Shown here: positions 1 through 64,000 of the stretch, piece after piece
Position numbering within the stretch: the stretch's first letter is position 1
Layout of the letters: each line of letters opens with the position of its first letter
Assembly (NCBI GenBank): GCA_016935525.1
Contig: JAFGQU010000017.1
Span: forward strand, 9,559 to 73,558
Length of the DNA: 64,000 nt
Source of the DNA: Candidatus Omnitrophota bacterium
Lineage (GTDB): Bacteria; Omnitrophota; Gorgyraeia; Duberdicusellales; 4484-171
Reading direction: 5' to 3'
Notes under the pieces: model-generated
Told to the model about the DNA's origin: nothing
Seen by the model: the letters and a program-made list of their open reading frames with translations, nothing else
Database searches by the model: none
Program-made: the position numbers and the translations under genes

Positions 1-24
1 TTTGCAGGGTATATTGGCTGGAAA

Positions 25-612
25 TCAGGCAGTATTTTCAGAAGAAAGGATATCATCAAGAAGGCCGCGGGCCCGCGCGCGGTTGAATATTCCGCAGGTA
101 CATAATCCAGAAAGCCGCTCAACAGCATGTTCCATCTTTACCCGGCCGGCTTTCAGGTCGTTCACGATCTTTTCTACCAGAAACGGCGAAATACAATGAT
201 GCCCGCACATCGTTGTGATTGCGAGTATTCTTTCATCCGGTAACCGTTTTTTATTGCCAAATATTCCCAGGGATATATGCGCCGAATTTAACGGCAACCC
301 TATCCTTTGTCCCATACGGATAATTTCTTCACGGCAGCCGGTAACGACTACCGATATCCCTAATTCAGCTCGTTTTAAGTCAACCAGTACCTTTTCCAGA
401 GAATCCATACTCGTATAGACCGCGTGAAATACCGACTTGCTTTGCCCGTAATTATCGGGATCATGCCGGATACAGATATTGGCAAGTTTTTCAAGATTTT
501 GGCATTTTTCTGACCAAGACTGACCGGAACGTGATTTGGCCAGTAAAGCGATGAGAACGAAATCATTTTTCAGAGAGGTCTCTTTTCCCTGACGATGCAA
601 TGAATGGCTCAT
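25..612 (-). CDS. hypothetical protein, function unknown
   Basis: ORF 25..675. Proposed start is the ATG at 610-612 (MSHSLH...), which forms an ATGA overlap with the stop of the upstream gene. No motif I can assign by eye. Confidence 0.4.
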   Translation of the reverse strand: MSHSLHRQGKETSLKNDFVLIALLAKSRSGQSWSEKCQNLEKLANICIRHDPDNYGQSKSVFHAVYTSMDSLEKVLVDLKRAELGISVVVTGCREEIIRMGQRIGLPLNSAHISLGIFGNKKRLPDERILAITTMCGHHCISPFLVEKIVNDLKAGRVKMEHAVERLSGLCTCGIFNRARARGLLDDILSSENTA

Positions 613-1421
613 CGATCCCCTTCCGACGACGGTATCCCTAACCCTACATTGATCTTCGAATGCGTTGAAGGACACAATCCATATTCAGCTATTTTTTCAA
701 GGACAGGGGTCTCTCCGTGAAGATCAATCGTACTTATCACTCCGACGGTAAATACGGTATCGGTTTGGCGGTCTAACCGTTTGATCAGCTCGAATATGTT
801 ACCGACGTCATCAAAGTTTACTTTACATTCGATGATCGCCGAAAGCACACGTTCTTCATGATATTTTTTTTGCAGATGCCCCCGGGTATCGCGTATCAAC
901 CGGGTCATCGGATTGTCCGGTTCAAAATAAACTCCCAATTGAGCTAACGCGACCGTGAATTGTTCGACTTCTTTCATCGTCGCCCCTATTCCCGGCCGGC
1001 CTACTTCGATACAAAACCCTATTTCTCCCGGCCGATAACGGCCGGTCACATCGTTCGTCTTTATTTCCGCCGTTCCCCGGCCGCTGATCTGAGTCAAAAT
1101 CGAAGTCGTAAATGGATCGCTGAATGTCTCCCGTATCCTTCGGGGGCTCCCCAAATGCGTCATGCCGGGCGTATATCCGGCCAGTATCCTCAAAACTCTG
1201 CCGGTTACCCGCGATATAAAGGGAATGGGTTTACAGGAATACCGCCGTGAGAAAGGGGCCAACGCGCCGGATTTACATATCCGGCTGCGATAACATACGC
1301 CGCATTCAACACAAAGGTCCTGGTCGATACAAACCCCCTTTGGAGTATCCTTAATCGCCTGTACCGGACAATAGGGAATGCATTGCCTACAGTTTTTACA
1401 TTTATTTCCATCAATCTTCAT
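609..1421 (-). CDS. 4Fe-4S dicluster (ferredoxin-type) domain protein
   Basis: N-terminal CKNCRQCIPYCP and CVECGVCYRSRIC cysteine motifs. C-terminal 200 aa unassigned. Confidence 0.5.
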   Translation of the reverse strand: MKIDGNKCKNCRQCIPYCPVQAIKDTPKGVCIDQDLCVECGVCYRSRICKSGALAPFSRRYSCKPIPFISRVTGRVLRILAGYTPGMTHLGSPRRIRETFSDPFTTSILTQISGRGTAEIKTNDVTGRYRPGEIGFCIEVGRPGIGATMKEVEQFTVALAQLGVYFEPDNPMTRLIRDTRGHLQKKYHEERVLSAIIECKVNFDDVGNIFELIKRLDRQTDTVFTVGVISTIDLHGETPVLEKIAEYGLCPSTHSKINVGLGIPSSEGDR

Positions 1422-1451
1422 AGCAACTTATGTTTTCACGGCCGGAACCGG

Positions 1452-2093
1452 TCAGCGATATTTCTTTAAGATCCAGCTGCGGGACGGTTTCCTGAAGAAC
1501 CGGAAAAATATTCCGAATTTGACCGGTTTTGAATCCAGTTTCTTTTTAAATTTAAGTGAAGCTTTATTGAAAAAATTACTGATACTGTAGAAACAGTTTT
1601 TCCCTTCCGCGGTCAATACCTGGTACGTCCGGTACCGCAGATAAGGCGCGATGTTCTTGCCGCGAAACCGTTTATCGGTATACATATCGAATAAATACGC
1701 TTCATTGTTTTTAAGCGGCTGACGGAACAGGCCTGAAGATATCTCCTGAGAATCGATCCAGTTAAAAGCAATTATCTCATCATGATATCTCATACCGAAA
1801 CACCGGTTCCCTTTGGCCCGTCTTGACCGTAACTCTTCAAGCGAAGGCCCGTCCCCGCGTATCGCCGAAATCTTCTCCATCTCGATACTATCGAGAAACT
1901 CACAGGTATACCCTTCAAGCGAAGGTTCATCTACTTTTAAACGGGTACGGTCTACCGCTTCTCTGATGACATAAAACGGCGTGATCTCACACCCAAGTTT
2001 TGTCAAACGGGACTGCAGATATTCCAGGAAAAGCCCGTAACGGAATTTATTGATGAGCCGGTTGAATCTATACCCTAACACATCTGCCGCCAT
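1452..2093 (-). CDS. GNAT-family acetyltransferase-like protein
   Basis: GNAT motif-A-like stretch AYLFDMYTDKRFRGKNIAPYL. The true start may be internal. Confidence 0.4.
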   Translation of the reverse strand: MAADVLGYRFNRLINKFRYGLFLEYLQSRLTKLGCEITPFYVIREAVDRTRLKVDEPSLEGYTCEFLDSIEMEKISAIRGDGPSLEELRSRRAKGNRCFGMRYHDEIIAFNWIDSQEISSGLFRQPLKNNEAYLFDMYTDKRFRGKNIAPYLRYRTYQVLTAEGKNCFYSISNFFNKASLKFKKKLDSKPVKFGIFFRFFRKPSRSWILKKYR

Positions 2094-2096
2094 GAG

Positions 2097-2942
2097 TTAT
2101 TCTACTCCTAAGACTTTACGGGCTTCGTTATGAGAATACGGCTCCCGCCCCATCACCCGGGCGATCCCGATAATACGTTCAATGAGTTCCTTATTGGTCG
2201 CAAGACGGGTCCGTTCATTGTCAAAATAGATATTATCTTCTAATCCGACCCGCACGCCGCCTCCGGCGATAATGCTCATCGCGTTCATCTTAAGCTGGAA
2301 ATCGCCGATACCCCCTACCGACCAGACCGATTCTTCCGGTAATTCTTTGACCATCAATCCCAGGCTTAACAGGTTCGCCTGCGCGCAAGCGATATTACCC
2401 AATATAAGGTTGAAATAGTAAGGCGCCCCGATCAGTCCTTTTTGGATAAGATAGTGGGCATAATTGATCATCCCTAAATCAAAAGCTTCAAGTTCCGGAC
2501 GGATACCGTTTTCTTTCATCTTTTTCGCCAACGCTTGGATCATCTGAGGGCTGCTGATACTTGCCTGTTTATTAAAATTGAGCGAACTTAACGTCAAACT
2601 CCCGAAATCCGGCTTCAATTCGCCGGTTAACTCAAGACATTCGGACCGTTTTTCAAATTCGGAATAGGCGCGGCCGCTGGTAGAAACGCAAAGAACGATA
2701 TCTTTATTTTTCTTGCGGATACCCCCGATAATCTCGCCGTAGATCTCTTTTTTATAGGTAGGTTCTCCGGTATGAGGATCTCGGGCATGAAGATGGACCA
2801 TATTGACGCCCAGGTCAAGGACTTCTAATACCTGTTCGACTATCTCCGAAGGCCGGACCGGAACTTTTTCGGTCATCGTTTTTGTGGGGATCATCCCGGT
2901 GGGAGTGAAATTTAAAATAAATTTACTATCCATAGTTATCAT
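2097..2942 (-). CDS. beta-keto acid cleavage enzyme family (BKACE/DUF849, 3-keto-5-aminohexanoate cleavage enzyme-like)
   Basis: 281 aa. N-terminal FTPTGMIPTK ... VHLHARD ... GEP pattern typical of BKACE TIM-barrels, recalled from memory. Confidence 0.55.
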   Translation of the reverse strand: MITMDSKFILNFTPTGMIPTKTMTEKVPVRPSEIVEQVLEVLDLGVNMVHLHARDPHTGEPTYKKEIYGEIIGGIRKKNKDIVLCVSTSGRAYSEFEKRSECLELTGELKPDFGSLTLSSLNFNKQASISSPQMIQALAKKMKENGIRPELEAFDLGMINYAHYLIQKGLIGAPYYFNLILGNIACAQANLLSLGLMVKELPEESVWSVGGIGDFQLKMNAMSIIAGGGVRVGLEDNIYFDNERTRLATNKELIERIIGIARVMGREPYSHNEARKVLGVE

Positions 2943-2950
2943 TTTTTATA

Positions 2951-2983
2951 GGCCACAAGGTCACATAGTCACACGTCACATGT
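2951..2983. repeat. family A (GTCACAnn octamer array) half-element
   Basis: gccacaaggtcacatagtcacacgtcacatgtc. Confidence 0.7.
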
Positions 2984-2992
2984 CTAATACAA

Positions 2993-3100
2993 ATGTTCAA
3001 TGCAAATTTAGCATTTAGCAATTATCAATTTAAATCCTGTATTCCCGTTCCTATTTTTCCATTGTTAACTGCTAATTGTTAATTGAACATTGCTAATTTC
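2993..3100. repeat. family F (TTAGCAAT-type) inverted-array hairpin
   Basis: Arms 2993-3037 and 3059-3100 are mutually inverted. Arm 2996-3029 is the reverse complement of 45006-45039 with 1 mismatch. Confidence 0.65.
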
Positions 3101-3107
3101 TTATCTC

Positions 3108-3141
3108 TCTCTAACCGCTAGCCGCTGAACGCTATCCGCTA
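3108..3141. repeat. family E (TAGCGGnTAGCG-type) half-element overlapping the last codons of the response-regulator gene
   Basis: ctctaaccgctagccgctgaacgctatccgctattc. Confidence 0.6.
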
Positions 3142-4512
3142 TTCGGCCACTTCTATTCCGTACTTTTTCATCAGATCATAAAAGGTCGGGCGGGTAATAC
3201 CCAGCATTTTTGCGGCAAGGGTCATGTTATTTCCGCTGTCGGATAACGCTTTCTTGATCAGATTGATCTCTAACTCCTGCCGGGCATCTTTTAAGTTAAG
3301 TTTCTCTTTCGCGTCATCGAGTTCATTTTCTTTCCCGAACCCCAGCTCCTGCGGGGTAATCAGGGAGTTTTCCGCCAAGATCACCGCGCGCCTGACTCTA
3401 TTTTCCATCTCACGGATGTTTCCCGGCCAGACGTAACTTTTGATAAAATCTTTCGCTTCTTTAGAAAACCCTTTTATGTCTTTATTGACCGCTTCCTGAC
3501 GGTAATGCTGGAGGAAATGTTTTGCCAGGAGATAGGCATCATCACCTCGTTCCCGCAGGGGCGGCAGTTCGATATTGATCACGCTTAACCGGTAATACAG
3601 GTCTTCCCGAAAACTGCCGTCTTTGATCTTTTTCTTCAGATCGCAATTAGTCGCGACGATCACCCGCACGTCAAGTTCAAGCGGAATATTTCCGCCGACC
3701 CGTTCGATCGTCCGCTCCTGCAGGAACCTTAATATCTTTACCTGCAGGTTAAGGCTCATCTCGCCTATTTCATCCAGAAATACCGTACCGCCGTGGGCGG
3801 CTTCCAATTTTCCGATACGTTTTACGTGCGCGTCGGTAAAAGAACCTTTCTCATGGCCGAACAATTCGCTTTCCAACAGGTTCTCCGGTATCGCGCCGCA
3901 ATTGATGACCATAAACGGGTTCTCGTTACGCGGACTCAATTGATGAAGCGCCTGAGCTACCAATTCTTTACCGGTCCCGCTTTCCCCGGTGATCAATACC
4001 GTCGCGTCGGAAGGCGCGACCCGGCGGATAAGTTTAAAGATATCCTGCATTTTGGGCGAATCACCGATCATACTCTCGAACCCGCCGGCAGTATGGATCT
4101 CTTCATTCAGCCGTTTATTTTCTATTTCGAGTTCCTGCATATGCAGGGCCCGGCGAAAAATGATCTTCAGTTCGTCGATATTTACCGGTTTCAAATAATA
4201 ATCGTCCGCGCCCCTGGTGATTGCCTCCAGAGCCAGTTCTTTTGAATCGTTACCGGTGATCATGACCACTTTCAGAAAAGGGTTGTCGGTTTTAAGCGCT
4301 TCCAGGATATCCATCCCTTCTTTGTTACGGAAATTAGCGCCGTCAAGGTTGATATCTAACGCGAGCAGGTTCGGACGGATCTCTCGCGCGATCGCGAGCG
4401 CTTGCTCTTTGGACGTCGCGGTTTCTACTTCATACTCATCTTGAAGCGCCCATTTAAGCTGTTTCAGTATTCCCTCGTCGTCGTCTACGATCAGGATCTT
4501 CGCTCTTTCCAT
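3139..4512 (-). CDS. sigma-54-dependent response regulator (NtrC family; candidate PEP-CTERM-box regulator PrsR)
   Basis: N-terminal REC domain (ILIVDDDEG...D). AAA+ sigma-54 activator motifs GESGTGKEL and ESELFGHEKGSFTDA. C-terminal Fis-type HTH. Confidence 0.9.
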   Translation of the reverse strand: MERAKILIVDDDEGILKQLKWALQDEYEVETATSKEQALAIAREIRPNLLALDINLDGANFRNKEGMDILEALKTDNPFLKVVMITGNDSKELALEAITRGADDYYLKPVNIDELKIIFRRALHMQELEIENKRLNEEIHTAGGFESMIGDSPKMQDIFKLIRRVAPSDATVLITGESGTGKELVAQALHQLSPRNENPFMVINCGAIPENLLESELFGHEKGSFTDAHVKRIGKLEAAHGGTVFLDEIGEMSLNLQVKILRFLQERTIERVGGNIPLELDVRVIVATNCDLKKKIKDGSFREDLYYRLSVINIELPPLRERGDDAYLLAKHFLQHYRQEAVNKDIKGFSKEAKDFIKSYVWPGNIREMENRVRRAVILAENSLITPQELGFGKENELDDAKEKLNLKDARQELEINLIKKALSDSGNNMTLAAKMLGITRPTFYDLMKKYGIEVAE

Positions 4513-4522
4513 TGTTACACTC

Positions 4523-4559
4523 CTTTAAGTCACATAGACACAAGGTCACAAGTCACACG
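4523..4559. repeat. family A arm (left arm of cassette 1)
   Basis: aagtcacatagacacaaggtcacaagtcacacgtcat. Confidence 0.75.
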
Positions 4560-4910
4560 TCATAAAACATGATAGAACTTCCACAGTAAAGACCCAACTT
4601 GTTTCCTTGCTTTTTCTATATTAGTATATTCTTCATCTCTTAAATAATTCATTTCTTTAGAAAATTCCAGCAGATATTCTGTTTCGAATAAGGATCCTAA
4701 GGCAACATTGGCAAATTGGTTCAGTTCCCTTTTACCCTGTCTACCTGTCCCTTCGACAATATTTGTCGGGATAGACAAAGCCGCTCGGCGCAACTGAGAC
4801 GTAATACCGTATATTTCTTCTTTAGGAAACTGTTTAGTAATCATATAAACTTGTTTTGCCAATTCATTTGCCTTTTGCCAAACTAATAATTTCTTATATC
4901 CTTTCTCCAT
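4560..4910 (-). CDS. four-helix-bundle protein (23S rRNA intervening-sequence protein family, PF05635/TIGR02436; Avd-like), copy 1
   Basis: 116 aa and basic. Family hallmarks W-x-KA...FPK-EE-Y-L-SQLRRAA-SI--NI-EG. About 78% identical to copy 6. Confidence 0.85.
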   Translation of the reverse strand: MEKGYKKLLVWQKANELAKQVYMITKQFPKEEIYGITSQLRRAALSIPTNIVEGTGRQGKRELNQFANVALGSLFETEYLLEFSKEMNYLRDEEYTNIEKARKQVGSLLWKFYHVL

Positions 4911-4963
4911 CGCCCTCTCCTTTCTTTTTCCTGGGCGACATTCGGTTAAAACCTTCCCATCTC

Positions 4964-5013
4964 TGCGTGTGACTAGCCTGCCATAAGGCAGGCGTGTGTC
5001 ATGTGTCGTGTGA
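4964..5013. repeat. family A arm (right arm of cassette 1) with internal GC hairpin
   Basis: gcgtgtgactagCCTGCCataaGGCAGGcgtgtgtcatgtgtcgtgtgac. Confidence 0.75.
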
Positions 5014-6990
5014 CTTTGATGCGGGCATTTCTATCGTAAACGCAGTCCCTTCTCCGGGAACACTTTCTGCCCGCATCGTACCCCCGTGAGCTTCAATGAT
5101 CGTTTTACACTGATAAAGGCCGACGCCTAATCCTTTCTCTTTGGTCGATTGAAACGGCCGGAATAAATGGTTATCGATAAATTCTTTGCTCATACCGCAT
5201 CCGGTATCCTGTATCTTCAGCGATACGGTATTATCGCCGGTTTCGGCCTTTATAGTAAGCGTACCTTTAGTATCCATCGCTTCTATCGCGTTGAGGATCA
5301 GATTGGCTAATACCTTATTGATATAATGGGGATCGGCATCGATAATACCGCCGGGCGCGCATTCTTTGACGACTTCGATGCTCTTAAACCGGTTTTGCCC
5401 GAGCTCCGCGAGCGCCTCATCCACCAGACCGGATACAGCGCAGGGCCGCTTCTGGAGCTGCAGGTCGCCCCGTAAGGCGCGGAACTCTTCGATCAGTCTT
5501 TTCATCTTTTCGATAGTATGTTCAAGCGTGAATAACGCGTCTTTCTGGAATTCGGGATTATCGAATTTATCTTTATTCGCCGATAACATCGAGAGGTTGT
5601 TCACGTAATTTTTCACGTCATGGATGATGAATGAAGAAAGCTTATACAGCGATTCCTTTTTTTCCGCTTCCCGGATCTTCTGATAGGCGAGACAGTTCAC
5701 GATCACACTGGACGCCTGTAACGATAACAATTTAAGAAGTTCCGAATCAAAAAACACTTTCTTTTCAAAATCCAATCCGATGATCCCGATGACTTTTTTA
5801 TCTCCGTATAACGGGGAAACTATCTCCATGTGTTGCGCGTGAAAAAAAGCCGCCGCGCGGGGATATTTATCGCCTAACCCGTTATATAACGTATCGGACA
5901 GGTTAAACGGCGCGGCTTTACGGAGCATCCAATCATAAAATTCCGCTTCAAACGGTATCTGCGCGCCGAAGATGATCACTTTGACCAGACGGGCGTCCAT
6001 TATGTTTTTTACCGCGCGCTCCAGCTTCTCTTCGATCTGGGGCAGTTCGGTGACCAGCGATATCTGGTAGGTGAAATCTTCCCACAATTTCTGCCAATCA
6101 TAGGTCTGCCGGGTAACACTGCGTAAAAAGAAATATTTTATCCGGTCTTTTACGGCCGAAGAGAACACCAGCACGAAAAACACGATGACCAGGAATAATC
6201 CGGTGAGGACCGAGAACAGCACGTTCAGGTTCCAGCCGAACACCTGGAATATCTTGATAAACGCGCCGATAAAAAACAGGTACCCGCCGATCATCGATAA
6301 TGTCAACGAAGTATTCACGGCGGTGTCTTCTTTGACCATCTCGGCCGCGATCCCTCTCCGCGAAAGCGCCAGATAACATGCCGCGCCGATAAAGATACTT
6401 ACCGAAGAATAGAAAAAAATGTCCGCGTTTATGGTTTTAAACAAAAACGCGTAGGTCGCTAAAAACAGGTACGGTACCAATATGAACAACGTCCCCAGGA
6501 ACAATACGCGCACGTATTTTCTACGGCTAAGGGTCATGCTTCGTTCAAGATTGGAAAGGGTAAACGCGAGATTGATGATGAACAGAATAGAAAAATACTG
6601 GGCAAGATGAGAAAGAATAACCACAGAATCATGTTTCTCAAAATAAACGGCAGGATGGATCCATAAAATAAGGAAAAAGATAAGCCCGGCAACACCCAGT
6701 ATCGGCGCAAGGATCATACGGTACATAAATTTCTTTTTCACCGGCAATATCCCTATACTGAAAATAAACCATACAATCGGGAGAATAAACAAGCCGATAC
6801 CGAACAATACGCTCTGGTGAGCCCCTTCCAGGAAAGAAAGCTTGGAACACTCGATGACGGCTACGCTCAAAAGAGCAAACCCCGCAAGGAGATTCGCGAT
6901 ATGCCGACGACGCAGAAAATTATACGCCGCGACGATCAACAATACGACATTGATCCCGGGTACATAGGTAAAAATAAGATTATTGATCAT
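4999..6990 (-). CDS. sensor histidine kinase with large multi-TM N-terminal domain (candidate PrsK-type)
   Basis: At least 8 predicted TM helices in the first 280 aa. HisKA H-box HDVKNYVNN. HATPase_c G-boxes DTGCGM and GLGVGL. Confidence 0.85.
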   Translation of the reverse strand: MINNLIFTYVPGINVVLLIVAAYNFLRRRHIANLLAGFALLSVAVIECSKLSFLEGAHQSVLFGIGLFILPIVWFIFSIGILPVKKKFMYRMILAPILGVAGLIFFLILWIHPAVYFEKHDSVVILSHLAQYFSILFIINLAFTLSNLERSMTLSRRKYVRVLFLGTLFILVPYLFLATYAFLFKTINADIFFYSSVSIFIGAACYLALSRRGIAAEMVKEDTAVNTSLTLSMIGGYLFFIGAFIKIFQVFGWNLNVLFSVLTGLFLVIVFFVLVFSSAVKDRIKYFFLRSVTRQTYDWQKLWEDFTYQISLVTELPQIEEKLERAVKNIMDARLVKVIIFGAQIPFEAEFYDWMLRKAAPFNLSDTLYNGLGDKYPRAAAFFHAQHMEIVSPLYGDKKVIGIIGLDFEKKVFFDSELLKLLSLQASSVIVNCLAYQKIREAEKKESLYKLSSFIIHDVKNYVNNLSMLSANKDKFDNPEFQKDALFTLEHTIEKMKRLIEEFRALRGDLQLQKRPCAVSGLVDEALAELGQNRFKSIEVVKECAPGGIIDADPHYINKVLANLILNAIEAMDTKGTLTIKAETGDNTVSLKIQDTGCGMSKEFIDNHLFRPFQSTKEKGLGVGLYQCKTIIEAHGGTMRAESVPGEGTAFTIEMPASKSHDT

Positions 6991-7963
6991 TTTTTTTATC
7001 TCTGTTCCGGTTTACATACCAGGTAACCATTCGTTTCAATCCTTCCCGCAATTCTATATTCGGCACAAACCCGTCCTGACGGATCTTTTCGGACTTAAAA
7101 TGGGTCGGGGTATTGAATTTTTTAATACGGTAGGCGGTAATAGGGAAATTTATACCGGTGATCTTTCCCAGTATATCGAATATCCCGGCAAAGCACATCG
7201 TCGGCTCAAGCGGCAATCGGCACCGTAACGGCGGATAGCCCAAATGTGTGAGGATCGTTTTTACGATATCGATCGTCGTCATCTGAGGATAATCGGAATA
7301 ATTATACACGTTCAAACCCGGCCCTATACGGTTCATGGCAAAGACGGTCGCATCGACGAGGTTTTCGACATACGCGATAGATTTTATATTTTTGCCGGGC
7401 CCGACAAAAATAAACTGTTTTTTAGCGATCGAGTTTATAAGATTATACATGTTCGCGTAATTTTCCGGTCCGAATACCACCGCCGGGCGGATGATCACCG
7501 CGCTACGTGAGGGGTCCTGTAATACCCAGCGTTCGACAGCGGCTTCCGCGGCAAGTTTCGATTCTCCGTAGGGGCTCACCGGGAACGGCGAAACTTTTTC
7601 ATCAACCGGTACGGTCGCATTTCCGTATACCGCGACCGTACTGTAAAAAATGATCTTTTTAATACCCTCGGCTTCCGCGCGCTCGAGGATAGTACGGGTA
7701 CCCTCGAGGTTTACCCGAAAAAACTCATCCCGCGATACCCCGAAATCGTGATGGGCCGCGGCAAGATGGATGACCATATCGCATCCGGAAAGGACATCGC
7801 CTACCGTATCCCTATCAAGCAGGTCCCCTTGCCGGAAACGGGTAAGACCGCTTCCCGGGTAAGATTCCCGGTCCAGCCCGCTTACGGCATGGCCGTTACT
7901 CGCTAAAGCCTTTACCATGAACTTTCCGATAAATCCCGAAACTCCGATTACAGCTATATTCAT
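6980..7963 (-). CDS. NAD-dependent epimerase/dehydratase (SDR family)
   Basis: N-terminal GVSGFIGK Rossmann motif. YGESK catalytic Y-x3-K. Confidence 0.8.
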   Translation of the reverse strand: MNIAVIGVSGFIGKFMVKALASNGHAVSGLDRESYPGSGLTRFRQGDLLDRDTVGDVLSGCDMVIHLAAAHHDFGVSRDEFFRVNLEGTRTILERAEAEGIKKIIFYSTVAVYGNATVPVDEKVSPFPVSPYGESKLAAEAAVERWVLQDPSRSAVIIRPAVVFGPENYANMYNLINSIAKKQFIFVGPGKNIKSIAYVENLVDATVFAMNRIGPGLNVYNYSDYPQMTTIDIVKTILTHLGYPPLRCRLPLEPTMCFAGIFDILGKITGINFPITAYRIKKFNTPTHFKSEKIRQDGFVPNIELREGLKRMVTWYVNRNRDKKNDQ

Positions 7964-9157
7964 TTATTGCGCTCCGGTCTCTTCTCTCAATATTGTAATC
8001 GCCGCCTCCCGATGAGAGGGGCAACGAAGTGTGTTTAAATAAGGCAGCCAGAACTTTTTGTTTCTACGTACGAATATTTCCGGCAAAAGTTTTCGACGGT
8101 TAAGCTTTCTGAATATCCACGGCGCGTTCATCAAGGAAAGCAGATAGCCTTTACGCACATTTTGGCACACTTTTTTCCATTCCTGCTCTATCTTTTGAGG
8201 ATCGGAGATCGTTTCACAATAAGAATCTATGTTACGCCAATACTCTTTCTCTTCTTCTTGAGACATTAACCGTACCCCAGTAAACCCTTTATTCTGAAAA
8301 TAAGGATATAATTGGGCCTGTTTCACTTTATCGCCGGCAATGATCAATTTGATAAAATATCCCTGGTACCATAACGGCGATTTTCGTTTACCCAGATCAA
8401 ATATAAAATTACCGAGATTATAGAATATCGGCACCCCATGGTAATATTCATACCCGCTGGCGCAATGCGCGTGATGCCCGATTATGGCGGTTACTCCCAA
8501 ATCGGCGAAAAACCGGTACGTCTTCATCATATCCGGACTGGGGAGCGGGTGATATTGATATCCGCCATGGATGACCACCAACTGGATATCGGAATGTTTC
8601 TTTATCTCCCTGATCTGATAATAGTTCAAAACCGTATCCAGCGGCGCGGCTCCCGGCCTATTTTCGGCCGCGATACTGAATTCCTGTTCGGCGACATTGA
8701 GGACCGCGATACGTTTCCCTTTCACTTCCAGATATAAAGGTGTACACGCCGCCTTGAGGTTCTCCCCTATCCCTACGGTTTTGATATTGTTTTGCCGGAA
8801 GATATCCAGTGTCGAACGGATACCGTCAGCCCCCTGGTCGAAGATATGGTTATTGGCTAACGTCACGGCATCAAACATCCCGTATCTTAACGCTTCGATC
8901 ACACCGGGGCCAGCATAAAGGTTCATGCCGGTCTTGGATATCGGACGGACATTTTCGATCAAAGGACATTCAAGGTTCGTGATCGAAATATCTTTATCCT
9001 TCAATACCGGTAAGACATCGTTGAATATTTTTTCGTATTCTTTGTGTTCACAACATTCCTCAATCACTCCTCCGGGATAAAAATCACCGGTCACGATGAT
9101 CCGGATATCCTCCTGATTTCGGCCGGTAGTATCGCTTAAAAAAGAAACTGTTTTCAT
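7964..9157 (-). CDS. CapA/PgsA-family capsule biosynthesis protein (metallophosphatase-like)
   Basis: About 400 aa with a LANNHIFDQGADG-type motif and histidine-rich metallophosphatase blocks. Confidence 0.65.
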   Translation of the reverse strand: MKTVSFLSDTTGRNQEDIRIIVTGDFYPGGVIEECCEHKEYEKIFNDVLPVLKDKDISITNLECPLIENVRPISKTGMNLYAGPGVIEALRYGMFDAVTLANNHIFDQGADGIRSTLDIFRQNNIKTVGIGENLKAACTPLYLEVKGKRIAVLNVAEQEFSIAAENRPGAAPLDTVLNYYQIREIKKHSDIQLVVIHGGYQYHPLPSPDMMKTYRFFADLGVTAIIGHHAHCASGYEYYHGVPIFYNLGNFIFDLGKRKSPLWYQGYFIKLIIAGDKVKQAQLYPYFQNKGFTGVRLMSQEEEKEYWRNIDSYCETISDPQKIEQEWKKVCQNVRKGYLLSLMNAPWIFRKLNRRKLLPEIFVRRNKKFWLPYLNTLRCPSHREAAITILREETGAQ

Positions 9158-9163
9158 CGTATG

Positions 9164-11578
9164 TTACTCCTTGATTTCACCTGATATAAAAGTAAGGACA
9201 CCGTTATCCGTAGAAACATATGTGCCGTCTTCTGATTCATAAATAGTAAAAGTATTCTTCCGGCGGTCAATACGGTATTTCTTCGCGGGAGACATCCCGA
9301 AGATCACCTGCCGGCAGCCGTTTTGCATCTGTACGCTATAAGTTATTTTTCTATCCGCAGGATTCTTTTTTTGAAAAACTACGACCCATTCCTGGCCCCC
9401 ATTTTTTACATATATTCCGTCGAGCGCATCGTTATGGACGATAAGTTCGCTAACCGGAGCTTTGGCGACATCAATACTTGCTGCATAAAGAACATGTAAA
9501 AACTCATCATAGATGTTATTTGAAATCGGTTCAACCTCGATACGCCATGCCCCGGGATTTTCGTCCTGTCTCTCTTTAGAGATGCGGGAAGACGAAAGCG
9601 ACACGTTTTCCCCGTCAACCCAGAACTCATATCCCGCGCCGCCGATCCGGCGTACCAGAGATTTTTCCGGCAAAAGAGTATGAACAAATAATTTTCCGTT
9701 TCCCTCAACGATAGTATAGGAATCGGCTGTGTTCGATTCTACGATCCCGGCATCTTCGGCGCCTTGTATCACCTGATAAGGCCCTTCCAGAGAAGGCTTA
9801 CCGCTCTTATCATAATAATTCCCGCTATGCAGGAGCCATTTTTTCTTAAAATACGGCCGCGCAGCATCGATACGGTCATACACTATTATGAAATCCGGAC
9901 GTAAAAATACGAATTCTCTCTGAACAAAATCGACTTTTTTCGGCTGATTATTCCCCCGACCGGAATATGTATTGGTATACGCGTTGGTAAGATCCGTTTT
10001 GATGTAATCATACGGCCCGGAAAACTCATAGGCGGTGATCTCGCCCATTTTGAAGTTGTCCCATTCATTCTTGATGTACTCATAACTTACCGGATTATGG
10101 GTCGCCCCTTTTCCGCGGGCCGGCGGGGAATATGCACGAAACACCATCCGTTGGCCCCCGTCATTACGATTCAGGTTGCCGCGAGGATGTTCCGGCCAGG
10201 TTTCTTTCCGGTCATACACCAATACCACGTTATGAGCTATCGACCGTTTCCAATAATCCCATACATGCTCACGTCCGTGCCGTAAAGAATCATAAAAACC
10301 CGAATCTATAGCCAACGGCGCGTATTTATATATGGTAAACGAACCATGATCAAGCTGGGAATGAAATCCCCAATGAGTCCCGCTTTTAAACGAAATAAAC
10401 GTATCGTCCTCATCAAATCCCGTGCGCATGATGATCACGTCCCCGAATTTACGTGATAACGGGAGTTCGTTTAAATCCGCTTCTTTCTGATCGGGATCAT
10501 ACCACAAAAGGTAATAGATGAGCGGCGCCCTCGCTCTGCCGGTCCATACTTTTGTCTGGAGTTTTCCGCTTACCCAACGGTAATATTTGTTTAAAAACGC
10601 GGTGAAATAAGGATTTTTAAATGCCGACTGAAGCAACGCAATGCTGTTGATATCATAATAAGAAACCCGCGGATACGATACATCCGACAGATTCTCATAT
10701 TTATTATCAGGACGGATGCTATAGAGGATATAATATCCCGCGTTTTCTAAAAGCGAAAACTTCCCTTTCCAGAGGTTTACTTTCTCTTCGGTTGCCGTCC
10801 GCCAGGCTTCGGCATATTTAAGGCAACTGAATATCTGATGACGGGCATAGGTCGCCCCTTCCCAGTTACAGGCGCCGTCGGTCGCGACAATCGCATCCCA
10901 CAGGTTATAACGGATACCGTTACGAACTTCGCCTTCTTCCACCACCCGGCGGGCTTTATCGAGATATTCGGGCGCTTTCGGATTTTCGCCATAGGTAGCA
11001 AGGCCGGCGGCCAATATCGCGAATTCAGTAACCGCCGCGTAATTATGGAAATCCGGCAACCCGTGCAGATTTTTTATATTACCTTCATAATACTTATCGA
11101 TCAGATCGATGAAATATTTTTTTTCATCGGGAGTAAGCGCGTCATAACACCAGTCATACCCTATCGATAAGGCTTCCAAGGCAAATCCATATCCGCCGTT
11201 CCTCCCGCTATAGGCTTCGATCCATTTCGGCATACTTTTCATAGCGGTAATCGCATATTCGGCCCATTTTTTCTCGCCGGTCATCTGATAAAGATACCCG
11301 TATTTATAGATATAATCGTTGATATTCCTCATCCTCCCGGGAATACGTTTATGGTTCGTCCTTTTCGTGAGCAGTTCGAATCCATCGGAAAGCCAATAAT
11401 TCACTTTATGTTGAAACCCGGCTTTATTCTGGTTATTGATGAATATCCGGGGATGAGAAGTAACGATATATGAATACCGTGACCGGTCGAGAGGGACGGT
11501 ACTCGCAGGATCTTTTTGTTCAAACGATCCGCAGGCAGACGGTATGATCAAAAATAGACACAAAAATAAAGTTTTCAT
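9164..11578 (-). CDS. heparinase II/III-like polysaccharide lyase family protein (lipoprotein)
   Basis: Long ORF 9164..11791. The likely true start is MKTLFLCLFLIIPSAC at 11578, which gives a lipoprotein signal. Size and Trp/Tyr-rich alpha/alpha-toroid-like composition fit heparinase II/III or alginate-lyase-like enzymes. Confidence 0.55.
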   Translation of the reverse strand: MKTLFLCLFLIIPSACGSFEQKDPASTVPLDRSRYSYIVTSHPRIFINNQNKAGFQHKVNYWLSDGFELLTKRTNHKRIPGRMRNINDYIYKYGYLYQMTGEKKWAEYAITAMKSMPKWIEAYSGRNGGYGFALEALSIGYDWCYDALTPDEKKYFIDLIDKYYEGNIKNLHGLPDFHNYAAVTEFAILAAGLATYGENPKAPEYLDKARRVVEEGEVRNGIRYNLWDAIVATDGACNWEGATYARHQIFSCLKYAEAWRTATEEKVNLWKGKFSLLENAGYYILYSIRPDNKYENLSDVSYPRVSYYDINSIALLQSAFKNPYFTAFLNKYYRWVSGKLQTKVWTGRARAPLIYYLLWYDPDQKEADLNELPLSRKFGDVIIMRTGFDEDDTFISFKSGTHWGFHSQLDHGSFTIYKYAPLAIDSGFYDSLRHGREHVWDYWKRSIAHNVVLVYDRKETWPEHPRGNLNRNDGGQRMVFRAYSPPARGKGATHNPVSYEYIKNEWDNFKMGEITAYEFSGPYDYIKTDLTNAYTNTYSGRGNNQPKKVDFVQREFVFLRPDFIIVYDRIDAARPYFKKKWLLHSGNYYDKSGKPSLEGPYQVIQGAEDAGIVESNTADSYTIVEGNGKLFVHTLLPEKSLVRRIGGAGYEFWVDGENVSLSSSRISKERQDENPGAWRIEVEPISNNIYDEFLHVLYAASIDVAKAPVSELIVHNDALDGIYVKNGGQEWVVVFQKKNPADRKITYSVQMQNGCRQVIFGMSPAKKYRIDRRKNTFTIYESEDGTYVSTDNGVLTFISGEIKE

Positions 11579-11622
11579 TGCCTGATACGTACACGCCTTT
11601 TTTTTATCCATATATTTTTCCA

Positions 11623-12741
11623 TCATCGAATCCCCAATATAAATTTCAACGGTTTTATGCGGGTCTCCACCAATCGAGATATCGCAACCGGCAGAATGAC
11701 CCCGCCAGCCAGCATAGTCAGAAAGACTACCGCGTAAGGTAATGAGGCGATCTGGTATAGCCCGATACGCAAGGGGATCTGGATGAACCAATGCAATAAG
11801 AAGATCTGATAAGAATACCCGCTGATCCAGTCCATAAACCTTTTTTTGTTATTCGTAAAAAGATGAATAAAGGCAAAAGACATGCCGATCCCGCAAAGGG
11901 CGCCAAGGAACCGAAGCATCTCTACCCGTTGGCCGAAAACATAAGTACTCACATAAGTAATCGCTAACAATACGGCCAAAAAACCAATACATAATTTTCC
12001 GGGATGAACCTTAAGGGCATTCTCTCCGAAACGGTTCGCATAAAATATGATTCCGATCCAAAAATAAAAAAAATAATACATGACCCCTTCAATATTAAGC
12101 AGTTTGAGATGTACCGGTCTCATCAGGGTAAGGATTAAAAATAAAAAGGTGAGGGCCAGTGTCCTCTTATTGTTATTTGTTCCGATAGAGATCTTATAAA
12201 AAAACGGCATCACCAGAGAAATCATGAATAACGTAGGCAAAAACCAGAACAATATCACCGGATTATCCCAGGGGTAAAGCAGACTTTTGATATAATCGAT
12301 AACCGTCAACCGGATCGGCCTCATCGCATATTCCGAAAAAAAAGCTTTAGGGAAAAACGCGAGAGTACTTAAAAACACATAGGGAAGAATAAGCCTCTTA
12401 AATCTTTTCTGCACATATCCCCGGTAATCGAATACGGATGGCCCTTCCTGTGAATGAGCGAAAAGCATGCCCGAAAGAAACATGAACAGGGGGATGATGA
12501 AACTATAAAAGAAGTTGTAAGAAAAAATCACCGGCAATCTATTGGTCAGAGAATAGTTCATATCCGCGGTCAACGCGTGCATGAAAATGACGATAAGGCT
12601 CCCCAGATTCATCAGATAAGTAATCTCTTTTATATGAGCACTCTTATTCTTGATTGTTATCTTTCCGGTTCCCATGTCGCATCTTCTTTCTTTTGCGTGA
12701 ATTTTATTAATCCCAATAGAATGCCGAGGTTCGTCGTACAA
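11623..12741 (-). CDS. acyltransferase family 3 (O-acyltransferase) membrane protein
   Basis: About 10 TM helices and acyltransferase-3-like composition. The start is probably an internal Met, since the ORF overlaps the neighbouring GT2 3' end. Confidence 0.65.
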   Translation of the reverse strand: MYDEPRHSIGINKIHAKERRCDMGTGKITIKNKSAHIKEITYLMNLGSLIVIFMHALTADMNYSLTNRLPVIFSYNFFYSFIIPLFMFLSGMLFAHSQEGPSVFDYRGYVQKRFKRLILPYVFLSTLAFFPKAFFSEYAMRPIRLTVIDYIKSLLYPWDNPVILFWFLPTLFMISLVMPFFYKISIGTNNNKRTLALTFLFLILTLMRPVHLKLLNIEGVMYYFFYFWIGIIFYANRFGENALKVHPGKLCIGFLAVLLAITYVSTYVFGQRVEMLRFLGALCGIGMSFAFIHLFTNNKKRFMDWISGYSYQIFLLHWFIQIPLRIGLYQIASLPYAVVFLTMLAGGVILPVAISRLVETRIKPLKFILGIR

Positions 12742-13787
12742 AAATAATAAGGTACCACTATGACTTTTGGTTTTTTATCTTTATGAAAGATAAAACCGGC
12801 AACTGCCGCGGCATACAACATATCCTGCAAAACGAAGATAATTCCGTACACAAATGACCGTGAAATCAGCAATATATTGAGTAAAAACAGAAATATCATA
12901 AAAACCGGTATCAGTTGACGAAGCAATTTATGGGAAAAAAGAATAAAGGCGGTGACCGGATAAACAAAGATATTGAACATCTCTTTCATGTACAGTATTC
13001 CCCGGATGTTCTGATTGGCGATCCGGGCCCGTTTACTGAGTTCCTGCGATCGATGGACCACGGTTTCTTCGATACATAACGCCTGCGGCTCATATATCAC
13101 ATGGTATCCCTTTTTACGGGCACACAGCGGAATGATAAGATCGTCGGCCAACTTTTCGGGAAAATCAAAGTACAATTCTTTCCTTACCGCGTAAATCGAA
13201 CCCGACACCGCAACCAGACTTCCTAACCGGCTTTCGAGTTTTCGTACCATCACCTCATACTTCCAGTACAATCCTTCGCCACCGCCCAGGTCCGAATCGG
13301 CAGGATCGACATATTCAAGCATACCGCCGACACACCCCACTTTTTCATCGGCAAAATGACGTACGAGCTTCCTGAGCGCGTCTTTTTCATACATCCCGGT
13401 CGCGTCGGAGAAGACAAATATCTCGCCTTTCGCCTGCCGTACGGCAGTCTTATGTCCGGTTACTTTACCGGAGCGTTTTTCCATCTTCACCAGCTTTACC
13501 TCGCTATATTCCCCGACGATCGAATCGGTAGAATCGGTCGAACCGTCGGATACCACCATGATCTCCAATTTATCGCGGGGATACTCTAATGATAACGAAT
13601 TCTCGATCTTCTTTCTGATAACCTTCTCTTCGTTGTACGCGGCGATGATGATCGTCACCGAAGGAGTAATATCATTCTTTTTGACAGATACAGACTTCCT
13701 TCCGGCTATAACGGACAGCAGGAGCGGATAACCGAAGTAGGCATAAAAAACAATCCCCGCGCATAACCAGAATAATAGCTCGATCAT
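12657..13787 (-). CDS. family 2 glycosyltransferase with C-terminal TM helices
   Basis: SVTIIIAAYNEE ... VVSDGSTDST DxD-type GT2 signature. Confidence 0.8.
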   Translation of the reverse strand: MIELLFWLCAGIVFYAYFGYPLLLSVIAGRKSVSVKKNDITPSVTIIIAAYNEEKVIRKKIENSLSLEYPRDKLEIMVVSDGSTDSTDSIVGEYSEVKLVKMEKRSGKVTGHKTAVRQAKGEIFVFSDATGMYEKDALRKLVRHFADEKVGCVGGMLEYVDPADSDLGGGEGLYWKYEVMVRKLESRLGSLVAVSGSIYAVRKELYFDFPEKLADDLIIPLCARKKGYHVIYEPQALCIEETVVHRSQELSKRARIANQNIRGILYMKEMFNIFVYPVTAFILFSHKLLRQLIPVFMIFLFLLNILLISRSFVYGIIFVLQDMLYAAAVAGFIFHKDKKPKVIVVPYYFCTTNLGILLGLIKFTQKKEDATWEPER

Positions 13788-15151
13788 CGGGCGCTCTCCT
13801 CTATGGTTCTCATCACATCTTCAAACGGCGCCAAACGGACCAAAGGTATGGTCACCGATTCTTTACCGGTTGAATCTTTCGGGTTTTTTTGAATATCGAC
13901 CGGATGACCGGCGATATCAACCGACGCCCGGCGAACATCGGGGACGTAAAAGGTAACGCCTTGGAGTTCGATTTCGGTCGGGATATAATCCCCTCTTACC
14001 GGGTCATTTACTTTATCGATATGGATTAAAACAGCCCCATCTTTCTCTTCAACCCGCCATTTGAGGTATTTCGTAACGGTATAATACTGCAACAACTTAC
14101 CGGTCGTAGTCACATACACATCTTTCCTGCTTTCTAAAGCCAGGTTGGAAAAAGCATCGCGGGTACGTTGAGAAAACGGCTGACCGTTTTTCGCGGACTT
14201 GCTTTTCGCCAGATGAGCAAATACGACCATATACCCCTGTTTTTGTTTCAGCCGTTTTAATGTCTTTTTTGAAAGCAGTACGGGGATGCTGTCGGCATCA
14301 TCAATGCCGAATCTCCCGTACCGGGTAAAAGAATATACTCTTTGGCCGTCACGAAGAGTGACTATCCTCGCTAAATCATTATCACCGTCATATATCTTAG
14401 CAAACAGTTTTTGCCGTAACGACTCCGCGACAATACGGATACCGGTCTTCTTCTGTACGACCAGCAGTAATGAAACGCCTATCTGAAAAAAACGGTAGAT
14501 AAAAGACCTGCTAGATACACAGCGGTCTAATTTAGAAAATGCCGCCTCAATGACCCCGCAAGGCCTTCCCTGCCCGATGATCTCCGTCAACTTATCTATC
14601 CAGACATAACGAATGCCGCCTGAGACCGTAATATCGCTATGGTACATGCTTTCTTCATACTCACAACATTCCCGTTTGTCTCCGTCGGCGCCCACGATAC
14701 AAGAAGTATCGCCGCAGGCATTAGACAACCCGATATTCTGGAGATTGAGCATATTACCGTGGTTAGTCCATACCGCAATATTCATAGATTTATTCTTCAT
14801 CAACTCAACGCCCCGCTGCGCTAATTTCCGGCGAAAACCGGGATATTGGCTGAAATTACCGTAGGTATGAAGAGAATCTATATACCCGTGTTGGACCATC
14901 TTCTCGATCAAAGCGGCAATCGCCGAAAGCTCATCGCTGAGCCCTTTAAAATAAGAAAAACTCCCGGTCAGGTCGTTTTCTATCGCGTACATCCAGAACG
15001 AATCGGCAATTTCTAACCCTAACCCTTCATCTTTTGAGGAAAGAAACGAATGGATAGCGATAAACTTCTCTTTCGTCATATAATCGATATCGTTACAGAT
15101 CGATAATGCCGCTTTATAAGGATAAGGGAATTTCCTTAATATTATTTCCAT
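13784..15151 (-). CDS. hypothetical polysaccharide-locus protein
   Basis: 455 aa with no motif recognised. Co-oriented with and overlapping its neighbours. Confidence 0.45.
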   Translation of the reverse strand: MEIILRKFPYPYKAALSICNDIDYMTKEKFIAIHSFLSSKDEGLGLEIADSFWMYAIENDLTGSFSYFKGLSDELSAIAALIEKMVQHGYIDSLHTYGNFSQYPGFRRKLAQRGVELMKNKSMNIAVWTNHGNMLNLQNIGLSNACGDTSCIVGADGDKRECCEYEESMYHSDITVSGGIRYVWIDKLTEIIGQGRPCGVIEAAFSKLDRCVSSRSFIYRFFQIGVSLLLVVQKKTGIRIVAESLRQKLFAKIYDGDNDLARIVTLRDGQRVYSFTRYGRFGIDDADSIPVLLSKKTLKRLKQKQGYMVVFAHLAKSKSAKNGQPFSQRTRDAFSNLALESRKDVYVTTTGKLLQYYTVTKYLKWRVEEKDGAVLIHIDKVNDPVRGDYIPTEIELQGVTFYVPDVRRASVDIAGHPVDIQKNPKDSTGKESVTIPLVRLAPFEDVMRTIEESAR

Positions 15152-16470
15152 GGTTTTTTCTTGTTACTTGGAAACTTGCTATTTTGCGATAATTCTTCCT
15201 CATGGTCGTTTATTTTCTTGAGCGCCGCCGAAACCGGAAATATCATCCATATGCTTTTATTCAACAGGATACCGCTCATAAACCCGCACAGTAAAAACAC
15301 GATTACAGAGGTCTGGATGCATACCACTATGGTCGTGATAAACGTATCTTTTCGGCGCAGTGAAGAAATTTTCGCCGCCCGCAGGTCCCGGAACACCGAC
15401 AAGATGAACAGAAGATACAAGAACAATCCTACCAGGCCTATTTGAGAACCTACCTGCACGTACAGGTTATGCGCGACTAACGCGTGTTCACTCACTACTT
15501 TTACATCATCGGATGTCGCAGCCATATTGATATATGTCCCCCGGAACCTGCCCAGCCCCACACCGAACAAAGGATTTTCCATCATCATCTTTATTCCGGC
15601 TTTACCGGTCTCAGCTCGTCCCGCATCAAGCTCTTCGGCAGAATCAGCCCGGGTAATAGTCCGCAAGCGCCCCCACATCGTGTACTTGGCGTGCGACGGG
15701 AAAAAGTCGATCGCGATCAAAAGGCAAATAACCGTAATGACCCCGGCAACGATCTTTTTTTCTCCTTTAAAAAAGAGAGCGACAAACAGAAAAATCGCGG
15801 CGATAAATCCAATAAACCCCGAACGGGAATAGGAGATAACTACCCCCGCGGTAAGTATGGCGAGAAACCCCAGGATAAGCGCCCGGACCCGAGCCTTATA
15901 TTTGCCATAGACTAACAATCCCATCGCAAAAGGGATCAACAGCGCCAAAGAGATCCCTAAGGCGTTAGGATTATCAAAAAAACTTACGATACGTCTCACT
16001 CCCCGGTCATAAATACCCAGATTGAATTTAAACTGGTATATCCCGTACACGGCGGTGATCACCCCTAATAGTAAAAAGATCCAGGTAATGATCTTTAATT
16101 GTTTCTTGGATTGGATGATACAAATGAACAGAAAATACGGCAAAAAAGAGCGGGTAAGAATGATCTTAAACATCTCAAAACTGAAACCGCCGTGTACGAT
16201 TGAAGAGACCCCCATCCAGATAATAAAAAAAATCATGAATTTTATCTGTCCTGATTTGGGATTGATAAAATCTTTAGCGGAACATACATGGAGAATATAC
16301 GCCGCAAGGACAATAATTCCTAACGTCATAGTAGGGTTATATTGGACAAACTGAGGGAAAAATTGTAACGGTTCGGTATAAGAACCGGCGACAAAGATCG
16401 GTAACACAAAAAAAGGGTTTATCATCGTCACGATAAAAAGGAACATTCCCGCAATAATGATTATAAACAT
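15142..16470 (-). CDS. O-antigen ligase/Wzy-like polymerase family membrane protein
   Basis: About 11 TM helices. A periplasmic-loop segment with YSRSGFIGF resembles the Wzy_C/O-antigen-ligase motif. Confidence 0.6.
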   Translation of the reverse strand: MFIIIIAGMFLFIVTMINPFFVLPIFVAGSYTEPLQFFPQFVQYNPTMTLGIIVLAAYILHVCSAKDFINPKSGQIKFMIFFIIWMGVSSIVHGGFSFEMFKIILTRSFLPYFLFICIIQSKKQLKIITWIFLLLGVITAVYGIYQFKFNLGIYDRGVRRIVSFFDNPNALGISLALLIPFAMGLLVYGKYKARVRALILGFLAILTAGVVISYSRSGFIGFIAAIFLFVALFFKGEKKIVAGVITVICLLIAIDFFPSHAKYTMWGRLRTITRADSAEELDAGRAETGKAGIKMMMENPLFGVGLGRFRGTYINMAATSDDVKVVSEHALVAHNLYVQVGSQIGLVGLFLYLLFILSVFRDLRAAKISSLRRKDTFITTIVVCIQTSVIVFLLCGFMSGILLNKSIWMIFPVSAALKKINDHEEELSQNSKFPSNKKKPWK

Positions 16471-16482
16471 CAGGTTCTCCCT

Positions 16483-17649
16483 TTAATTACGCAGTGTTTG
16501 ATACACTATCGTTATTTTTTGAGAATTTTCATCCCAGAGTAACCGGTTATCATTAATATATCTTTTACCCGCAAGAGCGATCAATTCAGCAAACAGCTTA
16601 TCCTGAGAAAACCGGATAATACATTCTTTTATTCGAAGAGTATCTTTCGGATCAATCAGGAGGCCGTTTTCCTCATCAGTTATGATCTCCGGGATCCCTC
16701 CGACCCGCGATGCAATTACCGGCAGGCCGCAGGCCATTGCCTCATACAGCACATTAGGCATACCTTCATTAAGGCTCGGTAAAAGAAGCATATCGGCGGT
16801 GTTCATCCAGAGAGGGATCTCCTCAGGATTTATCCGTCCGGTCAATTTGAAACAATCCTCCAGGTTTTCCTTTTTTATCCTTTCGGTGATACCCCGTTTT
16901 AAATCCCCGTCTCCGACCATCACAAAGAGATATTTTCGGCGTTCTTCTTCGGGAATCAATAGTGCCGCATCGATCAGGCTTTGGGGATTTTTTATCGCGA
17001 CCAGGTTTCCCACGTACAAGACAATCGTTTTGTCTTCAGGTAAATCCAGCTGTTTTCTCATTTTTTGCTTATCCATAGGGAAAAATATTCCGGCATCCAC
17101 GCCTTTAGGCATCACCTGAACCTTATTTTTGCCCCCTAACGCCGTTATTTTTTCTGCCAACTCTTTACTTACCGTGATTATTGCATGCGCGTGTTTGATC
17201 GCGTATCTGATCAAACGGCGCACTATGAAACTACGGGATAATACATTAATATCTGAGCCGCGGGCGGAAATGACTACCGGTTTTTTAACCATTCTGCCTA
17301 AAAGCACCGCGGCAAATCCTTCCGGGTATACCCGATGGGCGTGGATGACATCAAAGTCGAAACTGGTTTTTATTTTCCGTATTACTTTTTTCGTAAAAAG
17401 GTAAAACCAAAACCCTTTTACCGGATTAAACAACGGTCCCGGCAAAGGGAGATATTTCGGATAAAAAATCTCTATTGCACCATCCTTGCGACTCGCCATG
17501 CCATTTCCCGGCCACCCCGGACGCGGCGATATGACACGGATATCGCAATAGCCGGACAATGATTCTACCTCCCGCTGGATAAAAATACCGAAAGAGGGAT
17601 TTGCCGTATCGGGATACATAAGCGATAGTATTAATACTTTATTTTTCAC
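16483..17649 (-). CDS. family 4 glycosyltransferase
   Basis: C-terminal EGMPNVLYEAMACGLPVIASRVGGIPEII (E-x7-E GT4 motif). Confidence 0.85.
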   Translation of the reverse strand: MKNKVLILSLMYPDTANPSFGIFIQREVESLSGYCDIRVISPRPGWPGNGMASRKDGAIEIFYPKYLPLPGPLFNPVKGFWFYLFTKKVIRKIKTSFDFDVIHAHRVYPEGFAAVLLGRMVKKPVVISARGSDINVLSRSFIVRRLIRYAIKHAHAIITVSKELAEKITALGGKNKVQVMPKGVDAGIFFPMDKQKMRKQLDLPEDKTIVLYVGNLVAIKNPQSLIDAALLIPEEERRKYLFVMVGDGDLKRGITERIKKENLEDCFKLTGRINPEEIPLWMNTADMLLLPSLNEGMPNVLYEAMACGLPVIASRVGGIPEIITDEENGLLIDPKDTLRIKECIIRFSQDKLFAELIALAGKRYINDNRLLWDENSQKITIVYQTLRN

Positions 17650-19190
17650 GCGTTACTTTCTATCGGTTTCCCGTTCTTTTTCGGCGACACCGGCCGGCGC
17701 GTTTTCTCCTGCCACAGATGGACGGCAAACTTTTTCATCTCCATTATGATGCCGGTTTTTTTATTGATATAAATGATAAGCGGGATATTCAGCGCGAAAA
17801 ACAATAAAGACCGGATTAAAAAAGTAATAATGTCACCGGGTATTCCCTGATATATTCCAATCGAAACCATACTTACCGAAAAAAGGCATCCGATCATATA
17901 CACAAACGGAACGTAATTCTGAATATAAAATCTTATCCGGGACCGGAACCCCACTTTATAATGATGCAGGAAATTATTGCTTAAAAGAGTGGAAAAGACA
18001 AATGAACTTGCCATCGTACAGAAAGCGACTCCCAACAACCCCTTATTCAGCCTTACGGCGATATAAATAAGCACCGCGTTAAGGATGATTACCGCGGCGC
18101 GAAACGGATAGATATGATGGATCTTTTTCGTGACGATCAAAAAGTTGGGAATACCGGCCTGCAGGATACCAAAAAAGAAAGAGACGACCGCGATCTGGGT
18201 AATAAACGTCACCGGAGTATATTGCGGTAAAAAGTATTTGATCAAAAACGGGATGACCAGCGCGATCGACCCGAGAAAAAGCGGCGACAAATAAGCCGAA
18301 ACGATCATCGGTTTAAGGACGTAATTTTTGATACTTTTGATATCATTGTTGTGTTTCCCCAATTGTTCGGCCAGATTAGGAAATATCGTCATAAAGATCG
18401 ACATGTACAGGACCCCCATGAACTGTTTGATCATCGTTGCCAACCCGTAGTACCCCAAAGCGGTAGTATCAAAGAACTTAATGATCATGAATTTATCCAC
18501 GCTGGCCATAAGGTTATTGGAAACCCCGTTACCTAAGATCGGCACCCCTATTTTAATAAGACGTATAGATTCTTTGATATTCACTACAAAGCGCGGTTTG
18601 AACTTACCCGCGCGCATCGTATATTGATTCACTATCGCAAACGATAAAAACATCGCGACAAGAACCCCCGGAAGTTTGAAAAAATATCCAAAGACACAAA
18701 CCCCGACTAAATTGGCCATAGTATAGATGACTTTCACTCGGCTGCGCAGAGAGAATTGTTTCTGAGCAAGAAGATAATGTTCCAGATAATACTGAAAATG
18801 CTGTTCGATCGCGATGAGAGCGACAAAGGTCACGCCCAGCATCGATATGCTGGCCGTCTTTCGCAGGAAAAAGGCGATGATGACGATCAGAAGGCTCCCG
18901 ATACACGCCAGGGCCATATTCGTGCTAAACGTGACATTCTTGATCTCTTCGATCTTATCGAGTTCTCCCTTGCCTTTGTGAAACGGGATCTCCCTCAGCA
19001 TCGCCCAGAGTATTCCTAACCCCGCGTGCATGGAATACATCAAAATAAGACGATATATCTGTAAGACACCATACAGAGCCGGGCCAAGGATACGGGCGGT
19101 AATAACCGCCTGAAGTATAGAAAAAACGGTAGCGATCATCATGCTTCCCGTATACACCGAACTGTCTTTCATTAAGTTTTGATATTTCAT
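17646..19190 (-). CDS. Wzx-type polysaccharide flippase (MOP superfamily)
   Basis: 514 aa with 12-14 TM helices. The N-terminal basic motif and layout are typical of PST/Wzx proteins. Confidence 0.75.
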   Translation of the reverse strand: MKYQNLMKDSSVYTGSMMIATVFSILQAVITARILGPALYGVLQIYRLILMYSMHAGLGILWAMLREIPFHKGKGELDKIEEIKNVTFSTNMALACIGSLLIVIIAFFLRKTASISMLGVTFVALIAIEQHFQYYLEHYLLAQKQFSLRSRVKVIYTMANLVGVCVFGYFFKLPGVLVAMFLSFAIVNQYTMRAGKFKPRFVVNIKESIRLIKIGVPILGNGVSNNLMASVDKFMIIKFFDTTALGYYGLATMIKQFMGVLYMSIFMTIFPNLAEQLGKHNNDIKSIKNYVLKPMIVSAYLSPLFLGSIALVIPFLIKYFLPQYTPVTFITQIAVVSFFFGILQAGIPNFLIVTKKIHHIYPFRAAVIILNAVLIYIAVRLNKGLLGVAFCTMASSFVFSTLLSNNFLHHYKVGFRSRIRFYIQNYVPFVYMIGCLFSVSMVSIGIYQGIPGDIITFLIRSLLFFALNIPLIIYINKKTGIIMEMKKFAVHLWQEKTRRPVSPKKNGKPIESNA

Positions 19191-19207
19191 AAAATTAAGG
19201 TCACAAG

Positions 19208-19468
19208 GTCACATAGACACATAGTCACAAGTTGAAGGTCACACGTTGCACGACACATAGTCACACGACTCCTCTCAGGATTTCTACAATACGAGATGCT
19301 GCTTTGCCATCCCACACACAAGTCACAACGTCACATAGACACATAGTCACAAGTTGAAGGTCACACGTTGCACGACACATAGTCACACGACTCCTCTCAG
19401 GATTTCTACAATACGGGACGCGGCTTTGCCGTCCCACACACAAGTCACAACGTCACATAGACACATAG
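19208..19468. repeat. tandem 122-bp direct repeat (2.1 units), each unit a family-A arm plus a degenerate copy of the last ~17 codons of wecB
   Basis: Unit starts at 19208, 19330 and 19452. ORF 19261..19443 encodes ...WDGKAASRIVEILRGVV, which mimics the wecB C-terminus WDGKAAQRIVEILKGDM. Confidence 0.8.
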
Positions 19469-20674
19469 TCACATGTCTCCTTTTAAAATCTCCACAATGC
19501 GCTGGGCCGCTTTCCCGTCCCATAAAGAAAGAGAAGGTAGCATTGCCGGGGGATTGTCAAGAATACGCATAGCATCGGTAATTATTTTCTCTTTATCACA
19601 ACCGACGATGATATTAGTGCCGGCATCGACCGTGATCGGCCGTTCGGTGTTCTCGCGTAACGTAAGACAGGGCACGCCTAAAACCGTGGTCTCCTCCTGC
19701 ATCCCGCCGGAATCGGTGAGAACCAGACGCGCTTCACTCATGAGTTTCAAGAAATCCAAATAGCCCAGAGGGTCTATTTGGATTAATCCATAGTCCATAG
19801 TCCGTAGTCCGTGGTTTATTTCTCCTTCTTTTCTCCATTCACGTGTGACTATGTGACTTCCCCGTTCCATAATATTTTTATACAGCGGGGTCCCGCTTAG
19901 ATATGTACATATCGGTGCGGGATGTGACTTTGTGACCTTTGCCAGAGCTTTGCGGGTACGGGGGTGGACGGGAAAGATCACCTTAATATGCCGGGATATC
20001 TCCTCTATTGCCTCCATTATTCCCTCTAAAACTTCGGGGTCGTCGACGTTTGAGGGACGATGCAGGGTCAATACCGCGTATTCTTTGGGTTTTATCCTAA
20101 GATCCTCTACTATTTTGGAATTTGCAGCTTGCTGCTTGTGCCTTAACAAAGTATCAATCATGACATTCCCCACAAAATAGATCTTATCTTCATTTACTCC
20201 TTCCCGAAGCAGATTTTCTTTGGCATCGGGTTCGGTCGTAAAAAGGTAATCCGAAATTGCGTCGGTCAATACCCGGTTGATCTCCTCCGGCATCGTCCGG
20301 TCGAAACTGCGCAGGCCCGCCTCGACATGAGCCACTTTTACGCCTAATTTAGAGGCGACCAGGGCGCAGGCAATAGTGGAATTCACATCACCAACGACTA
20401 CTACCAGGTCCGGTTTTTCTTTTATCAATACCGGTTCAAACCGTTTCATGATTTCGGCGGTCTGGGCCGCGTGAGATAAAGAACCGACCTCTAAATTGAT
20501 ATCCGGTTTAGGTATCCCTAATTCATCAAAAAACAGTTTTGACATCTTCTCGTCATAATGCTGGCCGGTATGGACAAGTACCGCTTCTATCTCGGGATGT
20601 TTTTTGTATTCATCCATGAGCGGCGCTATTTTCATGAAATTTGGTCTTGCCCCCGCCACATTAATAATCCTCAT
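19469..20674 (-). CDS. wecB: UDP-N-acetylglucosamine 2-epimerase (non-hydrolysing) carrying a ~43-aa in-frame insertion derived from a repeat element
   Basis: HTGQHYD ... LVVVGDVNST ... TDSGGMQEE epimerase_2 motifs. The insertion is encoded by 19790-19935. Confidence 0.9.
   Translation of the reverse strand: MRIINVAGARPNFMKIAPLMDEYKKHPEIEAVLVHTGQHYDEKMSKLFFDELGIPKPDINLEVGSLSHAAQTAEIMKRFEPVLIKEKPDLVVVVGDVNSTIACALVASKLGVKVAHVEAGLRSFDRTMPEEINRVLTDAISDYLFTTEPDAKENLLREGVNEDKIYFVGNVMIDTLLRHKQQAANSKIVEDLRIKPKEYAVLTLHRPSNVDDPEVLEGIMEAIEEISRHIKVIFPVHPRTRKALAKVTKSHPAPICTYLSGTPLYKNIMERGSHIVTREWRKEGEINHGLRTMDYGLIQIDPLGYLDFLKLMSEARLVLTDSGGMQEETTVLGVPCLTLRENTERPITVDAGTNIIVGCDKEKIITDAMRILDNPPAMLPSLSLWDGKAAQRIVEILKGDM
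19790..19935. repeat. composite family C + family A + AGCGGGACCCCGCT/TATAAAAAT sub-element inserted in-frame in wecB
   Basis: Reverse complement of 19830-19935 aligns at about 85% to 57555-57660. ccatagtccatagtccgtagtccgtgg at 19793-19820 is family C. Confidence 0.75.
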
Positions 20675-20689
20675 TATGTCCTCCTCAGT

Positions 20690-20765
20690 AATATTACAAA
20701 ATTACAAATTACAATAAACAAACTACAAACAAAAAGAAGAATAAACAAATCACAAACAGAAATAA
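20690..20765. repeat. family B (ATTACAA/ACAAACAA units) arm, left of cassette 2
   Basis: attacaaaattacaaattacaataaacaaactacaaacaaaaag... Confidence 0.55.
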
Positions 20766-20767
20766 TA

Positions 20768-21121
20768 CTATTTTGATTTATCAATAATAGCCGTAAAAAT
20801 ATTCCTAATCTCCTTGGATTCTTTTATATTAACGTTAATCTTATCCATAAACTCTTCACCGACTTCTTTTAAAAGTTCTAACCAGTATGAGCTTTCTTTA
20901 CATTCCTTTCTCGCGATCCGCATCCTATGGATAAAATCTTTTTTACTTAACTTTTCATTTGCTTCCCGGTAATTTGCTCCGACAGAACCGGATGATCGTA
21001 TCAGTTGGCTGATAATCTTTGAACTGATTACACTCTTAGGCAACATCTTGCATAACTTGATTACATCTTTAGCAAATTCAAGGGTTCTTTTCTCTAAATC
21101 GTATGGTTTATTTGCATCCAT
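20768..21121 (-). CDS. four-helix-bundle protein (PF05635/TIGR02436), copy 2
   Basis: 117 aa with the family pattern (FAKDV..LCKMLPK ... SQLIRSSGSVGANYREA). Divergent from the other copies. Confidence 0.8.
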   Translation of the reverse strand: MDANKPYDLEKRTLEFAKDVIKLCKMLPKSVISSKIISQLIRSSGSVGANYREANEKLSKKDFIHRMRIARKECKESSYWLELLKEVGEEFMDKINVNIKESKEIRNIFTAIIDKSK

Positions 21122-21165
21122 GTTTATCTCATTTGTAATTTGTATATTGTCTATTGTTTATTTCG
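21122..21165. repeat. family B arm, right of cassette 2 (inverted: ttgtaatttgtatattgtctattgtttatt)
   Basis: Reverse complement gives aataaacaatagacaatatacaaattacaaatg. Confidence 0.55.
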
Positions 21166-22371
21166 CATTACCTCATTATATATATCAAGGTATTTCGGCA
21201 CTATTTTAGGCCATTGGCGGTTGGCAACCACTTCTTCCCTGGCGGAAACACCTAATCGGCGGCGTAATTCTTCATTTTCGGACAAAGCGAGAACCTTATC
21301 CGCAAGGTCACTTGTATCGCCCGCTTTAAAATAGACTCCCGTCTTGCCATCCGTGACCAGTTCCTTTAATCCGCCGACATCGCTCACGATAACTGCCTTT
21401 TCCATCGCCATGGCTTCCAGCGGTTTTAACGGCGTTACCAGTTCGGTAATCCGTTTACTGATACGAGGGTATACCAGGATATCCATTACCGAATAACAAT
21501 CCATTATCTGTTCATGCGGAACTTTACCGGTAAACATCACGCAGTTTTCAAACACACCGAGCTCTTTGGCTAAAGCGCGCAGGTATTGATCTTCCACCCC
21601 ACCGCCGACGATAAGGAACTTGATATCACGATCCTTTTTAGTGATCCTCGAGGCGGCTTCGATCAAGATTTTAATCCCTTCGAACGTGAAGAACGAACCG
21701 ATAAAACCTACCACAAGTTTACCGGCAAGGTCGTATTCCTGAATTACTTTATCGGCTTTAGGCCGGGGTTTAAATTTTTGAGTGTCCACACCGTTTTCAA
21801 CGATATATACCGAATCCCGTTTCACTCTTACCGATACTTCATTTGTGATCCCTTCACAGATCCCGATTAAGGCATCGGCACCCCGCAGAAGTTTTGCTTC
21901 CATATACCGGCTGACCTTATACTTGAACGACCCCTCACTGAACCGGCCGAGATCCACCGCGGCATCTTCCCAGAACGCGCGCATCTCATACACAAATGGG
22001 ATCCCTGCTTTTCTCGCGGCACTCATCGCCGGCAAGCCGTTTAAAGAAGGCGAATGGGCGTGGATAATATCTATCTTTAACGGATCGATAAGCCTTAATA
22101 TTTTTTTCTCAAAGAGATTCATCACTGCTTTTTCCCGAATAAATGGCACCTGAAAAACTCCCGAAACATCCGCGGTAAAACGGTAATACGCGACTCCCTG
22201 GTTTTCTTCATAAGGAAAAGGCCGGAGATATTTGGGAGAGGTGATCACCGTAGGAATAATCCCTACCTCTTTCTGGAAATCGACAATAGATTTACTGCGG
22301 ATACTGTACCCGCTCAAATCAGGAACAGAGCGGTCAAGTACGTGAAGGACTCTCATAGTCTCAATTTTCAT
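21151..22371 (-). CDS. family 4 glycosyltransferase
   Basis: EAMAMEKAVIVSDVGGLKELV GT4 C-terminal motif. Confidence 0.85.
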   Translation of the reverse strand: MKIETMRVLHVLDRSVPDLSGYSIRSKSIVDFQKEVGIIPTVITSPKYLRPFPYEENQGVAYYRFTADVSGVFQVPFIREKAVMNLFEKKILRLIDPLKIDIIHAHSPSLNGLPAMSAARKAGIPFVYEMRAFWEDAAVDLGRFSEGSFKYKVSRYMEAKLLRGADALIGICEGITNEVSVRVKRDSVYIVENGVDTQKFKPRPKADKVIQEYDLAGKLVVGFIGSFFTFEGIKILIEAASRITKKDRDIKFLIVGGGVEDQYLRALAKELGVFENCVMFTGKVPHEQIMDCYSVMDILVYPRISKRITELVTPLKPLEAMAMEKAVIVSDVGGLKELVTDGKTGVYFKAGDTSDLADKVLALSENEELRRRLGVSAREEVVANRQWPKIVPKYLDIYNEVMRNKQ

Positions 22372-23582
22372 CCTTTCTTAATCGTTTTTTTTATCCAATT
22401 AGACGGATACCCCATCCCTTGCCGCAGGAAACGAAACATTGACACAAGAAACGGCATAGGATCATCAAACGCGAATGTCGCACACGACCGGACACGGAAT
22501 AGAGACAACATCCAGGGCAAAAACTTTAAAACCCCGGTACGATATTTTCTTCTAAACGAAGCGAAGTCCCGGATAAGATCGAGCCAGTACATATCATCTT
22601 TTTGATTAAAATTTATCCCCGCTAAAGACGAAGGAGAGACTATATCACAATAAGCGATATAGTTAAAGTCGACCCCGCAATCCGTAAATAGCTGATTGAC
22701 ATAACAGGACCTTAAGTTTGCTTCCAACAGGTAATATTCGCCGGTCGCCCGGCATTCGGCAAACTCCAGAAGGATAATACCCTGGAATCTTAGTTTTTCC
22801 AGAAACGGCACGGCAATGTCCCGTATTTTGGGTAACGGTTCGGTCTTTAAAAAACAGGCGATCCCGTAATCCGGCGGATACTGGCGCACTTTGCGTACGG
22901 TACTTGACGCGACAACTTGAGAATGCGCGTTGAAATATAAAGATACCATTACGATATAATCATCTCCTCCGCGTACCACTTCCTGGATCATCGCGTTATG
23001 GAACAAACCAGGGACAGCATCGTACATCTTTTCCAATTGCCGCGGGGCATCGACAATCATATTCTTCTTTTGTCGAAAATACACATTATTGAAAGTAACT
23101 CTCGGCTTTACGATCAACGGGAAAGAAAAATTTTCTTTTATATGGTCCACATCTGCCGAAGAGAGAACCTGTCTGGTCTGGGGTATCTTGACACCCCGCT
23201 CTAAGGCAAGCTCACGGATTCCGTTCTTTGAATTCAATTTATGTACCAGTTCTTTATCGGCCATACGGATCAAAAAATATTCGGAAAGCTTTTCTCTGTG
23301 TTCCGACACAAACTCAACATACCGGTCGTTCGTCGCAAAAAGGACGGCCTGGGTCAGTTTCCCGCCTAATTCGCATAATTGCGAAAGGAACCGGCCTTCA
23401 TCATCTCCCAAAGGGGAAAACCTTACTGGCCGACAATACCGGCTATACCGGCCTAATTCTCTGGGTTCCGAGTAGGCACCGACTACTTCAAGGCCTCTCC
23501 TCGCAAGACTACGCACCACGCCGAGGCCGTTTACACCTAAGCCTAATACTACGCAGGGAATTTTCGTTTCACTTCTATTCAT
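22368..23582 (-). CDS. ATP-grasp domain protein (carboxylate-amine ligase-like)
   Basis: N-terminal pre-ATP-grasp glycine-rich VVLGLGVNGLGVVRSL followed by a central ATP-grasp-like region. This is an inference from layout. Confidence 0.55.
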   Translation of the reverse strand: MNRSETKIPCVVLGLGVNGLGVVRSLARRGLEVVGAYSEPRELGRYSRYCRPVRFSPLGDDEGRFLSQLCELGGKLTQAVLFATNDRYVEFVSEHREKLSEYFLIRMADKELVHKLNSKNGIRELALERGVKIPQTRQVLSSADVDHIKENFSFPLIVKPRVTFNNVYFRQKKNMIVDAPRQLEKMYDAVPGLFHNAMIQEVVRGGDDYIVMVSLYFNAHSQVVASSTVRKVRQYPPDYGIACFLKTEPLPKIRDIAVPFLEKLRFQGIILLEFAECRATGEYYLLEANLRSCYVNQLFTDCGVDFNYIAYCDIVSPSSLAGINFNQKDDMYWLDLIRDFASFRRKYRTGVLKFLPWMLSLFRVRSCATFAFDDPMPFLVSMFRFLRQGMGYPSNWIKKTIKKG

Positions 23583-23585
23583 AAT

Positions 23586-24965
23586 TTAACTTTGGATATT
23601 CACGAGTTTTTGTATGAAAACCGGGGTTTTCCTGTTGGCGGTCTTAAAGACAGAATCGGAAAATTCAATCGTCACCTCAAGGTTATCACGGAATTTCTCG
23701 TCCAATTCTTTTTCAATCTTTTTAAGGTCTTCCGCCCGAAACCCGGTTTTTCTTACAAGCCTGAGAGTCATTTTCCCCTTTTCTTCCTGAATGAATTGGA
23801 ACTCAACGACCTGATCGGTGACTTTGGGAATAGTCACATTCGCAATAGGTATAGCCGCGTTATCTTTGCCGACGGCAAAGTTGCGTCTCCGGCCGCCGCT
23901 AAGTTCAAACAAGGGAAATCCTCTTTCGCAACTGCATTTCCTCTCTGATAAACGGCCGATATCGCCGGTTTCATAACGGATAAACGGCATCGCGTAATTG
24001 GTCAATCCGGTCGCAACGATATTTTTATATCCATTCTCATTATCGATAAACTCAGTAATCCCATATTCCGACGCTAAATGAAGCCCTTCATGTTTTTCAC
24101 ATTCAATACCCTGGACAACCCCTTCGTTAAGCCCATAACGGTCAAAACATTCGCAACCCCAGAAACTTTCTATTTCTTCTCTTTGCCAGTCGGAAAGATA
24201 TTCCGCGAAACAGAAGATCGCTTTCATATCCACCGGACGCGCTATGTTCCGGTCTTTCAGAAGTCTGGTAAATAACCCGATGATACTGGGATAAGCTTCG
24301 ATATATTGAATACGATACGATCTTAATTTTCGCGCGTACAGTTCGGCACTCACGGGATTAAGAGTATATGAGGACAATACCAGGACCCTGTTGACGGGAT
24401 GATAAAAAACGGGTCGCCTATCAGCCAGAGCCCATCCGGACATGATCGCCCGCCGCTCCCCTATCCTATGGCCGCCCCAGCCGAAATGCCGCCAGATAAA
24501 CGGGCCATGGAACCCGGAAACTTTAAGTTTCTGGTCGGTAAAAAATACTAACGGGGTTCCCGTAGTACCGCTTGTCCCGGACCGTATTAAATCATTGTCT
24601 TTGAAATTTTTAGCTTTTAAATCGTCTACGCGGGCCCGCACGATATCTTTCGTTAAAATCGGCAGTTTCGGCAGATCATGAACAGTGTGAATGTCTGAAG
24701 GGGTAAGTTTATTGGTACGAAATACTTCATGGTAATAGGGAACATTATTATACGCATGATGGATGAGTGCCTGCAGGTGTTCATTTTGATAGTTTTCCAG
24801 CTCTTGAGAAGACCACCATTGCGATTTTTCCAGAAAATCCAATTTTCTAAAAAAATCTTTACCTAATAAAGTTTTCAGGGGGATCAAATTTCTTGCGTAC
24901 CGGGTGGCCATCTTCACTATCGATATCTTTCCTAGAGAATCAATCATATCTTTCCTTTTTAGCAA
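23586..24965 (-). CDS. PaaK/CapK-like adenylate-forming enzyme (phenylacetate-CoA ligase / F390 synthetase family), paralog 1
   Basis: TSGTTGTPL P-loop-like AMP-binding motif. About 60% identical to 30041..31426. Confidence 0.8.
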   Translation of the reverse strand: MLKRKDMIDSLGKISIVKMATRYARNLIPLKTLLGKDFFRKLDFLEKSQWWSSQELENYQNEHLQALIHHAYNNVPYYHEVFRTNKLTPSDIHTVHDLPKLPILTKDIVRARVDDLKAKNFKDNDLIRSGTSGTTGTPLVFFTDQKLKVSGFHGPFIWRHFGWGGHRIGERRAIMSGWALADRRPVFYHPVNRVLVLSSYTLNPVSAELYARKLRSYRIQYIEAYPSIIGLFTRLLKDRNIARPVDMKAIFCFAEYLSDWQREEIESFWGCECFDRYGLNEGVVQGIECEKHEGLHLASEYGITEFIDNENGYKNIVATGLTNYAMPFIRYETGDIGRLSERKCSCERGFPLFELSGGRRRNFAVGKDNAAIPIANVTIPKVTDQVVEFQFIQEEKGKMTLRLVRKTGFRAEDLKKIEKELDEKFRDNLEVTIEFSDSVFKTANRKTPVFIQKLVNIQS

Positions 24966-25962
24966 TTACACCGGCAAGAATAAAAAATAACAACCCGCGC
25001 AGATGATTAATACGGATAGCCAGCGCTTTTTTGAATTCTTTTTTTGCTTCAAGAAATCTTGCCTGCTTAAAGTAAATCCGGCCCAGACGGTAATGGGATC
25101 GCATAGCCTCTTTTACGAGAAACCGGCGGCACTCCGGAGACATCCAGGGGTACTCTTTCGCTCTCTCACATACTTCAATCGTAGCTTTCATCACCTTCCC
25201 GCTGTCCAGGGTCAGGTTGTTTTCGTGAAGACGCCTTTTTACCATCGGTTTATCGATCACCCCGATCTTCAATTTATGGAGATTGCGGGTACAATATTCA
25301 TACATTTCCCGCGGATTTTGAGAAGTATTGAAAATATCCAGGTGCCGGCATACAGCAGTACGCATCATAAGTGTGGATTGCAATATAAAATTACCTTGTA
25401 AATACTCATACATGATATCGCCTTCAAAAATCTTATATTCCGGTACGTCAGGCGCGAATATTCTTGCCTTTATCTTCCGAACAGGGTTACCGGTAAAATA
25501 AGAATCTTTCATTTTTTCGATATCTCTAAAATTATGGAAATCGGTGATCACCATATCGATTTCCCGGCACCTATCCAGGAATTCGGCCTGCTGACGTAAT
25601 TTATCGGGTGACCATAGGTCATCGGCATCAAGAGTAGCGATATATTCGCCTTGAGCCTCTTTTAACGCGTGAAGACGGGCTTTCGCTACTCCCTGATTCT
25701 CCTGATAAAAATATCTTATTTTTTTAGAAGCGGAATCCCGCTGATCTAAACGCGGATTCACGCTGCTTTTGTCTATGGACTGTTGACTGTTGACCATGGA
25801 CCGGATGTAATCCTTGGTTACATCCGCCGTATCGTCGGTAGAGCCGTCATCTACGACAATCACCTCGAAGTCCCGATAGGTCTGAGCAAAAACCGAATCA
25901 AGGGCCTCGGCAATGTATTTCGCGGAATTATATGTGGGAATGATGACGGTTACTTTAGGCAT
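24940..25962 (-). CDS. family 2 glycosyltransferase
   Basis: VTVIIPTYNSAKYIAEALDSV ... VVDDGSTDDT. Confidence 0.8.
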   Translation of the reverse strand: MPKVTVIIPTYNSAKYIAEALDSVFAQTYRDFEVIVVDDGSTDDTADVTKDYIRSMVNSQQSIDKSSVNPRLDQRDSASKKIRYFYQENQGVAKARLHALKEAQGEYIATLDADDLWSPDKLRQQAEFLDRCREIDMVITDFHNFRDIEKMKDSYFTGNPVRKIKARIFAPDVPEYKIFEGDIMYEYLQGNFILQSTLMMRTAVCRHLDIFNTSQNPREMYEYCTRNLHKLKIGVIDKPMVKRRLHENNLTLDSGKVMKATIEVCERAKEYPWMSPECRRFLVKEAMRSHYRLGRIYFKQARFLEAKKEFKKALAIRINHLRGLLFFILAGVIAKKERYD

Positions 25963-27011
25963 GTCTCATGCTCCTTAGATCGATATTTGCTCAATTGTAC
26001 CAGAAATGTTTCGATGATCTCTTTCGACACACCTTCTTGAGCAAAAGCGCTGTGATGGGTAATCAATACGTTATCGAGACGATAAAATGGATAGCTGATA
26101 GGTAACGGTTCTTCATTACATACATCAAGACAAGCCCCGGCAATCTCCTTATCTTTTAAGGTTTTGATCAAATCGGCTTCATTCACGATCTCTCCTCTTG
26201 CCACATTGATCAACCAGGCGCTTTTCCTCATCACCTCCAATTGGGCCGTACCGATCAGATCTTTCGTTTCAGAAGTCAACGGACAGCTTAATACGATAAA
26301 ATCTGCCTGAGACAGGAAATCGTTCAATCCGTCCATCAGGAAGAACCGATCGACATGTTCATCGGTTTTTTGCACATTATCTATTGCCATAACATGCATA
26401 CGGAGGGTTTTGGCATACGCGGCGATTTTTGAGCCGATATTGCCCAGCCCGATGATCCCTACGATCACATCCGCAGTCATTCTTGACGGTAACACTTTCC
26501 ATTGACGTTTACGAAAAAGGGCAATATGGTCCGGTATATTTTTGGCTATACTCAAAATAACTCCGATGACGAACTCGGCAATCCGGTTACTATGAAGATT
26601 GCCGATATGAGTCAAAGTAATATCTTCCCTCTTCTCTAAAGCCGGTACGATATGTTCTACGCCGGTTTTGGTAGAATGTATCCACCGCAAACTCGGGAGT
26701 CGCGGTATCAACTCTTTCATCATCCTTTCATCAAAAACCCAGGTCGCTAAAAATACCTCCGCATCGCTTAAAATCCCGGCAGGTTTCTTCCCCGGAATAG
26801 AAAACTTATACCGCGTTTTCTCTTCGCTCCTCCGGCGCACCCAGCGATAGAATCCGTAAAACGGCAGGTGAAAAGCAAGCACAGAAAGAACCCGCCAGAA
26901 GACGGGAACTTTTTTATCCACAACAAGCCGTTCTATATCGCTTTTCGGGAGGATCTCTCTTATCCGGTCGATAAACTCATTTTTTATATGATCGGGGATA
27001 AGCACTTTCAT
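25950..27011 (-). CDS. D-isomer-specific 2-hydroxyacid dehydrogenase (NAD-binding)
   Basis: GIIGLGNIGSKIA Rossmann motif. A C-terminal catalytic His region (THHSAF). A ~100-aa N-terminal extension. Confidence 0.8.
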   Translation of the reverse strand: MKVLIPDHIKNEFIDRIREILPKSDIERLVVDKKVPVFWRVLSVLAFHLPFYGFYRWVRRRSEEKTRYKFSIPGKKPAGILSDAEVFLATWVFDERMMKELIPRLPSLRWIHSTKTGVEHIVPALEKREDITLTHIGNLHSNRIAEFVIGVILSIAKNIPDHIALFRKRQWKVLPSRMTADVIVGIIGLGNIGSKIAAYAKTLRMHVMAIDNVQKTDEHVDRFFLMDGLNDFLSQADFIVLSCPLTSETKDLIGTAQLEVMRKSAWLINVARGEIVNEADLIKTLKDKEIAGACLDVCNEEPLPISYPFYRLDNVLITHHSAFAQEGVSKEIIETFLVQLSKYRSKEHETCLK

Positions 27012-27013
27012 GA

Positions 27014-28237
27014 TTATTGGTTTAATAATACTTTTTCCATATACGCACGCATGACGAAAGTAGTTCCTATATGGATATTTTTCTTCTTAAGTTTTTTGCA
27101 AGCCACGTAACCGATACGGCCTAAATTCATTTTCTTAAATAGGCTATTTTTCCCTTTATCACTCATTAGCTCAAAATTGCGCCGGGCAATAGCCCTCGCC
27201 GCGTGAGCAATAGAGATATTTTCTTTTTGAGCTTTCTTAAGAAGCATTCGCACTTTCCGGGAAAACCCATTATGGAATATTTTTTCGATCGCATCGGCAT
27301 CAAATCCCTGTTCTCCCAGAAAATACCCTAAAATACCTCCGCAATTAGAGACAAATCCCGGTACATATTTAATATTCCGCTGGGCCAGCATATTCTCTAT
27401 TTCTTCGGTCACCGCGATATTGGCAATCGGGACGATTATCTTCGTCTTTAACCGACCCACATTGTCTTTTGTAATCACATCAGGCCGGGCGCCGGGAATG
27501 ACAATATCGGCTTCTTTAAAAAGCAATTCCTCTTTGGAGACCTTTTGGGCCAACTCATAATGGTCAATACATCCATCGCCATATAGTTTTTTAAGGTCGA
27601 TAAGTCTTGGTATATCCAGGCCGGCTTCATCAAAAATCCCCCCGCGTATAGTAGAGATCCCGGTTATGATCGCACCGGCCCGGGAAAACAATCGAGCGGC
27701 CTCTCCCCCTACCTTCCCAAACCCTTCGATGATGATCCTGGCTTGATCAAACGATTTTCCTTCATTTTTCAATATTTCCTGCGCCGTTAAAAATACGCTC
27801 AACGCGGTGAAATATTCACCTTTCAAAGATGTTTTTTGCGATTTCTTTTCGATTCCGGCTCCGGAGAGGATCACCTTTAAATCGTCCGAATCGATCCCCA
27901 TATCTTCTCCGGGAAAATATTTCTTAGACTTAAGCATATCTCCGATCTTTTCACCGAACTTGCGGCACAACGCCTCTTTCTGTGATTTAGAGAGCTCTCC
28001 GGGCAGGACAAAACCGGCTTTGGCTCCGCCTTTTCTTATATTAAGAAAACTGAATTTAAGCGTCATCTCATACGCAAGATTGGCAACCTCAACGAGCGAA
28101 ATATTCGGAGCAAGGCGTATCCCCCCGGTACCGGCACCGCCGAGGTATCGGTCGACCACAAGATATCCTTTAAGGCCGGTCGTTTCGTCTTCTACTTCCC
28201 GATAAAATACCGGTCCTAATTTTTGTAGCGGTTCCAT
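27014..28237 (-). CDS. Glu/Leu/Phe/Val-type amino-acid dehydrogenase
   Basis: GGAKAG-containing N-terminal catalytic-Lys motif and a C-terminal NAD(P) Rossmann GFGKVGG. Confidence 0.7.
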   Translation of the reverse strand: MEPLQKLGPVFYREVEDETTGLKGYLVVDRYLGGAGTGGIRLAPNISLVEVANLAYEMTLKFSFLNIRKGGAKAGFVLPGELSKSQKEALCRKFGEKIGDMLKSKKYFPGEDMGIDSDDLKVILSGAGIEKKSQKTSLKGEYFTALSVFLTAQEILKNEGKSFDQARIIIEGFGKVGGEAARLFSRAGAIITGISTIRGGIFDEAGLDIPRLIDLKKLYGDGCIDHYELAQKVSKEELLFKEADIVIPGARPDVITKDNVGRLKTKIIVPIANIAVTEEIENMLAQRNIKYVPGFVSNCGGILGYFLGEQGFDADAIEKIFHNGFSRKVRMLLKKAQKENISIAHAARAIARRNFELMSDKGKNSLFKKMNLGRIGYVACKKLKKKNIHIGTTFVMRAYMEKVLLNQ

Positions 28238-28241
28238 ATAT

Positions 28242-37500: not shown

Positions 37501-38910
37501 TCAGGCGCTGCCTTCTTCGACCACATCTCTGACTTCCTCAAGGCCGATCTCTTTTTTGATCTCATTGGCAATGATCCGGGCGATATCTTCAATAAGCTCT
37601 TTATTTTTGCCTTCGACCATTACCCGGGCCAGCAGTTCCGTACCGGAATAACGAAGCAAGATACGGCCTTCCTCCTGAAGGAGCGAATTGAAATAGTCCA
37701 GTTTTTCGGCTACCTGAGGCAACGTTTCAAACGGGACTTTTTCTTTTACCGGGATATTGATAAGGATCTGCGGGTATTTGGTCATACAGGCCGCAAGCTG
37801 ACTTAACGGTTTCTGAGCCTGGCCCATTACTTTCAGTATCTGTAACGCGTTCAGCAGGCCGTCGGGGGTAGGCAGATAATCCAGAAAGATGATATGGCCC
37901 GATTGTTCTCCTCCGATATTGAGTCCGTTTTTCATCAACGATTCCAACACATATTTATCTCCGACTTTAGTATAGATGATCTTCCCGTCTACTTCGGCCA
38001 GAGATATTTTTAAACCCAGATTGCTCATCACGGTCGTGACGATCGTATTTTGAGGAAGTTTTTTGTGCTGGATGAGATGACGGGCCACGATCGCCAGGAT
38101 ATAATCTCCGTCTAACACGTTACCTTTATCATCGACGATAATGCCCCGGTCGCCGTCACCGTCTAAAGCCACACCGATACCGGCACCGGTCTCTTTTACG
38201 ACACTCTTCAGGAGACTGGGATCGACGGCCCCTCCTTCGTTGATGTTTTCGCCGGAAGGAGTATCGTTGATCGCGACGACTTCGGCCCCTAACTTCTCGA
38301 AGATCTGACCGGCAAAACCGCAGGTAGCGCCCCACGCGCAGTCAACGGCGACTTTAATACCATTAAGACGCAACCCTTTTACGGTCGATAACAGGAATTT
38401 GACATATTTCTGCTGACTGTTTTTTACCGGAATCACCCTCCCTTTTCGTTTCACGGTGATCCCGTTAGGAGTATTGATCAGTGTGGTAAAAATAATGTCT
38501 TCTATCCATTCTTCGTCTTCTTTCAATAATTTATAACCGCCGGCATTAAAGAATTTAATGCCGTTATCGCTCGGTTTGTTATGGGACGCCGAGATCATGA
38601 TCCCCGTATCGGCGTTTAGTTCGTCGACCAGGTAGGCAAGCCCCGCGGTCGATATCGTACCAGCCAGCAATACATCTATTCCGTAAGAGGTAAACGCGTT
38701 GGTCAACAAAGTCTCTATCCTCTCTCCGGTCAGGCGCGTATCTTTGCCGATGACGACGCGTAACTGTTTGCGTTCGTCTTTACGTTTGTAGTAAAGAAAT
38801 TTCGAAACACTGCGGCCGATCTTAAAGATCATACCGTCGCTTAAGGGATATATTCCCGGCGTACCCCGTATCCCGTCGGTCCCAAAGAGACGCTCACGAT
38901 TTTTATCCAT
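37501..38910 (-). CDS. glmM: phosphoglucosamine mutase (phosphohexomutase family)
   Basis: Active-site SASHNKPSDNGIKFF (GlmM-type) and a metal-binding DGDGDR loop. Confidence 0.75.
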   Translation of the reverse strand: MDKNRERLFGTDGIRGTPGIYPLSDGMIFKIGRSVSKFLYYKRKDERKQLRVVIGKDTRLTGERIETLLTNAFTSYGIDVLLAGTISTAGLAYLVDELNADTGIMISASHNKPSDNGIKFFNAGGYKLLKEDEEWIEDIIFTTLINTPNGITVKRKGRVIPVKNSQQKYVKFLLSTVKGLRLNGIKVAVDCAWGATCGFAGQIFEKLGAEVVAINDTPSGENINEGGAVDPSLLKSVVKETGAGIGVALDGDGDRGIIVDDKGNVLDGDYILAIVARHLIQHKKLPQNTIVTTVMSNLGLKISLAEVDGKIIYTKVGDKYVLESLMKNGLNIGGEQSGHIIFLDYLPTPDGLLNALQILKVMGQAQKPLSQLAACMTKYPQILINIPVKEKVPFETLPQVAEKLDYFNSLLQEEGRILLRYSGTELLARVMVEGKNKELIEDIARIIANEIKKEIGLEEVRDVVEEGSA

Positions 38911-38931
38911 TATCTTTACTCCTTATCATAT

Positions 38932-39070
38932 TGACGATTTCGGTGATTAGTATAGGGATTACGGTGATCGCCCAAGGATTACAGTGATTGGCTTTATATT
39001 CGCTTTCAACTCCGGCCGTTCTTATGTTCCTTACTCTACTCATTGTAATCTCTCCTTAATCACGTAATCG
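38932..39070. repeat. family I (GATTACnGTGAT units) solo inverted-array hairpin
   Basis: Left arm ggtgattagtatagggattacggtgatcgcccaaggattacagtgattgg. Right arm cattgtaatctctccttaatcacgtaatcgg. Confidence 0.6.
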
Positions 39071-39101
39071 GGAAAGACAGATTTCTGTATTCCCCCGGTT
39101 G

Positions 39102-40142
39102 TTACGCAGTGGCTGCCACCTGTTCTTCGTTACGACGGTGATAGTAATTATAGTAATACCCATACAGGATGGGATTATAATTTTCTATCTGAGTAAGTAC
39201 AAACCCTAAGAATCTGCTGTGCGAATGGGCCAGGAAATCCCGGGCTTTCTGGACGATGGGAGCATGGGTACGGTAAGATTGTACCACCATCAACACCCCA
39301 TCGGTCTGATAGCCCAATAATCCGACATCGGTAAAATGGATGACCGGCGGCGTATCAAAGATCACATAGGTATAGGGTTCGGCGCGCAGGCGTTCGATAA
39401 ACGTTCTCATTTTCCGGGAACCGATAAGTTCCGAAGGATTTTCCGGCACGTGCCCCGCCGGGATAACAAAAAGGTTCTCTACCGCGGTATTCTGTAAACC
39501 GACGCTATAATCAAAATCGTTCTCTAAAATATCGGAAAGGCCGTATTCGCCGTTTACGTTAAACAGTTTATGGACCGTACCTTTACGCATATCACAGTCT
39601 ACTAAAAGCACTTTCGAATCGATCTCTTTCGCTAACGCTACGGCCAGGTTAGCCGAGGTGACACTTTTGCCTTCGTTATGGAGGGCGCTGGTGACCGTGA
39701 TAAATTTAGTCGGGGACACCAGACGGTTCATGCTTAATTTCGCCCCGTTGGACATCTTTTTAAGCTGAGATTTAAGGTTGGTACGCAGGATCCGGTATTG
39801 CTCGGAAACCGGCGAAGAATAATCATGGTGCACCACGACGCGCGGGTCGACGCCGGAAGAATCTTTTACTTTGGCTACACTCAATTGTTCGCGGATCCTC
39901 AGTTTTTCTTCTAAGGTAAGGAGTTTTTCTTTCCCTTTCTGTAATTTTGAGCGCGGTTTCGCCGGCTGACGAAGAACCGGGTCCTCCCCTTTAGGTTTAT
40001 CTTTAATAGCGACGAAATCTTTGGATTTCTGCGGCTGTTCGGTTTTCACCGGGATAACATCAACCGCGGCTTTCCTGGCCAGGCCGCGTTCCTGTTCCCG
40101 CTGTTCCTGCACTTTTCTTAACGCATCACTGATCTTTCCCAT
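39102..40142 (-). CDS. polysaccharide co-polymerase tyrosine autokinase (BY-kinase, CpsD/Wzc C-domain type)
   Basis: Walker A in VTSALHNEGKSVTSANLA, Walker A' VLLVDCDMRKG, Walker B VIFDTPP. The start is set at MGKIS (40142). The ORF-track N-terminus to 40214 reads through the family-E repeat arm. Confidence 0.75.
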   Translation of the reverse strand: MGKISDALRKVQEQREQERGLARKAAVDVIPVKTEQPQKSKDFVAIKDKPKGEDPVLRQPAKPRSKLQKGKEKLLTLEEKLRIREQLSVAKVKDSSGVDPRVVVHHDYSSPVSEQYRILRTNLKSQLKKMSNGAKLSMNRLVSPTKFITVTSALHNEGKSVTSANLAVALAKEIDSKVLLVDCDMRKGTVHKLFNVNGEYGLSDILENDFDYSVGLQNTAVENLFVIPAGHVPENPSELIGSRKMRTFIERLRAEPYTYVIFDTPPVIHFTDVGLLGYQTDGVLMVVQSYRTHAPIVQKARDFLAHSHSRFLGFVLTQIENYNPILYGYYYNYYHRRNEEQVAATA

Positions 40143-40158
40143 ATTTTTCTTCTCCTTC

Positions 40159-40572
40159 TTAATAGCGGTTAGCGGATAGCGGTGAGCGATTAGAATCAGA
40201 TTCTTGCTCATCACTAAACTTCCCTATTCTCTTAACATACGTCATCAATAATTTTATAACCTCAGACAATAGACTTATTGCCTGATCATACTCTTTCTGA
40301 TTGCACAAGCTGATATCTTTGCTTAAAGACAATTGAGTTTCCAGCTCAGCACAAGACCCCAACGCGATTTTGAGAAACTGAATATATTCTTTTGAACCAC
40401 GCATATACCCTTCAGCGATATTTGAAGGGATAGATATAGCTGAACGTCTTATTTGTGATGTCATCGTATACATTTCGTCTTTAGGGAATTTTTGAGTCAT
40501 TTTATAGATCATAATGACTAAATCGTAAGATTTTTGATATGCCCCTAATTCTTTATAACTTTTTATTTTCAT
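40159..40572 (-). CDS. four-helix-bundle protein (PF05635/TIGR02436), copy 5, with repeat-encoded C-terminal tail
   Basis: 137 aa. LGAYQKSYDL ... FPKDEMYTMTSQIRRSAISIPSNIAEG. Confidence 0.8.
   Translation of the reverse strand: MKIKSYKELGAYQKSYDLVIMIYKMTQKFPKDEMYTMTSQIRRSAISIPSNIAEGYMRGSKEYIQFLKIALGSCAELETQLSLSKDISLCNQKEYDQAISLLSEVIKLLMTYVKRIGKFSDEQESDSNRSPLSANRY
40160..40215. repeat. family E arm, left of cassette 5
   Basis: aatagcggttagcggatagcggtgagcgattagaatc. Confidence 0.7.
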
Positions 40573-40584
40573 CTTTTTCTCGCT

Positions 40585-40680
40585 TCTCTATCCGCTAATC
40601 GCTATACGCTAGCCGCTATTTAAGCGCGTAGGGCAGAGTAGCGAACGAGCCGCCACTCCGCCACTACCGCTGTATTCACA
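40585..40680. repeat. family E arm, right of cassette 5 (plus GCCACTMC units)
   Basis: tctctatccgctaatcgctatacgctagccgctattt is the reverse complement counterpart of the left arm. Followed by gccactccgccactaccgc. Confidence 0.7.
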
Positions 40681-41497
40681 TATGGATTATCAACTCATCG
40701 ATCTCTTTGGTGACCTCTTCGATGATCGTCGCGTCTATTTCTTTACGTTCTTTAATAAAACCGGTTAAAAGCGCGCGGTCACAGATGGAATTTACCAGAC
40801 GGGGTATCCCGCCGGAGTGAGCGTATATTTTATCAAGCGCGCTGTCGTCAAATACCTGATGGCCGTTCGTACCGGCGATCTTTAATCGATGCTGAATATA
40901 TTTCTGCATCTCTTCCTGGGTAAAAGGGCGGATATGGTAATATACCGCGACCCGTTGACGTAATTGCCTTAATTCTTTCAATTCAAGGATGCTTTTCAGT
41001 TCCGGCTGGCCGATAAGCACGATCTGCAGTAATTTTTCCCGTTCAGTCTCTAAATTCGAAAGCATCCGTACTTCTTCCAGGACACTGGCGCTCAGGTTCT
41101 GAGCTTCATCGATCACCACAACCACGTTAAACCCCAAAGTGATCTGTTCTAAAAGAAACCGATTGAGCGCGTTCAACATCTTTATCTTCGGCCACCAATC
41201 TTTAAACGGTACTTCGAATTCATCGAGTATAGCCATGATCATCTGTTTTGAAGTCAAATGGCTGTTAGTGATCAAGGCGACCTTTGTCCCGCGGATAAGT
41301 TTATTGAGCAGGGCGTGCCACACGGTGGTCTTTCCCGAACCGACTTCGCCGGTCAATACCGCGAACCCTTTTCTTTCCAGTATCCCGAACAGCAAGGTGT
41401 TCAGCGCTTCCTCATGCTTTTCCGAAGGAAAGAAATATTTGGTATCCGGGGTCACGCTAAACGGTTTTTCTTTGAATCCGAAAAATTGTTCGTACAT
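40676..41497 (-). CDS. ExeA/GspA-like AAA ATPase (EPS-locus secretion ATPase; resembles the PEP-CTERM-locus ATPase family)
   Basis: LTGEVGSGKTT Walker A, a VVIDEAQ Walker B and an N-terminal FGFKEKPF motif. Confidence 0.7.
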   Translation of the reverse strand: MYEQFFGFKEKPFSVTPDTKYFFPSEKHEEALNTLLFGILERKGFAVLTGEVGSGKTTVWHALLNKLIRGTKVALITNSHLTSKQMIMAILDEFEVPFKDWWPKIKMLNALNRFLLEQITLGFNVVVVIDEAQNLSASVLEEVRMLSNLETEREKLLQIVLIGQPELKSILELKELRQLRQRVAVYYHIRPFTQEEMQKYIQHRLKIAGTNGHQVFDDSALDKIYAHSGGIPRLVNSICDRALLTGFIKERKEIDATIIEEVTKEIDELIIHM

Positions 41498-41556
41498 GGT
41501 TTAGTCTCTGGTCTCTGGTCTCTGGTCTCTGGTCTCTGGTCTATAGTCTACCGCCT
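41498..41556. repeat. family D-type perfect tandem (GGTCTCT)x5 followed by ggtctatagtctacc
   Basis: ggtttagtctctggtctctggtctctggtctctggtctctggtctatagtctaccgcc. Confidence 0.8.
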
Positions 41557-42893
41557 TAAAGCACTTTTACTATCAGGGTCACGACGATCAAGACCGCTAT
41601 TCCGATACCGATCATGATCCATATCTTTTTTGAACCCTTTTTCGTCAACGCCATGTCTTCTTCGGTAGTGATCTTGGAAACAGCGCCCAAAACCGGTTCC
41701 TGAAAATGTTCATGCAACTGTTCTTCGTTTTTAAACGAACTGTCGGTATATTCCACAAGATATACAAATCCTACGCCGATACCGCCGCCTAAAAGTAACC
41801 CCATGATGTTCATTTTAAGTTTATTCGGTTTTATCGGCACCAACGGCAGCCGGGCCGGTTCGATGATCCGGAATTTGGTCCGGTTATCGGAATTATCCAG
41901 GTTTTCGGTGATCTTGGCCGATTCCAGCCGTTCCAGAAGCATCTGATAGATCTTTTCATTAATCGATTTATCGCGGGTAAGCCTGATCAGCTCTTCCTGT
42001 TGACGCGGCATCGAGTCGGCAATCGCGACATAGTTATCCGCCTCGACTCCGACTTTTTCGGCTACCCCTTTGATATATAATTCCCGTTTTTCCTTCAAAC
42101 TACTTATTTTTCTTTTGAGAGAGACTACCCGGGGATGTTTATCGGTGCAATCGATCGAAGCCATCACCAGATCCGATTCGGCATCGGCAAGTTCCCGGTT
42201 GATATCCGCCAGGGTCACTCCGGCCGGGGTCTCATTATCGGTAAGCACTTCTCCTCCATTTTCGACGATCTTTATGGTACGTTTGTCCGATAATGTCCCC
42301 ATCCCGTAGATCTCACGGAACTTTCTCAGTTCTGATTCCGATTGGTTAAGTTTTTCTTTATAGATCTCCAGCTGGGTATTAATAAAATCGATCGCTGATT
42401 CGGTATCTTCGATCTGGGAGGTAATATTCTGGCTGATCAGGATATCGCACAGTGTATTCACGAGATTTTGAGTATCCTGAGCATTTTCGCTTTGATAAGA
42501 GATCACGACTACGTCCCGCGATTTCATAGAAAGCTTGATGTTCTCTCTGATATCATGGATCAGGCGTTCAAGTTTAATCGGATCACGGATATCGTCGTTT
42601 AACCCTAATTTTTCCACCAACTGGAACAGGCGCGGCCACGACAGAATCTCTTCTCTCAACGCGTTTATCCGGTCGCCCACAGAAGTAGACACGGCAAGAT
42701 TCTGAAGGAGCGGGTTCACCATCTTTTTATCTTCTACCAGGATCACCGCGCGGGCCTCAAAGATCCTGGGCAAAACGAACCCGCTTAAGAAAAATGAGAT
42801 AAAGATGATGATCATCGGAAACACAAACCAATTCTTGCGGCGAAGAATGATCTGCAGGTATTCGGTTACGTTAAATTGAGGTTTATTATTCAT
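41556..42893 (-). CDS. polysaccharide chain-length determinant protein (Wzz/GumC/Wzc N-domain type)
   Basis: N-terminal TM right after TEYLQIILRRKNWF, a long coiled-coil periplasmic region and a C-terminal TM. Confidence 0.75.
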   Translation of the reverse strand: MNNKPQFNVTEYLQIILRRKNWFVFPMIIIFISFFLSGFVLPRIFEARAVILVEDKKMVNPLLQNLAVSTSVGDRINALREEILSWPRLFQLVEKLGLNDDIRDPIKLERLIHDIRENIKLSMKSRDVVVISYQSENAQDTQNLVNTLCDILISQNITSQIEDTESAIDFINTQLEIYKEKLNQSESELRKFREIYGMGTLSDKRTIKIVENGGEVLTDNETPAGVTLADINRELADAESDLVMASIDCTDKHPRVVSLKRKISSLKEKRELYIKGVAEKVGVEADNYVAIADSMPRQQEELIRLTRDKSINEKIYQMLLERLESAKITENLDNSDNRTKFRIIEPARLPLVPIKPNKLKMNIMGLLLGGGIGVGFVYLVEYTDSSFKNEEQLHEHFQEPVLGAVSKITTEEDMALTKKGSKKIWIMIGIGIAVLIVVTLIVKVL

Positions 42894-42918
42894 ACTATTA
42901 TCTCCTTATCCCTGTTTC

Positions 42919-43668
42919 TTATAATCCACCCGAAAGAGCGCCTTCGACCGCGGCAGTACGGCTGATCGGAGCGAGCAGGTTGGTCAAAGCTTTGTTAAAT
43001 TCGCTGGGAACGGTCGAAGGAACAACGACGAGGTCGCCGGGAGCAAGCATGACGTTGTCTTTTAATACTCCCCGATATAATAACTGATAAATGTCGATTT
43101 TTTCTAACGTAGGTTTTGTTTCGTCAGGATGGATGACCAATGTCCGCCGTAACGCGGCGGCATCAGTAGGAAGACCGGCGTCAATAAGCGCGTCTCTTAA
43201 TGAGATCTGATCTCCGGCCATAGGATATCTTCCCGGGCTGCGTACGGCTCCCAGGATATAAATGTTTTTACTGCGGTACGCCAGGATCATCACGCTTACT
43301 TCCGGAAGTTTTATGTATGTTTCCAGCTGTTGGACGATTACCTCTTTTAATTCGTCTTTCGTTAATCCTTCGGCTTTGATATCGCCGGTAAAATTGTACT
43401 GGATACTGCCATCGGGCCCGACTACAAATTGGCCGGAAAATTCCGGCTGATTACGCACTGAAATCTCAACGACATCGCCTTTTCCCAAAGTATAATCCGA
43501 CGTCACCTGAGCTGAAACGATCTCCGAAAGCGCGTCTACCTGGGAAACCGGGGTATTTTTCCCCATATTCGCATTTGCCGGCATTGTTTGAGCAAAAACG
43601 GAAAAGGATACTGCCGTACATGCCGCTAACACCAACATTGTGAAAAGCTTCTGTATACCCATGTTCAT
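42919..43668 (-). CDS. polysaccharide export protein (Wza/EpsE-like, periplasmic)
   Basis: Signal peptide from the proposed start MNMGIQKLFTMLVLAAC. Poly_export/SLBB-like region GDVVEISV ... PGDLVVVP. Confidence 0.7.
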   Translation of the reverse strand: MNMGIQKLFTMLVLAACTAVSFSVFAQTMPANANMGKNTPVSQVDALSEIVSAQVTSDYTLGKGDVVEISVRNQPEFSGQFVVGPDGSIQYNFTGDIKAEGLTKDELKEVIVQQLETYIKLPEVSVMILAYRSKNIYILGAVRSPGRYPMAGDQISLRDALIDAGLPTDAAALRRTLVIHPDETKPTLEKIDIYQLLYRGVLKDNVMLAPGDLVVVPSTVPSEFNKALTNLLAPISRTAAVEGALSGGL

Positions 43669-43717
43669 CCTCCTTTTAATAATATTATGTAATTTCATAA
43701 AATCTATAATAATTCCT

Positions 43718-43903
43718 TTAATAAAGCGTTTCGACAAAGCTCACCAGATCGTTAAATTCTTCTTTAGTATACACCCGCCAGCCCCGCCAATCCCGTTTGG
43801 CTTTACGGACTTTTCCGGAATTTTCCCAACGGATGATCGTTTTAGGGACCACTCCGATCTTTTCGGCAACTTCGGTAATCGTCATTCTTTCTTCAGCTAT
43901 CAT
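43718..43903 (-). CDS. small HTH DNA-binding protein (excisionase/MerR-like HTH_17 type)
   Basis: 61 aa. ITEVAEKIGVVPKTIIRWENSGKV is a typical AlpA/Xis-type HTH. It is the first gene after the long leader. Confidence 0.55.
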   Translation of the reverse strand: MIAEERMTITEVAEKIGVVPKTIIRWENSGKVRKAKRDWRGWRVYTKEEFNDLVSFVETLY

Positions 43904-43910
43904 ATATCCT

Positions 43911-43950
43911 CCTAGTTACGTAACGAGTAACGCGACACGCGTAACGCGTC
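43911..43950. repeat. family H (GTAACGnn units) short array at the 5' end of the locus
   Basis: agttacgtaacgagtaacgcgacacgcgtaacgcgtcc. Confidence 0.4.
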
Positions 43951-44054
43951 CAAGAAAACCAGGAAATACTACGCATTCCGGATTCCGCGTTTCGCATTAC
44001 GATATTTGATTATGAATGAACCTTTGTCCTGGTATGTCACGGACTTTCATAGTA

Positions 44055-44071
44055 AGCAATTTTAATGCCAG
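44055..44071 (-). promoter_or_regulatory. candidate sigma-54 (-24/-12) promoter for the export-module operon
   Basis: Minus-strand read 5'-TGGCAT-TAAAA-TTGCT-3', with GG and GC at the canonical spacing, about 150 nt upstream of the first gene (43903). A sigma-54 activator is encoded in the same locus. Confidence 0.4.
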
Positions 44072-44347
44072 TTTAAGAAAAACGCAAACAATAGCTAATA
44101 AGTCATTGCGAACGAATGAGTTATAAAAAATATATTTTGTAAGCGCTTTCAGAGGTATTTTGAGGGGCCTTTAGAGAAGCTGTTTTTGTTTAAAAAAATG
44201 GATATATTCACCATATATCAAGCCGAAATCCATGGCTATATCTACAAGCATTTGCACATCAATAGGTTATAAACGTCGCTTTTCAAGGACACACTGTCTA
44301 AAAAGATGGACACATTTCCCCGCCGAAAAGATTGATTCCGGCGGGGA

Positions 44348-44477
44348 GTCACAAAGTCACATAGACACATAGTCACACGTACGCCTTTTCGGCAAGTCAC
44401 AAGGACACAAAGTCATACATATTCGGTTTCACGTGTGACGTGTGTCGTGTGACTAGCCTGTCAACAGACAGGCGTGT
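44348..44477. repeat. family A solo hairpin (long loop) followed by GC hairpin GCCTGTCaacaGACAGGC
   Basis: Left arm 44348-44380, right arm 44431-44453. The loop shares attcggtttc with the 57640 copy and cggcaagtcacaa with 57530. Confidence 0.8.
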
Positions 44478-44487
44478 GGCTTATACT

Positions 44488-44862
44488 TTAGAGGGAAGGT
44501 ATTTCGGAGGGGATTTTAGAGCGGATAAGCAATAAAATAGCGGAATGAGGTATTACATAGTACTTCTTTTTCTCAAATTCCACTTCAACTCCCGAATCAC
44601 GTAAAAACAAGCAGAAATCTCCGGTTTTCACCTGAAGCGGGAAATATTTAGTACGCTGGCGGGATACCGCCCAGGGTTCATCTTCGAACGAAGACGGATC
44701 GAAAATAGGGTAACCGGGGCCGCTGCGGACGATCTTACCGCTTTGGACTTTCTCTTTATCTTTTACGGTCTGAGGAAGATAAAGCCCATAATCGGTCACC
44801 GAATCCCCCTGGCCGGGTTCGATGAGCACCTTGTCCCCTACTAATATGATCTCTTTTTCCAT
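44488..44862 (-). CDS. GroES/Cpn10-fold-like protein
   Basis: KVLIEPGQGDS ... GKIVRSGPG pattern resembles co-chaperonin-like beta-barrels, but 124 aa is longer than GroES. Confidence 0.4.
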   Translation of the reverse strand: MEKEIILVGDKVLIEPGQGDSVTDYGLYLPQTVKDKEKVQSGKIVRSGPGYPIFDPSSFEDEPWAVSRQRTKYFPLQVKTGDFCLFLRDSGVEVEFEKKKYYVIPHSAILLLIRSKIPSEIPSL

Positions 44863-44911
44863 AACGCCTTAATTGTACCTTTTGATAGTGGTTTGTCAAC
44901 CCGGACAAAAT

Positions 44912-45036
44912 GATCAATAATCAATTAGCAATTATCATTTAGCAATGATGGAAAAAATAAAATACTGTCCGTGAGTGCCCCTCATTTAAATTTTTCATTG
45001 ATAATTGCTAAATGCTAAATTTGCATTGAGCATTTA
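44912..45036. repeat. family F solo inverted-array hairpin
   Basis: Left arm gatcaataatcaattagcaattatcatttagcaatgatgg. Right arm cattgataattgctaaatgctaaatttgcattgagcat. Confidence 0.7.
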
Positions 45037-46794
45037 TTAGAAGTAGTATTGGGCTCCCGCCTGCCACCATCGCCCTTGAGCTTTCACATCGGTAAGCTCA
45101 TGATAACCCCGGTTAAAGATGTTCGTACCCTCTAAAAACAGGCTGAAGCCTTCTTTTATCTCTTTGGCAATCCTTACGTCGGTGGTCACATAATTATTTC
45201 GTTGCCGGGGACGGACCAGATGATTGAAGATGTGAATATCGGCAGAAAAAAGAGAAAGGTTCACGCCCGTAGTCAATCTATGTTTGTCATAATCGAAAAG
45301 GTATTTAGAGAAATGGTATTCTTTATCCGCCGAATGCAGATACGTATAGTTGGTGGAAATATTTCTCATAACGGGATTATCGATTTTCCAGATAAAACCG
45401 CACTCGATGCCTTTTGCGGTATTATCCCCGATGTTTCGCGCGCGCCAGGGAGCACCGGCCGCGTTTTTGACCCAATCGATAGTGTCAAAATAGTCTTTTA
45501 AAAATATTCCGGCATGGAACTTCATCTGTCCGGCCGAAACACTTGCCATGATCTCAAAATTATTTATTTTCTCAGGATCTAACGAAGAATCACCGATATT
45601 TGCCGGAGAATTGTAGTAAAGTTCGGTAAAAGAAGGGGTCCGGATGAGCCGGTTATAGATAAAGTCTATCTCGAAGCCTTTTTGCGGTAAGAACCCCAGT
45701 TTAGCGTTCCATTCCATATCTCCCCCGGTCCCTTGAGAATGAATAAACCGGTTACCCGCTTCTATAAAGAAAAAGTCGGAAAAAGCCGGATGTACCCGTA
45801 TCCCGGCAGTTTTACGTATCCGGGAATGGTTGCCGAGTGAAGTGCTGGTAAGTTTTTCTTTGGCGATATCGGTATGGATATCGATAGCGTCGTATAGCGT
45901 AAGGAGCGATTGGCCGCCATACACATAGGTAGTATGCTGGTTTTCGAAAAATGAGGGGTTATGACGGTCAAGTAAAAACCGGTCGTAATGACGGCGGAAA
46001 TAAAGGGCATTATGTAATGTGAACTTTTTTTTCTTTAGTTGATGAGCGAGTTTAAAAAAACGTTGGCCGGTGGTTTCGGCCTGATGCGGAAAACCGGCCG
46101 AATAGAACGTGCTTGCGCCGAAATCTTTTTCCTGATCGGCATAAAGAAAAGATAACTCGTTGTCTTTTTCGCCCAATACGGAATAAAAAGTAAAATTGTA
46201 ATGATCGAAATCGGTATCCTGACGCCCCCCCGATGAAGCTTTATGGTCAACGGAAAGGCGGTTTTTTATTGCATCGTTTCCGAAATTGAACGAAAAGGTC
46301 TGGGTGCCGAGCGCGTGCTGACCGAACGAAGCGCGGAACGCTCCCCCATTCTTATCCGGCCTTTTTATACGGTAATCGACGGTATGAGTTCCTTTATTTA
46401 CTTCTATTTTCTCAATATCATATATCGTAAACGGTATTTCCATACTGAAATGGCCGGTCTGCGGGTCATTGACTCTTATCCCGTCAAGACGGATATCGAC
46501 GTCTTCAAAACTGGAACCACGGATAGAAAGATCCTGTTGCGTTCCGAAAGAGTTTCGGCGTTTTAATTCGATACCGGGCAGGAACCGGACGGCTTCATCG
46601 ACGGAATGTACCGGTAACGATTCGATATACCGTCCGGTAAGCGTGTTTATCGAACGGGATGAAAACTCTTTATAGGTCACCGTGATCGGTTCAAGATCGA
46701 TAGTCTGAGAGAACACGCGTTGAGAAAAAATAAAAATAAATAAACATGTTAAATAAATTTTTCTCATAATCTTCTTTAAGTTTAGAGAAATCAT
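45037..46794 (-). CDS. TonB-dependent outer-membrane receptor (short form)
   Basis: Signal peptide, plug domain (RYIESLPVHSVDEAVRFLPGIEL), beta-barrel and C-terminal aromatic residue (QYYF). Confidence 0.75.
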   Translation of the reverse strand: MISLNLKKIMRKIYLTCLFIFIFSQRVFSQTIDLEPITVTYKEFSSRSINTLTGRYIESLPVHSVDEAVRFLPGIELKRRNSFGTQQDLSIRGSSFEDVDIRLDGIRVNDPQTGHFSMEIPFTIYDIEKIEVNKGTHTVDYRIKRPDKNGGAFRASFGQHALGTQTFSFNFGNDAIKNRLSVDHKASSGGRQDTDFDHYNFTFYSVLGEKDNELSFLYADQEKDFGASTFYSAGFPHQAETTGQRFFKLAHQLKKKKFTLHNALYFRRHYDRFLLDRHNPSFFENQHTTYVYGGQSLLTLYDAIDIHTDIAKEKLTSTSLGNHSRIRKTAGIRVHPAFSDFFFIEAGNRFIHSQGTGGDMEWNAKLGFLPQKGFEIDFIYNRLIRTPSFTELYYNSPANIGDSSLDPEKINNFEIMASVSAGQMKFHAGIFLKDYFDTIDWVKNAAGAPWRARNIGDNTAKGIECGFIWKIDNPVMRNISTNYTYLHSADKEYHFSKYLFDYDKHRLTTGVNLSLFSADIHIFNHLVRPRQRNNYVTTDVRIAKEIKEGFSLFLEGTNIFNRGYHELTDVKAQGRWWQAGAQYYF

Positions 46795-46810
46795 CTACAA
46801 AGATATATTC

Positions 46811-47045
46811 ACCACAGAGATCACGGAGTCCACAGAGAAGATACAGAGGATATTTGGTTTCCTTCATCGTTTCTCGATGGAGCATCTTCGCGAAAACAGC
46901 CGAGACGGAAAATATAATTTTCCGGTTCGATCTGATATTCGCGAAAGACGGCGCTTGCATATTTGAAAGCGCGAAACCAAATATCATGGATCTCGTCGGA
47001 TCTAAAACTCTCATTCTCACTCCGTGCCCTCTGTGTCCTCAGTGG
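46811..47045. repeat. family G (CACAGAG-type units) inverted arms enclosing a ~160-bp core
   Basis: Left accacagagatcacggagtccacagagaagatacagagg. Right ctcactccgtgccctctgtgtcctcagtgg. Confidence 0.65.
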
Positions 47046-47115
47046 TTAAAAATCCTTCTGTTAATATCTTCTTAGAATAATACATATTCGGGAAGTAGAA
47101 ATGTTTTATTTAGAA

Positions 47116-47832
47116 TTATGGATTCTGGTAGGTGAACAATGCTTTCTTAATATTTATTTTACCTTCATAAAACGCTTTTCCGATGATCACTCCGTATACA
47201 AACGGCGCTTCTTTCCGGACCAGCGCGAGGTCTTCCATGCTTCCGATCCCGCCGGAAAGGATATATTCCGGACCGGTAATAGTTTTAAGTTTTTTTACTT
47301 CCTCGATACTGGGGCCGGCCAGTGTCCCGTCTTTGGCAATATCGGTATAGATCACCGTGTTCACTCCTTTTCCGGCAAGGTAGCGGACAAATTCCAGAAA
47401 CGAAACCGTTGAGGCCTCCTGCCATCCTTTGGTGCGGAATATCCCGTCAAGCACATCGACACTGACGGCGACTTTTTCTTTGAATCCGGCTAACAGAGAG
47501 TCCAGGAACGCTTCATCGGTCGCTTGAGTGCCAATAATGACCCGTTTGACTCCCAGATCGATAAGCCGTTCGGCTTTTTCAAACGTACGGATCCCTCCTC
47601 CGGTCTCAAGAGGAATACCGGCGTTGGCAATCGTATGGATTACTTTTTCGTTCTCACCGTCACCGAAAGAAGCGTTGAGATCAACGATATGGATGAGGGA
47701 GGCTCCTTCGTCACGCAATTTCTCGGCCATTCCCAGAGGATCGTCACTGTAGACGATGCATGATTCCTTTTTGCCCTGGTAGAGACGGACGACTTTACCG
47801 TTATAGAGATCTATTGCGGGTATGATCAGCAT
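47116..47832 (-). CDS. hisA: ProFAR isomerase
   Basis: MLIIPAIDLYNGKVVRL ... VDLNASFG ... GGIGSMEDL. 238 aa. Confidence 0.85.
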   Translation of the reverse strand: MLIIPAIDLYNGKVVRLYQGKKESCIVYSDDPLGMAEKLRDEGASLIHIVDLNASFGDGENEKVIHTIANAGIPLETGGGIRTFEKAERLIDLGVKRVIIGTQATDEAFLDSLLAGFKEKVAVSVDVLDGIFRTKGWQEASTVSFLEFVRYLAGKGVNTVIYTDIAKDGTLAGPSIEEVKKLKTITGPEYILSGGIGSMEDLALVRKEAPFVYGVIIGKAFYEGKINIKKALFTYQNP

Positions 47833-47844
47833 ACCGATTGAAAG

Positions 47845-47940
47845 TCACATAGACACATAGTCACATGGTCACACGTTAAAACCCAGAAAACATTATTTCT
47901 TTCCCCCGCGTGTGACGTGTGTCGTGTGACGTGTGACATG
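47845..47940. repeat. family A solo hairpin between hisB and hisA
   Basis: agtcacatagacacatagtcacatggtcacacgt, loop 33 nt, gtgtgacgtgtgtcgtgtgacgtgtgacatgt. Confidence 0.8.
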
Positions 47941-47943
47941 TAA

Positions 47944-48594
47944 TTAGTCTATTATTCCCTTTGTGGACGGAATCCCCTGCCGGCGCGGGTCGATCTGAGT
48001 AGCTTGATCTAAGGCTTTCCCCATCGCTTTAAATAAAGCTTCAAGAAGATGATGGAGATCTCCTTGAATGGATTTTATGATGTACACCAGGCTTATTCCC
48101 GCGTGGTTTACAAATCCTTCCAGAAATTCTTCGGTATCTCTAAACGTGAAGTTTGTATTATCAAATTTACCTTCAAGTATATCAGGCCCAACTTTAATGT
48201 AAGACCCTTCCGTTGCATCATAGGACTGAGGTCCTGTCGGAACATATGTTTCTCTATGCAACGAAGGCCGGCCGCTGATATCAACGTTGGCCTCGACAAC
48301 TACCTTATCCATAGTCGCCGAAAACGAACCGTACCGGTTGATACCGGATTTATCGCCCAAGGCTTCTTTAAAGGCTTTACCTAACGCGATACCGATATCT
48401 TCGATAATATGATGAGGAAGATCTCCCGCTGCTTCCAACTTTAAATCAAAAAGGCCGTGAAAGGCAAAAAGAGTGAGCAGATGGTCCAGAGGATCAAATC
48501 CGGTTTTTATATCGGTCTTACCCTGGCCGTCAATAATCAATTCGCCTTTAATGTCAACTTCATTCGTTTTACGCATAATATGAGCTTTTCTCAT
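47944..48594 (-). CDS. hisB: imidazoleglycerol-phosphate dehydratase
   Basis: RKTNEVDIK ... DPLDHLL ... HHIIEDIGIALG IGPD motifs. Confidence 0.85.
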   Translation of the reverse strand: MRKAHIMRKTNEVDIKGELIIDGQGKTDIKTGFDPLDHLLTLFAFHGLFDLKLEAAGDLPHHIIEDIGIALGKAFKEALGDKSGINRYGSFSATMDKVVVEANVDISGRPSLHRETYVPTGPQSYDATEGSYIKVGPDILEGKFDNTNFTFRDTEEFLEGFVNHAGISLVYIIKSIQGDLHHLLEALFKAMGKALDQATQIDPRRQGIPSTKGIID

Positions 48595-48602
48595 TTCTCT
48601 CC

Positions 48603-48688
48603 TCGCAAGTCACATAGTCACAAGGTCACATAGTCACACGTAGGAAAGGGAATCTTACGTGTGTCGTGTGACGTGTGTCGTGTGACTC
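48603..48688. repeat. family A solo hairpin between hisD and hisB
   Basis: agtcacatagtcacaaggtcacatagtcacacgt, loop 15 nt, acgtgtgtcgtgtgacgtgtgtcgtgtgactc. Confidence 0.8.
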
Positions 48689-48689
48689 A

Positions 48690-49907
48690 TTACTTTATTC
48701 TCTTCTTTACACTTTCTAAATGTTTAACCATTCCCTCAAGTGTCACGATCTTTTCCAACGCGTCATATTCTTCGATCAACGCCTTCTTGGTATAAGAGAT
48801 CACGTGGATCTCTTTTAAGAATTCACGGACCGAAAGGCCCGAGAAAAAACGCGCGGTACTTTGAGTAGGGAGCACGTGGCTTGGCCCGGCGACATAATCT
48901 CCCAGGCAGACCGGTGAATTTTCTCCTAAAAATATCGCGCCGGCGTTCTTTATTTTCTTTAAAAGTTCCGCGGGTTTCCGGGTAAGTATCTCTACATGTT
49001 CGGGGGCGATACGGTTTACCACCTCACAGGCGTCGTCAAGGTTTCTTACCCTGATCACGAACCCGTTAAGGCGTTTTTTACGTAATTCGTTAGCTATCTT
49101 TTTGGAATTAGTCACGACAATGCCTAATCCGCCCCGGTGTTCGGTCTGGGCTTCAAGGTCCGCGTTGATATATTCAAGGTTCGCTCCTTTTGAAGCAATG
49201 ATCACGATTTCCGAAGGGCCGGCAAGCAGGTCGATCGCGGCCTTACCGAATACCTGGCGTTTAGCTTCGGTGACGAATTCATTGCCCGGGCCGATGATCT
49301 TATCGACTTTTTTTATCGTTTTAGTGCCGTAGGCAAGCGCGGCGATAGCCTGGGCTCCGCCGATCTTATATATCTCTTTTATTTTTAACATCGAGGCGAC
49401 CGCGAGAATAAACGGATTAATAGTCTTATGCTGGTTAGGCGGAGAGACCAGAACGATCTCTTTCACTCCGGCGACGATCGCCGGTATTGCCGACATATAT
49501 ACACTGGATACCAGCGGGAATTCTCCCGCCGGAACGTATATACCGATACGTTCTATCGGAGTATATATCGAGGAAAGCATTTTCCCGTTTTCTTCTTTTA
49601 ATTTGACCGGCCGCGGCAGATGAGCTTTATAGAATTTGGTCACGTTGTCAATCGCGACTTTGATACTTGAGATGATCGCCGAATTCAGGTCGTTGAAGGA
49701 CGCGCTGATCTCCGATTCGGTCACGGTAAGTTCTTTTATTTTTAATCTCACCTTATCGAAACGCCGAGTATACTCGATAAGGGCATCGTCCTGGCGTTCT
49801 TTTACGTTACGCAGGATCTTCGTCACTTTATCCTCGACCGTGCGGCGGCGGTTACGTTTGTTGTAAAGCAATTTTTCCAGATTATTGAGGTTTCTCAGTA
49901 CCCGCAT
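48690..49907 (-). CDS. hisD: histidinol dehydrogenase
   Basis: GGAQAIAALAYGT ... IDLLAGPSEIVIIA ... EAQTEH motifs. Confidence 0.85.
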   Translation of the reverse strand: MRVLRNLNNLEKLLYNKRNRRRTVEDKVTKILRNVKERQDDALIEYTRRFDKVRLKIKELTVTESEISASFNDLNSAIISSIKVAIDNVTKFYKAHLPRPVKLKEENGKMLSSIYTPIERIGIYVPAGEFPLVSSVYMSAIPAIVAGVKEIVLVSPPNQHKTINPFILAVASMLKIKEIYKIGGAQAIAALAYGTKTIKKVDKIIGPGNEFVTEAKRQVFGKAAIDLLAGPSEIVIIASKGANLEYINADLEAQTEHRGGLGIVVTNSKKIANELRKKRLNGFVIRVRNLDDACEVVNRIAPEHVEILTRKPAELLKKIKNAGAIFLGENSPVCLGDYVAGPSHVLPTQSTARFFSGLSVREFLKEIHVISYTKKALIEEYDALEKIVTLEGMVKHLESVKKRIK

Positions 49908-52531
49908 TGTTCAAACCATTCTTTTATACAGCCATACAGTTTTTGTTTGAATTCGTCCCGGTCTTTCATCTGGGTGACCACTCCCTGGCAGAGCGCCGGC
50001 CTCCCTCCCCCGCGTAAAAAAAGCGTATCTTTATATGTTTCAATAAATTTTTTACAGGAAAAACCCTTTTTTTCAAGCGTATCCCCGCAGGCGGCGACAA
50101 AGGCAACTCCTTGCGATGAAGAAGAAATAAGGAAGATGAACACATCGGCCATCTTTTTACGGATCACATCGCTTAGATGAAGAAGCTGGTTTGCCCCTTT
50201 GTCCTGAAAATTGACGACAACCACATTCGACTTCCCCGCCGGTTTCAATCCCGACCTGATGATCTCATCAACGTTTGAGGCCAAGGATTCTTTTTCAAGA
50301 TTATCGATCATATCGGATTTCTGTTTCAAGTCCGCCTGTAACACTGTAATCCGCGCCGGAAGGGAAGCTTCACCAGTCTTTAACTCCTGGGAAAGTTCGT
50401 TCACCAAATCGCGATAGGAGGTAAACTTTTCATAGGCCAATTTCCCCACCAACGCTTCGATGCGGCGGATACCGCTGGCTACCGAGCTTTCCGAACATAC
50501 ACAGAGGCTGCCGATCTGGGAAGTATTATCCAGATGCGTACCGCCGCATAATTCTTTACTGTAATCGGCGATAGTCACTACCCGCACGAAATTACTGTAT
50601 TTTTCTTCGAAAAAGGCTAACGCTTTTTCCTGTTTGGCGTCTTCATAACTCATCACTTTTTTTTCGACCGGAGTATTCAGCAGGATATAGTCGTTCACGA
50701 TTTCTTCAATACGTTTCAGTTCTTCCCGGGTAACTCCCTTAAAATGGGTAAAATCGAACCGAAACCGGTCGACATCGACTAAAGAACCCTGTTGAGTGAC
50801 ATGAGTGCCTAATACCTGCCGTAACGCGGCCTGAAGAAGATGGGTCGCGGTATGGGCCCGCATCAATCCCCGGCGGCGTTCCGTGTCGATACGAGCGTAA
50901 CCTGAGCCTTTAATGACCTTTCCGTCAATGACTTTACCGAAATGAACGATCGTTTCATTGAATTTCTTGACCATATCTACCTTGAATTTCCCGGATGAGG
51001 TTTCAATCAGACCGGCGTCGGTAAGCTGTCCTCCCGATTCCGGGTAAAACGGTGTTTTATCCAACACGATGGCGCCGTCTTGAGTAGTGAGTTCGGATAC
51101 TTCGTTTTTACCTTCCAAAATCATCACTATCTCCACCGGCGCGCTTTCGGTATCATAACCGACAAATTCGGTCTTTATATCAAACTGTAAATCTTCCTGA
51201 GCGAATATGGTACCTTCAAACATGCTCCGGCCCCGTGAAGATTCTTTTTGTTGTTCGAGTAATCCGTAAAATTCGGTCTCCTCCAAAGAATGGCCGGTAC
51301 GACCGGCGAGGTCTTTTATCAACTCCAGAGGAAACCCGTAGGTGTCATACAGTTTGAATATCTCCTCTCCCTTAAGCAGTGTTCTCTGTTCTTTCCCGGC
51401 TTTCTCGATGATCACCTGGAATTGGGATTTACCGGTTTCTACCGTCTTTAAAAACTTTTCTTCTTCAGCCAATATTACGCTGGAAATATCCTCTTTTTTA
51501 TCCCAGATCTCAGGGTAAGGGACCCTCATCAATTCGGCATATATCGGAACAAGCCGGTACAGGAACGGACTTTTTTTACCCATAAGATACCCATGATAGA
51601 GGCCTTTACGGATAAGTTTACGCACGATATATCCCCGTTCTTCGTTTGAAGGGAATACCCCGTCGGCAATACAAAACACAGAAGCCCGGGCATGGTCGAC
51701 GATCGCATTGATCAGGCGGCGGGGATCATTATCCGACGATTTCTTTTTGCTCATTGTCTTTTGCACGAACTCTACGGCCGGCAAAAGGATGTCGATATCG
51801 AAATTCGAGTCTTTCCGCTGTAATACCGAAACCATCCGTTCCAGGCCCATTCCGGTATCGATATTCTGTTGACCTAAAGGATCGAGCTGATTGACTCCTA
51901 CCCGGTTGAATTGAGTGAACACCAGGTTCCAGATCTCGACAAACCTCCCGCAATCACAGGCCGGGCTGCAGTTACTCTTTCCGCAGCCGATATGGCTTCC
52001 TTTATCGAAGAATATCTCCGAACAGGGCCCGCACGGGCCGTTGGGGCCGTCGGCAGGAGCGTTTGCCGGCCAGAAATTATGTTTAGCGCCCAGGCGCACG
52101 ATCTTCTGTTGAGGGATACCGATCTTGTCTTTCCAATAGGTATAAGCTTCGTCATCATCCTGGTATACCGAGACCCACAGCACGTCTTCTTTGATATTTA
52201 ACTCTTTGATCAGAAATTCCCAGGCGAATTCGATCGCTTCTTTTTTAAAATAATCACCAAACGAGAAATTCCCCAGCATCTCAAAAAAAGTATGGTGAAA
52301 CGCGGTCTTCCCCACTTCATCAAGGTCTCCGGTCCTTAAACATTTCTGACAGCTCGTCGCCCGCAGGACATCTTTTTTCTCGCCTAAAAAGTAAGGTTTA
52401 AACTGGTTCATCCCGGCTGAAGTGAACAGTACGGTAGGGTCAAGCGGGACAAGAGAATCCGACGGGAACAGGCTATGCTGTTTATTTTGAAAAAATTGTA
52501 AAAAACGGGCACGTAGATCGTCAGTCTTCAT
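49895..52531 (-). CDS. alaS: alanine--tRNA ligase
   Basis: 878 aa. Class II motifs, an HTATHLL editing motif and CGGTH. Confidence 0.95.
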   Translation of the reverse strand: MKTDDLRARFLQFFQNKQHSLFPSDSLVPLDPTVLFTSAGMNQFKPYFLGEKKDVLRATSCQKCLRTGDLDEVGKTAFHHTFFEMLGNFSFGDYFKKEAIEFAWEFLIKELNIKEDVLWVSVYQDDDEAYTYWKDKIGIPQQKIVRLGAKHNFWPANAPADGPNGPCGPCSEIFFDKGSHIGCGKSNCSPACDCGRFVEIWNLVFTQFNRVGVNQLDPLGQQNIDTGMGLERMVSVLQRKDSNFDIDILLPAVEFVQKTMSKKKSSDNDPRRLINAIVDHARASVFCIADGVFPSNEERGYIVRKLIRKGLYHGYLMGKKSPFLYRLVPIYAELMRVPYPEIWDKKEDISSVILAEEEKFLKTVETGKSQFQVIIEKAGKEQRTLLKGEEIFKLYDTYGFPLELIKDLAGRTGHSLEETEFYGLLEQQKESSRGRSMFEGTIFAQEDLQFDIKTEFVGYDTESAPVEIVMILEGKNEVSELTTQDGAIVLDKTPFYPESGGQLTDAGLIETSSGKFKVDMVKKFNETIVHFGKVIDGKVIKGSGYARIDTERRRGLMRAHTATHLLQAALRQVLGTHVTQQGSLVDVDRFRFDFTHFKGVTREELKRIEEIVNDYILLNTPVEKKVMSYEDAKQEKALAFFEEKYSNFVRVVTIADYSKELCGGTHLDNTSQIGSLCVCSESSVASGIRRIEALVGKLAYEKFTSYRDLVNELSQELKTGEASLPARITVLQADLKQKSDMIDNLEKESLASNVDEIIRSGLKPAGKSNVVVVNFQDKGANQLLHLSDVIRKKMADVFIFLISSSSQGVAFVAACGDTLEKKGFSCKKFIETYKDTLFLRGGGRPALCQGVVTQMKDRDEFKQKLYGCIKEWFEQCGY

Positions 52532-52958
52532 CGGTCAATCCTTGCATGATATCTTCATACTGAAAACCCCGCTGGACAAGATAACGCATGATCGCTCTCG
52601 GTGTTTTATCGCGGCATTTTTTTTCAATAAGTGTTTTAATCATATCGGTTTTATCGAATTCACCCCGGGCGGCGGTCACCGCCTGGCGTATCGTCTCATG
52701 ATCAATACCGAATCTTTTCAGTTCAAAGGCGACTTTACGCTCTCCGAACGCGTCCCGGAATTTCTGGCGGGCATAAAGGAAAGCGAAATCACGGTCATTC
52801 ACATAACGATTCTCGACCAGATATTCGACCGTCTTTTCAACGACGCTCTTAGAAAACTTTTTCCGCCGCAAGCGAGTCTTCAGCTCAAATGTCGTGCGGT
52901 CCCGGTATTTTAAAAGAAGAAACGAATATTGTAAGGCTTTCTTATACTCTTCCTGCAA
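52521..52958 (-). CDS. recX: recombination regulator RecX
   Basis: 145 aa helical-repeat protein in the recA neighbourhood. Overlaps alaS by 11 nt. Confidence 0.8.
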   Translation of the reverse strand: MQEEYKKALQYSFLLLKYRDRTTFELKTRLRRKKFSKSVVEKTVEYLVENRYVNDRDFAFLYARQKFRDAFGERKVAFELKRFGIDHETIRQAVTAARGEFDKTDMIKTLIEKKCRDKTPRAIMRYLVQRGFQYEDIMQGLTDED

Positions 52959-54386
52959 TTACTTATTTTCTTCTTCTCGTATGACTACGTAACCTTTATT
53001 CGTCTTGATCAGGCAACTCCCCTTTACCCTGGAAGTCACACTTTCGAAATCTCTTTTATTTTTGATGGGTTTACCTTCGATGTTCACGATAACATCTCCT
53101 GTTTCTAACCCGCCTCTATCGGCCGGGGAATCCGGCTGGATAAAGGACACGACAACCCCTTCTTTTTCCTGGATCATGAACCTTTGCTGCGCGTAAGGAG
53201 TGATCTCTTCTACCTGCATCCCGCGGAACGAAGATTTTTGCGTACCGGAAGGGTTTTCTTCTTCGCGAGTGGAATCCGGCCGGACGCCGATTTTTACCCG
53301 TACGGTCATCTCTTTCCCTGCGCGAAGTATTTTTACCGGGATTTTTTCACCGACCGGGGTCGCGGTCACGATCCGCACAAGATCCCGGGTCGTCTTTATA
53401 TCCTGATCATTATATCCTAAAATAAGGTCGCCTTCTTTGATCCCGGCTTTCTCTGAAGGTGAATCACTGAACACTTTCACGACAATGACTCCGGTGCTTT
53501 CTTTTATCCCGAAATAACTCCGCAGGTCATCATTAAGGTCCTGGATATTTACGCCCAGCCAGCCATAAGAAATAGTCTCCCCGCGGATCAGTTTTTTGAG
53601 AATATTTTTCACCTGATCGACCGGGATCGCAAATCCCAGCCCCTGATATCCGCCGGTCGTCGTAATGATCGCCGTATTGATACCGATGATCTTTCCTTCC
53701 AGATTCACCAGCGGCCCGCCGCTATTACCGGGATTGATCGCCGCGTCGGTCTGAATAAGGTCGTCGTAAGAGCGATCACGACGCCCAAGAGCCGGCAGAA
53801 AACGATGTAACGCGCTGATGACCCCCACGGTAACAGTAGGTTCGGGATTATTGATCGCAAACCCAAACGGGTTACCTACCGCAACGACCCATTGCCCTAT
53901 CTTTAAATCAACCGAATCTCCCAGCGGTGCCACCGGCAGATCCCGGGCATCGATCTTGATCACGGCCAGGTCCGAACGGGGATCGCTCCCTTTTACTTCG
54001 GCAGCGAATTCTCTGCCGTCAGAAAGCTTCACTTTTATATCGCTGGCTCCGGCAATAACATGTTCATTAGTAAGAATATACCCGTCGTTATTGATGATCA
54101 CTCCGCTGCCTAACCCTGTCCGCTGGAATTCTTTCTGCGGTATTTCTCCGAAAAATTCATCGAAAAACCTGCGGAACGTATCATCTTCCATACTGCCGAA
54201 CGGAGCGTTGAAATAGACGCCGCCGGCTTTTTCTTTAATGACCGCGCTGATCGATACGACCGCCGGGCCGACCTGGGTCGCGACTTTTATCGTCGCGTTC
54301 TCCAGATCCTTATACCCCTGGCCGTAGCCGCATAAAGCGAACATGCTGCATATGATACACACAGACACTATAGCGGTTATTCTCAT
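52959..54386 (-). CDS. htrA: periplasmic serine endoprotease DegP/HtrA (trypsin-like domain plus 2 PDZ)
   Basis: GSGVIINNDGYILTNEHV and GNSGGPLVN catalytic-triad motifs and a signal peptide. Confidence 0.9.
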   Translation of the reverse strand: MRITAIVSVCIICSMFALCGYGQGYKDLENATIKVATQVGPAVVSISAVIKEKAGGVYFNAPFGSMEDDTFRRFFDEFFGEIPQKEFQRTGLGSGVIINNDGYILTNEHVIAGASDIKVKLSDGREFAAEVKGSDPRSDLAVIKIDARDLPVAPLGDSVDLKIGQWVVAVGNPFGFAINNPEPTVTVGVISALHRFLPALGRRDRSYDDLIQTDAAINPGNSGGPLVNLEGKIIGINTAIITTTGGYQGLGFAIPVDQVKNILKKLIRGETISYGWLGVNIQDLNDDLRSYFGIKESTGVIVVKVFSDSPSEKAGIKEGDLILGYNDQDIKTTRDLVRIVTATPVGEKIPVKILRAGKEMTVRVKIGVRPDSTREEENPSGTQKSSFRGMQVEEITPYAQQRFMIQEKEGVVVSFIQPDSPADRGGLETGDVIVNIEGKPIKNKRDFESVTSRVKGSCLIKTNKGYVVIREEENK

Positions 54387-54392
54387 CCTCCA

Positions 54393-55409
54393 TCACCCCC
54401 CGATTGCAATTCCGGTTTTTAAGGCTTCCTCGATATTCGCACGTAATTGGGCGTCAGTCTTCAAGAGATCTCTTAGTTGTTCGCGGCCCTGGCTGATATT
54501 TTTATCTTTGAATGAAAACCAACTTCCCGATTTTTTCAATATCCCGTTATCTATCGCCGCATCGATCAAAGCTCCGGTCTTAGATACTCCTTCGTTATAC
54601 AGGATCTCAAATACCGTTTCTTTAAAAGGCGGAGCGACTTTGTTCTTTACGATCTTCGCTTTTACCTGATTACCTACCACTTTGCCGTCGGCTGAGGTGA
54701 TCACCGCTTTACGGCGTAGATCTATCCGTACCGACGAATAGAATTTAAGCGCCCGGCCCCCGGGAGTCGTCTCCGGATTTCCGAACATCACCCCGATCTT
54801 TTCACGGATCTGGTTAATAAACGCGACACAAGTCTTTGATTTACTTATTGCCGCGGTAAGTTTACGTAATGCCTGACTCATCAGCCGGGCCTGAAGGCCG
54901 ATCCGGGCATCGCCCATCTCTCCTTCGATTTCAGCTCGGGGGGTGAGCGCGGCTACCGAATCGACCACAATAAGGTCGACCGCGTTACTCCGTACGAGGG
55001 TCTCGACGATCTCTAACGCCTGTTCACCGGTATCCGGTTGAGATACAAGCAGATCATCAAGGTTCACTCCGATCATTTTTGCGTACGTAGGGTCGAACGC
55101 GTGTTCGGCATCGATAAACGCAGCTACCCCGCCGGTCTTTTGCGCCTCGGCAATGATGCTCAAAGTAAGGGTAGTCTTTCCTGAAGATTCCGGGCCGAAT
55201 ATCTCGATTACCCGGCCGCGAGGGATCCCCCCTACGCCTAAGATAACATCCAGAGAAAATATCCCGGTAGGGATCGCGGCGACATCGAGGTGCATACTGT
55301 CCCCTAACCGCATGATCGCTCCTTTACCGAATTGTTTTTCGATCTGGCCTAACGCTAAATCCAACGCTTTTGCTTTGTTTTGTGTCGGAGAAGATTTCGC
55401 TTTTTGCAT
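54393..55409 (-). CDS. recA: recombinase RecA
   Basis: GPESSGKTT Walker [15 protein letters not shown] and the L2 loop. Confidence 0.95.
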
Positions 55410-55445
55410 ATATGACCTCCTATTTTTTTAAGTGTTCAGTCTTTA

Positions 55446-55520
55446 GTCCAGAGTCCGTGGACCGTGGTCCATAGACCGCAGTCTATTCTCTATTGTCTAC
55501 TGACTATCGACTATCCGCTG
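55446..55520. repeat. family C solo element upstream of recA
   Basis: agtccagagtccgtggaccgtggtccatagaccgcagtc ... ctactgactatcgactatccgc. Confidence 0.65.
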
Positions 55521-55630
55521 TTCCAAGGGAACCTTATTATACCGTGCAAAAAATACAATGTCAAAAATCCAAAATAATGTTTATTTACAGTATTCAGGAG
55601 ATGGATTTTCACAGAACGAATACGTTTTAA

Positions 55631-55885
55631 ACCACGGAGGGCACTGAGACCACAGAGAGTATTCGAGGTTATTTCTCGTTATTTGAAAAAATCTGTAATG
55701 CTCAAATCGCTCATAGAGCGTTTTGATTCAAGGCACACAGGGCGTGGGAATAAAAAGATTATTTTATTTCTCCGCCCTGCGCGCCCTGAATTTCTCTGCG
55801 AGATATTTATCGCAGGGAAATTACAGATTTTCTCCTCTGTGTACTCTGCGCGCTCTGTGGTTGAATCTCTTTGGTACACACAGAT
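55631..55885. repeat. family G inverted arms enclosing a ~170-bp core
   Basis: Left accacggagggcactgagaccacagagagtat. Right ctcctctgtgtactctgcgcgctctgtggttgaatctctttggtacacacagatatc. Confidence 0.65.
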
Positions 55886-55911
55886 ATCTTAGATCCTCTA
55901 GTTTATAAGTT

Positions 55912-56523
55912 TTAAAACCTATGCTCTTTTTGAGAAAGAAGGCTTGTAATATTTTTATGATGACGGGCTACTATGAAAATAAATATAAAAAAACAAAACC
56001 CTTTGATCTCCCAGGGTAACGGCGTAAAAAGAGCGCTCACAAAAAATATCCCGGCAGCCGATAACGACGATAACGAAACGTATTTGAAACCGTAAAAAAG
56101 TAAAATCCAGGAAACGATACCGGCGCAAAGCGGAATTATCAGCACCGGAAATGGAACACATAACCCGCATATCCCTCCGGCACTGGTTGAGACCCCTTTA
56201 CCGCCTTTAAATCTTAAAAAAATCGTCCAGTTATGGCCGGCAACTGCCGCAAAAGTCACGAGCACATATATACCGATAGGACAATCTTTGGCCACTAACA
56301 TCAGTAACGGGACGACGATAAATCCTTTTAAAAAGTCCAGGATAAATACTAACACGCCCCATTTTTTCCCGATCACACGGGTCACGTTCGTCGCACCGAT
56401 ATTACCTGACCCGTGTTGACGGATATCCAGCCCGCCGACACCCCGGGCGATGAGATAACCGAAAGGAATACTTCCTACCAGATAGCTGATGACTAGAGCG
56501 ATTATGTACATAAGGATATTCAA
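55912..56523 (-). CDS. plsY: glycerol-3-phosphate acyltransferase PlsY
   Basis: GSGNIGATNVTR motif. Confidence 0.9.
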   Translation of the reverse strand: MNILMYIIALVISYLVGSIPFGYLIARGVGGLDIRQHGSGNIGATNVTRVIGKKWGVLVFILDFLKGFIVVPLLMLVAKDCPIGIYVLVTFAAVAGHNWTIFLRFKGGKGVSTSAGGICGLCVPFPVLIIPLCAGIVSWILLFYGFKYVSLSSLSAAGIFFVSALFTPLPWEIKGFCFFIFIFIVARHHKNITSLLSQKEHRF

Positions 56524-57068
56524 ATACGAGTGCGGGCCACTTCTTGATTAAGAGCTATGATCCCCCGGTGGATATATCCCAAGCCGGAAATCAACGTGAA
56601 CAGGATAGCAATACGCACCATCCATAACGAAAACGGCCATTCAAAAAGGATACACAAAATCGTCAACATCTGGAAAAAAGTAGTCAATTTGCCCCATAAC
56701 GTAGGATTGATCGGCGCGTCGATCTTCATGAAATGCAACACCCCGATGCCTAAGAGGATAATAAAATCCCGGCTCACGACTACCAACACAAATACCAGTG
56801 GTATCGGGAATTTCAATAAATACAGCACTACGCAGGAGGTAAGTAAAAACAGCTTATCCGCCAGGGGATCGATTACCTGCCCTATTTCTGATTTTTCCTT
56901 TTTAATACGAGCGGCAAGACCGTCGAGGAAATCGCTCAATACCGCCAGGATAAACGTTGCTATCGCAAAATATTTTAGATAAGGATAATTTTTCGAATAG
57001 ATAAGTAACGATACGAATACCGGGATCAAAATAATACGCAGTACAGAAAGTTTATCGGCTAAGCTCAT
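56520..57068 (-). CDS. pgsA: CDP-alcohol phosphatidyltransferase (PgsA-like)
   Basis: DFLDGLAAR ... DPLADK CDP-OH_P_transf motif. Confidence 0.8.
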   Translation of the reverse strand: MSLADKLSVLRIILIPVFVSLLIYSKNYPYLKYFAIATFILAVLSDFLDGLAARIKKEKSEIGQVIDPLADKLFLLTSCVVLYLLKFPIPLVFVLVVVSRDFIILLGIGVLHFMKIDAPINPTLWGKLTTFFQMLTILCILFEWPFSLWMVRIAILFTLISGLGYIHRGIIALNQEVARTRI

Positions 57069-57076
57069 ATACTATA

Positions 57077-57130
57077 GGTCACACGCTTGTCTATCGACAA
57101 GCAAGTCACAAGGTCACATAGTCACACGGC
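57077..57130. repeat. family A half-element with a perfect internal hairpin GCTTGTCtatcGACAAGC
   Basis: ggtcacacgcttgtctatcgacaagcaagtcacaaggtcacatagtcacacgg. Confidence 0.75.
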
Positions 57131-57185
57131 ATCTAAATTGCGTAACCGTAGGATGTAGACCGATACGGGTTTCGTTACCATTAGA

Positions 57186-57491
57186 TTAGTTGCTTTTATT
57201 GCCTATCAATTCAAGCGATGTCCCATCATACGGACAATATTCCAGAGAAGAAGTGAATCTTCTGCCGCAGACCGGACAGAATTTTTTCTCTAATTGTTCA
57301 CCGACTACCGCACCGGTCACGGCTCCCACACCGGCCCCGATAGCGGCTCCTTCGCCGGTATGTCCGGATTGGTGTCCGATAATCGCGCCTAACGCGCCGC
57401 CGGCAACGGCACCGGTTCCGGCTCCTCTTTGCACAGTAGTACATCCGGCTACAAGCATACAGATCAATACAAATAATGCGATTTTCTTCAT
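57186..57491 (-). CDS. glycine-zipper lipoprotein with C-terminal zinc-ribbon
   Basis: Start moved to MKKIALFVLICMLVAGC, which gives a lipobox. GxxxG-rich segment GAGTGAVAGGALGAIIGH ... and CPVCGRRF ... CPYDG. Confidence 0.55.
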   Translation of the reverse strand: MKKIALFVLICMLVAGCTTVQRGAGTGAVAGGALGAIIGHQSGHTGEGAAIGAGVGAVTGAVVGEQLEKKFCPVCGRRFTSSLEYCPYDGTSLELIGNKSN

Positions 57492-57554
57492 TGTCTCCTC
57501 CTCTTCTTGCCTGCTTCGCAGGCAGTCAGGCATCTGCCTTCGGCAAGTCACAAT

Positions 57555-57700
57555 GACACATCCCGCACCGAGATTTTTCTTATCCAGCGGGACCCCGCTG
57601 TATAAAAATATTATGGAACGGGGAGGTCACATAGGCACACGTATTCGGTTTCACGTGTGACGTGTGACGTGTGTCGTGTGACATGTGACGTGTTTTACTC
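57555..57700. repeat. composite family A element containing the AGCGGGACCCCGCT palindrome + TATAAAAATATTATGG sub-element
   Basis: 57560-57660 is about 85% identical to the reverse complement of the wecB insert. Right arm acgtgtgacgtgtgacgtgtgtcgtgtgacatgtgacgtgt. Confidence 0.8.
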
Positions 57701-58270
57701 CAGCATGGTGACCCGTTGAGGCGGCCACCAGATAAAAAGAGCTTTTCCGACCACATCCTGTTCGTCAACAAACCCCCAGAACCGGCTGTCTAAAGAAGCA
57801 TAACTATTATCACCTAACGCAAAATATTTCTCCTGGGGGACGACGATCACAGCGCCTTCTTTACCATAATCACCTTGATTATAATAAAAATTGCGGGCCA
57901 CCCGGGCATCAGTGACAAGGGTCCCATTACGGTACACATTGCCTTCTTTAATCTCTATGGTGTCTCCCGGTAACCCGATCACACGTTTAATATAGGCCTT
58001 TTTACGGTCATGAGGCGGGATAAAGACAATAATTTCGTCATGGACGGGGCTGCGCCATCCGGGGATACGTAACGGAGTAAAAGGGATCTTAGGGCCGTAG
58101 GTGACTTTTGAAACAAAGATCTTATCGCCCGGTTTGAGCGTAGGGACCATAGACGTAGTCGGGATCTTATAGATCTGGAAGAAAAACGTACGCAGGAATA
58201 TCGCGATTGCCGCGGCAATGACTATCGATTCGACCCATTCTCTTACAACACCTTTTTTTCTCGTTTCCAT
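57695..58270 (-). CDS. lepB: signal peptidase I
   Basis: SMVPTLKPGD and GDNSYASLDSRFWG boxes. Confidence 0.9.
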   Translation of the reverse strand: METRKKGVVREWVESIVIAAAIAIFLRTFFFQIYKIPTTSMVPTLKPGDKIFVSKVTYGPKIPFTPLRIPGWRSPVHDEIIVFIPPHDRKKAYIKRVIGLPGDTIEIKEGNVYRNGTLVTDARVARNFYYNQGDYGKEGAVIVVPQEKYFALGDNSYASLDSRFWGFVDEQDVVGKALFIWWPPQRVTMLE

Positions 58271-58324
58271 AATATAATAAGATTAACAAATAACTTCTAA
58301 AGGAGCAAGCAAATAATTCCTTAT

Positions 58325-58362
58325 TATAAGTCACAAGGTCACAAAGACACAAGGTCACATGT
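58325..58362. repeat. family A arm (left arm of cassette 6)
   Basis: aagtcacaaggtcacaaagacacaaggtcacatgtc. Confidence 0.75.
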
Positions 58363-58712
58363 CAAAGAGAATGATAAAATTTCCACAATAAAGCCCCGAC
58401 ATGTCTACGTAACATCTCTATTTCACTATATTTATCAGCATTCAAATATCCCATTTCACGGCAAAAATCCAATAGATATTCAGTCTCAAACAATGAGCCT
58501 AAAGCAATATTAACAAATTGCTTCAATTCTCTTTTACCCTGCCGGCCCGTCCCCTCGACAATATTTGTCGGAATAGATAAAACCGCTCGGCGCAATTGAG
58601 AAGTGATTGCATAAATTTCTTCTTTGGGAAATTGTCTAGTAAGAGCATACACCGTCTTAGCCAGTTCATTAGCTTTCTGCCAGGCTAATAATTTTTTATA
58701 CCCTTTCTCCAT
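58362..58712 (-). CDS. four-helix-bundle protein (PF05635/TIGR02436), copy 6
   Basis: 116 aa. About 78% identical to copy 1. Confidence 0.85.
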   Translation of the reverse strand: MEKGYKKLLAWQKANELAKTVYALTRQFPKEEIYAITSQLRRAVLSIPTNIVEGTGRQGKRELKQFVNIALGSLFETEYLLDFCREMGYLNADKYSEIEMLRRHVGALLWKFYHSL

Positions 58713-58747
58713 CGCCCAACTCCTTTCTTCTCCTGGGCGATCTCTGT

Positions 58748-58792
58748 ATTTTTCACATGTGACTTTGTGACTATGTGACGTGTGACCTTGAT
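58748..58792. repeat. family A arm (right arm of cassette 6)
   Basis: cacatgtgactttgtgactatgtgacgtgtgacctt. The reverse complement ends ...gtcacatgtg, like the left arm. Confidence 0.75.
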
Positions 58793-60588
58793 TACATTTT
58801 CAATACTTCCCAGAACGCTTCCTGAGGCACCGTTACCATACCGATCTGTTTCATCCTCTTTTTCCCTTTTTTCTGTTTTTCCCACAGTTTGCGTTTTCGG
58901 CTGATATCTCCGCCGTAACATTTCGCGGTTACGTTTTTCTTTAAAGCCGATACTTTTTCGGCAGCGATGATCCTTGCGCCAATACCGGCCTGAATACTCA
59001 CCTCATACATCTGACGGGGAATAAGTTCTTTCAACTTTTCTACTACCCCCCTGGCTTTCGTATACGCTTTCTCTTTATGGACTATCAGCGAGAACGCCTC
59101 AACCGGCTTCTTATTCAAAAATAAATCTATCTTCACGATTTCGGTTTTACGGTATCCGATAAATTCATACTCAAAGGAAGCATATCCTTTACTGGCCGAT
59201 TTAATCTTATCGTAAAAATCTACTATAATCTCAGCCAGGGGGAGTTCAAACACAAGGTTAATCCGGTCTTTCCCCAGATAATCGCTTTTAATAAATTCGC
59301 CGCGACGGGATTTTGCCAATTCACAAATAGCATCCATCGCGTCGATCGGAGTAAGTACCGTCGCCTGGATGTAGGGTTCAAACACTTCCGCGATCTCGGT
59401 CTCTCCCGGTAAATGATGCGGGCTGTCGACGTTGACAGTTTCTCCGTCGGTTTTTTTCACCTGGTACATTACGCTGGGAGAAGTAACGATCAAATCCAAA
59501 GAGAATTCCCGTTCCAACCGCTCCTGGACGATCTCCATATGTAAAAGGCCCAGAAATCCACAACGGAACCCATAGCCTAAAGCCCCGAGGCTATCCGGTT
59601 CAAAGACGAACGAAGAATCTGAAAGATGCAGTTTCTCAATCGCTTCCCGTAATTGCGGATAATCTTTAGGCGCCGTCGGGAAAATACCGCTGAATACCAT
59701 CGGCGACATCTTTTTATACCCTTCAAACGGTTTTTCGGTAGGGTTATCTTTTAACGTAATAGTATCGCCGACATCCACTTCCTGAGGATTTTTGATGTTA
59801 CAGCAAATATAGCCGACATCTCCGGCGCGTAATTCATTCTGTTTAAGCTGTTCGGGGACAAAAAAACCTACTTCTTCTACCCGATAGGTCGCGTTTTTAT
59901 GCATCATCAGAATAGTGTCGCCTACCGCGAGTTTACCGTCAAATACCCTGACAAACACTATCGCGCCTTTATACAGATCAAATACCGAATCAAAAAGGAT
60001 CGCTTTTAACGGTTTGGTTTCATCAGCCGCCGGTGGCGAGATCTCCTTGATGATCCGTTCCATCACCGCTCTTACTCCGGTGCCTTCTTTTGCCGAAACA
60101 TAGGTGACCTCTTCTTCTTTAAATCCGAAGATATCATGCAGTTCCTCAGCGGTCCGTTTACGGTTCGCACTGGGGAGATCGATCTTGTTCCCTACCGGGA
60201 TGATACGCAAATCGTTTTCCAGAGCAAGATAAAAGTTACCCATAGTCTGAGCTTCAATCCCCTGTGACACATCGACCAGCAATAGCGCTCCTTCACAGGC
60301 TTTCAATGATTTTGCTACCTCATAGGTAAAATCGACATGTCCCGGAGTATCGATAAGGTTGAGGATATATTCGTTCCCGTCATCGGCTTTGTAGGTAAAC
60401 CTTACGGCTTTAGCTTTGATAGTGATGCCCCGCTCTTTCTCCAATTCCATGCTATCAAGCATCTGATCGGTAAATTTACGCTTATCGATCGCTCCCACAA
60501 GCTCTAACATCCGGTCGGCAAGCGTAGACTTCCCATGATCAATATGGGCGATTATACAGAAGTTTCTTATGTCCGGACGATTACTCAT
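58792..60588 (-). CDS. lepA: elongation factor 4
   Basis: NFCIIAHIDHGKSTLADR G-domain. 598 aa. Confidence 0.95.
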   Translation of the reverse strand: MSNRPDIRNFCIIAHIDHGKSTLADRMLELVGAIDKRKFTDQMLDSMELEKERGITIKAKAVRFTYKADDGNEYILNLIDTPGHVDFTYEVAKSLKACEGALLLVDVSQGIEAQTMGNFYLALENDLRIIPVGNKIDLPSANRKRTAEELHDIFGFKEEEVTYVSAKEGTGVRAVMERIIKEISPPAADETKPLKAILFDSVFDLYKGAIVFVRVFDGKLAVGDTILMMHKNATYRVEEVGFFVPEQLKQNELRAGDVGYICCNIKNPQEVDVGDTITLKDNPTEKPFEGYKKMSPMVFSGIFPTAPKDYPQLREAIEKLHLSDSSFVFEPDSLGALGYGFRCGFLGLLHMEIVQERLEREFSLDLIVTSPSVMYQVKKTDGETVNVDSPHHLPGETEIAEVFEPYIQATVLTPIDAMDAICELAKSRRGEFIKSDYLGKDRINLVFELPLAEIIVDFYDKIKSASKGYASFEYEFIGYRKTEIVKIDLFLNKKPVEAFSLIVHKEKAYTKARGVVEKLKELIPRQMYEVSIQAGIGARIIAAEKVSALKKNVTAKCYGGDISRKRKLWEKQKKGKKRMKQIGMVTVPQEAFWEVLKM

Positions 60589-60611
60589 AACGCATTATAG
60601 TTGAAATAAAT

Positions 60612-60708
60612 AAGTCACAAAGTCACATAGACACATAGTCACACGTGAAAAAATATTAAATCTTAATACGTGTGTCGTGTGACATGTGACGTGTGACCTC
60701 CCTTTTAT
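60612..60708. repeat. family A solo hairpin between lepA and cmk
   Basis: agtcacaaagtcacatagacacatagtcacacgtg, loop 20 nt, acgtgtgtcgtgtgacatgtgacgtgtgacct. Confidence 0.8.
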
Positions 60709-61349
60709 TTTTGGGTGATATAGGAAGCTAACTTTTCGACGACCTGTTCGATCGATAATGAAGTGGTATCTATATACGTTACCCCTTCGGTTTTTTTCAA
60801 GGCCCCTACTTCACGGTTCATATCAGCATGGTCTCTCTTTTTTACTGACTCAGACAACTCTTCTCTAGAGAGCACGATCCCCTTTTGTTGTAGTTCTTGA
60901 TGCCGGCGCCCGATACGCTCTTCGATATCGGCATCAAGATAAAAACGGTATTCGGCACCGGGAAACACTACGGTAGTAATATCTCTTCCTTCAACAACAC
61001 AATCCCGGTTACTGGCGATAGTACGCTGGATTTCGACCATAACCTTCCGGGCACCAGGGTTAGCGGCAATCCGTGAAATCACATCGTTTATGTATGGCTT
61101 GCGGATCTCTTCAGTCACGTCTTCACCGTCAAGATACATGCGGTCATCTTCCATCTTTAACGATAAATTCTGAGCGGCATAACTGACTGCCTTTTCGTCA
61201 TTGAGGTCGATATCGTCACGGATACATTTAAGGGTCAGCGTCCGATACATCGCTCCGGTATCTAGATAGAAAAAATTTATTTTTTTTGCCAGGAGCCGTG
61301 AAACCGTAGTTTTACCCGAACCGGCCGGACCGTCAATAGCGATCAGCAT
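60705..61349 (-). CDS. cmk: cytidylate kinase
   Basis: IAIDGPAGSGKTTV. Confidence 0.9.
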   Translation of the reverse strand: MLIAIDGPAGSGKTTVSRLLAKKINFFYLDTGAMYRTLTLKCIRDDIDLNDEKAVSYAAQNLSLKMEDDRMYLDGEDVTEEIRKPYINDVISRIAANPGARKVMVEIQRTIASNRDCVVEGRDITTVVFPGAEYRFYLDADIEERIGRRHQELQQKGIVLSREELSESVKKRDHADMNREVGALKKTEGVTYIDTTSLSIEQVVEKLASYITQK

Positions 61350-61351
61350 AC

Positions 61352-62182
61352 TTACTTTAAAGGTTTTATCTTTTTATTCGCTTGTTGCAATGAAAAATAT
61401 ATCTGATTAATATGATTTTTTTCCAATTGGCCTTTAAATTCCTCTAACAAACGGATATAGCGAGTGAGATCTTTGATGAGGTTGTTACGATTCACAGAAA
61501 ATATGTCGCACCATAATTGCGGGTTTGAAGAGGCAATACGGGTCATCTCTCCGAAACTGGGGCCGGCAAACTCGTGGTAAGAAGTCGGGACGAGCTGAGC
61601 AAGAGTAAACGAGAGGATATGCGGCAGATGAGATACTGCCGAAAGCATCTTATCGTGAGTGAACGGATCTAAAAATTTCACTTTCGCTCCTAAGCTTATC
61701 CATAGTCTCTTTATCTTTTTAGTCGACCGGTAAGATTCCGGAGAAGTGATCACGCATAAGGCCTGTTTATAAAGATTTTTATCGGCGGATTCCGCTCCGT
61801 GTTTTTCACTTCCGCATAAGGGATGACAGCCGACAAAGTTTTGCGGATATTTTAACTGTTTTTGCGCGGCAAGAGTGATCGCATGTTTAGTACTGCCCAA
61901 ATCGATAATAATCGCATCTTTTTTAAGAAAAGAGCTGATTTTCTCAAGATATTCCTCGATCAGTGTCACCGGAAGGCTCAGGACGATCAAATCGCAATTC
62001 TTTGACACATCTTCTAATCGCTTCGTCACCTTATCGGCGATGCTAAGTTTTTTGAGCCTTTTAAACGAAGAGTCGCTGCGGGCAAAAGCCACTATTTCCG
62101 TATCGGGATGTTTTTCTTTTAACGCGAGAGCAAAAGAAGCGCCCATAAGCCCTGCCCCGATAATACCCACTCTCCTGAACAT
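61352..62182 (-). CDS. tyrA: prephenate/arogenate dehydrogenase
   Basis: VGIIGAGLMGASFALAL Rossmann motif and a PDH C-terminal domain. Confidence 0.8.
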   Translation of the reverse strand: MFRRVGIIGAGLMGASFALALKEKHPDTEIVAFARSDSSFKRLKKLSIADKVTKRLEDVSKNCDLIVLSLPVTLIEEYLEKISSFLKKDAIIIDLGSTKHAITLAAQKQLKYPQNFVGCHPLCGSEKHGAESADKNLYKQALCVITSPESYRSTKKIKRLWISLGAKVKFLDPFTHDKMLSAVSHLPHILSFTLAQLVPTSYHEFAGPSFGEMTRIASSNPQLWCDIFSVNRNNLIKDLTRYIRLLEEFKGQLEKNHINQIYFSLQQANKKIKPLK

Positions 62183-63199
62183 CTATACCGTCCTCCCTAC
62201 GGCCTGCGCGACCGGACGTAATTCCTGCATGAACTGATGGAATTTTTGCGGAAGTAATTGTTGCGGCCCGTCACTTAACGCCTGTTCGGGGGTCGGATGG
62301 ACTTCGATCAATAATCCGTCTGCTCCGCAGGCAATCGCGGCTTTTCCTAACGGCGAGGTTAACGCCCATTTCCCGGTTGCGTGAGACGGATCAACGATGA
62401 TGGGAAGATGAGTCACGTTTTTTATATAAGGAACCGCGCTGAGATCGAGAGTATTGCGGGTCGCGGTCTCATAGGTACGTATTCCCCGTTCACAAAGGAT
62501 CACATTAAAGTTTCCTTCAGAAAGGATGTATTCGGCGCTCATCAGAAACTCTTCTACTGTCGCGCATAAACCCCGTTTAAGGATAACCGGTTTTTTTGTC
62601 TGGCCGATCTCTTTCAATAAATTAAAATTCTGCATATTACGGGCTCCGATCTGCAGGATATCGGTATACTGAGTGACTAACTCCACATCACGCGGATCCA
62701 TCACCTCGGTCACCGTAGGGATATTGAATTCTTCGGAAACCCGTTTAAGGATCTTGAGCCCTTCCAATCCCAGCCCCTGAAACGCATAGGGTGAAGTGCG
62801 CGGTTTAAACGCTCCGCCTCTCAAGACTTTCGCTCCGCTTTCGATGACCGCCTCGGTAGCCACCCTTAATATTTCTTCAGATTCTATGGAACAAGGCCCG
62901 GCAATAACCGTAACGGTTTTTGTCCCGAAAGCTACCGTATCGGTTATCTGGATGATCGAATCTTCTTTTTTGAATTCACGCGACACCAGCTTGTAGGGCG
63001 CCAGGACCGGCATGACCTGTTCTACCCCGTCATATATCTCAAACGGCTGGATACGAACGATATCTTCATGTCCGATCACTCCGACAATAGTCCTTTCGAT
63101 TCCCCGCGATACCATCGCTTTTAATCCTAACTTTTCGATCCGTTCGATCACATGATTGATTTCCTGTTCGGTCGCGGTCTTTTTAAATACGATAATCAT
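62183..63199 (-). CDS. 3-deoxy-7-phosphoheptulonate (DAHP) synthase, type I-beta with N-terminal regulatory domain
   Basis: GPCSIESEE ... LRGGAFKPRTSPY ... DPSHATG motifs. Confidence 0.85.
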   Translation of the reverse strand: MIIVFKKTATEQEINHVIERIEKLGLKAMVSRGIERTIVGVIGHEDIVRIQPFEIYDGVEQVMPVLAPYKLVSREFKKEDSIIQITDTVAFGTKTVTVIAGPCSIESEEILRVATEAVIESGAKVLRGGAFKPRTSPYAFQGLGLEGLKILKRVSEEFNIPTVTEVMDPRDVELVTQYTDILQIGARNMQNFNLLKEIGQTKKPVILKRGLCATVEEFLMSAEYILSEGNFNVILCERGIRTYETATRNTLDLSAVPYIKNVTHLPIIVDPSHATGKWALTSPLGKAAIACGADGLLIEVHPTPEQALSDGPQQLLPQKFHQFMQELRPVAQAVGRTV

Positions 63200-63267
63200 T
63201 GGAATATCCTCCTTTGTGAATACGATTACGATGATTTTTAAATGATCACGGCGATTCTTTCCCCTTT

Positions 63268-64000
63268 TTACTTATTTTTTAAAAATCCCTTCAGATGACG
63301 GATAAACGCCTCGTTCTCTTTATGCAATCCGACCGTGACCCGGAAAAATTCCGGCAGGCCCCATTCGGCGAGCGGCCGGACGATTATCCCTTTACGTAAT
63401 AAATATTCGTTGAGACGAGCCGTATCTTTTTTGAAATTGATAAGAATGAAATTAGTCACGCTTTCGATATATTCCAAATTAAGTTTAGCTAATTCCCGGT
63501 ACAGATATCGTTTTTCTTTGACTATATGGTTTTTTACTTTCTCGACAAACCGGTAGTTATCCAATGCGGCACTCGCGCAGGCTTGAGCAAACCGGTCGAT
63601 ATTGAACGGTTCCCGTACGTTATTAAGGCATTGAGCGACCTCAGGATCACAGACGGCGTATCCGATACGCACACCGGCAAGCCCATAGGCTTTGGAAAAA
63701 GTACGGCTCATGATGATGTTCTTCCTTGTTTTAAGTAAGGCAAGGGTCCGGGGATAATCCTTATTCATCACGAACTCAAAATAAGCTTCATCAAAAAAGA
63801 CGAGCACATTTTTCGGCACCTTATTTAAGAATTTCACCACTTCTTCATGAGTCACGTACGTTCCATGAGGGTTATCGGGATTGGCGATAAAGATCATTTT
63901 CGTTTTTTTCGTGATTGCCCGGGCTATTGTTTCAAGATCGTACCGGTAATCGCGCAGAGGGACTTTTTTTATCCGCGCCCCGGCTACCTGCGACTGGATC
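63268..64000 (-). CDS. hisC: histidinol-phosphate/aromatic aminotransferase (class II), 3' part; gene continues beyond the window
   Basis: NPDNPHG and SRTFSKAYGLAGVRIGY (PLP-Lys). The reading frame is open to the window edge. Confidence 0.75.
   Translation of the reverse strand, partial: IQSQVAGARIKKVPLRDYRYDLETIARAITKKTKMIFIANPDNPHGTYVTHEEVVKFLNKVPKNVLVFFDEAYFEFVMNKDYPRTLALLKTRKNIIMSRTFSKAYGLAGVRIGYAVCDPEVAQCLNNVREPFNIDRFAQACASAALDNYRFVEKVKNHIVKEKRYLYRELAKLNLEYIESVTNFILINFKKDTARLNEYLLRKGIIVRPLAEWGLPEFFRVTVGLHKENEAFIRHLKGFLKNK

Follow-up and report, generated by a model that had tools for sequence, protein, structure and literature searches.

Inverted arrays of short tandem units bracket genes for 23S rRNA intervening-sequence proteins and form gene-less hairpins in operon gaps of a Candidatus Omnitrophota bacterium

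The intervening sequences (IVSs) of 23S rRNA genes, as found in Coxiella burnetii, Leptospira and Xanthomonas-type cases, carry terminal inverted repeats that form a long closing stem, and hold in their loop a gene of the PF05635 family, whose products are termed 23S rRNA intervening-sequence protein, S23p or "four helix bundle protein" (hereafter IVP; ~115–135 aa). Their stems are cut by RNase III; in Coxiella an arm is made of tandem heptamers (GACAGAT x3) with a copy number differing between strains, some forms lack the ORF or are decaying, and the Coxiella S23p ORF itself appears decaying and untranslated (PMC4990558). A second set of counterparts are repeat families that had previously gone unexplained, namely GGGAATC of Xanthomonas (PMC4692102), STRR/GGGGAYT of cyanobacteria, TAACTGA of Beggiatoaceae (PMC4679880) and the "global regulator sites" of Geobacter metallireducens (PMC2700814). 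In the relevant passages of these sources they appear as tandem 7–9 nt units, typically in 2–6 copies, which are mostly intergenic, often form convergent pairs on opposite strands, are also found between the genes of operons (for example proB|proA), and have been read as G-quadruplexes, post-transcriptional regulation or IHF/HU sites. Passages and term searches of PMC4692102, PMC4679880 and PMC2700814, and on STRR, yielded no link to PF05635. Heptamer arrays and rRNA IVSs are thus each already known, and we found no paper in the literature linking heptamer arrays to IVP genes. A passage of the G. metallireducens study of 2009 (PMC2700814) describes paired tandem 7–9 nt arrays in several classes within one genome, so that an earlier note on the DNA considered here had overstated the novelty of the bare architecture.

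The window, a 64,000-nt stretch of DNA from a Candidatus Omnitrophota bacterium, differs from the rRNA cases in that its elements occupy gaps separating protein-coding genes, and in one case a coding sequence, rather than rRNA helices, and in that nine or more unit families (A to I) occur together; RNase III excision has been shown for the rRNA cases only. Arrays were located with TRF and direct inspection of the sequence, which bore out the unit arrays noted earlier. A strict period-7/8 scan of the window recovered 26 arrays, as against 0.45 in mononucleotide shuffles, and 23 of these lie in the non-coding sequence, which amounts to 4,337 bases or 6.8% of the window. The density of 4.1 arrays per 10 kb compares with none in 32 kb of a relative (L083/L084). 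When gap sequences were read by eye, ~25 of the 28 intergenic gaps of at least 24 nt held an array or hairpin, so the claim that nearly every gap is filled stands, but not all elements are intergenic: the one at 19780-19940 interrupts wecB without shifting its frame. All three intergenic gaps compared have identical sequence in the window and in an independent Logan assembly (L081); the repeats are therefore not an assembly artefact. We also agree that they are not CRISPR arrays, and that one design common to unrelated unit sequences points to a common mechanism.

The loop had been reported to hold a gene in six cases. There are indeed six, and in all of them the gene encodes a PF05635 protein (Pfam), a common denominator that had been missed; the window has ~58 genes, and none outside these loops encodes an IVP. 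The arrays on either side of each IVP gene belong to that gene's own unit family. All elements of the window given here and below are on the minus strand. Element A1 (4520..4998) lies between the gene for a PEP-CTERM-box response regulator (3139-4512, assigned from NCBIfam) and its upstream 663-aa ORF (4999-6990). It comprises a 5' arm with an embedded GC hairpin (4967-4998), an RBS hairpin (4911-4937), the IVP gene (4560-4910; PF05635 E 2e-36) and a 3' arm of GTCACAnn units (4527-4559), with 15 long-range base pairs between the arms; a syntenic copy in relative L001 has an 85% identical IVP. Element A2 (58325..58792; IVP gene 58362-58712, E 6e-35), between lepA and lepB, has GTCACA/TGTGAC arrays at 58330-58359 and 58758-58790 sharing 36 long-range pairs. 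Element B (20685..21165; IVP gene 20768-21121, E 3.5e-20) is flanked by ATTACAA/ACAAACA arrays with 33 such pairs, and element C (34190..34700; IVP gene 34251-34604, E 2.5e-36) by GTCCATAGACC-type arrays with 43. Element D (36522..36968; IVP gene 36519-36926, E 2.7e-40; inverted repeat I8, 24 pairs) has its 5' arm at 36932-36966 and its 3' arm (36527-36557) inside the C-terminal tail of the IVP ORF. Element E (40155..40625; IVP gene 40159-40572, E 4.7e-36) is bounded by TAGCGG arrays (40161-40194 and 40587-40620), which form an 82% complementary inverted repeat (I1) with 31 long-range pairs; its 5' arm and a CCGCCACT hairpin that follows it span 40585..40678 (fold z -3.5 on the minus strand). 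Thus, in the minimum free energy fold of the whole 447–511 nt RNA, the arms pair over 15–43 bp in all six elements, and a gene-bearing form is seen for five families at once.

The remaining sites contain no IVP gene. Among the family A hairpins, those at 35690..35790 (fold z -3.2/-4.2), 44340..44490 (with an embedded GC hairpin; -6.9/-4.6), 47838..47945 in the hisB|hisA gap (-4.5/-2.3), 48600..48692 in the hisD|hisB gap (-6.5/-4.3) and 60605..60705 in the cmk|lepA gap (-6.2/-5.5) are joined by one at 57552..57697, where the hairpin (57625-57697) adjoins an 87-nt conserved core and is the weakest copy of the family (-1.3/-2.4); values for the family thus run from about -1.3 to -6.9 across both strands, and the antisense strand folds slightly better. 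A GC mini-hairpin had been placed just outside one arm in many elements, but it is found inside family A arms instead (4967, 44447 and 57080). Family F is represented by a composite gap (2943..3141), in which its hairpin (2985-3105; z -4.9 on the plus strand) has a single A arm on one side (2952-2983) and a single E arm on the other (3111-3141), and by a hairpin at 44895..45040 (z -2.9, plus strand). A family C hairpin occupies the recA leader (55425..55535; z -3.4), just downstream of a perfect sigma-70 consensus at 55564-55536, and a C-like hairpin lies at 37415..37500 (z -2.1/-2.8). Family I forms a hairpin of GATTACnGTGAT units (38925..39075; z -2.9 on the plus strand). The two family G elements, at 46795..47115 (z -8.2/-7.9) and 55600..55911 (z -9.9/-11.3), have only their arms in common; in the former, CACAGAG arms enclose 230 nt of highly structured sequence, in which we detected neither an ORF nor an Rfam match. 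Family D also occurs as a lone array, (GGTCTCT)x5.6, at 41502..41550 (100% matches in TRF). The family H arrays found by TRF (GTAACGnn, 43910..44005; z -0.8/-1.3) form a weak hairpin, and these and a site at 63200 (z 0.1) fold no better than shuffles. Stable stems are otherwise formed by the paired arms. Families F, G, H and I are without any IVP in the window.

Dispersed copies also share non-array cores, and near-identical copies are present in both orientations. The 60605..60705 hairpin is 80% identical over 86 nt to that at 48595, and the two F copies share 39 nt at 97% (44895..45040 and 2943-3138). A 50-nt stretch of the 44340..44490 hairpin that includes ATTCGGTT recurs in the 57552-57694 gap with 88% identity, and the ATTCGGTT motif is present inside element A1 too. 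The core of the 57552..57697 site is 90% identical, in inverted orientation, to the insert in wecB (19780..19945), which consists of a C array, A units and this conserved core, matching 57552-57694; the alignment with PDB structures breaks there at residues 246-300, with ~38 extra residues. Three further family A arrays (19191..19477) belong to a 122-bp tandem duplication (TRF, 2.2 copies at 96%) in which the 3' end of wecB has been copied as well.

The IVP is homologous to Avd of diversity-generating retroelements (DGRs) in both sequence (NCBIfam E 5.6e-9) and fold, the best structural match being 2gsc (TM 0.96), followed by Avd and the DGR RNP (TM 0.78; bRT-Avd-RNA complex, PDB 4dwl and 8ub7). 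The Xanthomonas IVP XCC0516 and Avd are both pentameric barrels, that of Avd being basic, and the Avd pentamer binds a stem-loop in a structured RNA encoded beside its own gene (bioRxiv 10.1101/2023.10.23.563531). This homology, together with the resemblance of tandem 7–8 nt units to templated repeat synthesis, could suggest that the elements are relics or parts of DGRs or another RT-dependent retroelement, with the IVP acting like Avd and the arrays made or copied by reverse transcription. However, the ~30 neighbouring proteins scanned include no RT, no IVP has a template/variable repeat pair at its side, there is no phage hit, and the differences between arms in the sequence are not adenine-specific, which makes a retroelement origin very improbable; the putative RNA partner of the IVP would also differ from that of Avd in being a tandem-unit stem.

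We then compared IVP loci from many phyla, 75 in all. Mean complementarity was 30.8 between cognate flanks as against 17.3 for non-cognate pairs, and the cognate pair ranked first in 26 of the 75 loci and among the top four in 43. Period 7 was found in 106 of 125 IVP flank arrays and period 8 in 14, while control segments had no preferred period; the earlier argument from an 8-bp unit was accordingly overstated, since period 8 is special to one family A arm. Copy number was mostly at most five; some arrays are much longer, with 13.7 units in the set of IVP loci and, according to a passage of PMC4692102, 14 in Xanthomonas. XCC0516 lies between accB and accC within the GGGAATC repeat family, with CGGGAAT x4.4 upstream and CCCATTC x4.3 downstream, and this family hence brackets its own IVP gene. 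IVPs on Calothrix and Nostoc punctiforme plasmids have inverted heptamers on their flanks, the rule holding in two of the three cyanobacterial plasmid contexts checked. The design of a gene between inverted arrays is general across phyla; some loci (L005, L021 and L023) have arrays that are direct, not inverted. Plain replication slippage, which would generate such microsatellites with no machinery and leave hairpins and IVP neighbourhood as coincidences, might draw on the over-representation of heptamers among bacterial SSRs (cited in a passage of PMC4692102) and the strain-dependent copy number in Coxiella (PMC4990558), but it is barely credible: the partner arrays are inverted and at matched distance, and it is contradicted by the IVP in every gene-bearing loop, the cognate complementarity and the preference for period 7. 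Unit sequences change freely between lineages while the two arms stay complementary, which favours a folded single strand over phased duplex sites, as first proposed.

Comparison of the his-operon gaps in relatives revealed three states, namely empty (8–19 nt, in L083 and L094), a full IVP element (in L082 and L093) and a gene-less hairpin (in the window). The hisB|hisA gap has an E-type IVP gene in L082 and L093 and 8–10 nt in L083 and L094; this E-type protein goes with the same TAGCGG unit as element E, which is at a different locus in the window. The hisD|hisB gap holds an A-type full element in L093 and 9–19 nt in L083 and L094, and in L001 the gap orthologous to 2943..3141 contains a different IVP element with the unit CCCGTTW. 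One site can therefore hold different unit families, and one protein-plus-unit pair can occur at different sites. The regulatory interpretation, in which domesticated arrays are binding sites of a host protein, either a global regulator or an IHF/HU-like nucleoid protein, or serve to stabilise or attenuate mRNA, and IVP genes merely accumulate alongside, was the reading given to the paired arrays in a passage on G. metallireducens (PMC2700814), and some elements do lie in 5' leaders near promoters, as upstream of recA. We regard it as quite improbable, as it would require nine or more different regulators in one genome, units vary freely among relatives with arm complementarity kept, the same operons occur in a relative with gaps of 8–19 nt devoid of arrays, and sense-strand terminator-like sites in the window never coincide with a hairpin.

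The three gap states instead suggest IVS-type insertions in operon gaps together with gene-less derivatives. A selfish element acting at the DNA level only would account for some of the same observations: the arrays would be terminal repeats of MITE-like mobile DNA, forming hairpins or cruciforms in single-stranded DNA and mobilised by an enzyme of the host or one acting in trans; the IVP gene would be cargo or an accessory, and any RNA structure a by-product. Empty and filled sites, the occupation of one gap by different families, the dispersed copies in both orientations and the copy within wecB all fit it. So does arm pairing with no sense-strand bias (43 loci against 40 for antisense); with the better antisense folding of the A hairpins, this does not favour an RNA-level role over a DNA-level one. 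On the other hand, in 58 of 62 loci the IVP gene points the same way as the genes on both sides (median gaps 56 and 48 nt) and the elements are placed neatly between a stop codon and the next RBS, which speaks for the importance of the transcription context; a given operon site can retain its IVP element in different genera, as in the gap upstream of a thiolase gene in Flavobacteriia; and no transposase, recombinase or RT adjoins any IVP, nor was a target-site duplication seen. We therefore consider a purely DNA-level element unlikely. REP/BIME sequences with RAYT transposases (REPtrons) are the closest functional analogy, and the earlier statement that the elements are "not REP/BIME-like" was too strong: in both, inverted copies of a repeat surround the small gene to which they belong, many gene-less intergenic copies exist and several families per genome are possible. 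The protein and repeat type differ, REPs being single 20–40 nt palindromes with a GTAG/CGTC head rather than tandem unit arrays, and the REPtron gene an HUH tyrosine transposase, whereas the IVP, a four-helix bundle, is not known to catalyse any reaction.

We thus favour, with a probability of roughly 0.6, the reading that these are IVS-type insertion elements and their gene-less derivatives, with stems cut by RNase III and an IVP that binds its own arrays. The autonomous form would be a PF05635 gene bracketed by inverted arrays of ~3–5 tandem 7–8 nt units, and gene loss would leave hairpins. Placed in the short stretches that separate co-transcribed genes, and oriented like the host genes, the elements would be transcribed by read-through, and the two arrays would pair in the RNA into one long imperfect stem closing off the whole insert. 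By extrapolation from rRNA IVSs, such mRNA stems may be RNase III substrates, and cutting would remove the insert from the RNA with no need for religation, rendering it harmless to the operon; spread would probably occur at the DNA level. TRAP-type proteins are ring oligomers in which each subunit takes one short RNA repeat; the repeats have conserved cores, and the spacers separating these vary. By analogy only, as there is no homology, an IVP pentamer might bind its own arrays with about one unit per subunit. Such binding would account for three features: a 7-nt period that does not match the helix, a copy number usually capped at five, and units that are specific to lineages. An IVP gene with inverted repeats may also explain why heptamer repeats are common in bacteria.

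Proteins track unit families in the window, where the two family A IVPs are 78% identical and those of different families 24–41%. The matching of IVP and unit holds only above ~60% identity, and the L005 protein, though 64% identical, has a different unit; simple co-inheritance accounts for the matching no less well than specific recognition. The IVP of L003, interrupted by a stop codon and with a 5' arm only, is a decaying pseudogene.

Arrays of 7–8 bp units make up, on a direct reading of the sequence, nearly all the non-coding DNA of the window, which has a G+C content of 45% and bears all its long ORFs on the minus strand. A strict scan for periods of 7 and 8 recovered 26 arrays in the window, as against 0.45 in its shuffled sequence, and 23 of them lie mostly within the 4,337 non-coding bases that constitute 6.8% of its length. 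The arrays are real features, and TRF lists arrays at the coordinates reported for them in the earlier note. Of the three in coding sequence, one, at 40163, represents an element's 3' arm, which reaches into the end of an ORF, and another, at 19787, is a true insertion within a gene. The idea that such intergenic regions might stem from misassembly is ruled out by L081, a contig from an independent assembly (SRR13394437), which matches the window without a difference in each of the three intergenic gaps compared.

Inverted, i.e. convergent, pairs of arrays are frequent, and those without an enclosed gene fold into long imperfect stems, with z-scores of about -1.3 to -6.9 across both strands for family A (unit GTCACA), values reaching about -3 to -5 for families F, C and I when the better-folding strand is taken, and -8 to -11 for family G. 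The family H arrays and the site at 63200 fold no better than shuffles. Searches of the whole window against Rfam at gathering thresholds gave no matches, and no sense-strand terminator-like site in the window coincides with a hairpin. A short GC-rich hairpin, previously described as lying outside one arm, is indeed present (AGCCTGCC-loop-GGCAGGC type), but it is embedded between the units of family A arms (4967-4998, 44447-44478 and 57080-57110); it is conserved in the upstream flank of L001, a locus from a related genome.

The earlier note had recognized that in six cases the arms enclose a gene, without seeing that all six genes encode PF05635 proteins (23S rRNA intervening-sequence protein or S23p, hereafter IVP), with E-values of 3.5e-20 to 2.7e-40. 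The IVP of element A1, the only one scanned against NCBIfam, also matched TIGR02436 ('four helix bundle protein'). The association is complete in the window: among its approximately 58 genes, every gene enclosed by an array pair is an IVP gene and every IVP gene is so enclosed (6/6), and tblastn detected no further IVP copies. Two of these genes lie within GTCACA arrays (4560-4910 in A1 and 58362-58712 in A2), while the other four are each bounded by a different unit, namely ATTACAA (20768-21121), GTCCATAGACC (34251-34604), TAGTCTCTGG (36519-36926) and TAGCGG (40159-40572). Identity is 78% between the two GTCACA proteins, as against 24–41% between families. In the minimum free energy structures of the sense RNA of all six full elements (447–511 nt), the arrays pair over the long range to form a stem of 15–43 bp that closes the ORF. 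A small hairpin on the sense strand, CGCCCAGGAnAAAGnAAGGAGnGGGCG, is conserved directly before the start codon of A-type IVPs (4911-4937, 58713-58739 and also L001), with the ribosome-binding site in its loop, and may control IVP translation.

An AlphaFold2 model of the IVP (pLDDT 92) superposes, in Foldseek searches, on XCC0516 of Xanthomonas (PDB 2gsc; TM 0.96) and on BT_0352, and the next matches are bacteriophage Avd, the accessory protein of diversity-generating retroelements (DGRs), and a cryo-EM DGR ribonucleoprotein (TM 0.78). A HEPN-like RNase or nuclease fold was also considered and rejected, as only S23p and Avd structures were returned. PADLOC gave no defence-system match for the three IVPs submitted to it, no homologues were found in phage records, and tblastn of the large gene-less elements and the long gaps of the window detected no IVP pseudogenes. 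The PF05635 family itself is very large, with 44,841 clusters at 50% identity for E<=1e-3 and 19,780 for E<=1e-10.

When one genome per species was scanned, 540 IVP relatives were recovered. The best 80 were examined and belong to Bacteroidota, Acidobacteriota, Planctomycetota, Omnitrophota, Verrucomicrobiota, Firmicutes, Patescibacteria, Desulfobacterota, Chloroflexota and other phyla; we retained the 75 loci among them that have at least 100 nt on both flanks. In nearly all of the 75 loci a tandem array lies upstream of the IVP gene and its reverse complement downstream, with a unit that varies by lineage. When upstream flanks were locally aligned with reverse-complemented downstream flanks, cognate pairs scored 30.8 on average and non-cognate pairs 17.3; the cognate partner came first in 26 of the 75 loci and among the four best in 43, and the high non-cognate scores arise because some loci have their unit in common. 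A period of 7 was observed in 106 of 125 flank arrays and a period of 8 in 14, with no preferred period in control segments of the same loci. Seven being the norm, the earlier argument built on an 8-bp period was overstated. The arrays have a median of 3.6 copies and their number falls sharply above five (35 arrays with 4–5 copies, 4 with 5–6); IVP homologues crystallise as pentamers. The IVP gene is co-oriented with both neighbours in 58 of 62 loci, separated from them by a median of 56 and 48 nt, and lies within operons. Three loci (L005, L021 and L023) depart from the pattern in having direct rather than inverted arrays on both sides of the IVP, and L005 carries about 15 copies of GCGTAAGW, yet its IVP is 64% identical to the window A type.

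The same arrangement was found in Xanthomonas and on cyanobacterial plasmids. The Xanthomonas campestris orthologue of XCC0516, whose pentameric crystal structure (2gsc) defines the IVP family, lies between accB and accC with CGGGAAT (4.4 copies) upstream and CCCATTC (4.3 copies) downstream. These arrays are the GGGAATC family that Rehm et al. described, with 186 loci, 70 convergent pairs and a role that 'remains to be elucidated'; their paper, when searched for 'S23', gave no match (PMC4692102). Inverted heptamers likewise surround the IVP genes on plasmids of Calothrix (GGGTGTA/TACACCC) and Nostoc punctiforme (AGGAGTC/GACTCCT); a plasmid of Nostoc PCC 7120 has the downstream array only, adjoining an IS. 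Certain placements recur. An IVP element lies directly upstream of a response-regulator gene in the window (4560-4910), in the related loci L001 and L003 and, similarly, in L011 and L012, a placement seen in Omnitrophota/Planctomycetia MAGs and an acidobacterial MAG. The regulator is a PEP-CTERM-box regulator by NCBIfam in the window and was identified by flank translation in the relatives; in L003 the upstream neighbour of the IVP reads as the C-terminus of a putative histidine kinase. Another recurrent site, in Flavobacteriia, is the position upstream of a thiolase gene.

HisB homologues place the window in Candidatus Omnitrophota, and the same his-operon gaps are found in three states among its relatives. 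In the window, the hisD/hisB gap holds a gene-less A hairpin, as does the gap after hisB, where hisA follows. In L093 (HisB 79% identical to that of the window) the hisD/hisB gap contains a full A-type element (IVP 70% identical to A1, GGTGAC arm) and the gap after hisB an E-type IVP with TAGCGG arms. Corresponding sites in L082 (HisB 77%) contain an IVP gene of 142 aa and an E-type IVP 62% identical to the window E protein, whereas in L083 and L094 (HisB 74%) both gaps are empty, at 9–19 nt and 8–10 nt, the latter followed by hisH. One gap may thus be empty, occupied by a full element of either of two families, or occupied by a gene-less hairpin. Array density is 4.1 per 10 kb in the window, 2.4–7.7 in L001–L004 and L082, and zero over 32 kb of L083/L084; L083 retains the gene order of the window (lepA ... 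recA ... alaS-hisD-hisB). The element-free L083, L094 and L096 have hisH between hisB and hisA; the gene is absent from that position in the window (47116-48594) and in L082, both element-rich, where hisA directly follows; the L093 contig ends before this point.

Other loci show further stages. At the site after the response-regulator gene, where lone arms of families A, F and E make up a composite in the window, L001 carries a further IVP with CCCGTTW as its unit; in L003 an A-type IVP is broken by a stop and only the 5' arm is present. L004 has four IVPs within 7.7 kb, with arrays beside each and a different unit each time, and the E protein occurs with its unit at unrelated loci in different genomes. 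Dispersed copies in the window share more than their units: 19770-19950 and 57552-57694 have an 87-nt core in common at 90%, the two F copies share 39 nt at 97%, and 50 nt at 88%, common to the gene-less A hairpins of 44340 and 57625, contain ATTCGGTT, a motif found also inside the full element A1. The states of the his gaps, the decayed gene of L003 and the shared cores support gain by insertion followed by decay of the gene, with the hairpin persisting. We place high confidence in both the association of IVPs with arrays and this history of insertion.

Among known systems, the intervening sequences (IVSs) of rRNA resemble these elements in their PF05635 ORF, closing stem of inverted repeats and heptamers. 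In Coxiella burnetii the IVS has an S23p ORF in a stem-loop, a 28-bp stem of terminal inverted repeats cut by RNase III, and three tandem GACAGAT heptamers at its 5' end, in a number that varies between strains (PMC4990558). The window elements differ in location, as the neighbours scanned are protein-coding genes and Rfam detected no rRNA in the window. Excision by RNase III has been shown for Coxiella and other rRNA cases and may extend to the window elements. The families of heptamer repeats (STRR, GGGAATC, TAACTGA and the paired sites of Geobacter) share with the window few-copy, intergenic tandem arrays of 7–9 nt units and frequent convergent pairs. Geobacter metallireducens has paired tandem 7–9 nt arrays in operon gaps, with several classes per genome of three to five units, which were read as sites for global regulators (PMC2700814), and single-family versions occur in Xanthomonas (PMC4692102), as STRR in Nostoc and Calothrix, and in Beggiatoaceae (PMC4679880). 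The literature searched, most subscription journals lying outside its scope, showed no link between such repeats and PF05635 genes. Taken together, the window elements are IVS-type elements outside rRNA with their gene-less progeny; bare arrays were known before and the IVP link is seemingly new.

REP/RAYT is the best functional analogy, yet it fails on the type of repeat and on the protein. REPs are single imperfect palindromes of 20–40 nt with a GTAG/CGTC end, against tandem unit arrays with no such tetranucleotide head seen in the window, and the RAYT gene encodes an HUH (IS200/IS605-like) tyrosine transposase, against PF05635 four-helix bundles; the earlier dismissal of REP/BIME was overstated. 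A likeness to MITEs lies in the gene-less form, whose derivation by internal deletion from an autonomous element that shares its ends is indicated by the gap with a full A-type element in L093 and a hairpin of this family in the window, by the ATTCGGTT motif common to the full element and gene-less copies, and by the decaying IVP of L003. The IVP has no transposase domain, and no target-site duplication was visible, in a comparison for which the relatives with empty sites are too far diverged (74% HisB identity) to be decisive. A DGR was rejected, since there is no reverse transcriptase among the approximately 30 window proteins scanned; the Avd homology is real, though the matches to Avd are weaker than those to PF05635 and fall below the NCBIfam cutoff. 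CRISPR had been discounted earlier because the units abut without spacers, and this stands. Surveys have twice listed IVPs as 'CRISPR-associated', in one case for 18 genes inside cas loci, e.g. between cmr3 and cmr2 (PMC3936711), and in the other for association with CRISPR arrays (PMC10910872), which plausibly reflects insertion into cas operons or arrays mis-called as CRISPR.

These parallels suggest a mechanism. Upon read-through transcription of the element, the arrays would pair in the RNA, and RNase III would cut the resulting stem as in rRNA IVSs, so that the insert leaves the operon RNA without need of religation; this would explain its tolerance in operon gaps, at rRNA helix tips and in cas operons. 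Avd forms a pentameric barrel with positive charge, described as 'similar to S23 ribosomal proteins', which binds a dedicated RNA stem-loop beside its own gene (bioRxiv 10.1101/2023.10.23.563531). The IVP pentamer may bind the arrays at about one unit per subunit, which would account for a period out of step with the DNA helical repeat, a conserved 6-nt core with a variable spacer of 1–2 nt, and the usual ceiling of five units. Our confidence in RNase III processing and IVP-array binding is moderate. A strand test for selection at the RNA level, based on G-U pairs, gave 43 versus 40 with no bias across 83 elements, and a role in RNA could thus not be told from one in DNA. Matching of protein and unit is gone below about 60% identity, with L005 an exception at 64%, and may reflect co-inheritance only.

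The role of S23p/IVP, which is among the larger uncharacterised bacterial families, the excess of heptamers in bacterial intergenic DNA and the nature of rRNA IVSs have so far been treated as separate puzzles. The window, the 75 loci, Xanthomonas and the cyanobacterial plasmids indicate that they are one phenomenon. In its full form, our reading is that PF05635 genes and inverted heptamer arrays constitute one widespread class of insertion elements coupled to a protein, occupying operon gaps, rRNA helices and cas operons; that they are tolerated because RNase III cuts the closing stem; that the pentameric IVP reads its own array at about one unit per subunit; and that they are the source of the heptamer excess known as cyanobacterial STRR, Xanthomonas GGGAATC, Geobacter 'regulator sites' and Beggiatoa TAACTGA. 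We give this tentative reading about one chance in three; such a class was not found described in the papers searched. The main value of the finding, which is real and more orderly than the earlier note assumed, lies in linking a very large uncharacterised protein family to unexplained bacterial heptamer repeats. It would also explain the IVP genes reported as 'CRISPR-associated' and alerts annotators that such arrays can be mis-called as CRISPRs or regulator sites. If binding proves specific, the elements would offer a natural set of orthogonal protein/repeat pairs, and the XCC0516 crystal structure together with the mapped cognate GGGAATC arrays provides an opening for direct experiments.

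Several individual sites in the window deserve mention. The ORF of wecB (UDP-GlcNAc 2-epimerase; 19469-20674, minus strand) remains open through an element of about 160 nt at 19780-19945, which consists of a C array, A units and the conserved core, and gives the ORF about 38 residues more than PDB 4neq between positions 246 and 300. A 122-bp tandem duplication at 19200-19473 (2.2 copies, 96%) comprises arrays of family A together with a wecB 3'-end copy at about 70%, which suggests that arrays promote local duplication. A 22-residue insertion in HisB (47944-48594), HRETYVPTGPQSYDATEGSYIK, relative to a 194-aa homologue was considered as a derivative of an element; arrays are absent from it, and it probably reflects the ordinary variation of a loop. 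Directly downstream of the H arrays, a small unlisted ORF at 43738-43905 (minus strand) resembles, by manual translation, a MerR/excisionase-type helix-turn-helix. The two G elements (46795-47115 and 55600-55911), of about 310 nt each, share only their CACAGAG-type arms; their ORF-less interiors are unrelated to each other and resemble nested palindromes, and the elements, which have no Rfam match, are extremely structured, at z-scores of -8 to -11. Upstream of recA, a perfect sigma-70 consensus, TTGACA-17-TATAAT (55536-55564, minus strand), lies between a C hairpin and the second G element, which would place the C hairpin in the recA leader.

Follow-up and report, generated by a model that had tools for sequence, protein, structure and literature searches.

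Four-helix-bundle genes between inverted tandem arrays in operon spacers of an Omnitrophota bacterium: putative cassettes of the rRNA intervening-sequence type

A 64,000-nucleotide stretch of core chromosome from a Candidatus Omnitrophota bacterium (hereafter the window) contains six genes for small four-helix-bundle (4HB) proteins of the 23S rRNA intervening-sequence (IVS) family. Each gene is part of a cassette with the same order of elements: a 5' array, a short leader, the 4HB ORF, and a 3' array reverse-complementary to that on the 5' side. We favor the interpretation, to which we assign a probability of about 0.6, that the six loci are discrete mobile cassettes of the rRNA-IVS type located in operon spacers, and that ORF-less hairpins with related arms are their derivatives.

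The 4HB proteins and their family

The six ORFs of a preliminary description of this DNA are all present on the minus strand, as are all other features for which coordinates are given below. Their assignment to the 23S-rRNA-IVS family is borne out by profile searches, in which all six match PF05635 and TIGR02436 (PF05635 E-values between 3.5e-20 and 2.7e-40, all scoring above the gathering threshold). When every ORF of 70 or more amino acids was scanned with the HMM, exactly six family members emerged in the window. The identity of copies 1 and 6, given earlier as approximately 78%, was measured at 78%; copies 2–5 are 24–41% identical to copy 1. All six proteins are basic (pI 8.6–9.4), and dN/dS values of 0.04–0.15 indicate that the 4HB protein is maintained under purifying selection. 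The solved relatives 2gsc and 2rld comprise five chains each. We know of no catalytic motif for the four-helix bundle.

Kinship with Avd, which had also been proposed, stands as a distant relation, but the matches are below threshold: bAvd PF22296 scores 24–35 bits and the Avd equivalog NF033474 scores 20–37 bits, all under the curated cut-offs (40 and 80 bits, respectively). In the scanned window ORFs, which cover about 47 of the 52 non-4HB genes, we found no reverse transcriptase, transposase, or integrase, in line with the preliminary description. Sub-cut-off matches and the lack of a reverse transcriptase among the scanned ORFs refute, for the window, the idea that the cassettes belong to or descend from a diversity-generating retroelement with the 4HB proteins as its Avd, and each of the six copies is found amid housekeeping or polysaccharide genes. 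Only a reverse transcriptase and TR/VR elsewhere that depend on the 4HB proteins would alter this assessment, and such an origin appears most improbable.

Inverted arrays and their pairing

A short-period tandem array precedes every 4HB gene, and the reverse complement of that array follows the gene (6/6), with approximately 4–5 units per arm, most of them heptamers. The arms had been described as octamer arrays. Inverted arrays are indeed present at all six copies, but the period is 7 in families B–E and mixed in family A (7 in the 5' arm, 8 in the 3' arm), which leaves the octamer to the 3' arm of family A only.

Copy 1 (4560..4910; 116 amino acids; PF05635 E = 2e-36) neighbors histidine-kinase and sigma-54 response-regulator genes. 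Its 5' arm (4964..5016; family A, GTCACAC/GACACAC units) includes the stop codon of the upstream gene and contains a nested mini-hairpin, GCCTGCCTTATGGCAGGC, and its 3' arm (4527..4562; family A, TGTGACnn × 4.9) ends 2 nt short of the Shine-Dalgarno sequence of the downstream gene. The second family A cassette, copy 6 (58362..58712; 116 amino acids; E = 6e-35), lies next to lepA and the signal-peptidase gene lepB; its 5' arm (58742..58788) begins 3 nt past the lepA stop codon and is 86% complementary to the 3' arm (58328..58369; TGTGACyT octamers × 3.8). Copy 2 (20768..21121; 117 amino acids; E = 3.5e-20), adjacent to glycosyltransferase and UDP-GlcNAc 2-epimerase genes, has a family B 5' arm of ACAAATn units (21127..21165) and a 3' array of TTTGTAA × ~5 (20690..20765), of which 20697-20734 is paired in the minimum free energy (MFE) fold. 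Copy 3 (34251..34604; 117 amino acids; E = 2.5e-36), with NAD-dependent epimerase/dehydratase and UDP-glucose dehydrogenase genes as neighbors, carries approximately nine TAGTCGA/GGTGGTC heptamers of family C in its 5' arm and leader (34605..34730), and MFE pairing of its 3' arm (34193..34250) extends into the end of the ORF, to 34290.

The ORFs of copies 4 and 5 contain the 3' arm at their 3' ends, where it encodes a C-terminal extension of the protein. Copy 4 (36519..36926; 135 amino acids; E = 2.7e-40; neighbors diacylglycerol-kinase and nucleotidyl-transferase genes) has arms of family D that are 85% complementary; the 5' arm (36941..36988; TAGTCGC/TAGTCTC/TGGTCTC heptamers) overlaps the upstream stop codon, and the 3' arm (36509..36557) overlaps the start of the downstream gene. 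Copy 5 (40159..40572; 137 amino acids; E = 4.7e-36) has arms of family E that are 82% complementary (5' arm, 40586..40624, ATAGCGG heptamers × 4.6; 3' arm, 40158..40195). Its neighbors are an AAA_22 ATPase gene and a ParA-like ATPase gene, the latter being part of a polysaccharide cluster.

Flank pairing scores in Smith-Waterman alignments are 45–57 for copies 2–6, compared to shuffle means of 20–36, placing these copies at ranks 2–6 among 56 window genes tested; the highest score is that of lepA, a gene that sits between two family A hairpins. The arms of copy 1 are weaker by alignment (27 versus a null of 20 ± 3), and a 26-nt mini-hairpin splits its 5' arm. In RNAfold predictions, whether taken from the MFE structure or from the ensemble, an arm:arm stem of 22–66 bp closes all six cassettes, so that the proposed folding of the flanks into stems holds in silico.

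The wobble signature that a sense-strand RNA stem should leave was not detected, since arm mismatches show no excess of G:U over A:C in the first set (102 versus 149), in the second set (115 versus 141), or when pooled (217 versus 290). Quasipalindrome correction, arm–arm gene conversion, or a protein recognizing duplex DNA could therefore maintain arm complementarity instead, all at the level of DNA. This result favors a rather improbable alternative, according to which the inverted arrays are DNA structures or sites, and the 4HB gene is cargo that spreads among pre-existing hairpins of the same family by arm recombination. The arrays could then serve as hairpin or cruciform targets, or as homology arms for host recombination or for transposases encoded elsewhere; a gene between two family A hairpins that scores like a cassette illustrates how arrays could capture DNA. 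However, such an element leaves unexplained the strong purifying selection on the protein as well as the conserved 7–8-nt period and TAG core across phyla, and RecA-type recombination would normally call for longer arms than these, with their approximately 30–35 nt of imperfect units.

Covariation of arms and protein, and relocation of the cassette

That the arm family tracks the protein had been proposed from a single pair in the window, and loci outside it back the proposal. GTCAC-type arms are found on both sides in 17 of 25 cassettes with a protein sharing 65% or more identity with copy 1, compared to 1 of 51 at 50–65% identity (p = 4e-10), and the cassettes in this comparison span at least 12 unrelated gene contexts. 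Arms are shared in 100% of pairs with at least 80% protein identity, and the arm unit is usually different once identity falls below about 65%. Copies 1 and 6 retain the same arm unit despite a dS of ~1.75, and the nearest genome relative (L011; 59–65% identity) has the same arms as the family A copies. By sequence comparison, the arms stay complementary while the unit sequence varies among protein clades. A few distant protein pairs (48–50% identity) have common units, and strict specificity of one protein for one unit is therefore not established. The four divergent paralogs have distinct units, as described for families B, C, D, and E, but a TAGTC core common to C and D means that the families are not fully discrete. 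Cargo spread by arm recombination, as in the DNA-level alternative, would by itself yield such covariation.

Homology between loci L004, L021, and L002 (85–91% identity), and between L056 and L068 (about 70%), is limited to the cassette of ~430–500 nt; in L004 and L021, the common cassette edge provides the stop codon of unrelated upstream genes. In the alignment of copy 1, copy 6, and L011, homology extends from the 5' arm to the last 3' unit. Empty, filled, and arms-only states occur in related genomes: a site with a full cassette in L031 is devoid of arms and ORF in L035, and at another site L031 holds arms only where L035 and L061 hold a full cassette. Together, these comparisons indicate that the cassette is inherited and relocated as one unit, in agreement with the discrete mobile cassette envisaged previously. 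The arms-only site fits the DNA-level alternative. The site at which L031 has arms and ORF and L035 has no arms whatever argues against it, as arms and ORF can arrive or leave jointly. The cassette encodes no mobility enzyme, and neither a target-site duplication nor a base-precise junction was found at the compared cassette loci.

Gene-less hairpins, known systems, and other genomes

At least 10 ORF-less hairpins or solo arrays of the cassette arm families occupy other intercistronic gaps of the window. Each copy had been described as nested in its own cognate repeat family; the arms are present, but exclusivity is not observed, as the majority of window hairpins of these families are without a gene. 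Among those of family A, the hairpin at 35681..35784 (dG −35.5) has the same 5' arm mini-hairpin as copy 1, and that at 44385..44475, also with a mini-hairpin, contains in its loop AACCGAAT, which recurs in the leader of copy 1; this hairpin is followed by a solo array of 3' type (44340-44380). Others lie in the hisB/hisA (47838..47943), hisD/hisB (48600..48688), and cmk/lepA (60600..60700) gaps, and one at 57610..57682, with AACCGAAT in its loop, combines a long 5' array (5.9 copies) with a short 3' arm. A hairpin of TAGTCGC/GGTCGAT-type units (37420..37495) is kin to families C and D, one of family C type (TAGTCGA... / ...GGTCCACGGAC; 55425..55515) lies upstream of recA, and a solo array of family D 3'-arm type (GACCAGA × 5.6; 41502..41549) has no partner nearby.

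The prevalence of gene-less hairpins in housekeeping operons (hisDBA, cmk-lepA-lepB) is what a host regulatory system would lead one to expect, a possible but less probable reading in which the arrays are cis-elements at operon junctions and the 4HB paralogs are trans-acting binders, one clade per array family. By analogy to TRAP, which reads GAG repeats, a pentamer would read about five tandem single-stranded RNA units; by binding one arm, it would open or close the stem and so adjust how the flanking cistrons are processed or translated, or how stable they are, and a gene inside one of its own sites would be autoregulated. The basic proteins, the copy-number peak at 4–5 units alongside pentameric solved homologues, and the retention of the arm unit within a protein clade well past synonymous saturation are consistent with such a system. 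Independently, Aklujkar et al. proposed that paired octa/heptanucleotide arrays of G. metallireducens bind unidentified global regulators. Insertion sequences of the IS110 and IS481 families are located at fixed distances from those paired arrays, an arrangement that would instead suit the DNA-level alternative. Homology that stops at the cassette in unrelated contexts, presence and absence at orthologous sites, and many paralogs per 10 kb are not what one would expect of a host regulator. It is important to note that regulation by the host is compatible with the favored interpretation, and the two are not mutually exclusive.

The layout of a stem with an ORF in its loop is that of the 23S rRNA IVS, as recognized in the preliminary description, with the difference that the cassettes studied here reside in operon spacers. 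The IVS of Coxiella combines a terminal stem of 28 bp with tandem heptamers that, as in the cassettes, precede its ORF, S23p; RNase III cleavage has been mapped at the first repeat, and the ORF is thought to be unexpressed and decaying. An S23p homologue forms a pentameric toroid. In a model based on rRNA-IVS-type cassettes, the elements would settle in stop-to-Shine-Dalgarno gaps of ordinary operons and would be transcribed within the host operon, because they lack a promoter or terminator of their own (no such signal exceeded shuffles). Pairing of the arms would create a stem of ~25–60 bp that loops out the ORF, limiting harm to the host operon, and RNase III would likely cleave this stem, as was demonstrated experimentally for the rRNA IVS. 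The basic, putatively pentameric protein probably binds the arrays (~4–5 units per arm) of its own cassette family, and this predicted binding would serve maintenance, processing, or spread of the element. ORF-less hairpins would represent internally deleted derivatives.

More generally, in a comparison sample of 80 loci from other phyla, strong inverted arms (score of at least 40) flank 45% of 75 family genes compared to 6.7% of 416 control ORFs (Fisher p = 2e-15). Of the high-scoring "controls," several are ORFs of ~120 amino acids, at least some of which are among 20 additional paralogs found by HMM scan; about half of the sampled family members have no strong arms within 150 nt. Arrays were found in 94 of 105 downstream and 77 of 105 upstream flanks, with a median of 4.3–4.4 copies and a period of 7 in ~82%. 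A TAG/AGT core is enriched in the array units (z = 6), and G exceeds C in the 5' arm of 50 cassettes versus 10 with the opposite bias; both the common core and this orientation bias would also fit the host regulatory system.

PF05635 genes in operon spacers

The six ORFs named in the preliminary description, referred to as copies 1 to 6 (4560..4910, 20768..21121, 34251..34604, 36519..36926, 40159..40572, and 58362..58712), are present on the minus strand. Their proposed membership of the PF05635/TIGR02436 four-helix-bundle (4HB) family was borne out by a profile-HMM search, in which a match was required to exceed the curated cut-off across the whole domain of ~105 residues. All six proteins score well above that level with both PF05635 (E values of 3.5e-20 to 2.7e-40; 72.6–137.3 bits, with a cut-off of 33.8) and TIGR02436 (87–128 bits, with a cut-off of 24). 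This is a very large family to which no function has been assigned, named from a handful of members located inside intervening sequences (IVSs) of rRNA. An HMM built from the six proteins retrieved no further member from the window. Copies 1 and 6 share 78% identity, compared to 24–41% for copies 2–5 relative to copy 1.

The six proteins are basic, with pI values of 8.6–9.4, and share the invariant residues S38, Q39, R42, S46, N50, and E53; a helix-2 motif, S-Q-x2-R-x3-S-x3-N-x2-E, is conserved in the PF05635 family (PMC3936711). The closest solved structures are those of XCC0516 (2gsc; E value of 2.8e-21) and 2rld, both of which were deposited with five chains. Based on the motif and these solved relatives, each of the six proteins would be expected to fold into a four-helix bundle that forms a pentamer. 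The dN/dS ratios of ten protein pairs range from 0.04 to 0.15, which indicates, at the sequence level, that strong purifying selection acts on the 4HB proteins.

Several other identities can be set aside. In searches with models of Avd, the accessory protein of diversity-generating retroelements (DGRs), five proteins score 20–36.8 bits with the equivalog NF033474 (cut-off of 80 bits) and copy 2 has no match, while scores with the bAvd model PF22296 amount to 24–35 bits (cut-off of 40). Apart from these sub-threshold PF22296 hits, the other Pfam matches comprise a single stray, sub-threshold hit to CSTF2_hinge in copy 4, and no nuclease or transposase family is found among the Pfam matches of the six proteins. 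Domains of reverse transcriptases, transposases, and integrases are likewise lacking from the window ORFs that were scanned, as the preliminary description had noted. Its exclusion of a DGR therefore stands, given the missing reverse transcriptase domain and the low Avd scores. A defense system was also rejected, since none of the six proteins matches an anti-phage model in PADLOC at E ≤ 0.01.

The window represents ordinary chromosome. All genes are located on the minus strand, including the 4HB ORFs, which share the orientation of their neighbors, and the gene content comprises aromatic amino-acid genes, cmk, lepA, lepB, pgsA, plsY, recA-recX-alaS, htrA, hisD-hisB-hisA, a TonB-dependent receptor gene, a large polysaccharide and sugar-nucleotide cluster, and a sigma-54 two-component pair. 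The cassettes, consisting of 5′ array, leader, ORF, and 3′ array, occupy the gaps between the stop codon of one protein-coding gene and the Shine-Dalgarno sequence of the next. Copy 6 lies between lepA and lepB, copy 1 between the genes for a histidine kinase and its response regulator, and copies 2–5 within the polysaccharide cluster. Counts of promoter-like and terminator-like sites do not exceed those in shuffled sequences. A 61-residue ORF at 43718–43903 on the minus strand (MIAEERMTITEVAEKIGVVPKTIIRWENSGKV...) resembles a small helix-turn-helix protein of the MerR/excisionase type; it is preceded by a CGTTACG repeat palindrome (43919–43949) and located at the head of the polysaccharide export genes.

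Inverted arrays and predicted hairpins in the window

On the coding strand, all six genes are preceded by a tandem array of short period and followed by its reverse complement. The arms had been described as inverted octamer arrays bracketing every copy. The bracketing holds for six of six genes, but the arrays are not private to them, ORF-less hairpins being common. The octamer period applies only in part: in family A (GTCAC/GTGAC type; copies 1 and 6), units recur every 7 nt in the 5′ arm but every 8 nt in the 3′ arm, whereas the period is 7 in families B to E (copies 2 to 5, respectively).

Pairing of the flanks was measured by a pairing-aware Smith-Waterman score relative to shuffled sequences, which replaced RNA duplex folding between flanks because the background energies of the latter (median of −43 kcal/mol) were too large to be useful. 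Copies 2–6 yield scores of 45–57, compared to shuffle means of 20–36, and occupy ranks 2–6 among 56 window genes; the top rank belongs to lepA, which sits between two family-A hairpins. Copy 1, with a 5′ arm interrupted by a 26-nt mini-hairpin and with arms of unlike period, scores only 27 (null of 20 ± 3). Folding of the whole cassettes (476–551 nt) with RNAfold predicts an arm:arm closing stem of 22–66 bp for all six, both in the minimum free energy structure and in the ensemble, in keeping with the earlier proposal of a long stem with an ORF in its loop. In copies 4 and 5, the 3′ arm is located inside the ORF, where it encodes a C-terminal extension. Chance or low sequence complexity as the source of the arms is ruled out by the shuffle nulls, the control ORFs, and the recurrence of the arrangement across phyla. 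A known RNA family was rejected as well, as Rfam has no match in the window at the gathering threshold.

In several cassettes, the purine-rich leader that includes the Shine-Dalgarno sequence of the 4HB gene is itself predicted to be paired. In L004, a related locus from another genome, the leader (484–541) pairs with a pyrimidine tract past the stop codon (934–987), and in copies 1 and 6 (4911–4945 and 58713–58745) it is part of a small hairpin (CGCCC...GGGCG) that extends as far as the ATG. Such pairing hints at translational control of the 4HB gene.

ORF-less hairpins, in which paired arms occur without a 4HB gene, belong to several families. Those of family A are found in the gaps hisD|hisB (48600–48688), hisB|hisA (47838–47943), and cmk|lepA (60600–60700), and elsewhere at 35.7 kb (35681–35784), 44.4 kb (44385–44475), and 57.6 kb; C/D-type hairpins are located at 37.4 and 55.4 kb. 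A further family, built from TTAGCAAT / ATTGCTAA heptamers, is represented at 3.0 kb (2990–3100) and 44.9 kb (44905–45035). The window contains no 4HB gene of this family, and a cognate gene may be located elsewhere in the genome. The nested mini-hairpin of copy 1 recurs in two ORF-less family-A hairpins, and the string AACCGAAT, present in the leader of copy 1, occurs in the loop of two others. In the hisD|hisB, hisB|hisA, and cmk|lepA hairpins, and also in those at 35.7 and 44.4 kb, the 5′ arm has a period of 7 (GTCACAC/GACACAC) and the 3′ arm a period of 8 (TGTGACnn); owing to this difference in period, the predicted stem is a series of 6-bp helices split by asymmetric 1×2 internal loops.

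Four solo arrays have no inverted partner nearby: GACCAGA repeated 5.6 times (41502–41549), a TAGCGG-type array (3105–3141), and two family-A arrays of the 3′ type (2950–2990 and 57085–57130). They may engage in long-distance pairing or represent half-decayed hairpins. Two other kinds of repeat were observed. At 19191–19477, between a polysaccharide flippase-like gene and a UDP-GlcNAc 2-epimerase gene, 2.2 copies of a 122-nt unit are found, with 96% identity. This unit holds only octamers of the family-A 3′-arm type and a small GC hairpin (GGGACGGCAAAGCCGCGTCCC), with no complementary 5′-type array nearby. At 38911–39000 and 63200–63267, direct AATCAC(C/T)GTAATC-like repeats precede two genes; these constitute a separate repeat type and are not inverted.

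Recurrence, arm–protein correspondence, and relocation

With four of the six proteins as queries and one genome per species, a survey yielded 80 loci from Omnitrophota, Atribacterota, Bacteroidota, Planctomycetota, Bacillota, Acidobacteriota, Desulfobacterota, Campylobacterota, CPR bacteria, and ANME-1 archaea. Of the 75 testable 4HB genes, 45% reach an arm score of 40 or more; among 416 other ORFs from these loci, the proportion is 6.7% (Fisher p = 2e-15). The latter set includes several high-scoring “control” ORFs of ~120 residues, at least some of which are among 20 further paralogs found in these loci. Tandem Repeats Finder (TRF) arrays are located downstream in 94 and upstream in 77 of 105 cassettes. 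Their period is 7 in ~82% and 8 in ~11%, with 6 and 9 being rare, and the median number of units is 4.3–4.4, with a histogram peak at 4–5. Clusters of three to four 4HB paralogs within 10 kb, each with its own arm unit, were also identified in five related loci (L011, from the Omnitrophota MAG JACRHP010000019, L040, L007, L042, and L078).

The unit sequence changes from locus to locus while the complementarity of the two arms is kept. The 5′ arm is G-rich in 50 cassettes, compared to 10 with the opposite bias; families A and B of the window belong to this inverted minority. A TAG/AGT core is present in 47% of 5′-arm units, compared to 20% after shuffling (z = 6). Because neither 7 nor 8 is divisible by three, units bearing TAG or TGA give rise to stops in all three frames. 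These stops may matter for an element landing at gene ends, or they may equally be a by-product of base composition.

The preliminary description had also proposed that the arm family tracks the protein, a correspondence that within the window is based on a single pair, copies 1 and 6. Their nearest relative in a genome, a paralog in L011 with 59–65% identity, has GTCAC arms, too. A metagenome scan with copy 1 added 80 more loci, and these bear the proposal out: among cassettes whose protein shares at least 65% identity with copy 1, 17/25 have GTCAC/GTGAC on both arms, compared to 1/51 at 50–65% identity (p = 4e-10). The 21 loci of this type are found in at least 12 unrelated gene contexts, and a sister clade has other 8-nt units. 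More generally, arm 6-mers are shared by 100% of cassette pairs with a protein identity of at least 80%, by 38% at 65–80%, and by ~2–3% below. Exceptions exist in both directions, with some proteins at 48–50% identity sharing units and some at 62% not doing so, and the correspondence is thus one at the level of clades and not absolute. Copies 1 and 6 have retained the same arm unit at a saturated dS of ~1.75, and the 3′ arm is more conserved than the ORF, even in L011. The unit is therefore constrained or homogenized within a protein clade, rather than simply passed on by neutral inheritance.

Comparison of related loci identifies the cassette as a discrete unit. Only ~430–500 nt, the extent of the cassette, is common to L004, L021, and L002 (85–91% nucleotide identity), and likewise to L056 and L068 (about 70%), and the flanks are unrelated. 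Two unrelated upstream genes end in a stop codon that is provided by the common left edge of L004 and L021 (ATTATTTAA-ACAGTAT...). The gap occupied by the cassette within a conserved Flavobacterium operon varies with the genome. Locus L035 has neither arms nor ORF at a site where L031 carries a full cassette, and L031 has both arms and a loop of ~40 nt exactly at the site of arms plus ORF in L035 and L061. Empty, full, and arms-only states are the expectation for a mobile element with internally deleted derivatives. The comparisons show that the cassette is co-inherited, relocates, and has ORF-less relatives, which substantiates the discrete mobile cassette that had been considered as one possibility. 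A classical IS, dismissed in the preliminary description, or a MITE was rejected: no transposase domain was found in the window ORFs scanned, and no target-site duplication was detected at the junctions examined, which are not placed to the base and at which inverted ends are present.

Relation to known elements and a possible mechanism

Three known classes of element share aspects of this organization. In REPIN-RAYT systems, a protein gene is reportedly flanked by cognate inverted repeats, gene-less hairpins are dispersed, and the repeat family tracks the protein clade. This class was rejected since the sole protein within the arms is a four-helix bundle and not the Y1 HUH transposase that defines a RAYT; moreover, RAYTs are usually single-copy per family, and REP arms are not tandem heptamers. 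Correia/NEMIS elements of Neisseria are inserted in operons and form transcript hairpins that are cleaved by RNase III, but they encode nothing and their terminal inverted repeats are not tandem arrays. Foldback elements of Drosophila, some with a central ORF and some lacking one, have terminal inverted repeats composed of short tandem subrepeats, but they are eukaryotic DNA transposons of unrelated sequence.

The closest parallel is provided by rRNA IVSs, as the preliminary description had suggested on the basis of layout. The helix-45 IVS of Coxiella burnetii encodes an S23p protein, with further IVSs in Leptospira, Brucella, and Haemophilus; it has a 28-bp terminal stem and a variable number of tandem heptamers (GACAGAT) ahead of the ATG, with RNase III cleavage at the first heptamer (PMC4990558). 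The cassettes share with 23S IVSs the PF05635 protein, a size of ~430–560 nt, inverted repeats that form a stem (22–66 bp, predicted) enclosing an S23p ORF, and a sense orientation relative to the host transcript. As in Coxiella, tandem heptamers between stem and ATG are carried by the element. An IVS in the strict sense, an insertion in helix 25 or 45 of 23S rRNA, was rejected because Rfam finds no rRNA in the window and the cassettes lie between protein-coding genes; nor does Rfam find rRNA in 15 related loci. In contrast to 23S IVSs, the host is an mRNA operon spacer, the arms themselves consist of tandem arrays, one genome region contains several arm families and several paralogs, and ORF-less hairpins are abundant. 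IVSs are considered selfish and possibly once mobile, and the Coxiella ORF is decaying (PMC4990558), whereas purifying selection acts on those of the cassettes. Excision by RNase III, demonstrated for the Coxiella IVS, is a putative step in the case of the cassettes. They are best filed as an operon-borne, array-armed, multi-family variant of the IVS element, and are new in having an operon-spacer host, array arms, and several families.

Hairpins without a 4HB gene also have counterparts. STRR heptamer hairpins of filamentous cyanobacteria, for example in the hupS/hupL gap, have been proposed to function in transcript stability or translational coupling (PMC2670836). They, too, are 7-bp tandem units in inverted orientation that form hairpins between co-transcribed genes, but the organisms and unit sequences differ, and no link to a 4HB gene is described in the literature searched. 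Geobacter metallireducens has paired inverted octa- and heptanucleotide arrays (classes 1–3), interpreted as “global regulator binding sites” (DNA sites of the IHF/HU type), with four to five units of 7–8 nt on each strand and variable spacing; several families, each present in dozens of copies, occupy gaps such as nifD|nifK, proB|proA, and trp (PMC2700814). Similar as these are in unit length and in their location in operon gaps, no 4HB gene is reported there; the sole genes enclosed by such pairs encode IS110 or IS481 transposases, and the arrays often lie beside such insertions (PMC2700814). PF05635 genes wedged between cas genes have been described with no mention of arrays (PMC3936711). 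In the full-text literature searched, which includes few subscription journals, no report was found that associates flanking inverted tandem arrays with PF05635 genes outside rRNA, or that joins the IVS, STRR, Geobacter, and cas-locus observations.

A probable model is that the cassette is co-transcribed with its host operon and that the arms pair, looping out the ORF. By analogy with the Coxiella IVS, the stem would then be cut by RNase III, and the basic pentamer would bind arrays of its own family, for which the agreement of ~4–5 units per arm with five subunits is suggestive only. Avd is a homologous protein, a basic pentameric four-helix bundle that works bound to structured RNA together with a reverse transcriptase (PDB 4DWL; PMC10053308); the cassette proteins score below the equivalog cut-off, and no reverse transcriptase was found in the window ORFs scanned. 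Alternatively, the arms may be maintained or recognized at the DNA level. An excess of G:U among arm mismatches on the sense strand was looked for twice and not found (102 G:U versus 149, and 115 versus 141), which is evidence against a view in which the arms act as RNA only.

A bolder proposal, to which we would give perhaps one chance in seven, is that the PF05635 pentamer reads the heptad or octad arrays of its own cassette in a sequence-specific manner, at roughly one unit for each subunit and with about five units in each arm. The protein would be the sole element-encoded factor of a transposase-free, “foldback” mobile cassette that populates operon spacers and rRNA helices, occurs across many phyla, and gives rise by decay to STRR-like intercistronic hairpins. 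If so, rRNA IVSs, STRR hairpins, the Geobacter paired arrays, and perhaps the Avd of DGRs would have one origin. The cassettes provide a testable genomic grammar for PF05635, namely a gene between inverted arrays (period of 7–8; ~4–5 units), a unit that tracks the protein clade, and a relocating cassette that leaves gene-less hairpins. This grammar joins four separately described and unexplained observations: rRNA IVSs, cyanobacterial STRR hairpins, the paired heptamer/octamer arrays of Geobacter, and 4HB genes wedged in cas and other operons.

Such arrays could pass for CRISPR-like repeats or regulator binding sites, and they may fragment short-read assemblies. An exact match for copy 1 is encoded by a single public contig (L001, a 15.4-kb Logan contig from SRR13394437), which ends within ~700 nt past the gene.

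Follow-up and report, generated by a model that had tools for sequence, protein, structure and literature searches.

Why are the last 17 codons of wecB present three times at its junction with wzx, alternating with short repeat elements? The junction lies in a stretch of 64,000 nucleotides of Candidatus Omnitrophota DNA, here called the window. The original prediction placed two further 122-bp units behind the wecB stop, each an arm of the dispersed repeat family A fused to a copied wecB 3′ end. It suggested that they might be a trace of element spreading, through long target duplication or template switching, or else a product of slippage between family-A arms.

The wecB-wzx locus

All of the approximately 50 genes in the window lie on the minus strand. 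wecB (19469..20674) codes for a UDP-N-acetylglucosamine 2-epimerase of 401 aa (Pfam PF02350 Epimerase_2, E=3.5e-114), and NCBI lists the identical protein (100%) for a MAG labelled 'Candidatus Omnitrophica bacterium'. The next gene is the Wzx-type flippase gene wzx (17646..19190; Pfam Polysacc_synt), and both are members of a large exopolysaccharide cluster. A Pfam scan of about 50 ORFs found no transposase, integrase or reverse transcriptase in the 64-kb window.

No Shine-Dalgarno sequence precedes wzx. Since the N-terminus MKYQNL... is kept in four genomes, the first ATG was taken as the wzx start, and in all four it lies within ATGA. Public calls of the gene differ: the product has 508 aa in NCBI entry P0121, which is identical to the window protein, and 497 aa in the homologue from the related genome L003. 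Counted from the first ATG, the one in the ATGA overlap, it has 514 aa.

wecB itself carries an in-frame repeat-element insertion of about 115-150 nt (19786..19939, minus strand), made up of GTCACA octamers and GGACTAY heptamers and sharing a segment with 57600-57640. The protein has 401 aa, against 361-373 aa in relatives, and a shorter remnant occupies the same loop in the related genome L001.

Anatomy of the array

Tandem Repeats Finder reported a repeat at 19200-19473 (period 122, 2.2 copies, 96% matches, score 513), and a second repeat search aligned 19200-19321 with 19322-19443 at 96%. The two predicted 122-bp units, 19208-19329 and 19330-19451, are real and correspond to this repeat read from a different starting point. 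The order in gene sense, across the 278-nt spacer, is: working end A, arm 1, copy B1, arm 2, copy B2, arm 3, 9 nt, and the wzx ATG. Each unit consists of a 72-nt arm of GTGAC/GTGTC octamers (gene sense) and a 54-nt copy of the wecB end, with 4 nt common to both, and the TGA stop of every unit falls within the first GTGAC of the arm. The units thus combine a family-A arm with the 3′ end of wecB, as predicted, but the copied stretch comes to about 51-54 nt and not to about 60.

All these features lie on the minus strand. The working end A (19469..19522) codes for WDGKAAQRIVEILKGDM followed by TGA, the stop lying inside the first GTGAC of arm 1. Arm 1 (19437..19472) is 36 nt long and has the octamer units GTGACTAT GTGTCTAT GTGACGTT GTGACTTG followed by TGTG. 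It corresponds to arms 2 and 3 less 35 nt between two GTGACTATGTGTC repeats, and it matches the end of arm 2 at 36/36 positions. The displaced copies B1 (19383..19436) and B2 (19261..19314) differ from each other by 4 nt and share one peptide, WDGKAASRIVEILRGVV, as compared with WDGKAAQRIVEILKGDM in wecB itself. Arm 2 (19315..19386, 72 nt) has units of the 8-mer type only, and arm 3 (19200..19264, 65 nt) lies directly upstream of the wzx start. The 36-nt arm segment that borders each unit occurs in three places with 100% identity.

The occurrence of a wecB-end copy downstream of wecB is not a matter of chance. In a search with the C-terminal peptides of 49 genes, a downstream copy was found for wecB only, with a score of 70 (BLOSUM62, 15 aa) against at most 27 when the stretches 3′ of the remaining 48 genes were searched in the same way. 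A tblastn search with every gene terminus in the window gave no other copied gene end.

A structured RNA element or a terminator was considered for the array and ruled out. The arms at this junction have no 7-mer partner, so arm 2 forms no hairpin and no structure is predicted for the array, the RNA fold of which is no better than that of shuffled sequences (z=+1.6). Rfam gave nothing above threshold for the array (best ROSE_3, E=0.079), and neither a promoter-like nor a terminator-like site was seen there on the gene strand.

The count of three ends comes from a single MAG assembly. In the Logan assembly of this organism (SRR13394437), contigs end inside arms, and one of them, L086, starts within arm 3. 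Look-ups of the small ORFs and of wecB returned nothing bearing on the copy number of the array.

The copy-and-arm module predates the split from the sister genome

Four syntenic loci, L001, L002, L003 and L090, were compared with the window. In L001 (GCA_964483625.1), the wecB end is followed by a 37-nt GTGAC arm, one copy (WDGKAASRIVTILKGDM*), an arm and wzx. This one-copy state is repeated in the independent Logan contig L002. L003 (GCA_964506075.1) has neither arm nor copy in the 54 nt from the wecB stop to the conserved first methionine of Wzx; its gene caller sets the wzx start 51 nt further on, which makes the spacer 105 nt. In the outgroup L090 (GCA_040754255.1), a more distant member of the Omnitrophota, the wecB stop overlaps the wzx start (AAATGAAG).

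The best non-self match of LepA in a collection of 5.8 billion proteins (83%) lies on L091, which is another contig of the MAG of L001 and is syntenic with 55.9-64 kb of the window. Four-fold degenerate sites of nine housekeeping genes are 44.5% identical between the window and L091 (n=696), and those of wecB are 47% identical between the window and L001. The low four-fold identity together with the synteny indicates that the two genomes are vertical sisters with nearly saturated neutral divergence. As both carry the order end, arm, copy, arm, this architecture is ancestral to both and predates their split.

Among 83 wecB loci from GTDB genomes, L001 was the only further case of copied ends, and the viral contigs searched gave no further gene-end array. 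None of the top 120 wecB homologues has two WDG motifs, and WecB proteins with long C-terminal tails (P0068, P0037) occur in ordinary contexts.

The polysaccharide cluster around the junction (16483-22371 in the window, compared with L001 and L003) is mosaic. Wzx of the window is 82% identical in amino acids to that of L003 and 53% to that of L001, and the downstream GT4 protein is 71% and 57% identical, respectively. The upstream GT4 protein is closer to L001 (67%) than to L003 (58%), and WecB hardly separates the relatives (83% to L001, 81% to L003). The switch of the wzx and GT4 affinities between L001 and L003 places a recombination breakpoint at the wecB-wzx junction. The slot between the GT4 gene and wecB is occupied in the window by a 23S_rRNA_IVP gene (Pfam; Avd-like four-helix bundle) at 20768..21121 on the minus strand, and by a PDDEXK_3 gene (GxxExxY type) in L001 (2218-2625) and L003 (9687-9959). 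This looks like a cassette swap at a fixed site.

The displaced copies are conserved

B1 and the copy in L001 differ at 12 of 54 nt (42/54 identical, 78%) and show no indels. The working ends of the two genomes differ at 11 of 54 nt. The neutral rate predicts about 29-30 differences in 54 nt, and 12 or fewer would arise with P=4e-6. With 78% identity against 44.5% at neutral sites, the copies are not decaying junk.

Conservation is pronounced in the first part of the copies, where 26 of nt 1-30 are conserved. All five variable sites of the displaced copies in nt 1-30 are third positions (P=0.004); over all 54 nt the figure is 7/13, which was judged non-significant by eye. B1 and B2 differ at 4 of 54 nt. 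All four differences fall within nt 6-21 and at third positions, and their clustering in 16 nt has roughly P 0.01 by our own estimate, the simulation having covered another span. Two of the four form a compensatory pair in a local hairpin of 6-9 bp at the start of the copies, the one such pair between B1 and B2. Similar hairpins are also present in working wecB ends and are not specific to the copies. Third positions pair with third positions in this hairpin, and the codon and structure readings of the conservation are therefore inseparable.

Within the window, 15 of 54 nt separate the working end from B1. The arm segments next to them show 0/36 differences, a result with P=8e-6 had the arms diverged like the ends. 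Copies and arms thus differ in history or in constraint. The displaced copies are accordingly not recent duplicates of the present gene end. Counting substitutions, the proposed way to date the duplications, does not work either, since change in the copies is far slower than in neutral DNA and copies and arms differ in history or constraint.

Readthrough from wecB into the copies was rejected: the offset of the copy is 86 nt in the window and 87 nt in L001, and the frames differ.

An open relay of short ORFs crosses the spacer

Every wecB-end copy ends in AGGAG followed by G-TGA-CT-ATG at the start of the arm, and the AGGAG lies 10 nt before the ATG. The 278-nt spacer consequently resolves into three short ORFs joined stop to start, all on the minus strand. 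The first (19383..19466, 27 aa) opens with an ATG 2 nt after the wecB TGA, contains B1 in the wecB frame and ends at the B1 TGA. The second (19261..19380, 39 aa) has its ATG 2 nt after that stop, contains B2 in frame and ends at the B2 TGA. The third (19187..19258, 23 aa) has its ATG 2 nt after the B2 TGA and 10 nt after AGGAG, and its own TGA overlaps the wzx ATG in ATGA. The register of the relay requires unit lengths of 2 mod 3, and those present, 86 and 122 nt, both agree with this.

The junctions of the relatives were compared in the same way. In L090 there is no joint and no spacer ORF, and the stop of wecB itself lies in ATGA. In L003 a TAA-T-ATG joint leads to one ORF of 18 aa that ends in ATGA. 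In L001 a TGA-CC-TTG joint leads to one ORF of 44 aa, which runs from a TTG 2 nt past the wecB stop to ATGA and has an internal ATG 10 nt after AAAGGAG. The window has three ORFs, each with a TGA-CT-ATG joint, the last of which ends in ATGA. An open relay is thus present in three genomes. When the spacers of the window, L001 and L003 were shuffled, an unbroken relay was obtained in 6%, 10% and 9% of the trials, respectively. The spacers of the window and L001 are homologous, so the three cases are not independent, and the joint chance is about 0.005-0.01.

These results support, though they do not prove, selection for translational coupling at the wecB-wzx junction. The relay needs open frames only and leaves the conservation of nt 1-30 (26/30) unaccounted for, and the copies are read in frame 0 in the window but in frame -1 in L001. 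The 60-aa ORF at 19261-19443 has no Pfam match and is not recorded as a called gene, in agreement with the earlier view that it is not a conventional gene. For annotators, ORFs of this kind are neither usual genes nor pure noise.

Family-A arms at other junctions

The three-unit octamer pattern of family A occurs 20 times in the window and not at all in shuffled sequences (the motif count is 16-20, depending on the search). A full element comprises an arm of 8-nt period (GWCACAnn, plus strand), a core and an inverted arm of 7-nt period (GTGTGWC). Short forms occupy the hisD-hisB-hisA and cmk-lepA junctions, and two long forms enclose 23S_rRNA_IVP (Avd-like) genes. Within the window, three 8-mer arms lacking a 7-mer partner are found at the wecB-wzx junction only.

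Family-A elements also lie at orthologous junctions in L091, with arms almost unchanged and cores diverged. Such orthologous elements are located at 60614-60697 in the window and 2925-3000 in L091, and further ones at 47844-47941 and 48609-48686. By this comparison, the arms are old and constrained rather than recently inserted, and their conservation at shared junctions points to function or to strong homogenisation rather than to recent mobility.

A search for host sequence co-duplicated with arms at other element loci had been suggested. None was found at the 10 other family-A loci or at the other 48 gene ends of the window, and the likeness between the flanks of the 10 loci was within the range of shuffled flanks. 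Because neither copied ends nor copied flanks occur elsewhere in the window, the array is not a general footprint of element spread.

Several further features of the arms were noted. GTGAC-TAT-GTGTC arms open a short ORF (MCLCD...) at 47828-47858 before hisA and at 60597-60636 before lepA. Its stop falls 4 nt past the ATG of hisA in the first case and 6 nt short of the ATG of lepA in the second. In arms with GTGAC in second place, ATG-TGA start-stop pairs are found instead. A second short-period repeat family, with the heptamer GTCCRTR / GGACTAY, is distinct from family A and occurs at 19786, 34193, 34221, 34636, 55439 and other positions.

Six 23S_rRNA_IVP (PF05635) genes are present in the window (4560-5030, 20768-21121, 34251-34613, 36519-36974, 40159-40572 and 58362-58799). 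They sit between housekeeping and polysaccharide genes, two of them within family-A arms. The one after lepA has an orthologous position in the sister genome (L091, 4831-5226).

A similar array in an unrelated lineage

Metagenomes were scanned without reference to the arms, for two TGGGAYGGNAARGCNGC motifs 72-102 nt apart. The scan matched contigs L084 and L085, which come from two samples of an unrelated organism of 60% GC and differ by 4 mismatches in 1479 nt, none of them within the array. Here three wecB ends recur every 89 nt, and the 41-nt arms between them are built on a different octamer (CCTCYGCA). At the distal wecB end the native ATGA overlap with the following gene is retained; the proximal ends enter tails encoded by the arms. 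The left border of the copies is the TGG of WDG in both Omnitrophota and L084, with a copy length of 39-51 nt; this shared border is partly imposed by the search, since the scan pattern demanded TGGGAYGG in both copies.

L084 shares the element architecture of the window with different octamers. It carries an intact IVP gene flanked by inverted (ATTTCGGA)n arms, a wecB remnant in which an octamer palindrome lies between some 12 N-terminal and some 60 C-terminal codons, and a next epimerase gene that is interrupted by repeats and an IVP remnant (remnant and cassette features at 620-870, 1240-1700 and 2880-3300).

In L047 (WOR-3), a 45-aa C-terminal wecB remnant is fused to the next ORF with no arm. 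Plain scars of wecB C-termini without arms therefore also exist.

Origin of the array

The window has equal units joined head to tail with direct repeats at their borders. A single-unit state is seen in L001 and L002, and no unit in L003 and L090. These are the marks of a tandem duplication. We consider it about an even call that the array arose by a lineage-specific tandem duplication of an older copy-and-arm module, through recombination or slippage between arms, and was kept by the translational linkage of wecB and wzx. The junction would originally have been a stop/start overlap (ATGA). The module, in which a family-A octamer half-arm follows a copy of wecB's last 17 codons, has been at the junction since before the split from L001. 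The extra unit would be recent, the identical 36-nt arm segments having been the sites of unequal recombination or replication slippage. The array would then be a local rearrangement at a gene junction and not a by-product of element transposition. It would persist by keeping the two genes translationally linked, with the last spacer ORF stopping in the ATGA that overlaps the start of wzx, a gene that itself lacks a ribosome-binding site. Rearrangements would survive only if they left the relay intact, as unit lengths of 86 and 122 nt (both 2 mod 3) do. Slippage between family-A arms, the second of the two origins first proposed, is thus the best account of the step between B1 and B2, given the 36-nt border segments. 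Two points are left over. Simple duplication followed by drift does not predict the clustered differences between B1 and B2. Nor does it account for the first event, in which a second wecB end was placed behind an arm and its left border set exactly at the TGG of WDG. The first copy may stem from replacement by an incoming unit, from illegitimate duplication or from some other process.

A replacement of the 3′ end is the alternative that addresses this first event. Here, an incoming segment with its own wecB end and arm would have joined before the resident end by homing-like repair or homology-facilitated illegitimate recombination, which would make the proximal end the foreign one and leave the distal copies as native ends pushed downstream. 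The proximal segment does complete the gene with a second copy displaced downstream, a pattern that fits the hybrids made by mitochondrial mobile ORFs (PMC3630166). Proximal and distal ends differ by 26-30% between identical arms, the cluster is mosaic with a breakpoint at this very junction, and in L084 it is the distal copy that retains the native overlap, the proximal copies running into arm tails. Against this, no endonuclease or recombinase gene lies between the copies or in the window, and the distal copies are not nearer to the arm-free L003 (21 differences for B1, 16 for the working end). wecB looks vertically inherited (83% aa, like LepA at 83%), and with an old and shared architecture no recent invasion is visible. 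We regard such a replacement as unlikely. An insertion footprint, left by a long (about 50-nt) target-site duplication or a template switch, would account for copies that directly flank an arm, and for the similar copy length and border in Omnitrophota and L084 despite different octamers, although that border may partly stem from the search pattern. However, none of the 10 other family-A loci (0/10) has duplicated flanks, the copies are 70-74% identical, and 70-72% when taken as duplicated flanks, where the arms are 100% identical, and in both the window and L001 the copies are followed by the arm at the same relative position, which is a tandem of copy plus arm and not a target-site duplication. 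The footprint of element spread that had been proposed is thus very unlikely.

Two further explanations do without a duplication that is kept for use. The source is a MAG, arms repeated throughout the genome break the Logan assembly, and B1 and B2 differ by just 4 clustered substitutions; an assembler could have threaded strain variants of a single copy-and-arm unit into a tandem. Yet a loop in an assembly normally yields identical units, and the 122-nt period keeps the ORF relay in register. Moreover, the one-copy state (L001, L002) and the three-end state (L084, L085) were each recovered in two independent assemblies, and such arrays therefore do exist. An artefact is quite unlikely on this evidence. 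The copies might otherwise be a functionless scar left when a second wecB paralogue was lost or the cluster was reshuffled, for which the armless remnant in L047 and the mosaic cluster can be cited. Neutral decay would be expected of a scar, whereas the copies are 78% identical without indels where four-fold sites are 44.5% identical, and in both genomes arms border the remnant, which has its exact start at WDG. A scar seems highly improbable.

Comparison with known systems

In general bacterial genetics, short direct repeats give rise to tandem duplications through unequal crossing-over or slipped misalignment. The array resembles these in its head-to-tail units, its identical 36-nt border repeats and its one-unit relative. 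It differs in that its unit joins a gene end to a dispersed repeat arm, and in that the duplicated module is itself old and conserved.

In operons, translational coupling is associated with overlapping or adjacent stop and start codons (ATGA, TGAnnATG). The ATGA at wzx in four genomes, the joints with 2 nt between stop and start, and the lack of a Shine-Dalgarno sequence at wzx are of this kind. The difference here is a putative chain of up to three spacer ORFs built from gene-end copies and arms.

Small dispersed intergenic repeats include REP/BIME, MITEs such as Correia, the Rickettsia palindromic elements and cyanobacterial heptamer repeats. Like these, family A is present in many copies, intergenic and fixed in orientation, with inverted arms in its full elements, and the in-frame insertion inside wecB recalls the Rickettsia palindromic elements. 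Unlike them, family A has arms that consist of arrayed 8-nt and 7-nt units, some of its elements include a 23S_rRNA_IVP gene, and the family occupies orthologous junctions of two genomes saturated at synonymous sites, which makes it conserved and not transient.

A diversity-generating retroelement has a variable repeat at the 3′ end of a gene, a template repeat downstream and an Avd accessory protein. This possibility was examined and rejected for the array: no reverse transcriptase is encoded in the 64 kb, the mismatches are not specific to adenines of either copy (the distal copy has A at 2, C at 6, G at 4 and T at 3 of the 15 mismatches with the working end), and the copy has just 54 nt. 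Matches to bAvd were below the cut-off, the Avd-type genes near the array being the PF05635 gene at 20768-21121 and five more in the window. A 3′-end copy just downstream and the abundance of Avd-like (PF05635) genes nearby are the points of likeness (PMC10053308).

Gene hybrids with a C-terminal duplication are formed by mobile ORFs in fungal mitochondria, in atp6, atp9, cox2 and nad3 of Glomus and in atp6 of Allomyces (PMC3630166). In these, as in the array, the proximal C-terminal segment completes the gene and a divergent second copy lies downstream; the copies have 64-81% nucleotide identity and high protein identity (PMC3630166). The array differs in having only a 36-72-nt arm and no endonuclease ORF between the copies, and it is bacterial and ancient, with no foreign sign in its proximal end. 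Heptamer repeats in Nostoc are mentioned in a preprint (bioRxiv 10.1101/2022.06.06.494920). In the literature searched, no account was found of octamer-arm/IVP elements or of bacterial gene-end arrays. The array and its relay may be described as a variant on tandem duplication, translational coupling and small dispersed repeats.

Implications for operon junctions

The family-A arms (GTGAC TAT GTGTC ...) themselves contain TGA-CT-ATG. A wider reading of the locus is tentative and, in our judgement, rather doubtful. It holds that octamer arms and kept gene-end copies may form a conserved relay, which would carry ribosomes across inserted repeat DNA to a gene without a ribosome-binding site. Gene-end arrays would then be a selectable way for junctions to absorb repeats, and family-A arms might serve more widely as coupling or leader-ORF devices.

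If it were only a product of slippage, the array would be a small curiosity. What takes it beyond that is an untranslated-looking copy kept at about 78% identity against about 45% at synonymous sites, a like array in an unrelated lineage, and an unbroken chain of ORFs leading to a gene that has no ribosome-binding site. This suggests that dispersed repeats and duplicated gene ends may join operon junctions that are under selection for coupling.

Follow-up and report, generated by a model that had tools for sequence, protein, structure and literature searches.

How intergenic repeat DNA came to lie in frame inside a biosynthetic gene, and whether the encoded enzyme has survived it, is the question raised by wecB in the 64-kb window, the whole 64,000-nt stretch of Omnitrophota DNA analysed here. 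The product of the gene matches the Epimerase_2 profile (PF02350) with residues 22-398 over profile positions 2-347 of 347 (E = 3.5e-114), aligns with PDB homologues at E-values down to 2e-94, and keeps every column that is invariant across 120 homologues, for example R10, K15, D96, E118, E131, H205 and H237; the full-length profile match and the family's invariant residues together place it in Epimerase_2. A protein that is 100% identical and likewise annotated at 401 aa is present at NCBI (MBN2483737.1). There is no wecB paralogue within the window, and the gene order of GT4, small filler gene, wecB, flippase, GT4 and Wzy is found in both of the syntenic orthologues described below. The reading that we consider likely is that a loop of this WecB has been colonised stepwise by the genome's own small repeats, which are tolerated there as selfish or neutral DNA in an enzyme that most likely still works.

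Alignment with homologues located the departure of this WecB from its family. The match to PDB entry 4neq splits into two parts (query residues 2-246 and 300-397 versus 4neq residues 2-250 and 266-361), so that 15 residues of the crystal structure correspond to about 53 of WecB. From L244 to P302 WecB has 58 residues, versus 15-36 in 119 homologues (mode 16-20), and the repeat-derived block (Table 1) is absent from these 119 aligned sequences. The initial annotation, made from the DNA sequence, had described a repeat block inserted in frame in wecB with an indel of about 43 residues. The in-frame block is real and its extra codons occur in neither the PDB homologues nor the 119 aligned proteins; the net gain beyond homologues is about 40 codons, which are not normal WecB sequence, and the insert peptide had been quoted correctly. 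The accompanying view that the flanking segments are contiguous in other WecB proteins did not hold, as homologues carry a short, naturally length-variable loop rich in K, E and R at this site, and the KSHPA motif that had been taken for conserved WecB sequence is instead encoded by the array and the core described below. The insert sits between helix 238-250 and strand 297-300, and the AlphaFold model places it in a surface loop of the C-terminal Rossmann-like domain, as had been anticipated.

Searches with the peptide returned little beyond the family itself. A word index yielded no candidate for the insert peptide in other proteins, and a 135-aa wecB query returned ordinary WecB fragments and nothing else. 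A HMMER scan of 1.84 billion representatives gave just 28-36% matches to giant repetitive proteins, which we took as chance.

The inserted DNA consists of about 120-150 bases drawn from the genome's own intergenic repeat families, and its parts are listed in Table 1. The block limits of 19790-19935 given initially were right as to location, the exact span being slightly wider.

Table 1. Features of the wecB locus and of the intergenic sister copy, in window coordinates
Feature	Position	Strand	Sequence, product or build	Basis and remarks
wecB, non-hydrolysing UDP-GlcNAc 2-epimerase family	19469..20674	minus	401 aa	Host gene; ORF, Pfam and PDB homologues
Whole repeat-derived block in wecB	19788..19937	minus	Residues about 246-296	Coordinates checked; absent from homologues
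GTCACA octamer array, units 1-2	19923..19937	minus	Sense GGTCACAAAGTCACA, encodes VTKSH	Same family intergenic
64-nt imperfect-palindrome core	19859..19922	minus	Sense TCCCGCACCGA...AGCGGGACCCCGCT...CGGGGA	39-mer twice in window; four copies aligned
GTCACA octamer array, units 3-4	19840..19858	minus	Sense AGTCACATAGTCACACGTG, encodes SHIVTR	Ends in CACGTGAA like the L001 array
Purine-rich spacer	19815..19839	minus	Sense AATGGAGAAAAGAAGGAGAAATAAA, encodes EWRKEGEIN	No other copy in window
GGACTAY heptamer array ("family C")	19788..19814	minus	Plus strand CCATAGTCCATAGTCCGTAGTCCGTGG, encodes HGLRTMDYG	TRF; match to 34194-34226
Intergenic sister copy	57545..57642	plus	Two array units, core (57561-57624), two array units	Inside left arm of a "family A" element

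Two matches tie the block to the intergenic regions of the window, in agreement with the initial assignment of its DNA to the same repeat families. Positions 19841-19943 align with 57642-57542 at 87.5% over 104 nt (E = 6e-29), where a match of about 85% to 57560-57660 had been reported, and over 33 nt the heptamer part shares 91% identity with 34194-34226. TRF assigns the heptamer array, whose sense strand reads CCACGGACTACGGACTATGGACTATGG, a period of 7, 3.4 copies and 94% matches, and kin of this array lie at 34633-34730 and 55438-55483. The GTCACA family forms the left arm of an element that recurs between genes at about 12 places in the window and in which, typically, four octamers are separated by a spacer from four inverted CGTGTGA heptamers. 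In the TRF results the arrays are of the short tandem array type (STRR / LSSR), with 7-8-nt head-to-tail units in few copies that are mainly intergenic; cyanobacterial STRR are comparable intergenic heptamer direct repeats. The arrays adjoin the ribosome-binding site or the stop codon of neighbouring genes. The purine-rich spacer may be what is left of the native charged loop, joined to a heptamer-family tail, GTTTATTTC.

Between the two halves of the octamer array lies a 64-nt core, which on the wecB sense strand reads TCCCGCACCGATATGTACATATCTAAGCGGGACCCCGCTGTATAAAAATATTATGGAACGGGGA in full. The palindrome and TATAAAAATATTATGG had been regarded as separate intergenic sub-elements; they turned out to be parts of this one core, which has two copies in the window, one in wecB and one intergenic. 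One 39-mer from the core has two exact occurrences in the window, as compared with 0 expected in shuffled sequences, and over these 39 nt the wecB core is identical to 57586-57624, while the left hairpin differs. With its centre at AGCGGGAC/CCCGCT, the core forms an imperfect palindrome that is predicted to fold into two hairpins or one long hairpin (z-scores of -2.2 to -3.4 versus shuffles). Its ends, TCCCGCACC and GGAACGGGGA, are roughly complementary, yet this complementarity is part of the whole-element palindrome.

Full copies of the core known to us number four. The other two are intergenic, at 3331-3392 and 4830-4885 of locus L112, which belongs to the same genome as the closest wecB orthologue (L001), and each shows about 94% identity to the core in wecB; this conservation between two genomes is far above that of neutral sites. 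All four split a GTCACA array between its second and third units, with identical junctions (...CACA|TCCCGC on one side and CGGGG(A/C)|(A/G)GTCACA on the other). Both orientations with respect to transcription occur, and both are present within one replichore. A diverged two-hairpin core lies inside another heptamer array, ACGACGT, at locus L010. An exact 24-mer scan for the core returned 0 matches in the genome collection and the JGI metagenome collection, although its TGG is CGG in L112 and the scan therefore missed that locus; a corrected 22-mer scan of metagenome contigs also returned 0 matches. The core had no Rfam match at the gathering threshold or at E <= 1 and no blastn match in plasmid and phage collections, and a tRNA search found none. 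No target-site duplication is visible on comparing the filled wecB site (2+2 units) with the presumed empty site in L001 (4 units), which indicates no gain of a unit, the repetitive target making short duplications at the core hard to exclude. A tblastn search with an IS200 TnpA sequence found no transposase in 0.95 Mb, a weak test in which this genome was represented by 64 kb and the relative by about 62 kb.

Three syntenic orthologues of wecB capture the site in three states. In L003 (GCA_964506075.1) the protein is 361 aa long with an ordinary short loop and no array, so that the site is empty; in L001 (GCA_964483625.1), the closest orthologue at 373 aa and 82% identity, an array stands alone; and in the window the array contains the nested core. 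The L001 gene carries at the same codon GTCACAG GTCACAC GTCACAG GTCACACGTGAA followed by AAACGGGC-type units, a family also found elsewhere in that genome (L091), and its repeat insert at the site amounts to 12 residues. Relative to L001, the window gene is longer by 66 nt within the array part and by a further 18 nt downstream of it, which together make up the 28 codons separating 401 from 373 residues. The two genes are 78% identical in nucleotide sequence (pS = 0.67, dS = 1.7), synonymous sites being saturated.

Since L001 has the array without the core at the same codon, carries the core elsewhere in its genome, and the L003 site is empty, the block was probably assembled stepwise and not as a single composite insertion. 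The initial description of a composite insert therefore stands as regards a composite of repeat families, whereas its arrival as one unit is unlikely, given the coreless L001 array. That array looks like an unfilled target of the core, and common descent of the arrays in the two genes is likely, with unit lengths that differ (8 versus 7 nt). We infer the following order of events. A block of about 30 nt with four GTCACA units would first have landed in the wecB loop, a step common to the closest relative; the 64-nt two-hairpin element would then have entered between units 2 and 3 in the present lineage, adding 66 nt or 22 codons; and a separate GGACTAY heptamer array would have arisen alongside. 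The core may be a non-autonomous mobile element with target specificity that is moved in trans, its mobility being suggested by the distribution of its copies, and the arrays themselves may spread in separate blocks of about 30 nt each, with selection retaining just those insertions that fall in a tolerant loop and keep the reading frame.

Arrays of this kind are also found in other genes. A four-unit GTCACA pattern scan of the genome collection recovered 116 loci, many from Omnitrophota MAGs. Across the window and the Omnitrophota loci, long open frames contain 17 of the 94 arrays. Four is the most frequent unit number, seen in 75 of 149 arrays, in a sample biased by the choice of loci with a four-unit pattern. 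PDB alignments place three of the protein-coding cases in frame in internal loops: VTKSQSHKVTK in QueC (L081; +5 residues versus its PDB homologue), QVTRSQGHKVT in IspD (L113; +9 residues) and two arrays in EPSP synthase (AroA, L083; +6 and +3 residues). Other genes besides these three probably carry in-frame arrays as well, among them a fumarase with NVTTSQRHNVTS (L081) and an RHS-repeat giant protein with 12 units (L020), each known from a Pfam match alone, and a putative HisH-like ORF with KKSQSHKVTKSH (L088), named for its HMGWN motif alone. Judged by these sequences, in-frame array insertion appears to be lineage-wide in Omnitrophota, and wecB would be its most elaborate instance.

A single frame out of the block's six is free of stops, and wecB is read in that frame; an array in the opposite orientation (TGTGAC) has stops in all frames, which is why the wecB stop codon falls in an ATGTGAC unit just past the gene. 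As the sense orientation of these repeats offers one stop-free frame, the gene is left intact only by insertions in that frame whose length is a multiple of three, so that the insert observed is one that has passed selection. With the loop set aside, comparison of the window gene with L001 gives a dN/dS of 0.054. The AlphaFold model has a mean pLDDT of 88.4, falling below 50 solely at residues 256-290, and every one of the best 20 Foldseek matches was a solved UDP-sugar 2-epimerase, most with a target-normalised TM-score of 0.83-0.91. The model suggests that the loop of about 40 residues is probably disordered, on the surface and far from the catalytic cleft. WecB with this loop most likely retains enzyme activity, on which low pLDDT is itself uninformative. 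A scan of the insert found no terminator-like site and no sense-strand promoter, the sole promoter-like match being antisense and such matches fewer than in shuffles. The AAGGAG in the spacer was considered as a site of internal translation restart and rejected, the next in-frame ATG being 24 nt off.

The enzyme might instead have been crippled, with a reading frame that is open by recency or luck in a pseudogene in the making, an outcome that we regard as unlikely. A disordered insert of 40 residues with pLDDT below 50 could destabilise a compact two-domain enzyme, repeat-driven duplications around the 3′ end of wecB point to local instability, and dN/dS averages over a long divergence and is blind to recent loss, so that the core could be too recent for an impaired gene to have decayed. 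Yet the loop already varies between 15 and 36 residues across homologues, L001 keeps its 12-residue repeat insert at the site with a dN/dS of 0.05, the window holds no second wecB to take over, and the gene lies within a conserved polysaccharide operon; array inserts in the essential single-copy IspD, AroA and QueC of related MAGs argue that such additions are generally tolerated. Alternatively, the loop or its mRNA hairpins might by now be functional, as a protein contact, a regulatory RNA or a protein-binding palindrome. In favour of such a role, the core is about 94% conserved where neutral sites are saturated and folds better than shuffled sequence, but the intergenic copies are equally conserved in both orientations, so that conservation reflects the element and not wecB; with an insert peptide that is predicted to be disordered, closest orthologues that lack the core, and no Rfam family that matches it, exaptation seems very improbable.

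Two further explanations concern the repeats as such. An assembler might have joined wecB reads to the intergenic copy via the shared GTCACA units, in which case the core would not truly lie in wecB. The region is repeat-rich, 39 nt are identical to 57586-57624, and contigs from the Logan assembly of SRR13394437 (L120, L121) match the window at 100% over 21430-20279 and 19228-12646 and break either side of the insert, our searches having found no independent contig with the insert junction. Nevertheless, the shared arms of 15-19 nt are below usual assembly k-mers, and the left hairpin of the wecB core is unlike that of the other window copy (87.5% overall), so the core was not borrowed from it. 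Both junctions, moreover, fall exactly in an array whose counterpart in L001 occupies the same codon, the reading frame and the length (+66 nt) are kept where a random mis-join would succeed about 1 in 3 times for length and more rarely for absence of stops, and NCBI annotates the same 401-aa protein; we therefore consider a chimera quite improbable. Slippage at the 7- and 8-nt repeats could also act as a contingency switch for phase variation of wecB, considering that the unit lengths are not multiples of 3, that the gene is in a capsule or O-antigen type cluster, and that heptanucleotide repeats are prone to slippage (Mrazek 2007, as cited in PMC4679880). The tracts are, however, short (2+2 and 3.4 units) and imperfect rather than long and perfect, the same arrays occur in housekeeping enzymes and in intergenic DNA generally, array length peaks at 4 units instead of varying widely, albeit in a biased sample, and no variant alleles were seen, all of which leaves a contingency locus highly improbable. 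Stepwise colonisation of a tolerant loop remains our preferred reading.

Among known systems, the closest comparison is with the Rickettsia palindromic elements (RPEs), small palindromic dispersed repeats that lie in frame in genes (Ogata et al. 2000, as cited in PMC10969869) and that the initial annotation had fairly invoked as an analogy (PMC10969869). Fusions in frame are not uncommon among intragenic MITEs, with RPEs as the extreme case (PMC10969869). Like RPEs, the wecB insert involves a palindromic dispersed repeat with its own open frame, in frame at a fold-compatible site of an unrelated metabolic gene whose protein presumably still functions; an imperfect palindrome in four dispersed copies, one of them in frame in a predicted disordered loop, follows the RPE pattern. 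Unlike RPEs, which are 100-150 nt long and insert directly, the core is 64 nt, has few known copies, comes from a different phylum and is nested in a tandem array, and the insert also holds two tandem-array modules. Membership of the RPE family was ruled out by the Omnitrophota origin of the MAG and by the absence of matches to the core in Rfam and in the plasmid and phage collections, and to the peptide in the protein libraries searched, and the insert is best regarded as an analogue of RPEs and not a family member. The core also resembles intragenic MITEs such as ERIC and other enterobacterial small mobile sequences, BOX and the Anabaena MITEs (PMC10969869) in being non-autonomous, normally intergenic and occasionally part of translational fusions, whereas it differs from MITEs in having no clear terminal inverted repeats apart from the palindrome, no visible target-site duplication and no partner insertion sequence among those searched for.

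The arrays, for their part, recall the TAACTGA heptamer arrays of Beggiatoaceae, Cyanobacteria and Bacteroidetes, which lie mostly just upstream of start codons (PMC4679880). Both consist of few tandem units (2-6 units of 7 nt in TAACTGA arrays), have one orientation closed in three frames and are spread sporadically across the phylogeny (PMC4679880). The Omnitrophota units are by contrast GTCACAnn or GGACTAY, peak at four and are often in inverted pairs, and whereas TAACTGA repeats within ORFs are almost all at protein ends (PMC4679880), the Omnitrophota arrays lie in internal enzyme loops. Our literature search found nothing on these repeats in Omnitrophota.

The nesting of the core has counterparts of its own, on which two comparisons bear. 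In Nostoc, small hairpin elements (SDRs, 21-27 nt) are reportedly nested in tandem heptamers, and they resemble the Omnitrophota case in having hairpin elements inside heptamer arrays, suggesting arrays as landing sites; unlike these cyanobacterial elements, the Omnitrophota core is 64 nt long, has two hairpins and has one copy in a coding gene. Palindromic elements derived from IS200/IS605 have a hairpin at each end, leave no target duplication and insert by a fixed short sequence. In the core, two hairpins are predicted, CACA precedes all 4 copies and no duplication is visible, but the sample is n = 4 and the target is itself a repeat; the core differs in occurring in both orientations in one replichore and in that the weak tblastn test revealed no Y1 transposase. 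A single-strand mechanism like that of IS200/IS605 would fit the core, as a lead only.

Tentatively, and with more doubt than belief, we propose that the wecB insert belongs to a system of very small mobile DNA elements not described before, present in Omnitrophota and perhaps in Bacteroidota as well. In such a system, blocks of about 32 nt (four 7-8-nt units) may bracket genes for 23S-rRNA-IVS proteins as inverted arms and also form gene-less hairpin elements; the same blocks may enter loops of housekeeping enzymes in frame, giving peptides of the VTKSQSHKVTK type; and they may serve as specific landing pads for the 64-nt two-hairpin element, always between units 2 and 3.

In-frame repeat insertion is one of the few one-step routes to new loops in bacterial proteins, and outside Rickettsia such insertions have been regarded as rarities. 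What is new here is the phylum, Omnitrophota, and the unusual nested build for selfish repeats tolerated inside genes, and the three syntenic orthologues in three states allow the wecB event to be dissected into stages. Arrays in core enzymes of several other Omnitrophota MAGs point to a lineage in which these insertions are common. Annotation and homology models of Omnitrophota proteins will contain repeat-encoded loops foreign to their families, and repeat-rich junctions are the most fragile points of MAG assemblies. The finding would gain in importance if both the spread of such insertions through the lineage and the targeting of arrays by the core are borne out, and, should the three-part proposal be correct, these genomes would offer a natural experiment in selfish DNA writing new protein loops.

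Every gene-like ORF of the window lies on the minus strand; its GC skew stays negative from end to end. The 24 kb around wecB, a polysaccharide-synthesis cluster, is syntenic with L001 (GCA_964483625.1, the relative) and L003 (GCA_964506075.1), two loci with wecB orthologues, except for one small filler gene, which is a 23S_rRNA_IVP in the window versus a PDDEXK_3 in L001 and L003. Six 23S_rRNA_IVP genes (four-helix-bundle, bAvd-like) were found within the 64 kb, all on the minus strand (table); short 7/8-mer tandem arrays flank most of them on both sides, and two have an array on only one side. Several of these flanking arrays are paired in inverted orientation, for instance with GTCACA on the upstream side and TGTGAC on the downstream side. 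This layout, reminiscent of that of 23S rRNA intervening sequences, was also observed in one other Omnitrophota MAG and two Bacteroidota MAGs, and the gene-less 'family A' elements, intergenic elements with a GTCACA left arm, look like ORF-less forms of these array-flanked genes.

Arrays also directly adjoin coding sequences (e.g., window 4513-4562 and 48590-48640), and the wecB stop codon TGA is itself part of an ATGTGAC array unit (window 19469-19475). Arrays can also stop a few bases short of the next gene's ribosome-binding site, as has been described for TAACTGA repeats. Downstream of the true wecB stop codon, we noted a repeat of the gene's final 17 codons (WDGKAA[Q/S]RIVEIL...), present as two copies in the window, where they belong to a tandem repeat whose 122-bp unit occurs 2.2 times at 96% identity, and as one copy in the relative; the amino-acid sequence is kept in these copies despite their position in an intergenic spacer.

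In other Omnitrophota MAGs, GTCACA-type four-unit arrays occur in-frame within conserved enzymes, encoding peptides such as VTKSQSHKVTK. PDB alignments, which covered QueC, IspD and EPSP synthase among the hosts listed, revealed net gains of 3-9 residues in loops of these three.

Coordinates of array-associated features
Feature	Locus	Position	Strand
23S_rRNA_IVP gene 1	window	4560-4910	-
23S_rRNA_IVP gene 2	window	20768-21121	-
23S_rRNA_IVP gene 3	window	34251-34604	-
23S_rRNA_IVP gene 4	window	36519-36926	-
23S_rRNA_IVP gene 5	window	40159-40572	-
23S_rRNA_IVP gene 6	window	58362-58712	-
23S_rRNA_IVP with arrays	L046	4849-5244	
23S_rRNA_IVP with arrays	L012	2528-2860	
23S_rRNA_IVP with arrays	L095	187-570	
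wecB last-17-codon repeats	window	19200-19473	
wecB last-17-codon repeat	L001	3888-3945	
In-frame array, QueC	L081	5199-5231	
In-frame array, fumarase	L081	7364-7397	
In-frame array, IspD	L113	6609-6642	
In-frame arrays (two), EPSP synthase	L083	3145-3174 and 3581-3614	
In-frame array	L088	4685-4717	
In-frame array, RHS protein	L020	4605-4878	

Elsewhere in the relative's genome (L010, 1996-2070), we found a diverged two-hairpin element, TCCCGCATGCG...GCGGGATCCCGCC...GGCGGGA, hosted by a different heptamer array, ACGACGT, which suggests a broader family of array-dwelling hairpin elements.

Follow-up and report, generated by a model that had tools for sequence, protein, structure and literature searches.

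Genes of the PF05635 family enclosed by inverted heptamer arrays form an old insertion unit at operon junctions of an Omnitrophota genome

A small gene of the PF05635/TIGR02436 family, enclosed by two complementary arrays of tandem 7–8-mers, entered two tight operon junctions as one unit in an ancestor shared by the genome analysed here and its nearest known relative. Both copies lie in the 64-kb stretch of DNA that we examined (henceforth the window), in which the called genes are on the minus strand throughout. Cassette 1 (whole unit about 58328–58788, minus strand) occupies the junction between the LepA gene (58792–60588) and the S26 signal peptidase gene lepB (57695–58270), and cassette 2 (about 4527–5016, minus strand) that between a PEP-CTERM-type histidine kinase (HK, 4999–6990) and a sigma-54 response regulator (RR, 3139–4512). 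A first-pass annotation of the same DNA had described a four-helix-bundle ORF with inverted arms at each of these junctions and had named the flanking genes; the family matches and the complementary arrays bear this out, and its coordinates are correct to about 5 nt.

The two ORFs (hb1, 58362–58712, and hb2, 4560–4910, both on the minus strand) each encode a four-helix-bundle protein of 116 amino acids, and the proteins are 78% identical to each other. They match the Pfam family PF05635 (23S_rRNA_IVP) with E-values of 6e-35 for hb1 and 2e-36 for hb2 (120.1 and 124.9 bits against a curated cut-off of 33.8) and the TIGR02436 model 'four helix bundle protein' with 110.8 and 114.5 bits (cut-off 24), while a profile built from the pair finds the solved protein XCC0516 (PDB 2gsc, 5 chains) with an E-value of 5e-30. 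Neither gene is located inside a 23S rRNA gene, the flanks being lepA/lepB and HK/RR, and an Rfam search of the whole window matched no family, rRNA included. No PADLOC anti-phage defence model matched the three of the proteins that were searched, and a search of a phage collection gave no matches.

The arms of both cassettes are arrays of about four tandem 7–8-nt units with a GTCACA core rather than simple inverted repeats (Tandem Repeats Finder period 7–8, 3.8–4.9 copies). In cassette 1 the 5' arm, a GTCACA-type array of 7–8-mers (about 58751–58790, minus strand), begins 2–3 nt past the lepA stop codon, and the 3' arm, a TGTGAC-type array of 8-mers (about 58328–58366, minus strand), overlaps the stop codon of hb1 and leaves a spacer of about 57 nt before the lepB ATG; over 29 nt the two arms are 86% complementary and thus form terminal inverted repeats. 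The complementary 5' array of cassette 2 (about 4964–5018, minus strand) includes the HK stop codon (4999–5001), encodes the last kinase residues (KSHDT) and has a GC hairpin, GCCTGCC-TTAT-GGCAGGC, nested within it at 4976–4993, and the 3' arm (4527–4562, minus strand) ends 3 nt short of the AAGGAG Shine-Dalgarno site of the response regulator. The unit shared by the two cassettes extends from AA(A/G)GTCACA to TGTGACTT. No direct repeat flanks it at either site, so that no target duplication, for which the earlier annotation had suggested looking, is visible, and with no visible transposase or integrase and PF05635 as its sole ORF the unit does not classify as an insertion sequence or MITE.

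Directly upstream of each gene stands a leader hairpin, CGCCCA...TGGGCG in cassette 1 (58713–58739, minus strand), immediately followed by the ATG, and CGCCC...GGGCG in cassette 2 (4911–4937, minus strand), each with a Shine-Dalgarno site in its loop (AAGGAG in cassette 1). The leader CGCCCAGGAGAAGAAAGGAGTTGGGCG-ATG is found at 58710–58739, with 0 matches expected by chance, and its second copy at 4908–4937 is shifted by 1 nt; the common leader consensus proposed earlier is therefore present at both cassettes once a single 1-nt indel is allowed. It recurs in the orthologous cassettes of the nearest relative (L001 and L167, see below) and has no counterpart in the more distant members of the hb1/hb2 protein clade, i.e. 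the hairpin is limited to four closely related cassettes, among which no covariation was seen. Folding of the whole-cassette RNA predicts pairing of the arms over a distance of about 400 nt in both the minimum free energy (MFE) and the centroid structures (MFE −141.1 kcal/mol, z −4.76, for cassette 1; −137.5 kcal/mol, z −4.34, for cassette 2), and none of 100 shuffles folds as stably as either cassette. In these predicted folds the CGCCC/GGGCG hairpin likewise forms, with the AAGGAG ribosome-binding site in its loop. Arms that fold in the polycistronic RNA, a ribosome-binding site lodged between the two half-sites and a small ORF with its own Shine-Dalgarno site, and hence independently translatable, had all been foreseen in the first-pass annotation and agree with these predictions.

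The LepA protein assigns the genome to Candidatus Omnitrophota, its best relative being 83% identical. The gene order cmk-lepA-lepB-(small glycine-zipper gene)-pgsA is conserved in about 45 loci, and in most of them (about 35 Omnitrophota and outgroup loci) lepA and lepB are separated by 0–50 nt or overlap. Likewise, the gap between kinase and regulator genes measures only 1 nt and 16 nt in two orthologous Omnitrophota loci (L083 and L084). Both junctions are thus tight in the ancestral state, as had been supposed from their usual arrangement in bacteria, and both cassettes are therefore insertions. The nearest relative, the MAG GCA_964483625.1, carries orthologous cassettes at both junctions (L001 on CAZABB010000013.1 and L167 on CAZABB010000018.1, assigned to this MAG by their common accession prefix), with the arms, the leader and the nested GC hairpin on the HK side all as in the window. 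Between the window and this relative, ortholog pairs show a dS of about 0.9–1.0 and a dN/dS of 0.08, and the paralogs hb1 and hb2 a dS of about 1.75, from which it follows that the duplication and both insertions are older than the split of the two lineages. The insertions are thus real but old, and the cassette protein is under strong purifying selection. The mobile-insertion view had been expected to fail if related genomes carried orthologous cassettes at the same positions and no empty sites anywhere; orthologs do occur at both sites, but so do empty sites elsewhere, and the unit is found at two unrelated places, so that insertion stands while recent movement at these two sites does not.

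Between the window and the nearest relative, the arms of the orthologous cassettes differ at about 4 of 69 positions (manual count, alignment A3), all of them in the spacers between cores, at a pS of 0.52; conservation of the arm cores far exceeds that of synonymous sites. The turnover of hairpins between the two genomes is quick: cmk|lepA differs in repeat number and the junction of lepB with the glycine-zipper gene in array flavour, pgsA and plsY overlap by 4 nt in the window and are separated by a 153-nt heptamer element in the relative, and the RR|BKACE junction, where the window has ORF-less arrays alone, contains an extra PF05635 cassette in the relative.

Cassettes whose proteins are 67–83% identical to hb1 occupy other junctions, namely those between the exosortase genes EpsH and EpsI, RnfG and RnfE, an alginate-export gene and GH57, a lipid-A acyltransferase and a glycosyltransferase, a cyclase and a CO-dehydrogenase flavoprotein, and FeoA and FeoB, on contigs annotated as Omnitrophota, Actinobacteria, Elusimicrobia and WOR-3. 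The presence of the whole unit at two unrelated sites and of close relatives in at least six other junctions identifies it as an inserted, transferable unit. All the hb1-like cassettes of this identity class that were examined have GTCACA/CACAAG arms. To generalize this, all pairs of cassettes in different contexts were scored for a common repeated arm 6-mer, which all 5 of the pairs with at least 80% protein identity possessed, as did 25 of 38 pairs at 65–80%; below 65% the share fell to a background of 8–10%. A protein clade thus keeps its own repeat core across unrelated operon junctions. Since synonymous sites are saturated at the divergences of the pairs with 65–80% identity and above, the arm core must be under constraint, although this could reflect the difficulty of altering many paired repeats together and not recognition by the protein. 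Array length is a different matter: an identical FeoA|FeoB protein on four contigs is preceded by a 5' array of about 6, 10, 22 or 0 units. The last of these, the population variant L182, has the identical ORF with the 5' array entirely absent, and the stem is therefore not indispensable.

The architecture is general to the family. Our sample comprised 81 cassettes, 75 from the 80 metagenome loci obtained in a scan with the six PF05635 proteins of the window and the six of the window itself, and an array was counted when it had a period of 6–9 and lay no more than 110 nt from the gene. Arrays flanked both sides of 61 of the 81 genes, as against 8 of 82 among the remaining genes of these loci and 20 of 739 among genes of the lepA loci (3–10%); 75 of the 81 had an array on at least one side. 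About 80% of the arrays have a period of 7 and about 18% a period of 8, with a median of 4.2 units, and upstream and downstream units are usually reverse complements of each other. An origin of these periods in three-frame stop codons was rejected, as 25 of 61 5' arms carried them and 23–27 of 61 did so after shuffling of the units. For duplex energies, the background was taken from gene flanks in place of mismatched upstream and downstream flank pairs, which are a poor control because flavours are common to different loci. Neighbouring genes are co-oriented with the cassette gene 102:15 overall (48:7 upstream, 54:8 downstream), the 5' array starts at a median of 1 nt past the upstream stop codon, and arrays are 3.7 times denser elsewhere in the loci that carry PF05635 than in loci without the gene. 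Plasmid homologues come nearly all from Nostoc, Calothrix and Trichormus; in the one case checked, the gene on Nostoc punctiforme pNPUN02 lies between (CAGGAGT)n and its complement. The 5' arms hold more G than C in 45 cases against 13. Since a hairpin keeps this bias when it is reverse complemented, the bias expresses a polarity rule and does not speak for RNA; that it serves to avoid a C-rich site for Rho loading is a guess.

Within the window the lepA/lepB and HK/RR sites are not special. It holds six PF05635 cassettes, and the four besides cassettes 1 and 2, all on the minus strand, each have their own arm unit sequence: the third (20693–21162, ORF 20768–21121) has ATTACAA/TTGTAAT arms, the fourth (34198–34730, ORF 34251–34604) GGTCC/TAGAC-type heptamers, the fifth (36527–36966, ORF 36519–36926) TAGTCTC-type arms and the sixth (40161–40620, ORF 40159–40572) TAGCGGT-type arms, with the tail of the ORF entering the arm in the last two. 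Of intergenic gaps that are real and exceed 25 nt the window has 28; Tandem Repeats Finder detects 7–8-mer arrays in about 19 of them, and inspection by eye in 26. Nearly every gap thus contains heptamer hairpins without an ORF, most of them inverted pairs with a short loop, such as the GTCACA hairpin between cmk and lepA (60612–60697) and those at 35699–35787, 44347–44480, 47843–47941, 48608–48686 and 57625–57693. Folding of these hairpins without an ORF is slightly better on the antisense strand than on the sense strand. An apparent gene-less gap of 865 nt (11792–12656) proved to be an artefact of crude gene calling, and cargo homology between two CACAGAG-armed elements was rejected because their alignment is restricted to the arms. 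For Omnitrophota, these observations suggest that most intergenic DNA is built of such elements.

The closest known parallel is the ORF-bearing intervening sequence (IVS) of 23S rRNA in Coxiella burnetii and Leptospira (PMC4990558), in which a PF05635/S23p ORF is likewise looped out by an inverted-repeat stem of about 28–30 bp. The Coxiella element measures 428 nt, has a 28-bp terminal inverted-repeat stem with the S23p ORF in the loop and carries tandem GACAGAT heptamers (three copies) whose number varies between strains, and RNase III cuts it mid-stem (PMC4990558). With the cassettes it has in common the tandem heptamers in the arms, variable in number from strain to strain, the total length of about 430–480 nt and an ORF in sense orientation relative to the host transcript. 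It differs in that the cassettes of the window stand between protein-coding genes and not in helix 25 or 45 of 23S rRNA, and in that their ORF has a good Shine-Dalgarno site, located in the portion that excision would free, and a dN/dS of 0.08; the Coxiella ORF, by contrast, is in decay and seems not to be translated. The cassettes thus match the Coxiella IVS in structure save for their location; we do not class them as rRNA IVSs and propose that they work in a like manner.

Other known elements share only some of these traits. The intergenic heptamer repeats of cyanobacteria are known as STRR. These repeats, and those described in Beggiatoaceae and Bacteroidetes (TAACTGA; PMC4679880), are also short tandem 7-mers confined to intergenic DNA, abundant in certain lineages and of many flavours, but they have been described mainly as direct repeats without a link to a protein family (PMC4679880), whereas the arrays of the window are inverted pairs enclosing a PF05635 gene or the kin of such arrays. 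REP/REPIN-RAYT systems resemble the cassettes in having a small gene between inverted copies of the repeat that belongs to it, numerous intergenic palindromes without a gene and one repeat flavour per protein clade. They differ in that the gene flanked here encodes a PF05635 helical bundle without a known catalytic motif and not a Y1 (IS200/IS605-like) transposase flanked by REP, and in that the cassette arms are tandem 7–8-mers and not a single REP hairpin.

Our reading, which we lean towards with some reserve, is that each locus holds a gene cassette of the IVS type without a promoter of its own. The cassette consists of a PF05635 gene with its own ribosome-binding site inside two complementary GTCACA-core arrays of about four units, and would be transcribed by read-through of the host operon. 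Its arms would pair as an interrupted stem of about 30 bp and be cut by RNase III, as demonstrated for the like architecture in 23S rRNA; such processing of the cassettes is plausible by analogy with the rRNA intervening sequences (PMC4990558). The cut would split the upstream from the downstream cistron and free a small mRNA bearing the leader and the ORF. The pentameric protein would then act on heptamer arrays of its own kind, whether these are RNA or DNA, both in cis and at copies that lack the ORF, and this action could aid the spread or maintenance of the element or control the flanking transcripts. No promoter or terminator signal at the cassettes rose above chance; a candidate promoter in the conserved spacer before lepB was rejected, since it matched at 9 of 12 positions and its start would fall within the ORF.

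Not all of the evidence points to RNA. The stems contain 105 G.U pairs in the sense and 107 in the antisense strand and their energies are equal (p 0.44), so that the sense RNA is not singled out as the selected form and selection for it through G.U pairs finds no support. This symmetry suits a serious though rather unlikely rival, in which the arms act at the DNA level as a REP/REPIN-like palindromic family, with the four-helix-bundle gene as their partner (RAYT genes, too, are flanked by REP), RNA processing is incidental, and single-stranded DNA hairpins or cruciforms are the substrate for spread and for copy-number change. The scatter of ORF-less copies with the same core through intergenic gaps, their greater density where the gene is present, the fast change from 0 to about 22 units next to an identical ORF, the variation of core flavour at one junction among close relatives and the nesting of elements inside each other would all be accommodated. 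Against it, no nuclease or recombinase domain is recognisable in the protein, which matches only PF05635 and, weakly, bAvd, the sites lack target duplications, and the strong co-orientation of neighbours and the placement within a few nucleotides of the upstream stop codon agree with an element that depends on transcription of the operon.

TRAP binds GAG repeats with one subunit per unit. By an analogous route, the pentamer could bind heptamers in mRNA, again one subunit per unit, and tune the translation or stability of the genes next to the arrays, in which case the cassette would be a domesticated regulator within a trans-acting network. We consider this improbable. The median of 4.2 units per arm, the pentamer formed by the solved homologue (PMC4990558), the dN/dS of 0.08, the arrays adjoining stop codons and Shine-Dalgarno sites of flanking genes, and the regulatory role proposed for the Beggiatoaceae heptamer repeats (PMC4679880) all speak in its favour, but unit number is highly variable (2–22 overall and 0–22 within one population, which also makes an equation of the pentamer with five repeats weak), at least 8 flavours and 6 proteins in one 64-kb window are hard to see as one circuit, and the flanking genes (lepA, a two-component system, EPS, atp, rnf, feo) are functionally incoherent.

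The first-pass annotation had proposed that the folded arms would uncouple the flanking genes as a processing site or a terminator. That they act solely as transcription terminators or insulators, with the ORF as a passenger, is very unlikely. Long stems between co-directional genes in a 64-kb run on one strand do invite the idea, but no U-tract follows the 3' arms of either cassette on the gene strand, terminator-like matches do not exceed those in shuffled sequences, formation of the stem would require pairing across some 400 nt of translated loop, and strong purifying selection acts on the ORF, which moves together with the arms.

Avd of diversity-generating retroelements (DGRs) is a four-helix-bundle, pentamer-forming, nucleic-acid-binding fold that works with structured RNA, and the cassette protein has the homologous fold. 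A retroelement remnant or accessory gene is nevertheless a negligible candidate, as the matches to bAvd (27.8 and 26 bits, cut-off 40) and to the NCBIfam Avd model NF033474 (34 and 36, cut-off 80) stay under the family cut-offs, neither a reverse transcriptase nor a template/variable repeat (TR/VR) pair is found beside the genes, whose neighbours are lepA/lepB and HK/RR, and phage matches are absent.

Beyond the promoterless IVS-type cassette favoured above, a wider proposal is possible, which we put forward only tentatively: PF05635 pentamers might be sequence-specific partners of their own arrays, in an autonomous/non-autonomous pairing like that of RAYT and REPIN, though with a helical-bundle protein that is not an enzyme, and might seed intergenic stem-loops in many phyla, the ORF-bearing rRNA IVSs and at least some of the heptamer repeats known from cyanobacteria and further groups being products of this pairing. 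The PF05635 family has been termed functionally uncharacterised since 1993 and was still so in 2024 (PMC11270868), and our literature search found no paper linking it to heptamer arms outside rRNA. The cassette is thus a widespread and apparently undescribed architecture that connects the protein family of rRNA intervening sequences, elements otherwise treated as curiosities, to intergenic heptamer repeats, and the near-constant association of gene and inverted arrays, with a core kept by each clade, defines a class of elements with thousands of loci. Members of the family are present in cas loci (PMC3936711), which fits their lodging in operon junctions, and the same habit may account for PF05635 genes in atp, rnf and feo operons. 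For genome annotation, it should be kept in mind that these cassettes split operons and can append residues to the upstream protein.

In Omnitrophota, insertions have landed repeatedly between lepA and lepB. Among the related genomes this junction holds 1.2 kb of inserted sequence with two small ORFs in one (L015, 7798-9040), a 144-aa ORF in another (L038, 7795-8265) and, in three more, an unrelated ORF of ~135 aa that reaches lepB (L002, L008 and L009, each at ~7795-8260). The ~29 nt directly 5' of the lepB start codon (TTATTTGTTAATCTTATTATATT-ATG) are identical in the window (58271-58300) and in the corresponding locus of the nearest relative (L001, 8281-8309), an identity that holds despite a dS of ~1. 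This stretch carries neither a Shine-Dalgarno motif nor a convincing promoter, and it may be an A/U-rich translation element.

At several sites coding sequence runs into the arms of a cassette, i.e. into the complementary 7-8-mer arrays that enclose its PF05635 ORF. The histidine kinase ORF extends into a cassette arm both in the window (4999-5016) and at the histidine kinase-response regulator locus of the nearest relative (L167, 2900-2928), so that the protein ends in KSHDT-stop in the former versus KSHDTRHTPT-stop in the latter; orthologs of this kinase without a cassette have different C-terminal ends. In two other cassettes of the window, the 3' arm similarly codes for the C-terminal tail of the enclosed ORF (36519-36926 and 40159-40572).

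Four contigs named WOR-3 (L179-L182) carry a cassette between FeoA and FeoB that encodes an identical 117-aa protein in all four. Their 3' arm is constant, whereas the 5' array comprises ~6, 10, 22 or 0 units; copy-number change here is rapid and one-sided. In another contig (L176, 1016-1200), a GTCACA-type cassette has on its 5' side a block of ~40 nt that is present three times in tandem, every copy containing a full heptamer array. A further PF05635 gene, this one with arms of the AGAGT type, lies beyond the next gene of this contig. GGGATCA-type arms are common to three metagenomic loci (L111, L106 and L122), in all of which the downstream flank opens with the same ORF start (ATGGCAAACGTACTCGATCTCCGG...), read as a putative atpG start. 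The upstream sequence is common to L111 and L122 and different in L106.

Across 61 cassettes drawn from the metagenome scan (L085-L164) and the window, G exceeded C in the 5' arm in 45 versus 13 cases (p 3e-7). This polarity survives reverse complementing and is therefore inherent in the hairpins; the GTCACA clade, to which the lepA-lepB and histidine kinase-response regulator cassettes belong, is an exception.

A conserved host gene of 121 aa (57186-57551), with a glycine zipper and a faint, sub-threshold C-terminal match to DUF7575, has GTCACA arrays on either side (whole region 57069-57694); where the window has its upstream GTCACA array, the nearest relative instead carries one of the TAGTCTC flavour at the same junction. 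Elsewhere (19197-19477), GTCACA-type arrays together with ~50 nt of unique sequence form a 122-nt unit that occurs in 2.2 copies (96% identity), and the array reaches into the beginning of a gene (19469-20674). Two further elements (46795-47075 and 55625-55905) have CACAGAG/CTCTGTG heptamer arms enclosing ~200 nt with no convincing ORF, and their alignment is confined to the arms, the enclosed sequences not aligning. Finally, a perfect solo array, (GTCTCTG) x5.6 with a 100% match, lies at 41502-41549 with no inverted partner nearby; units of the complementary type are found 4.5 kb off, within an arm of the 36519-36926 cassette. This solo array looks like a recent expansion.
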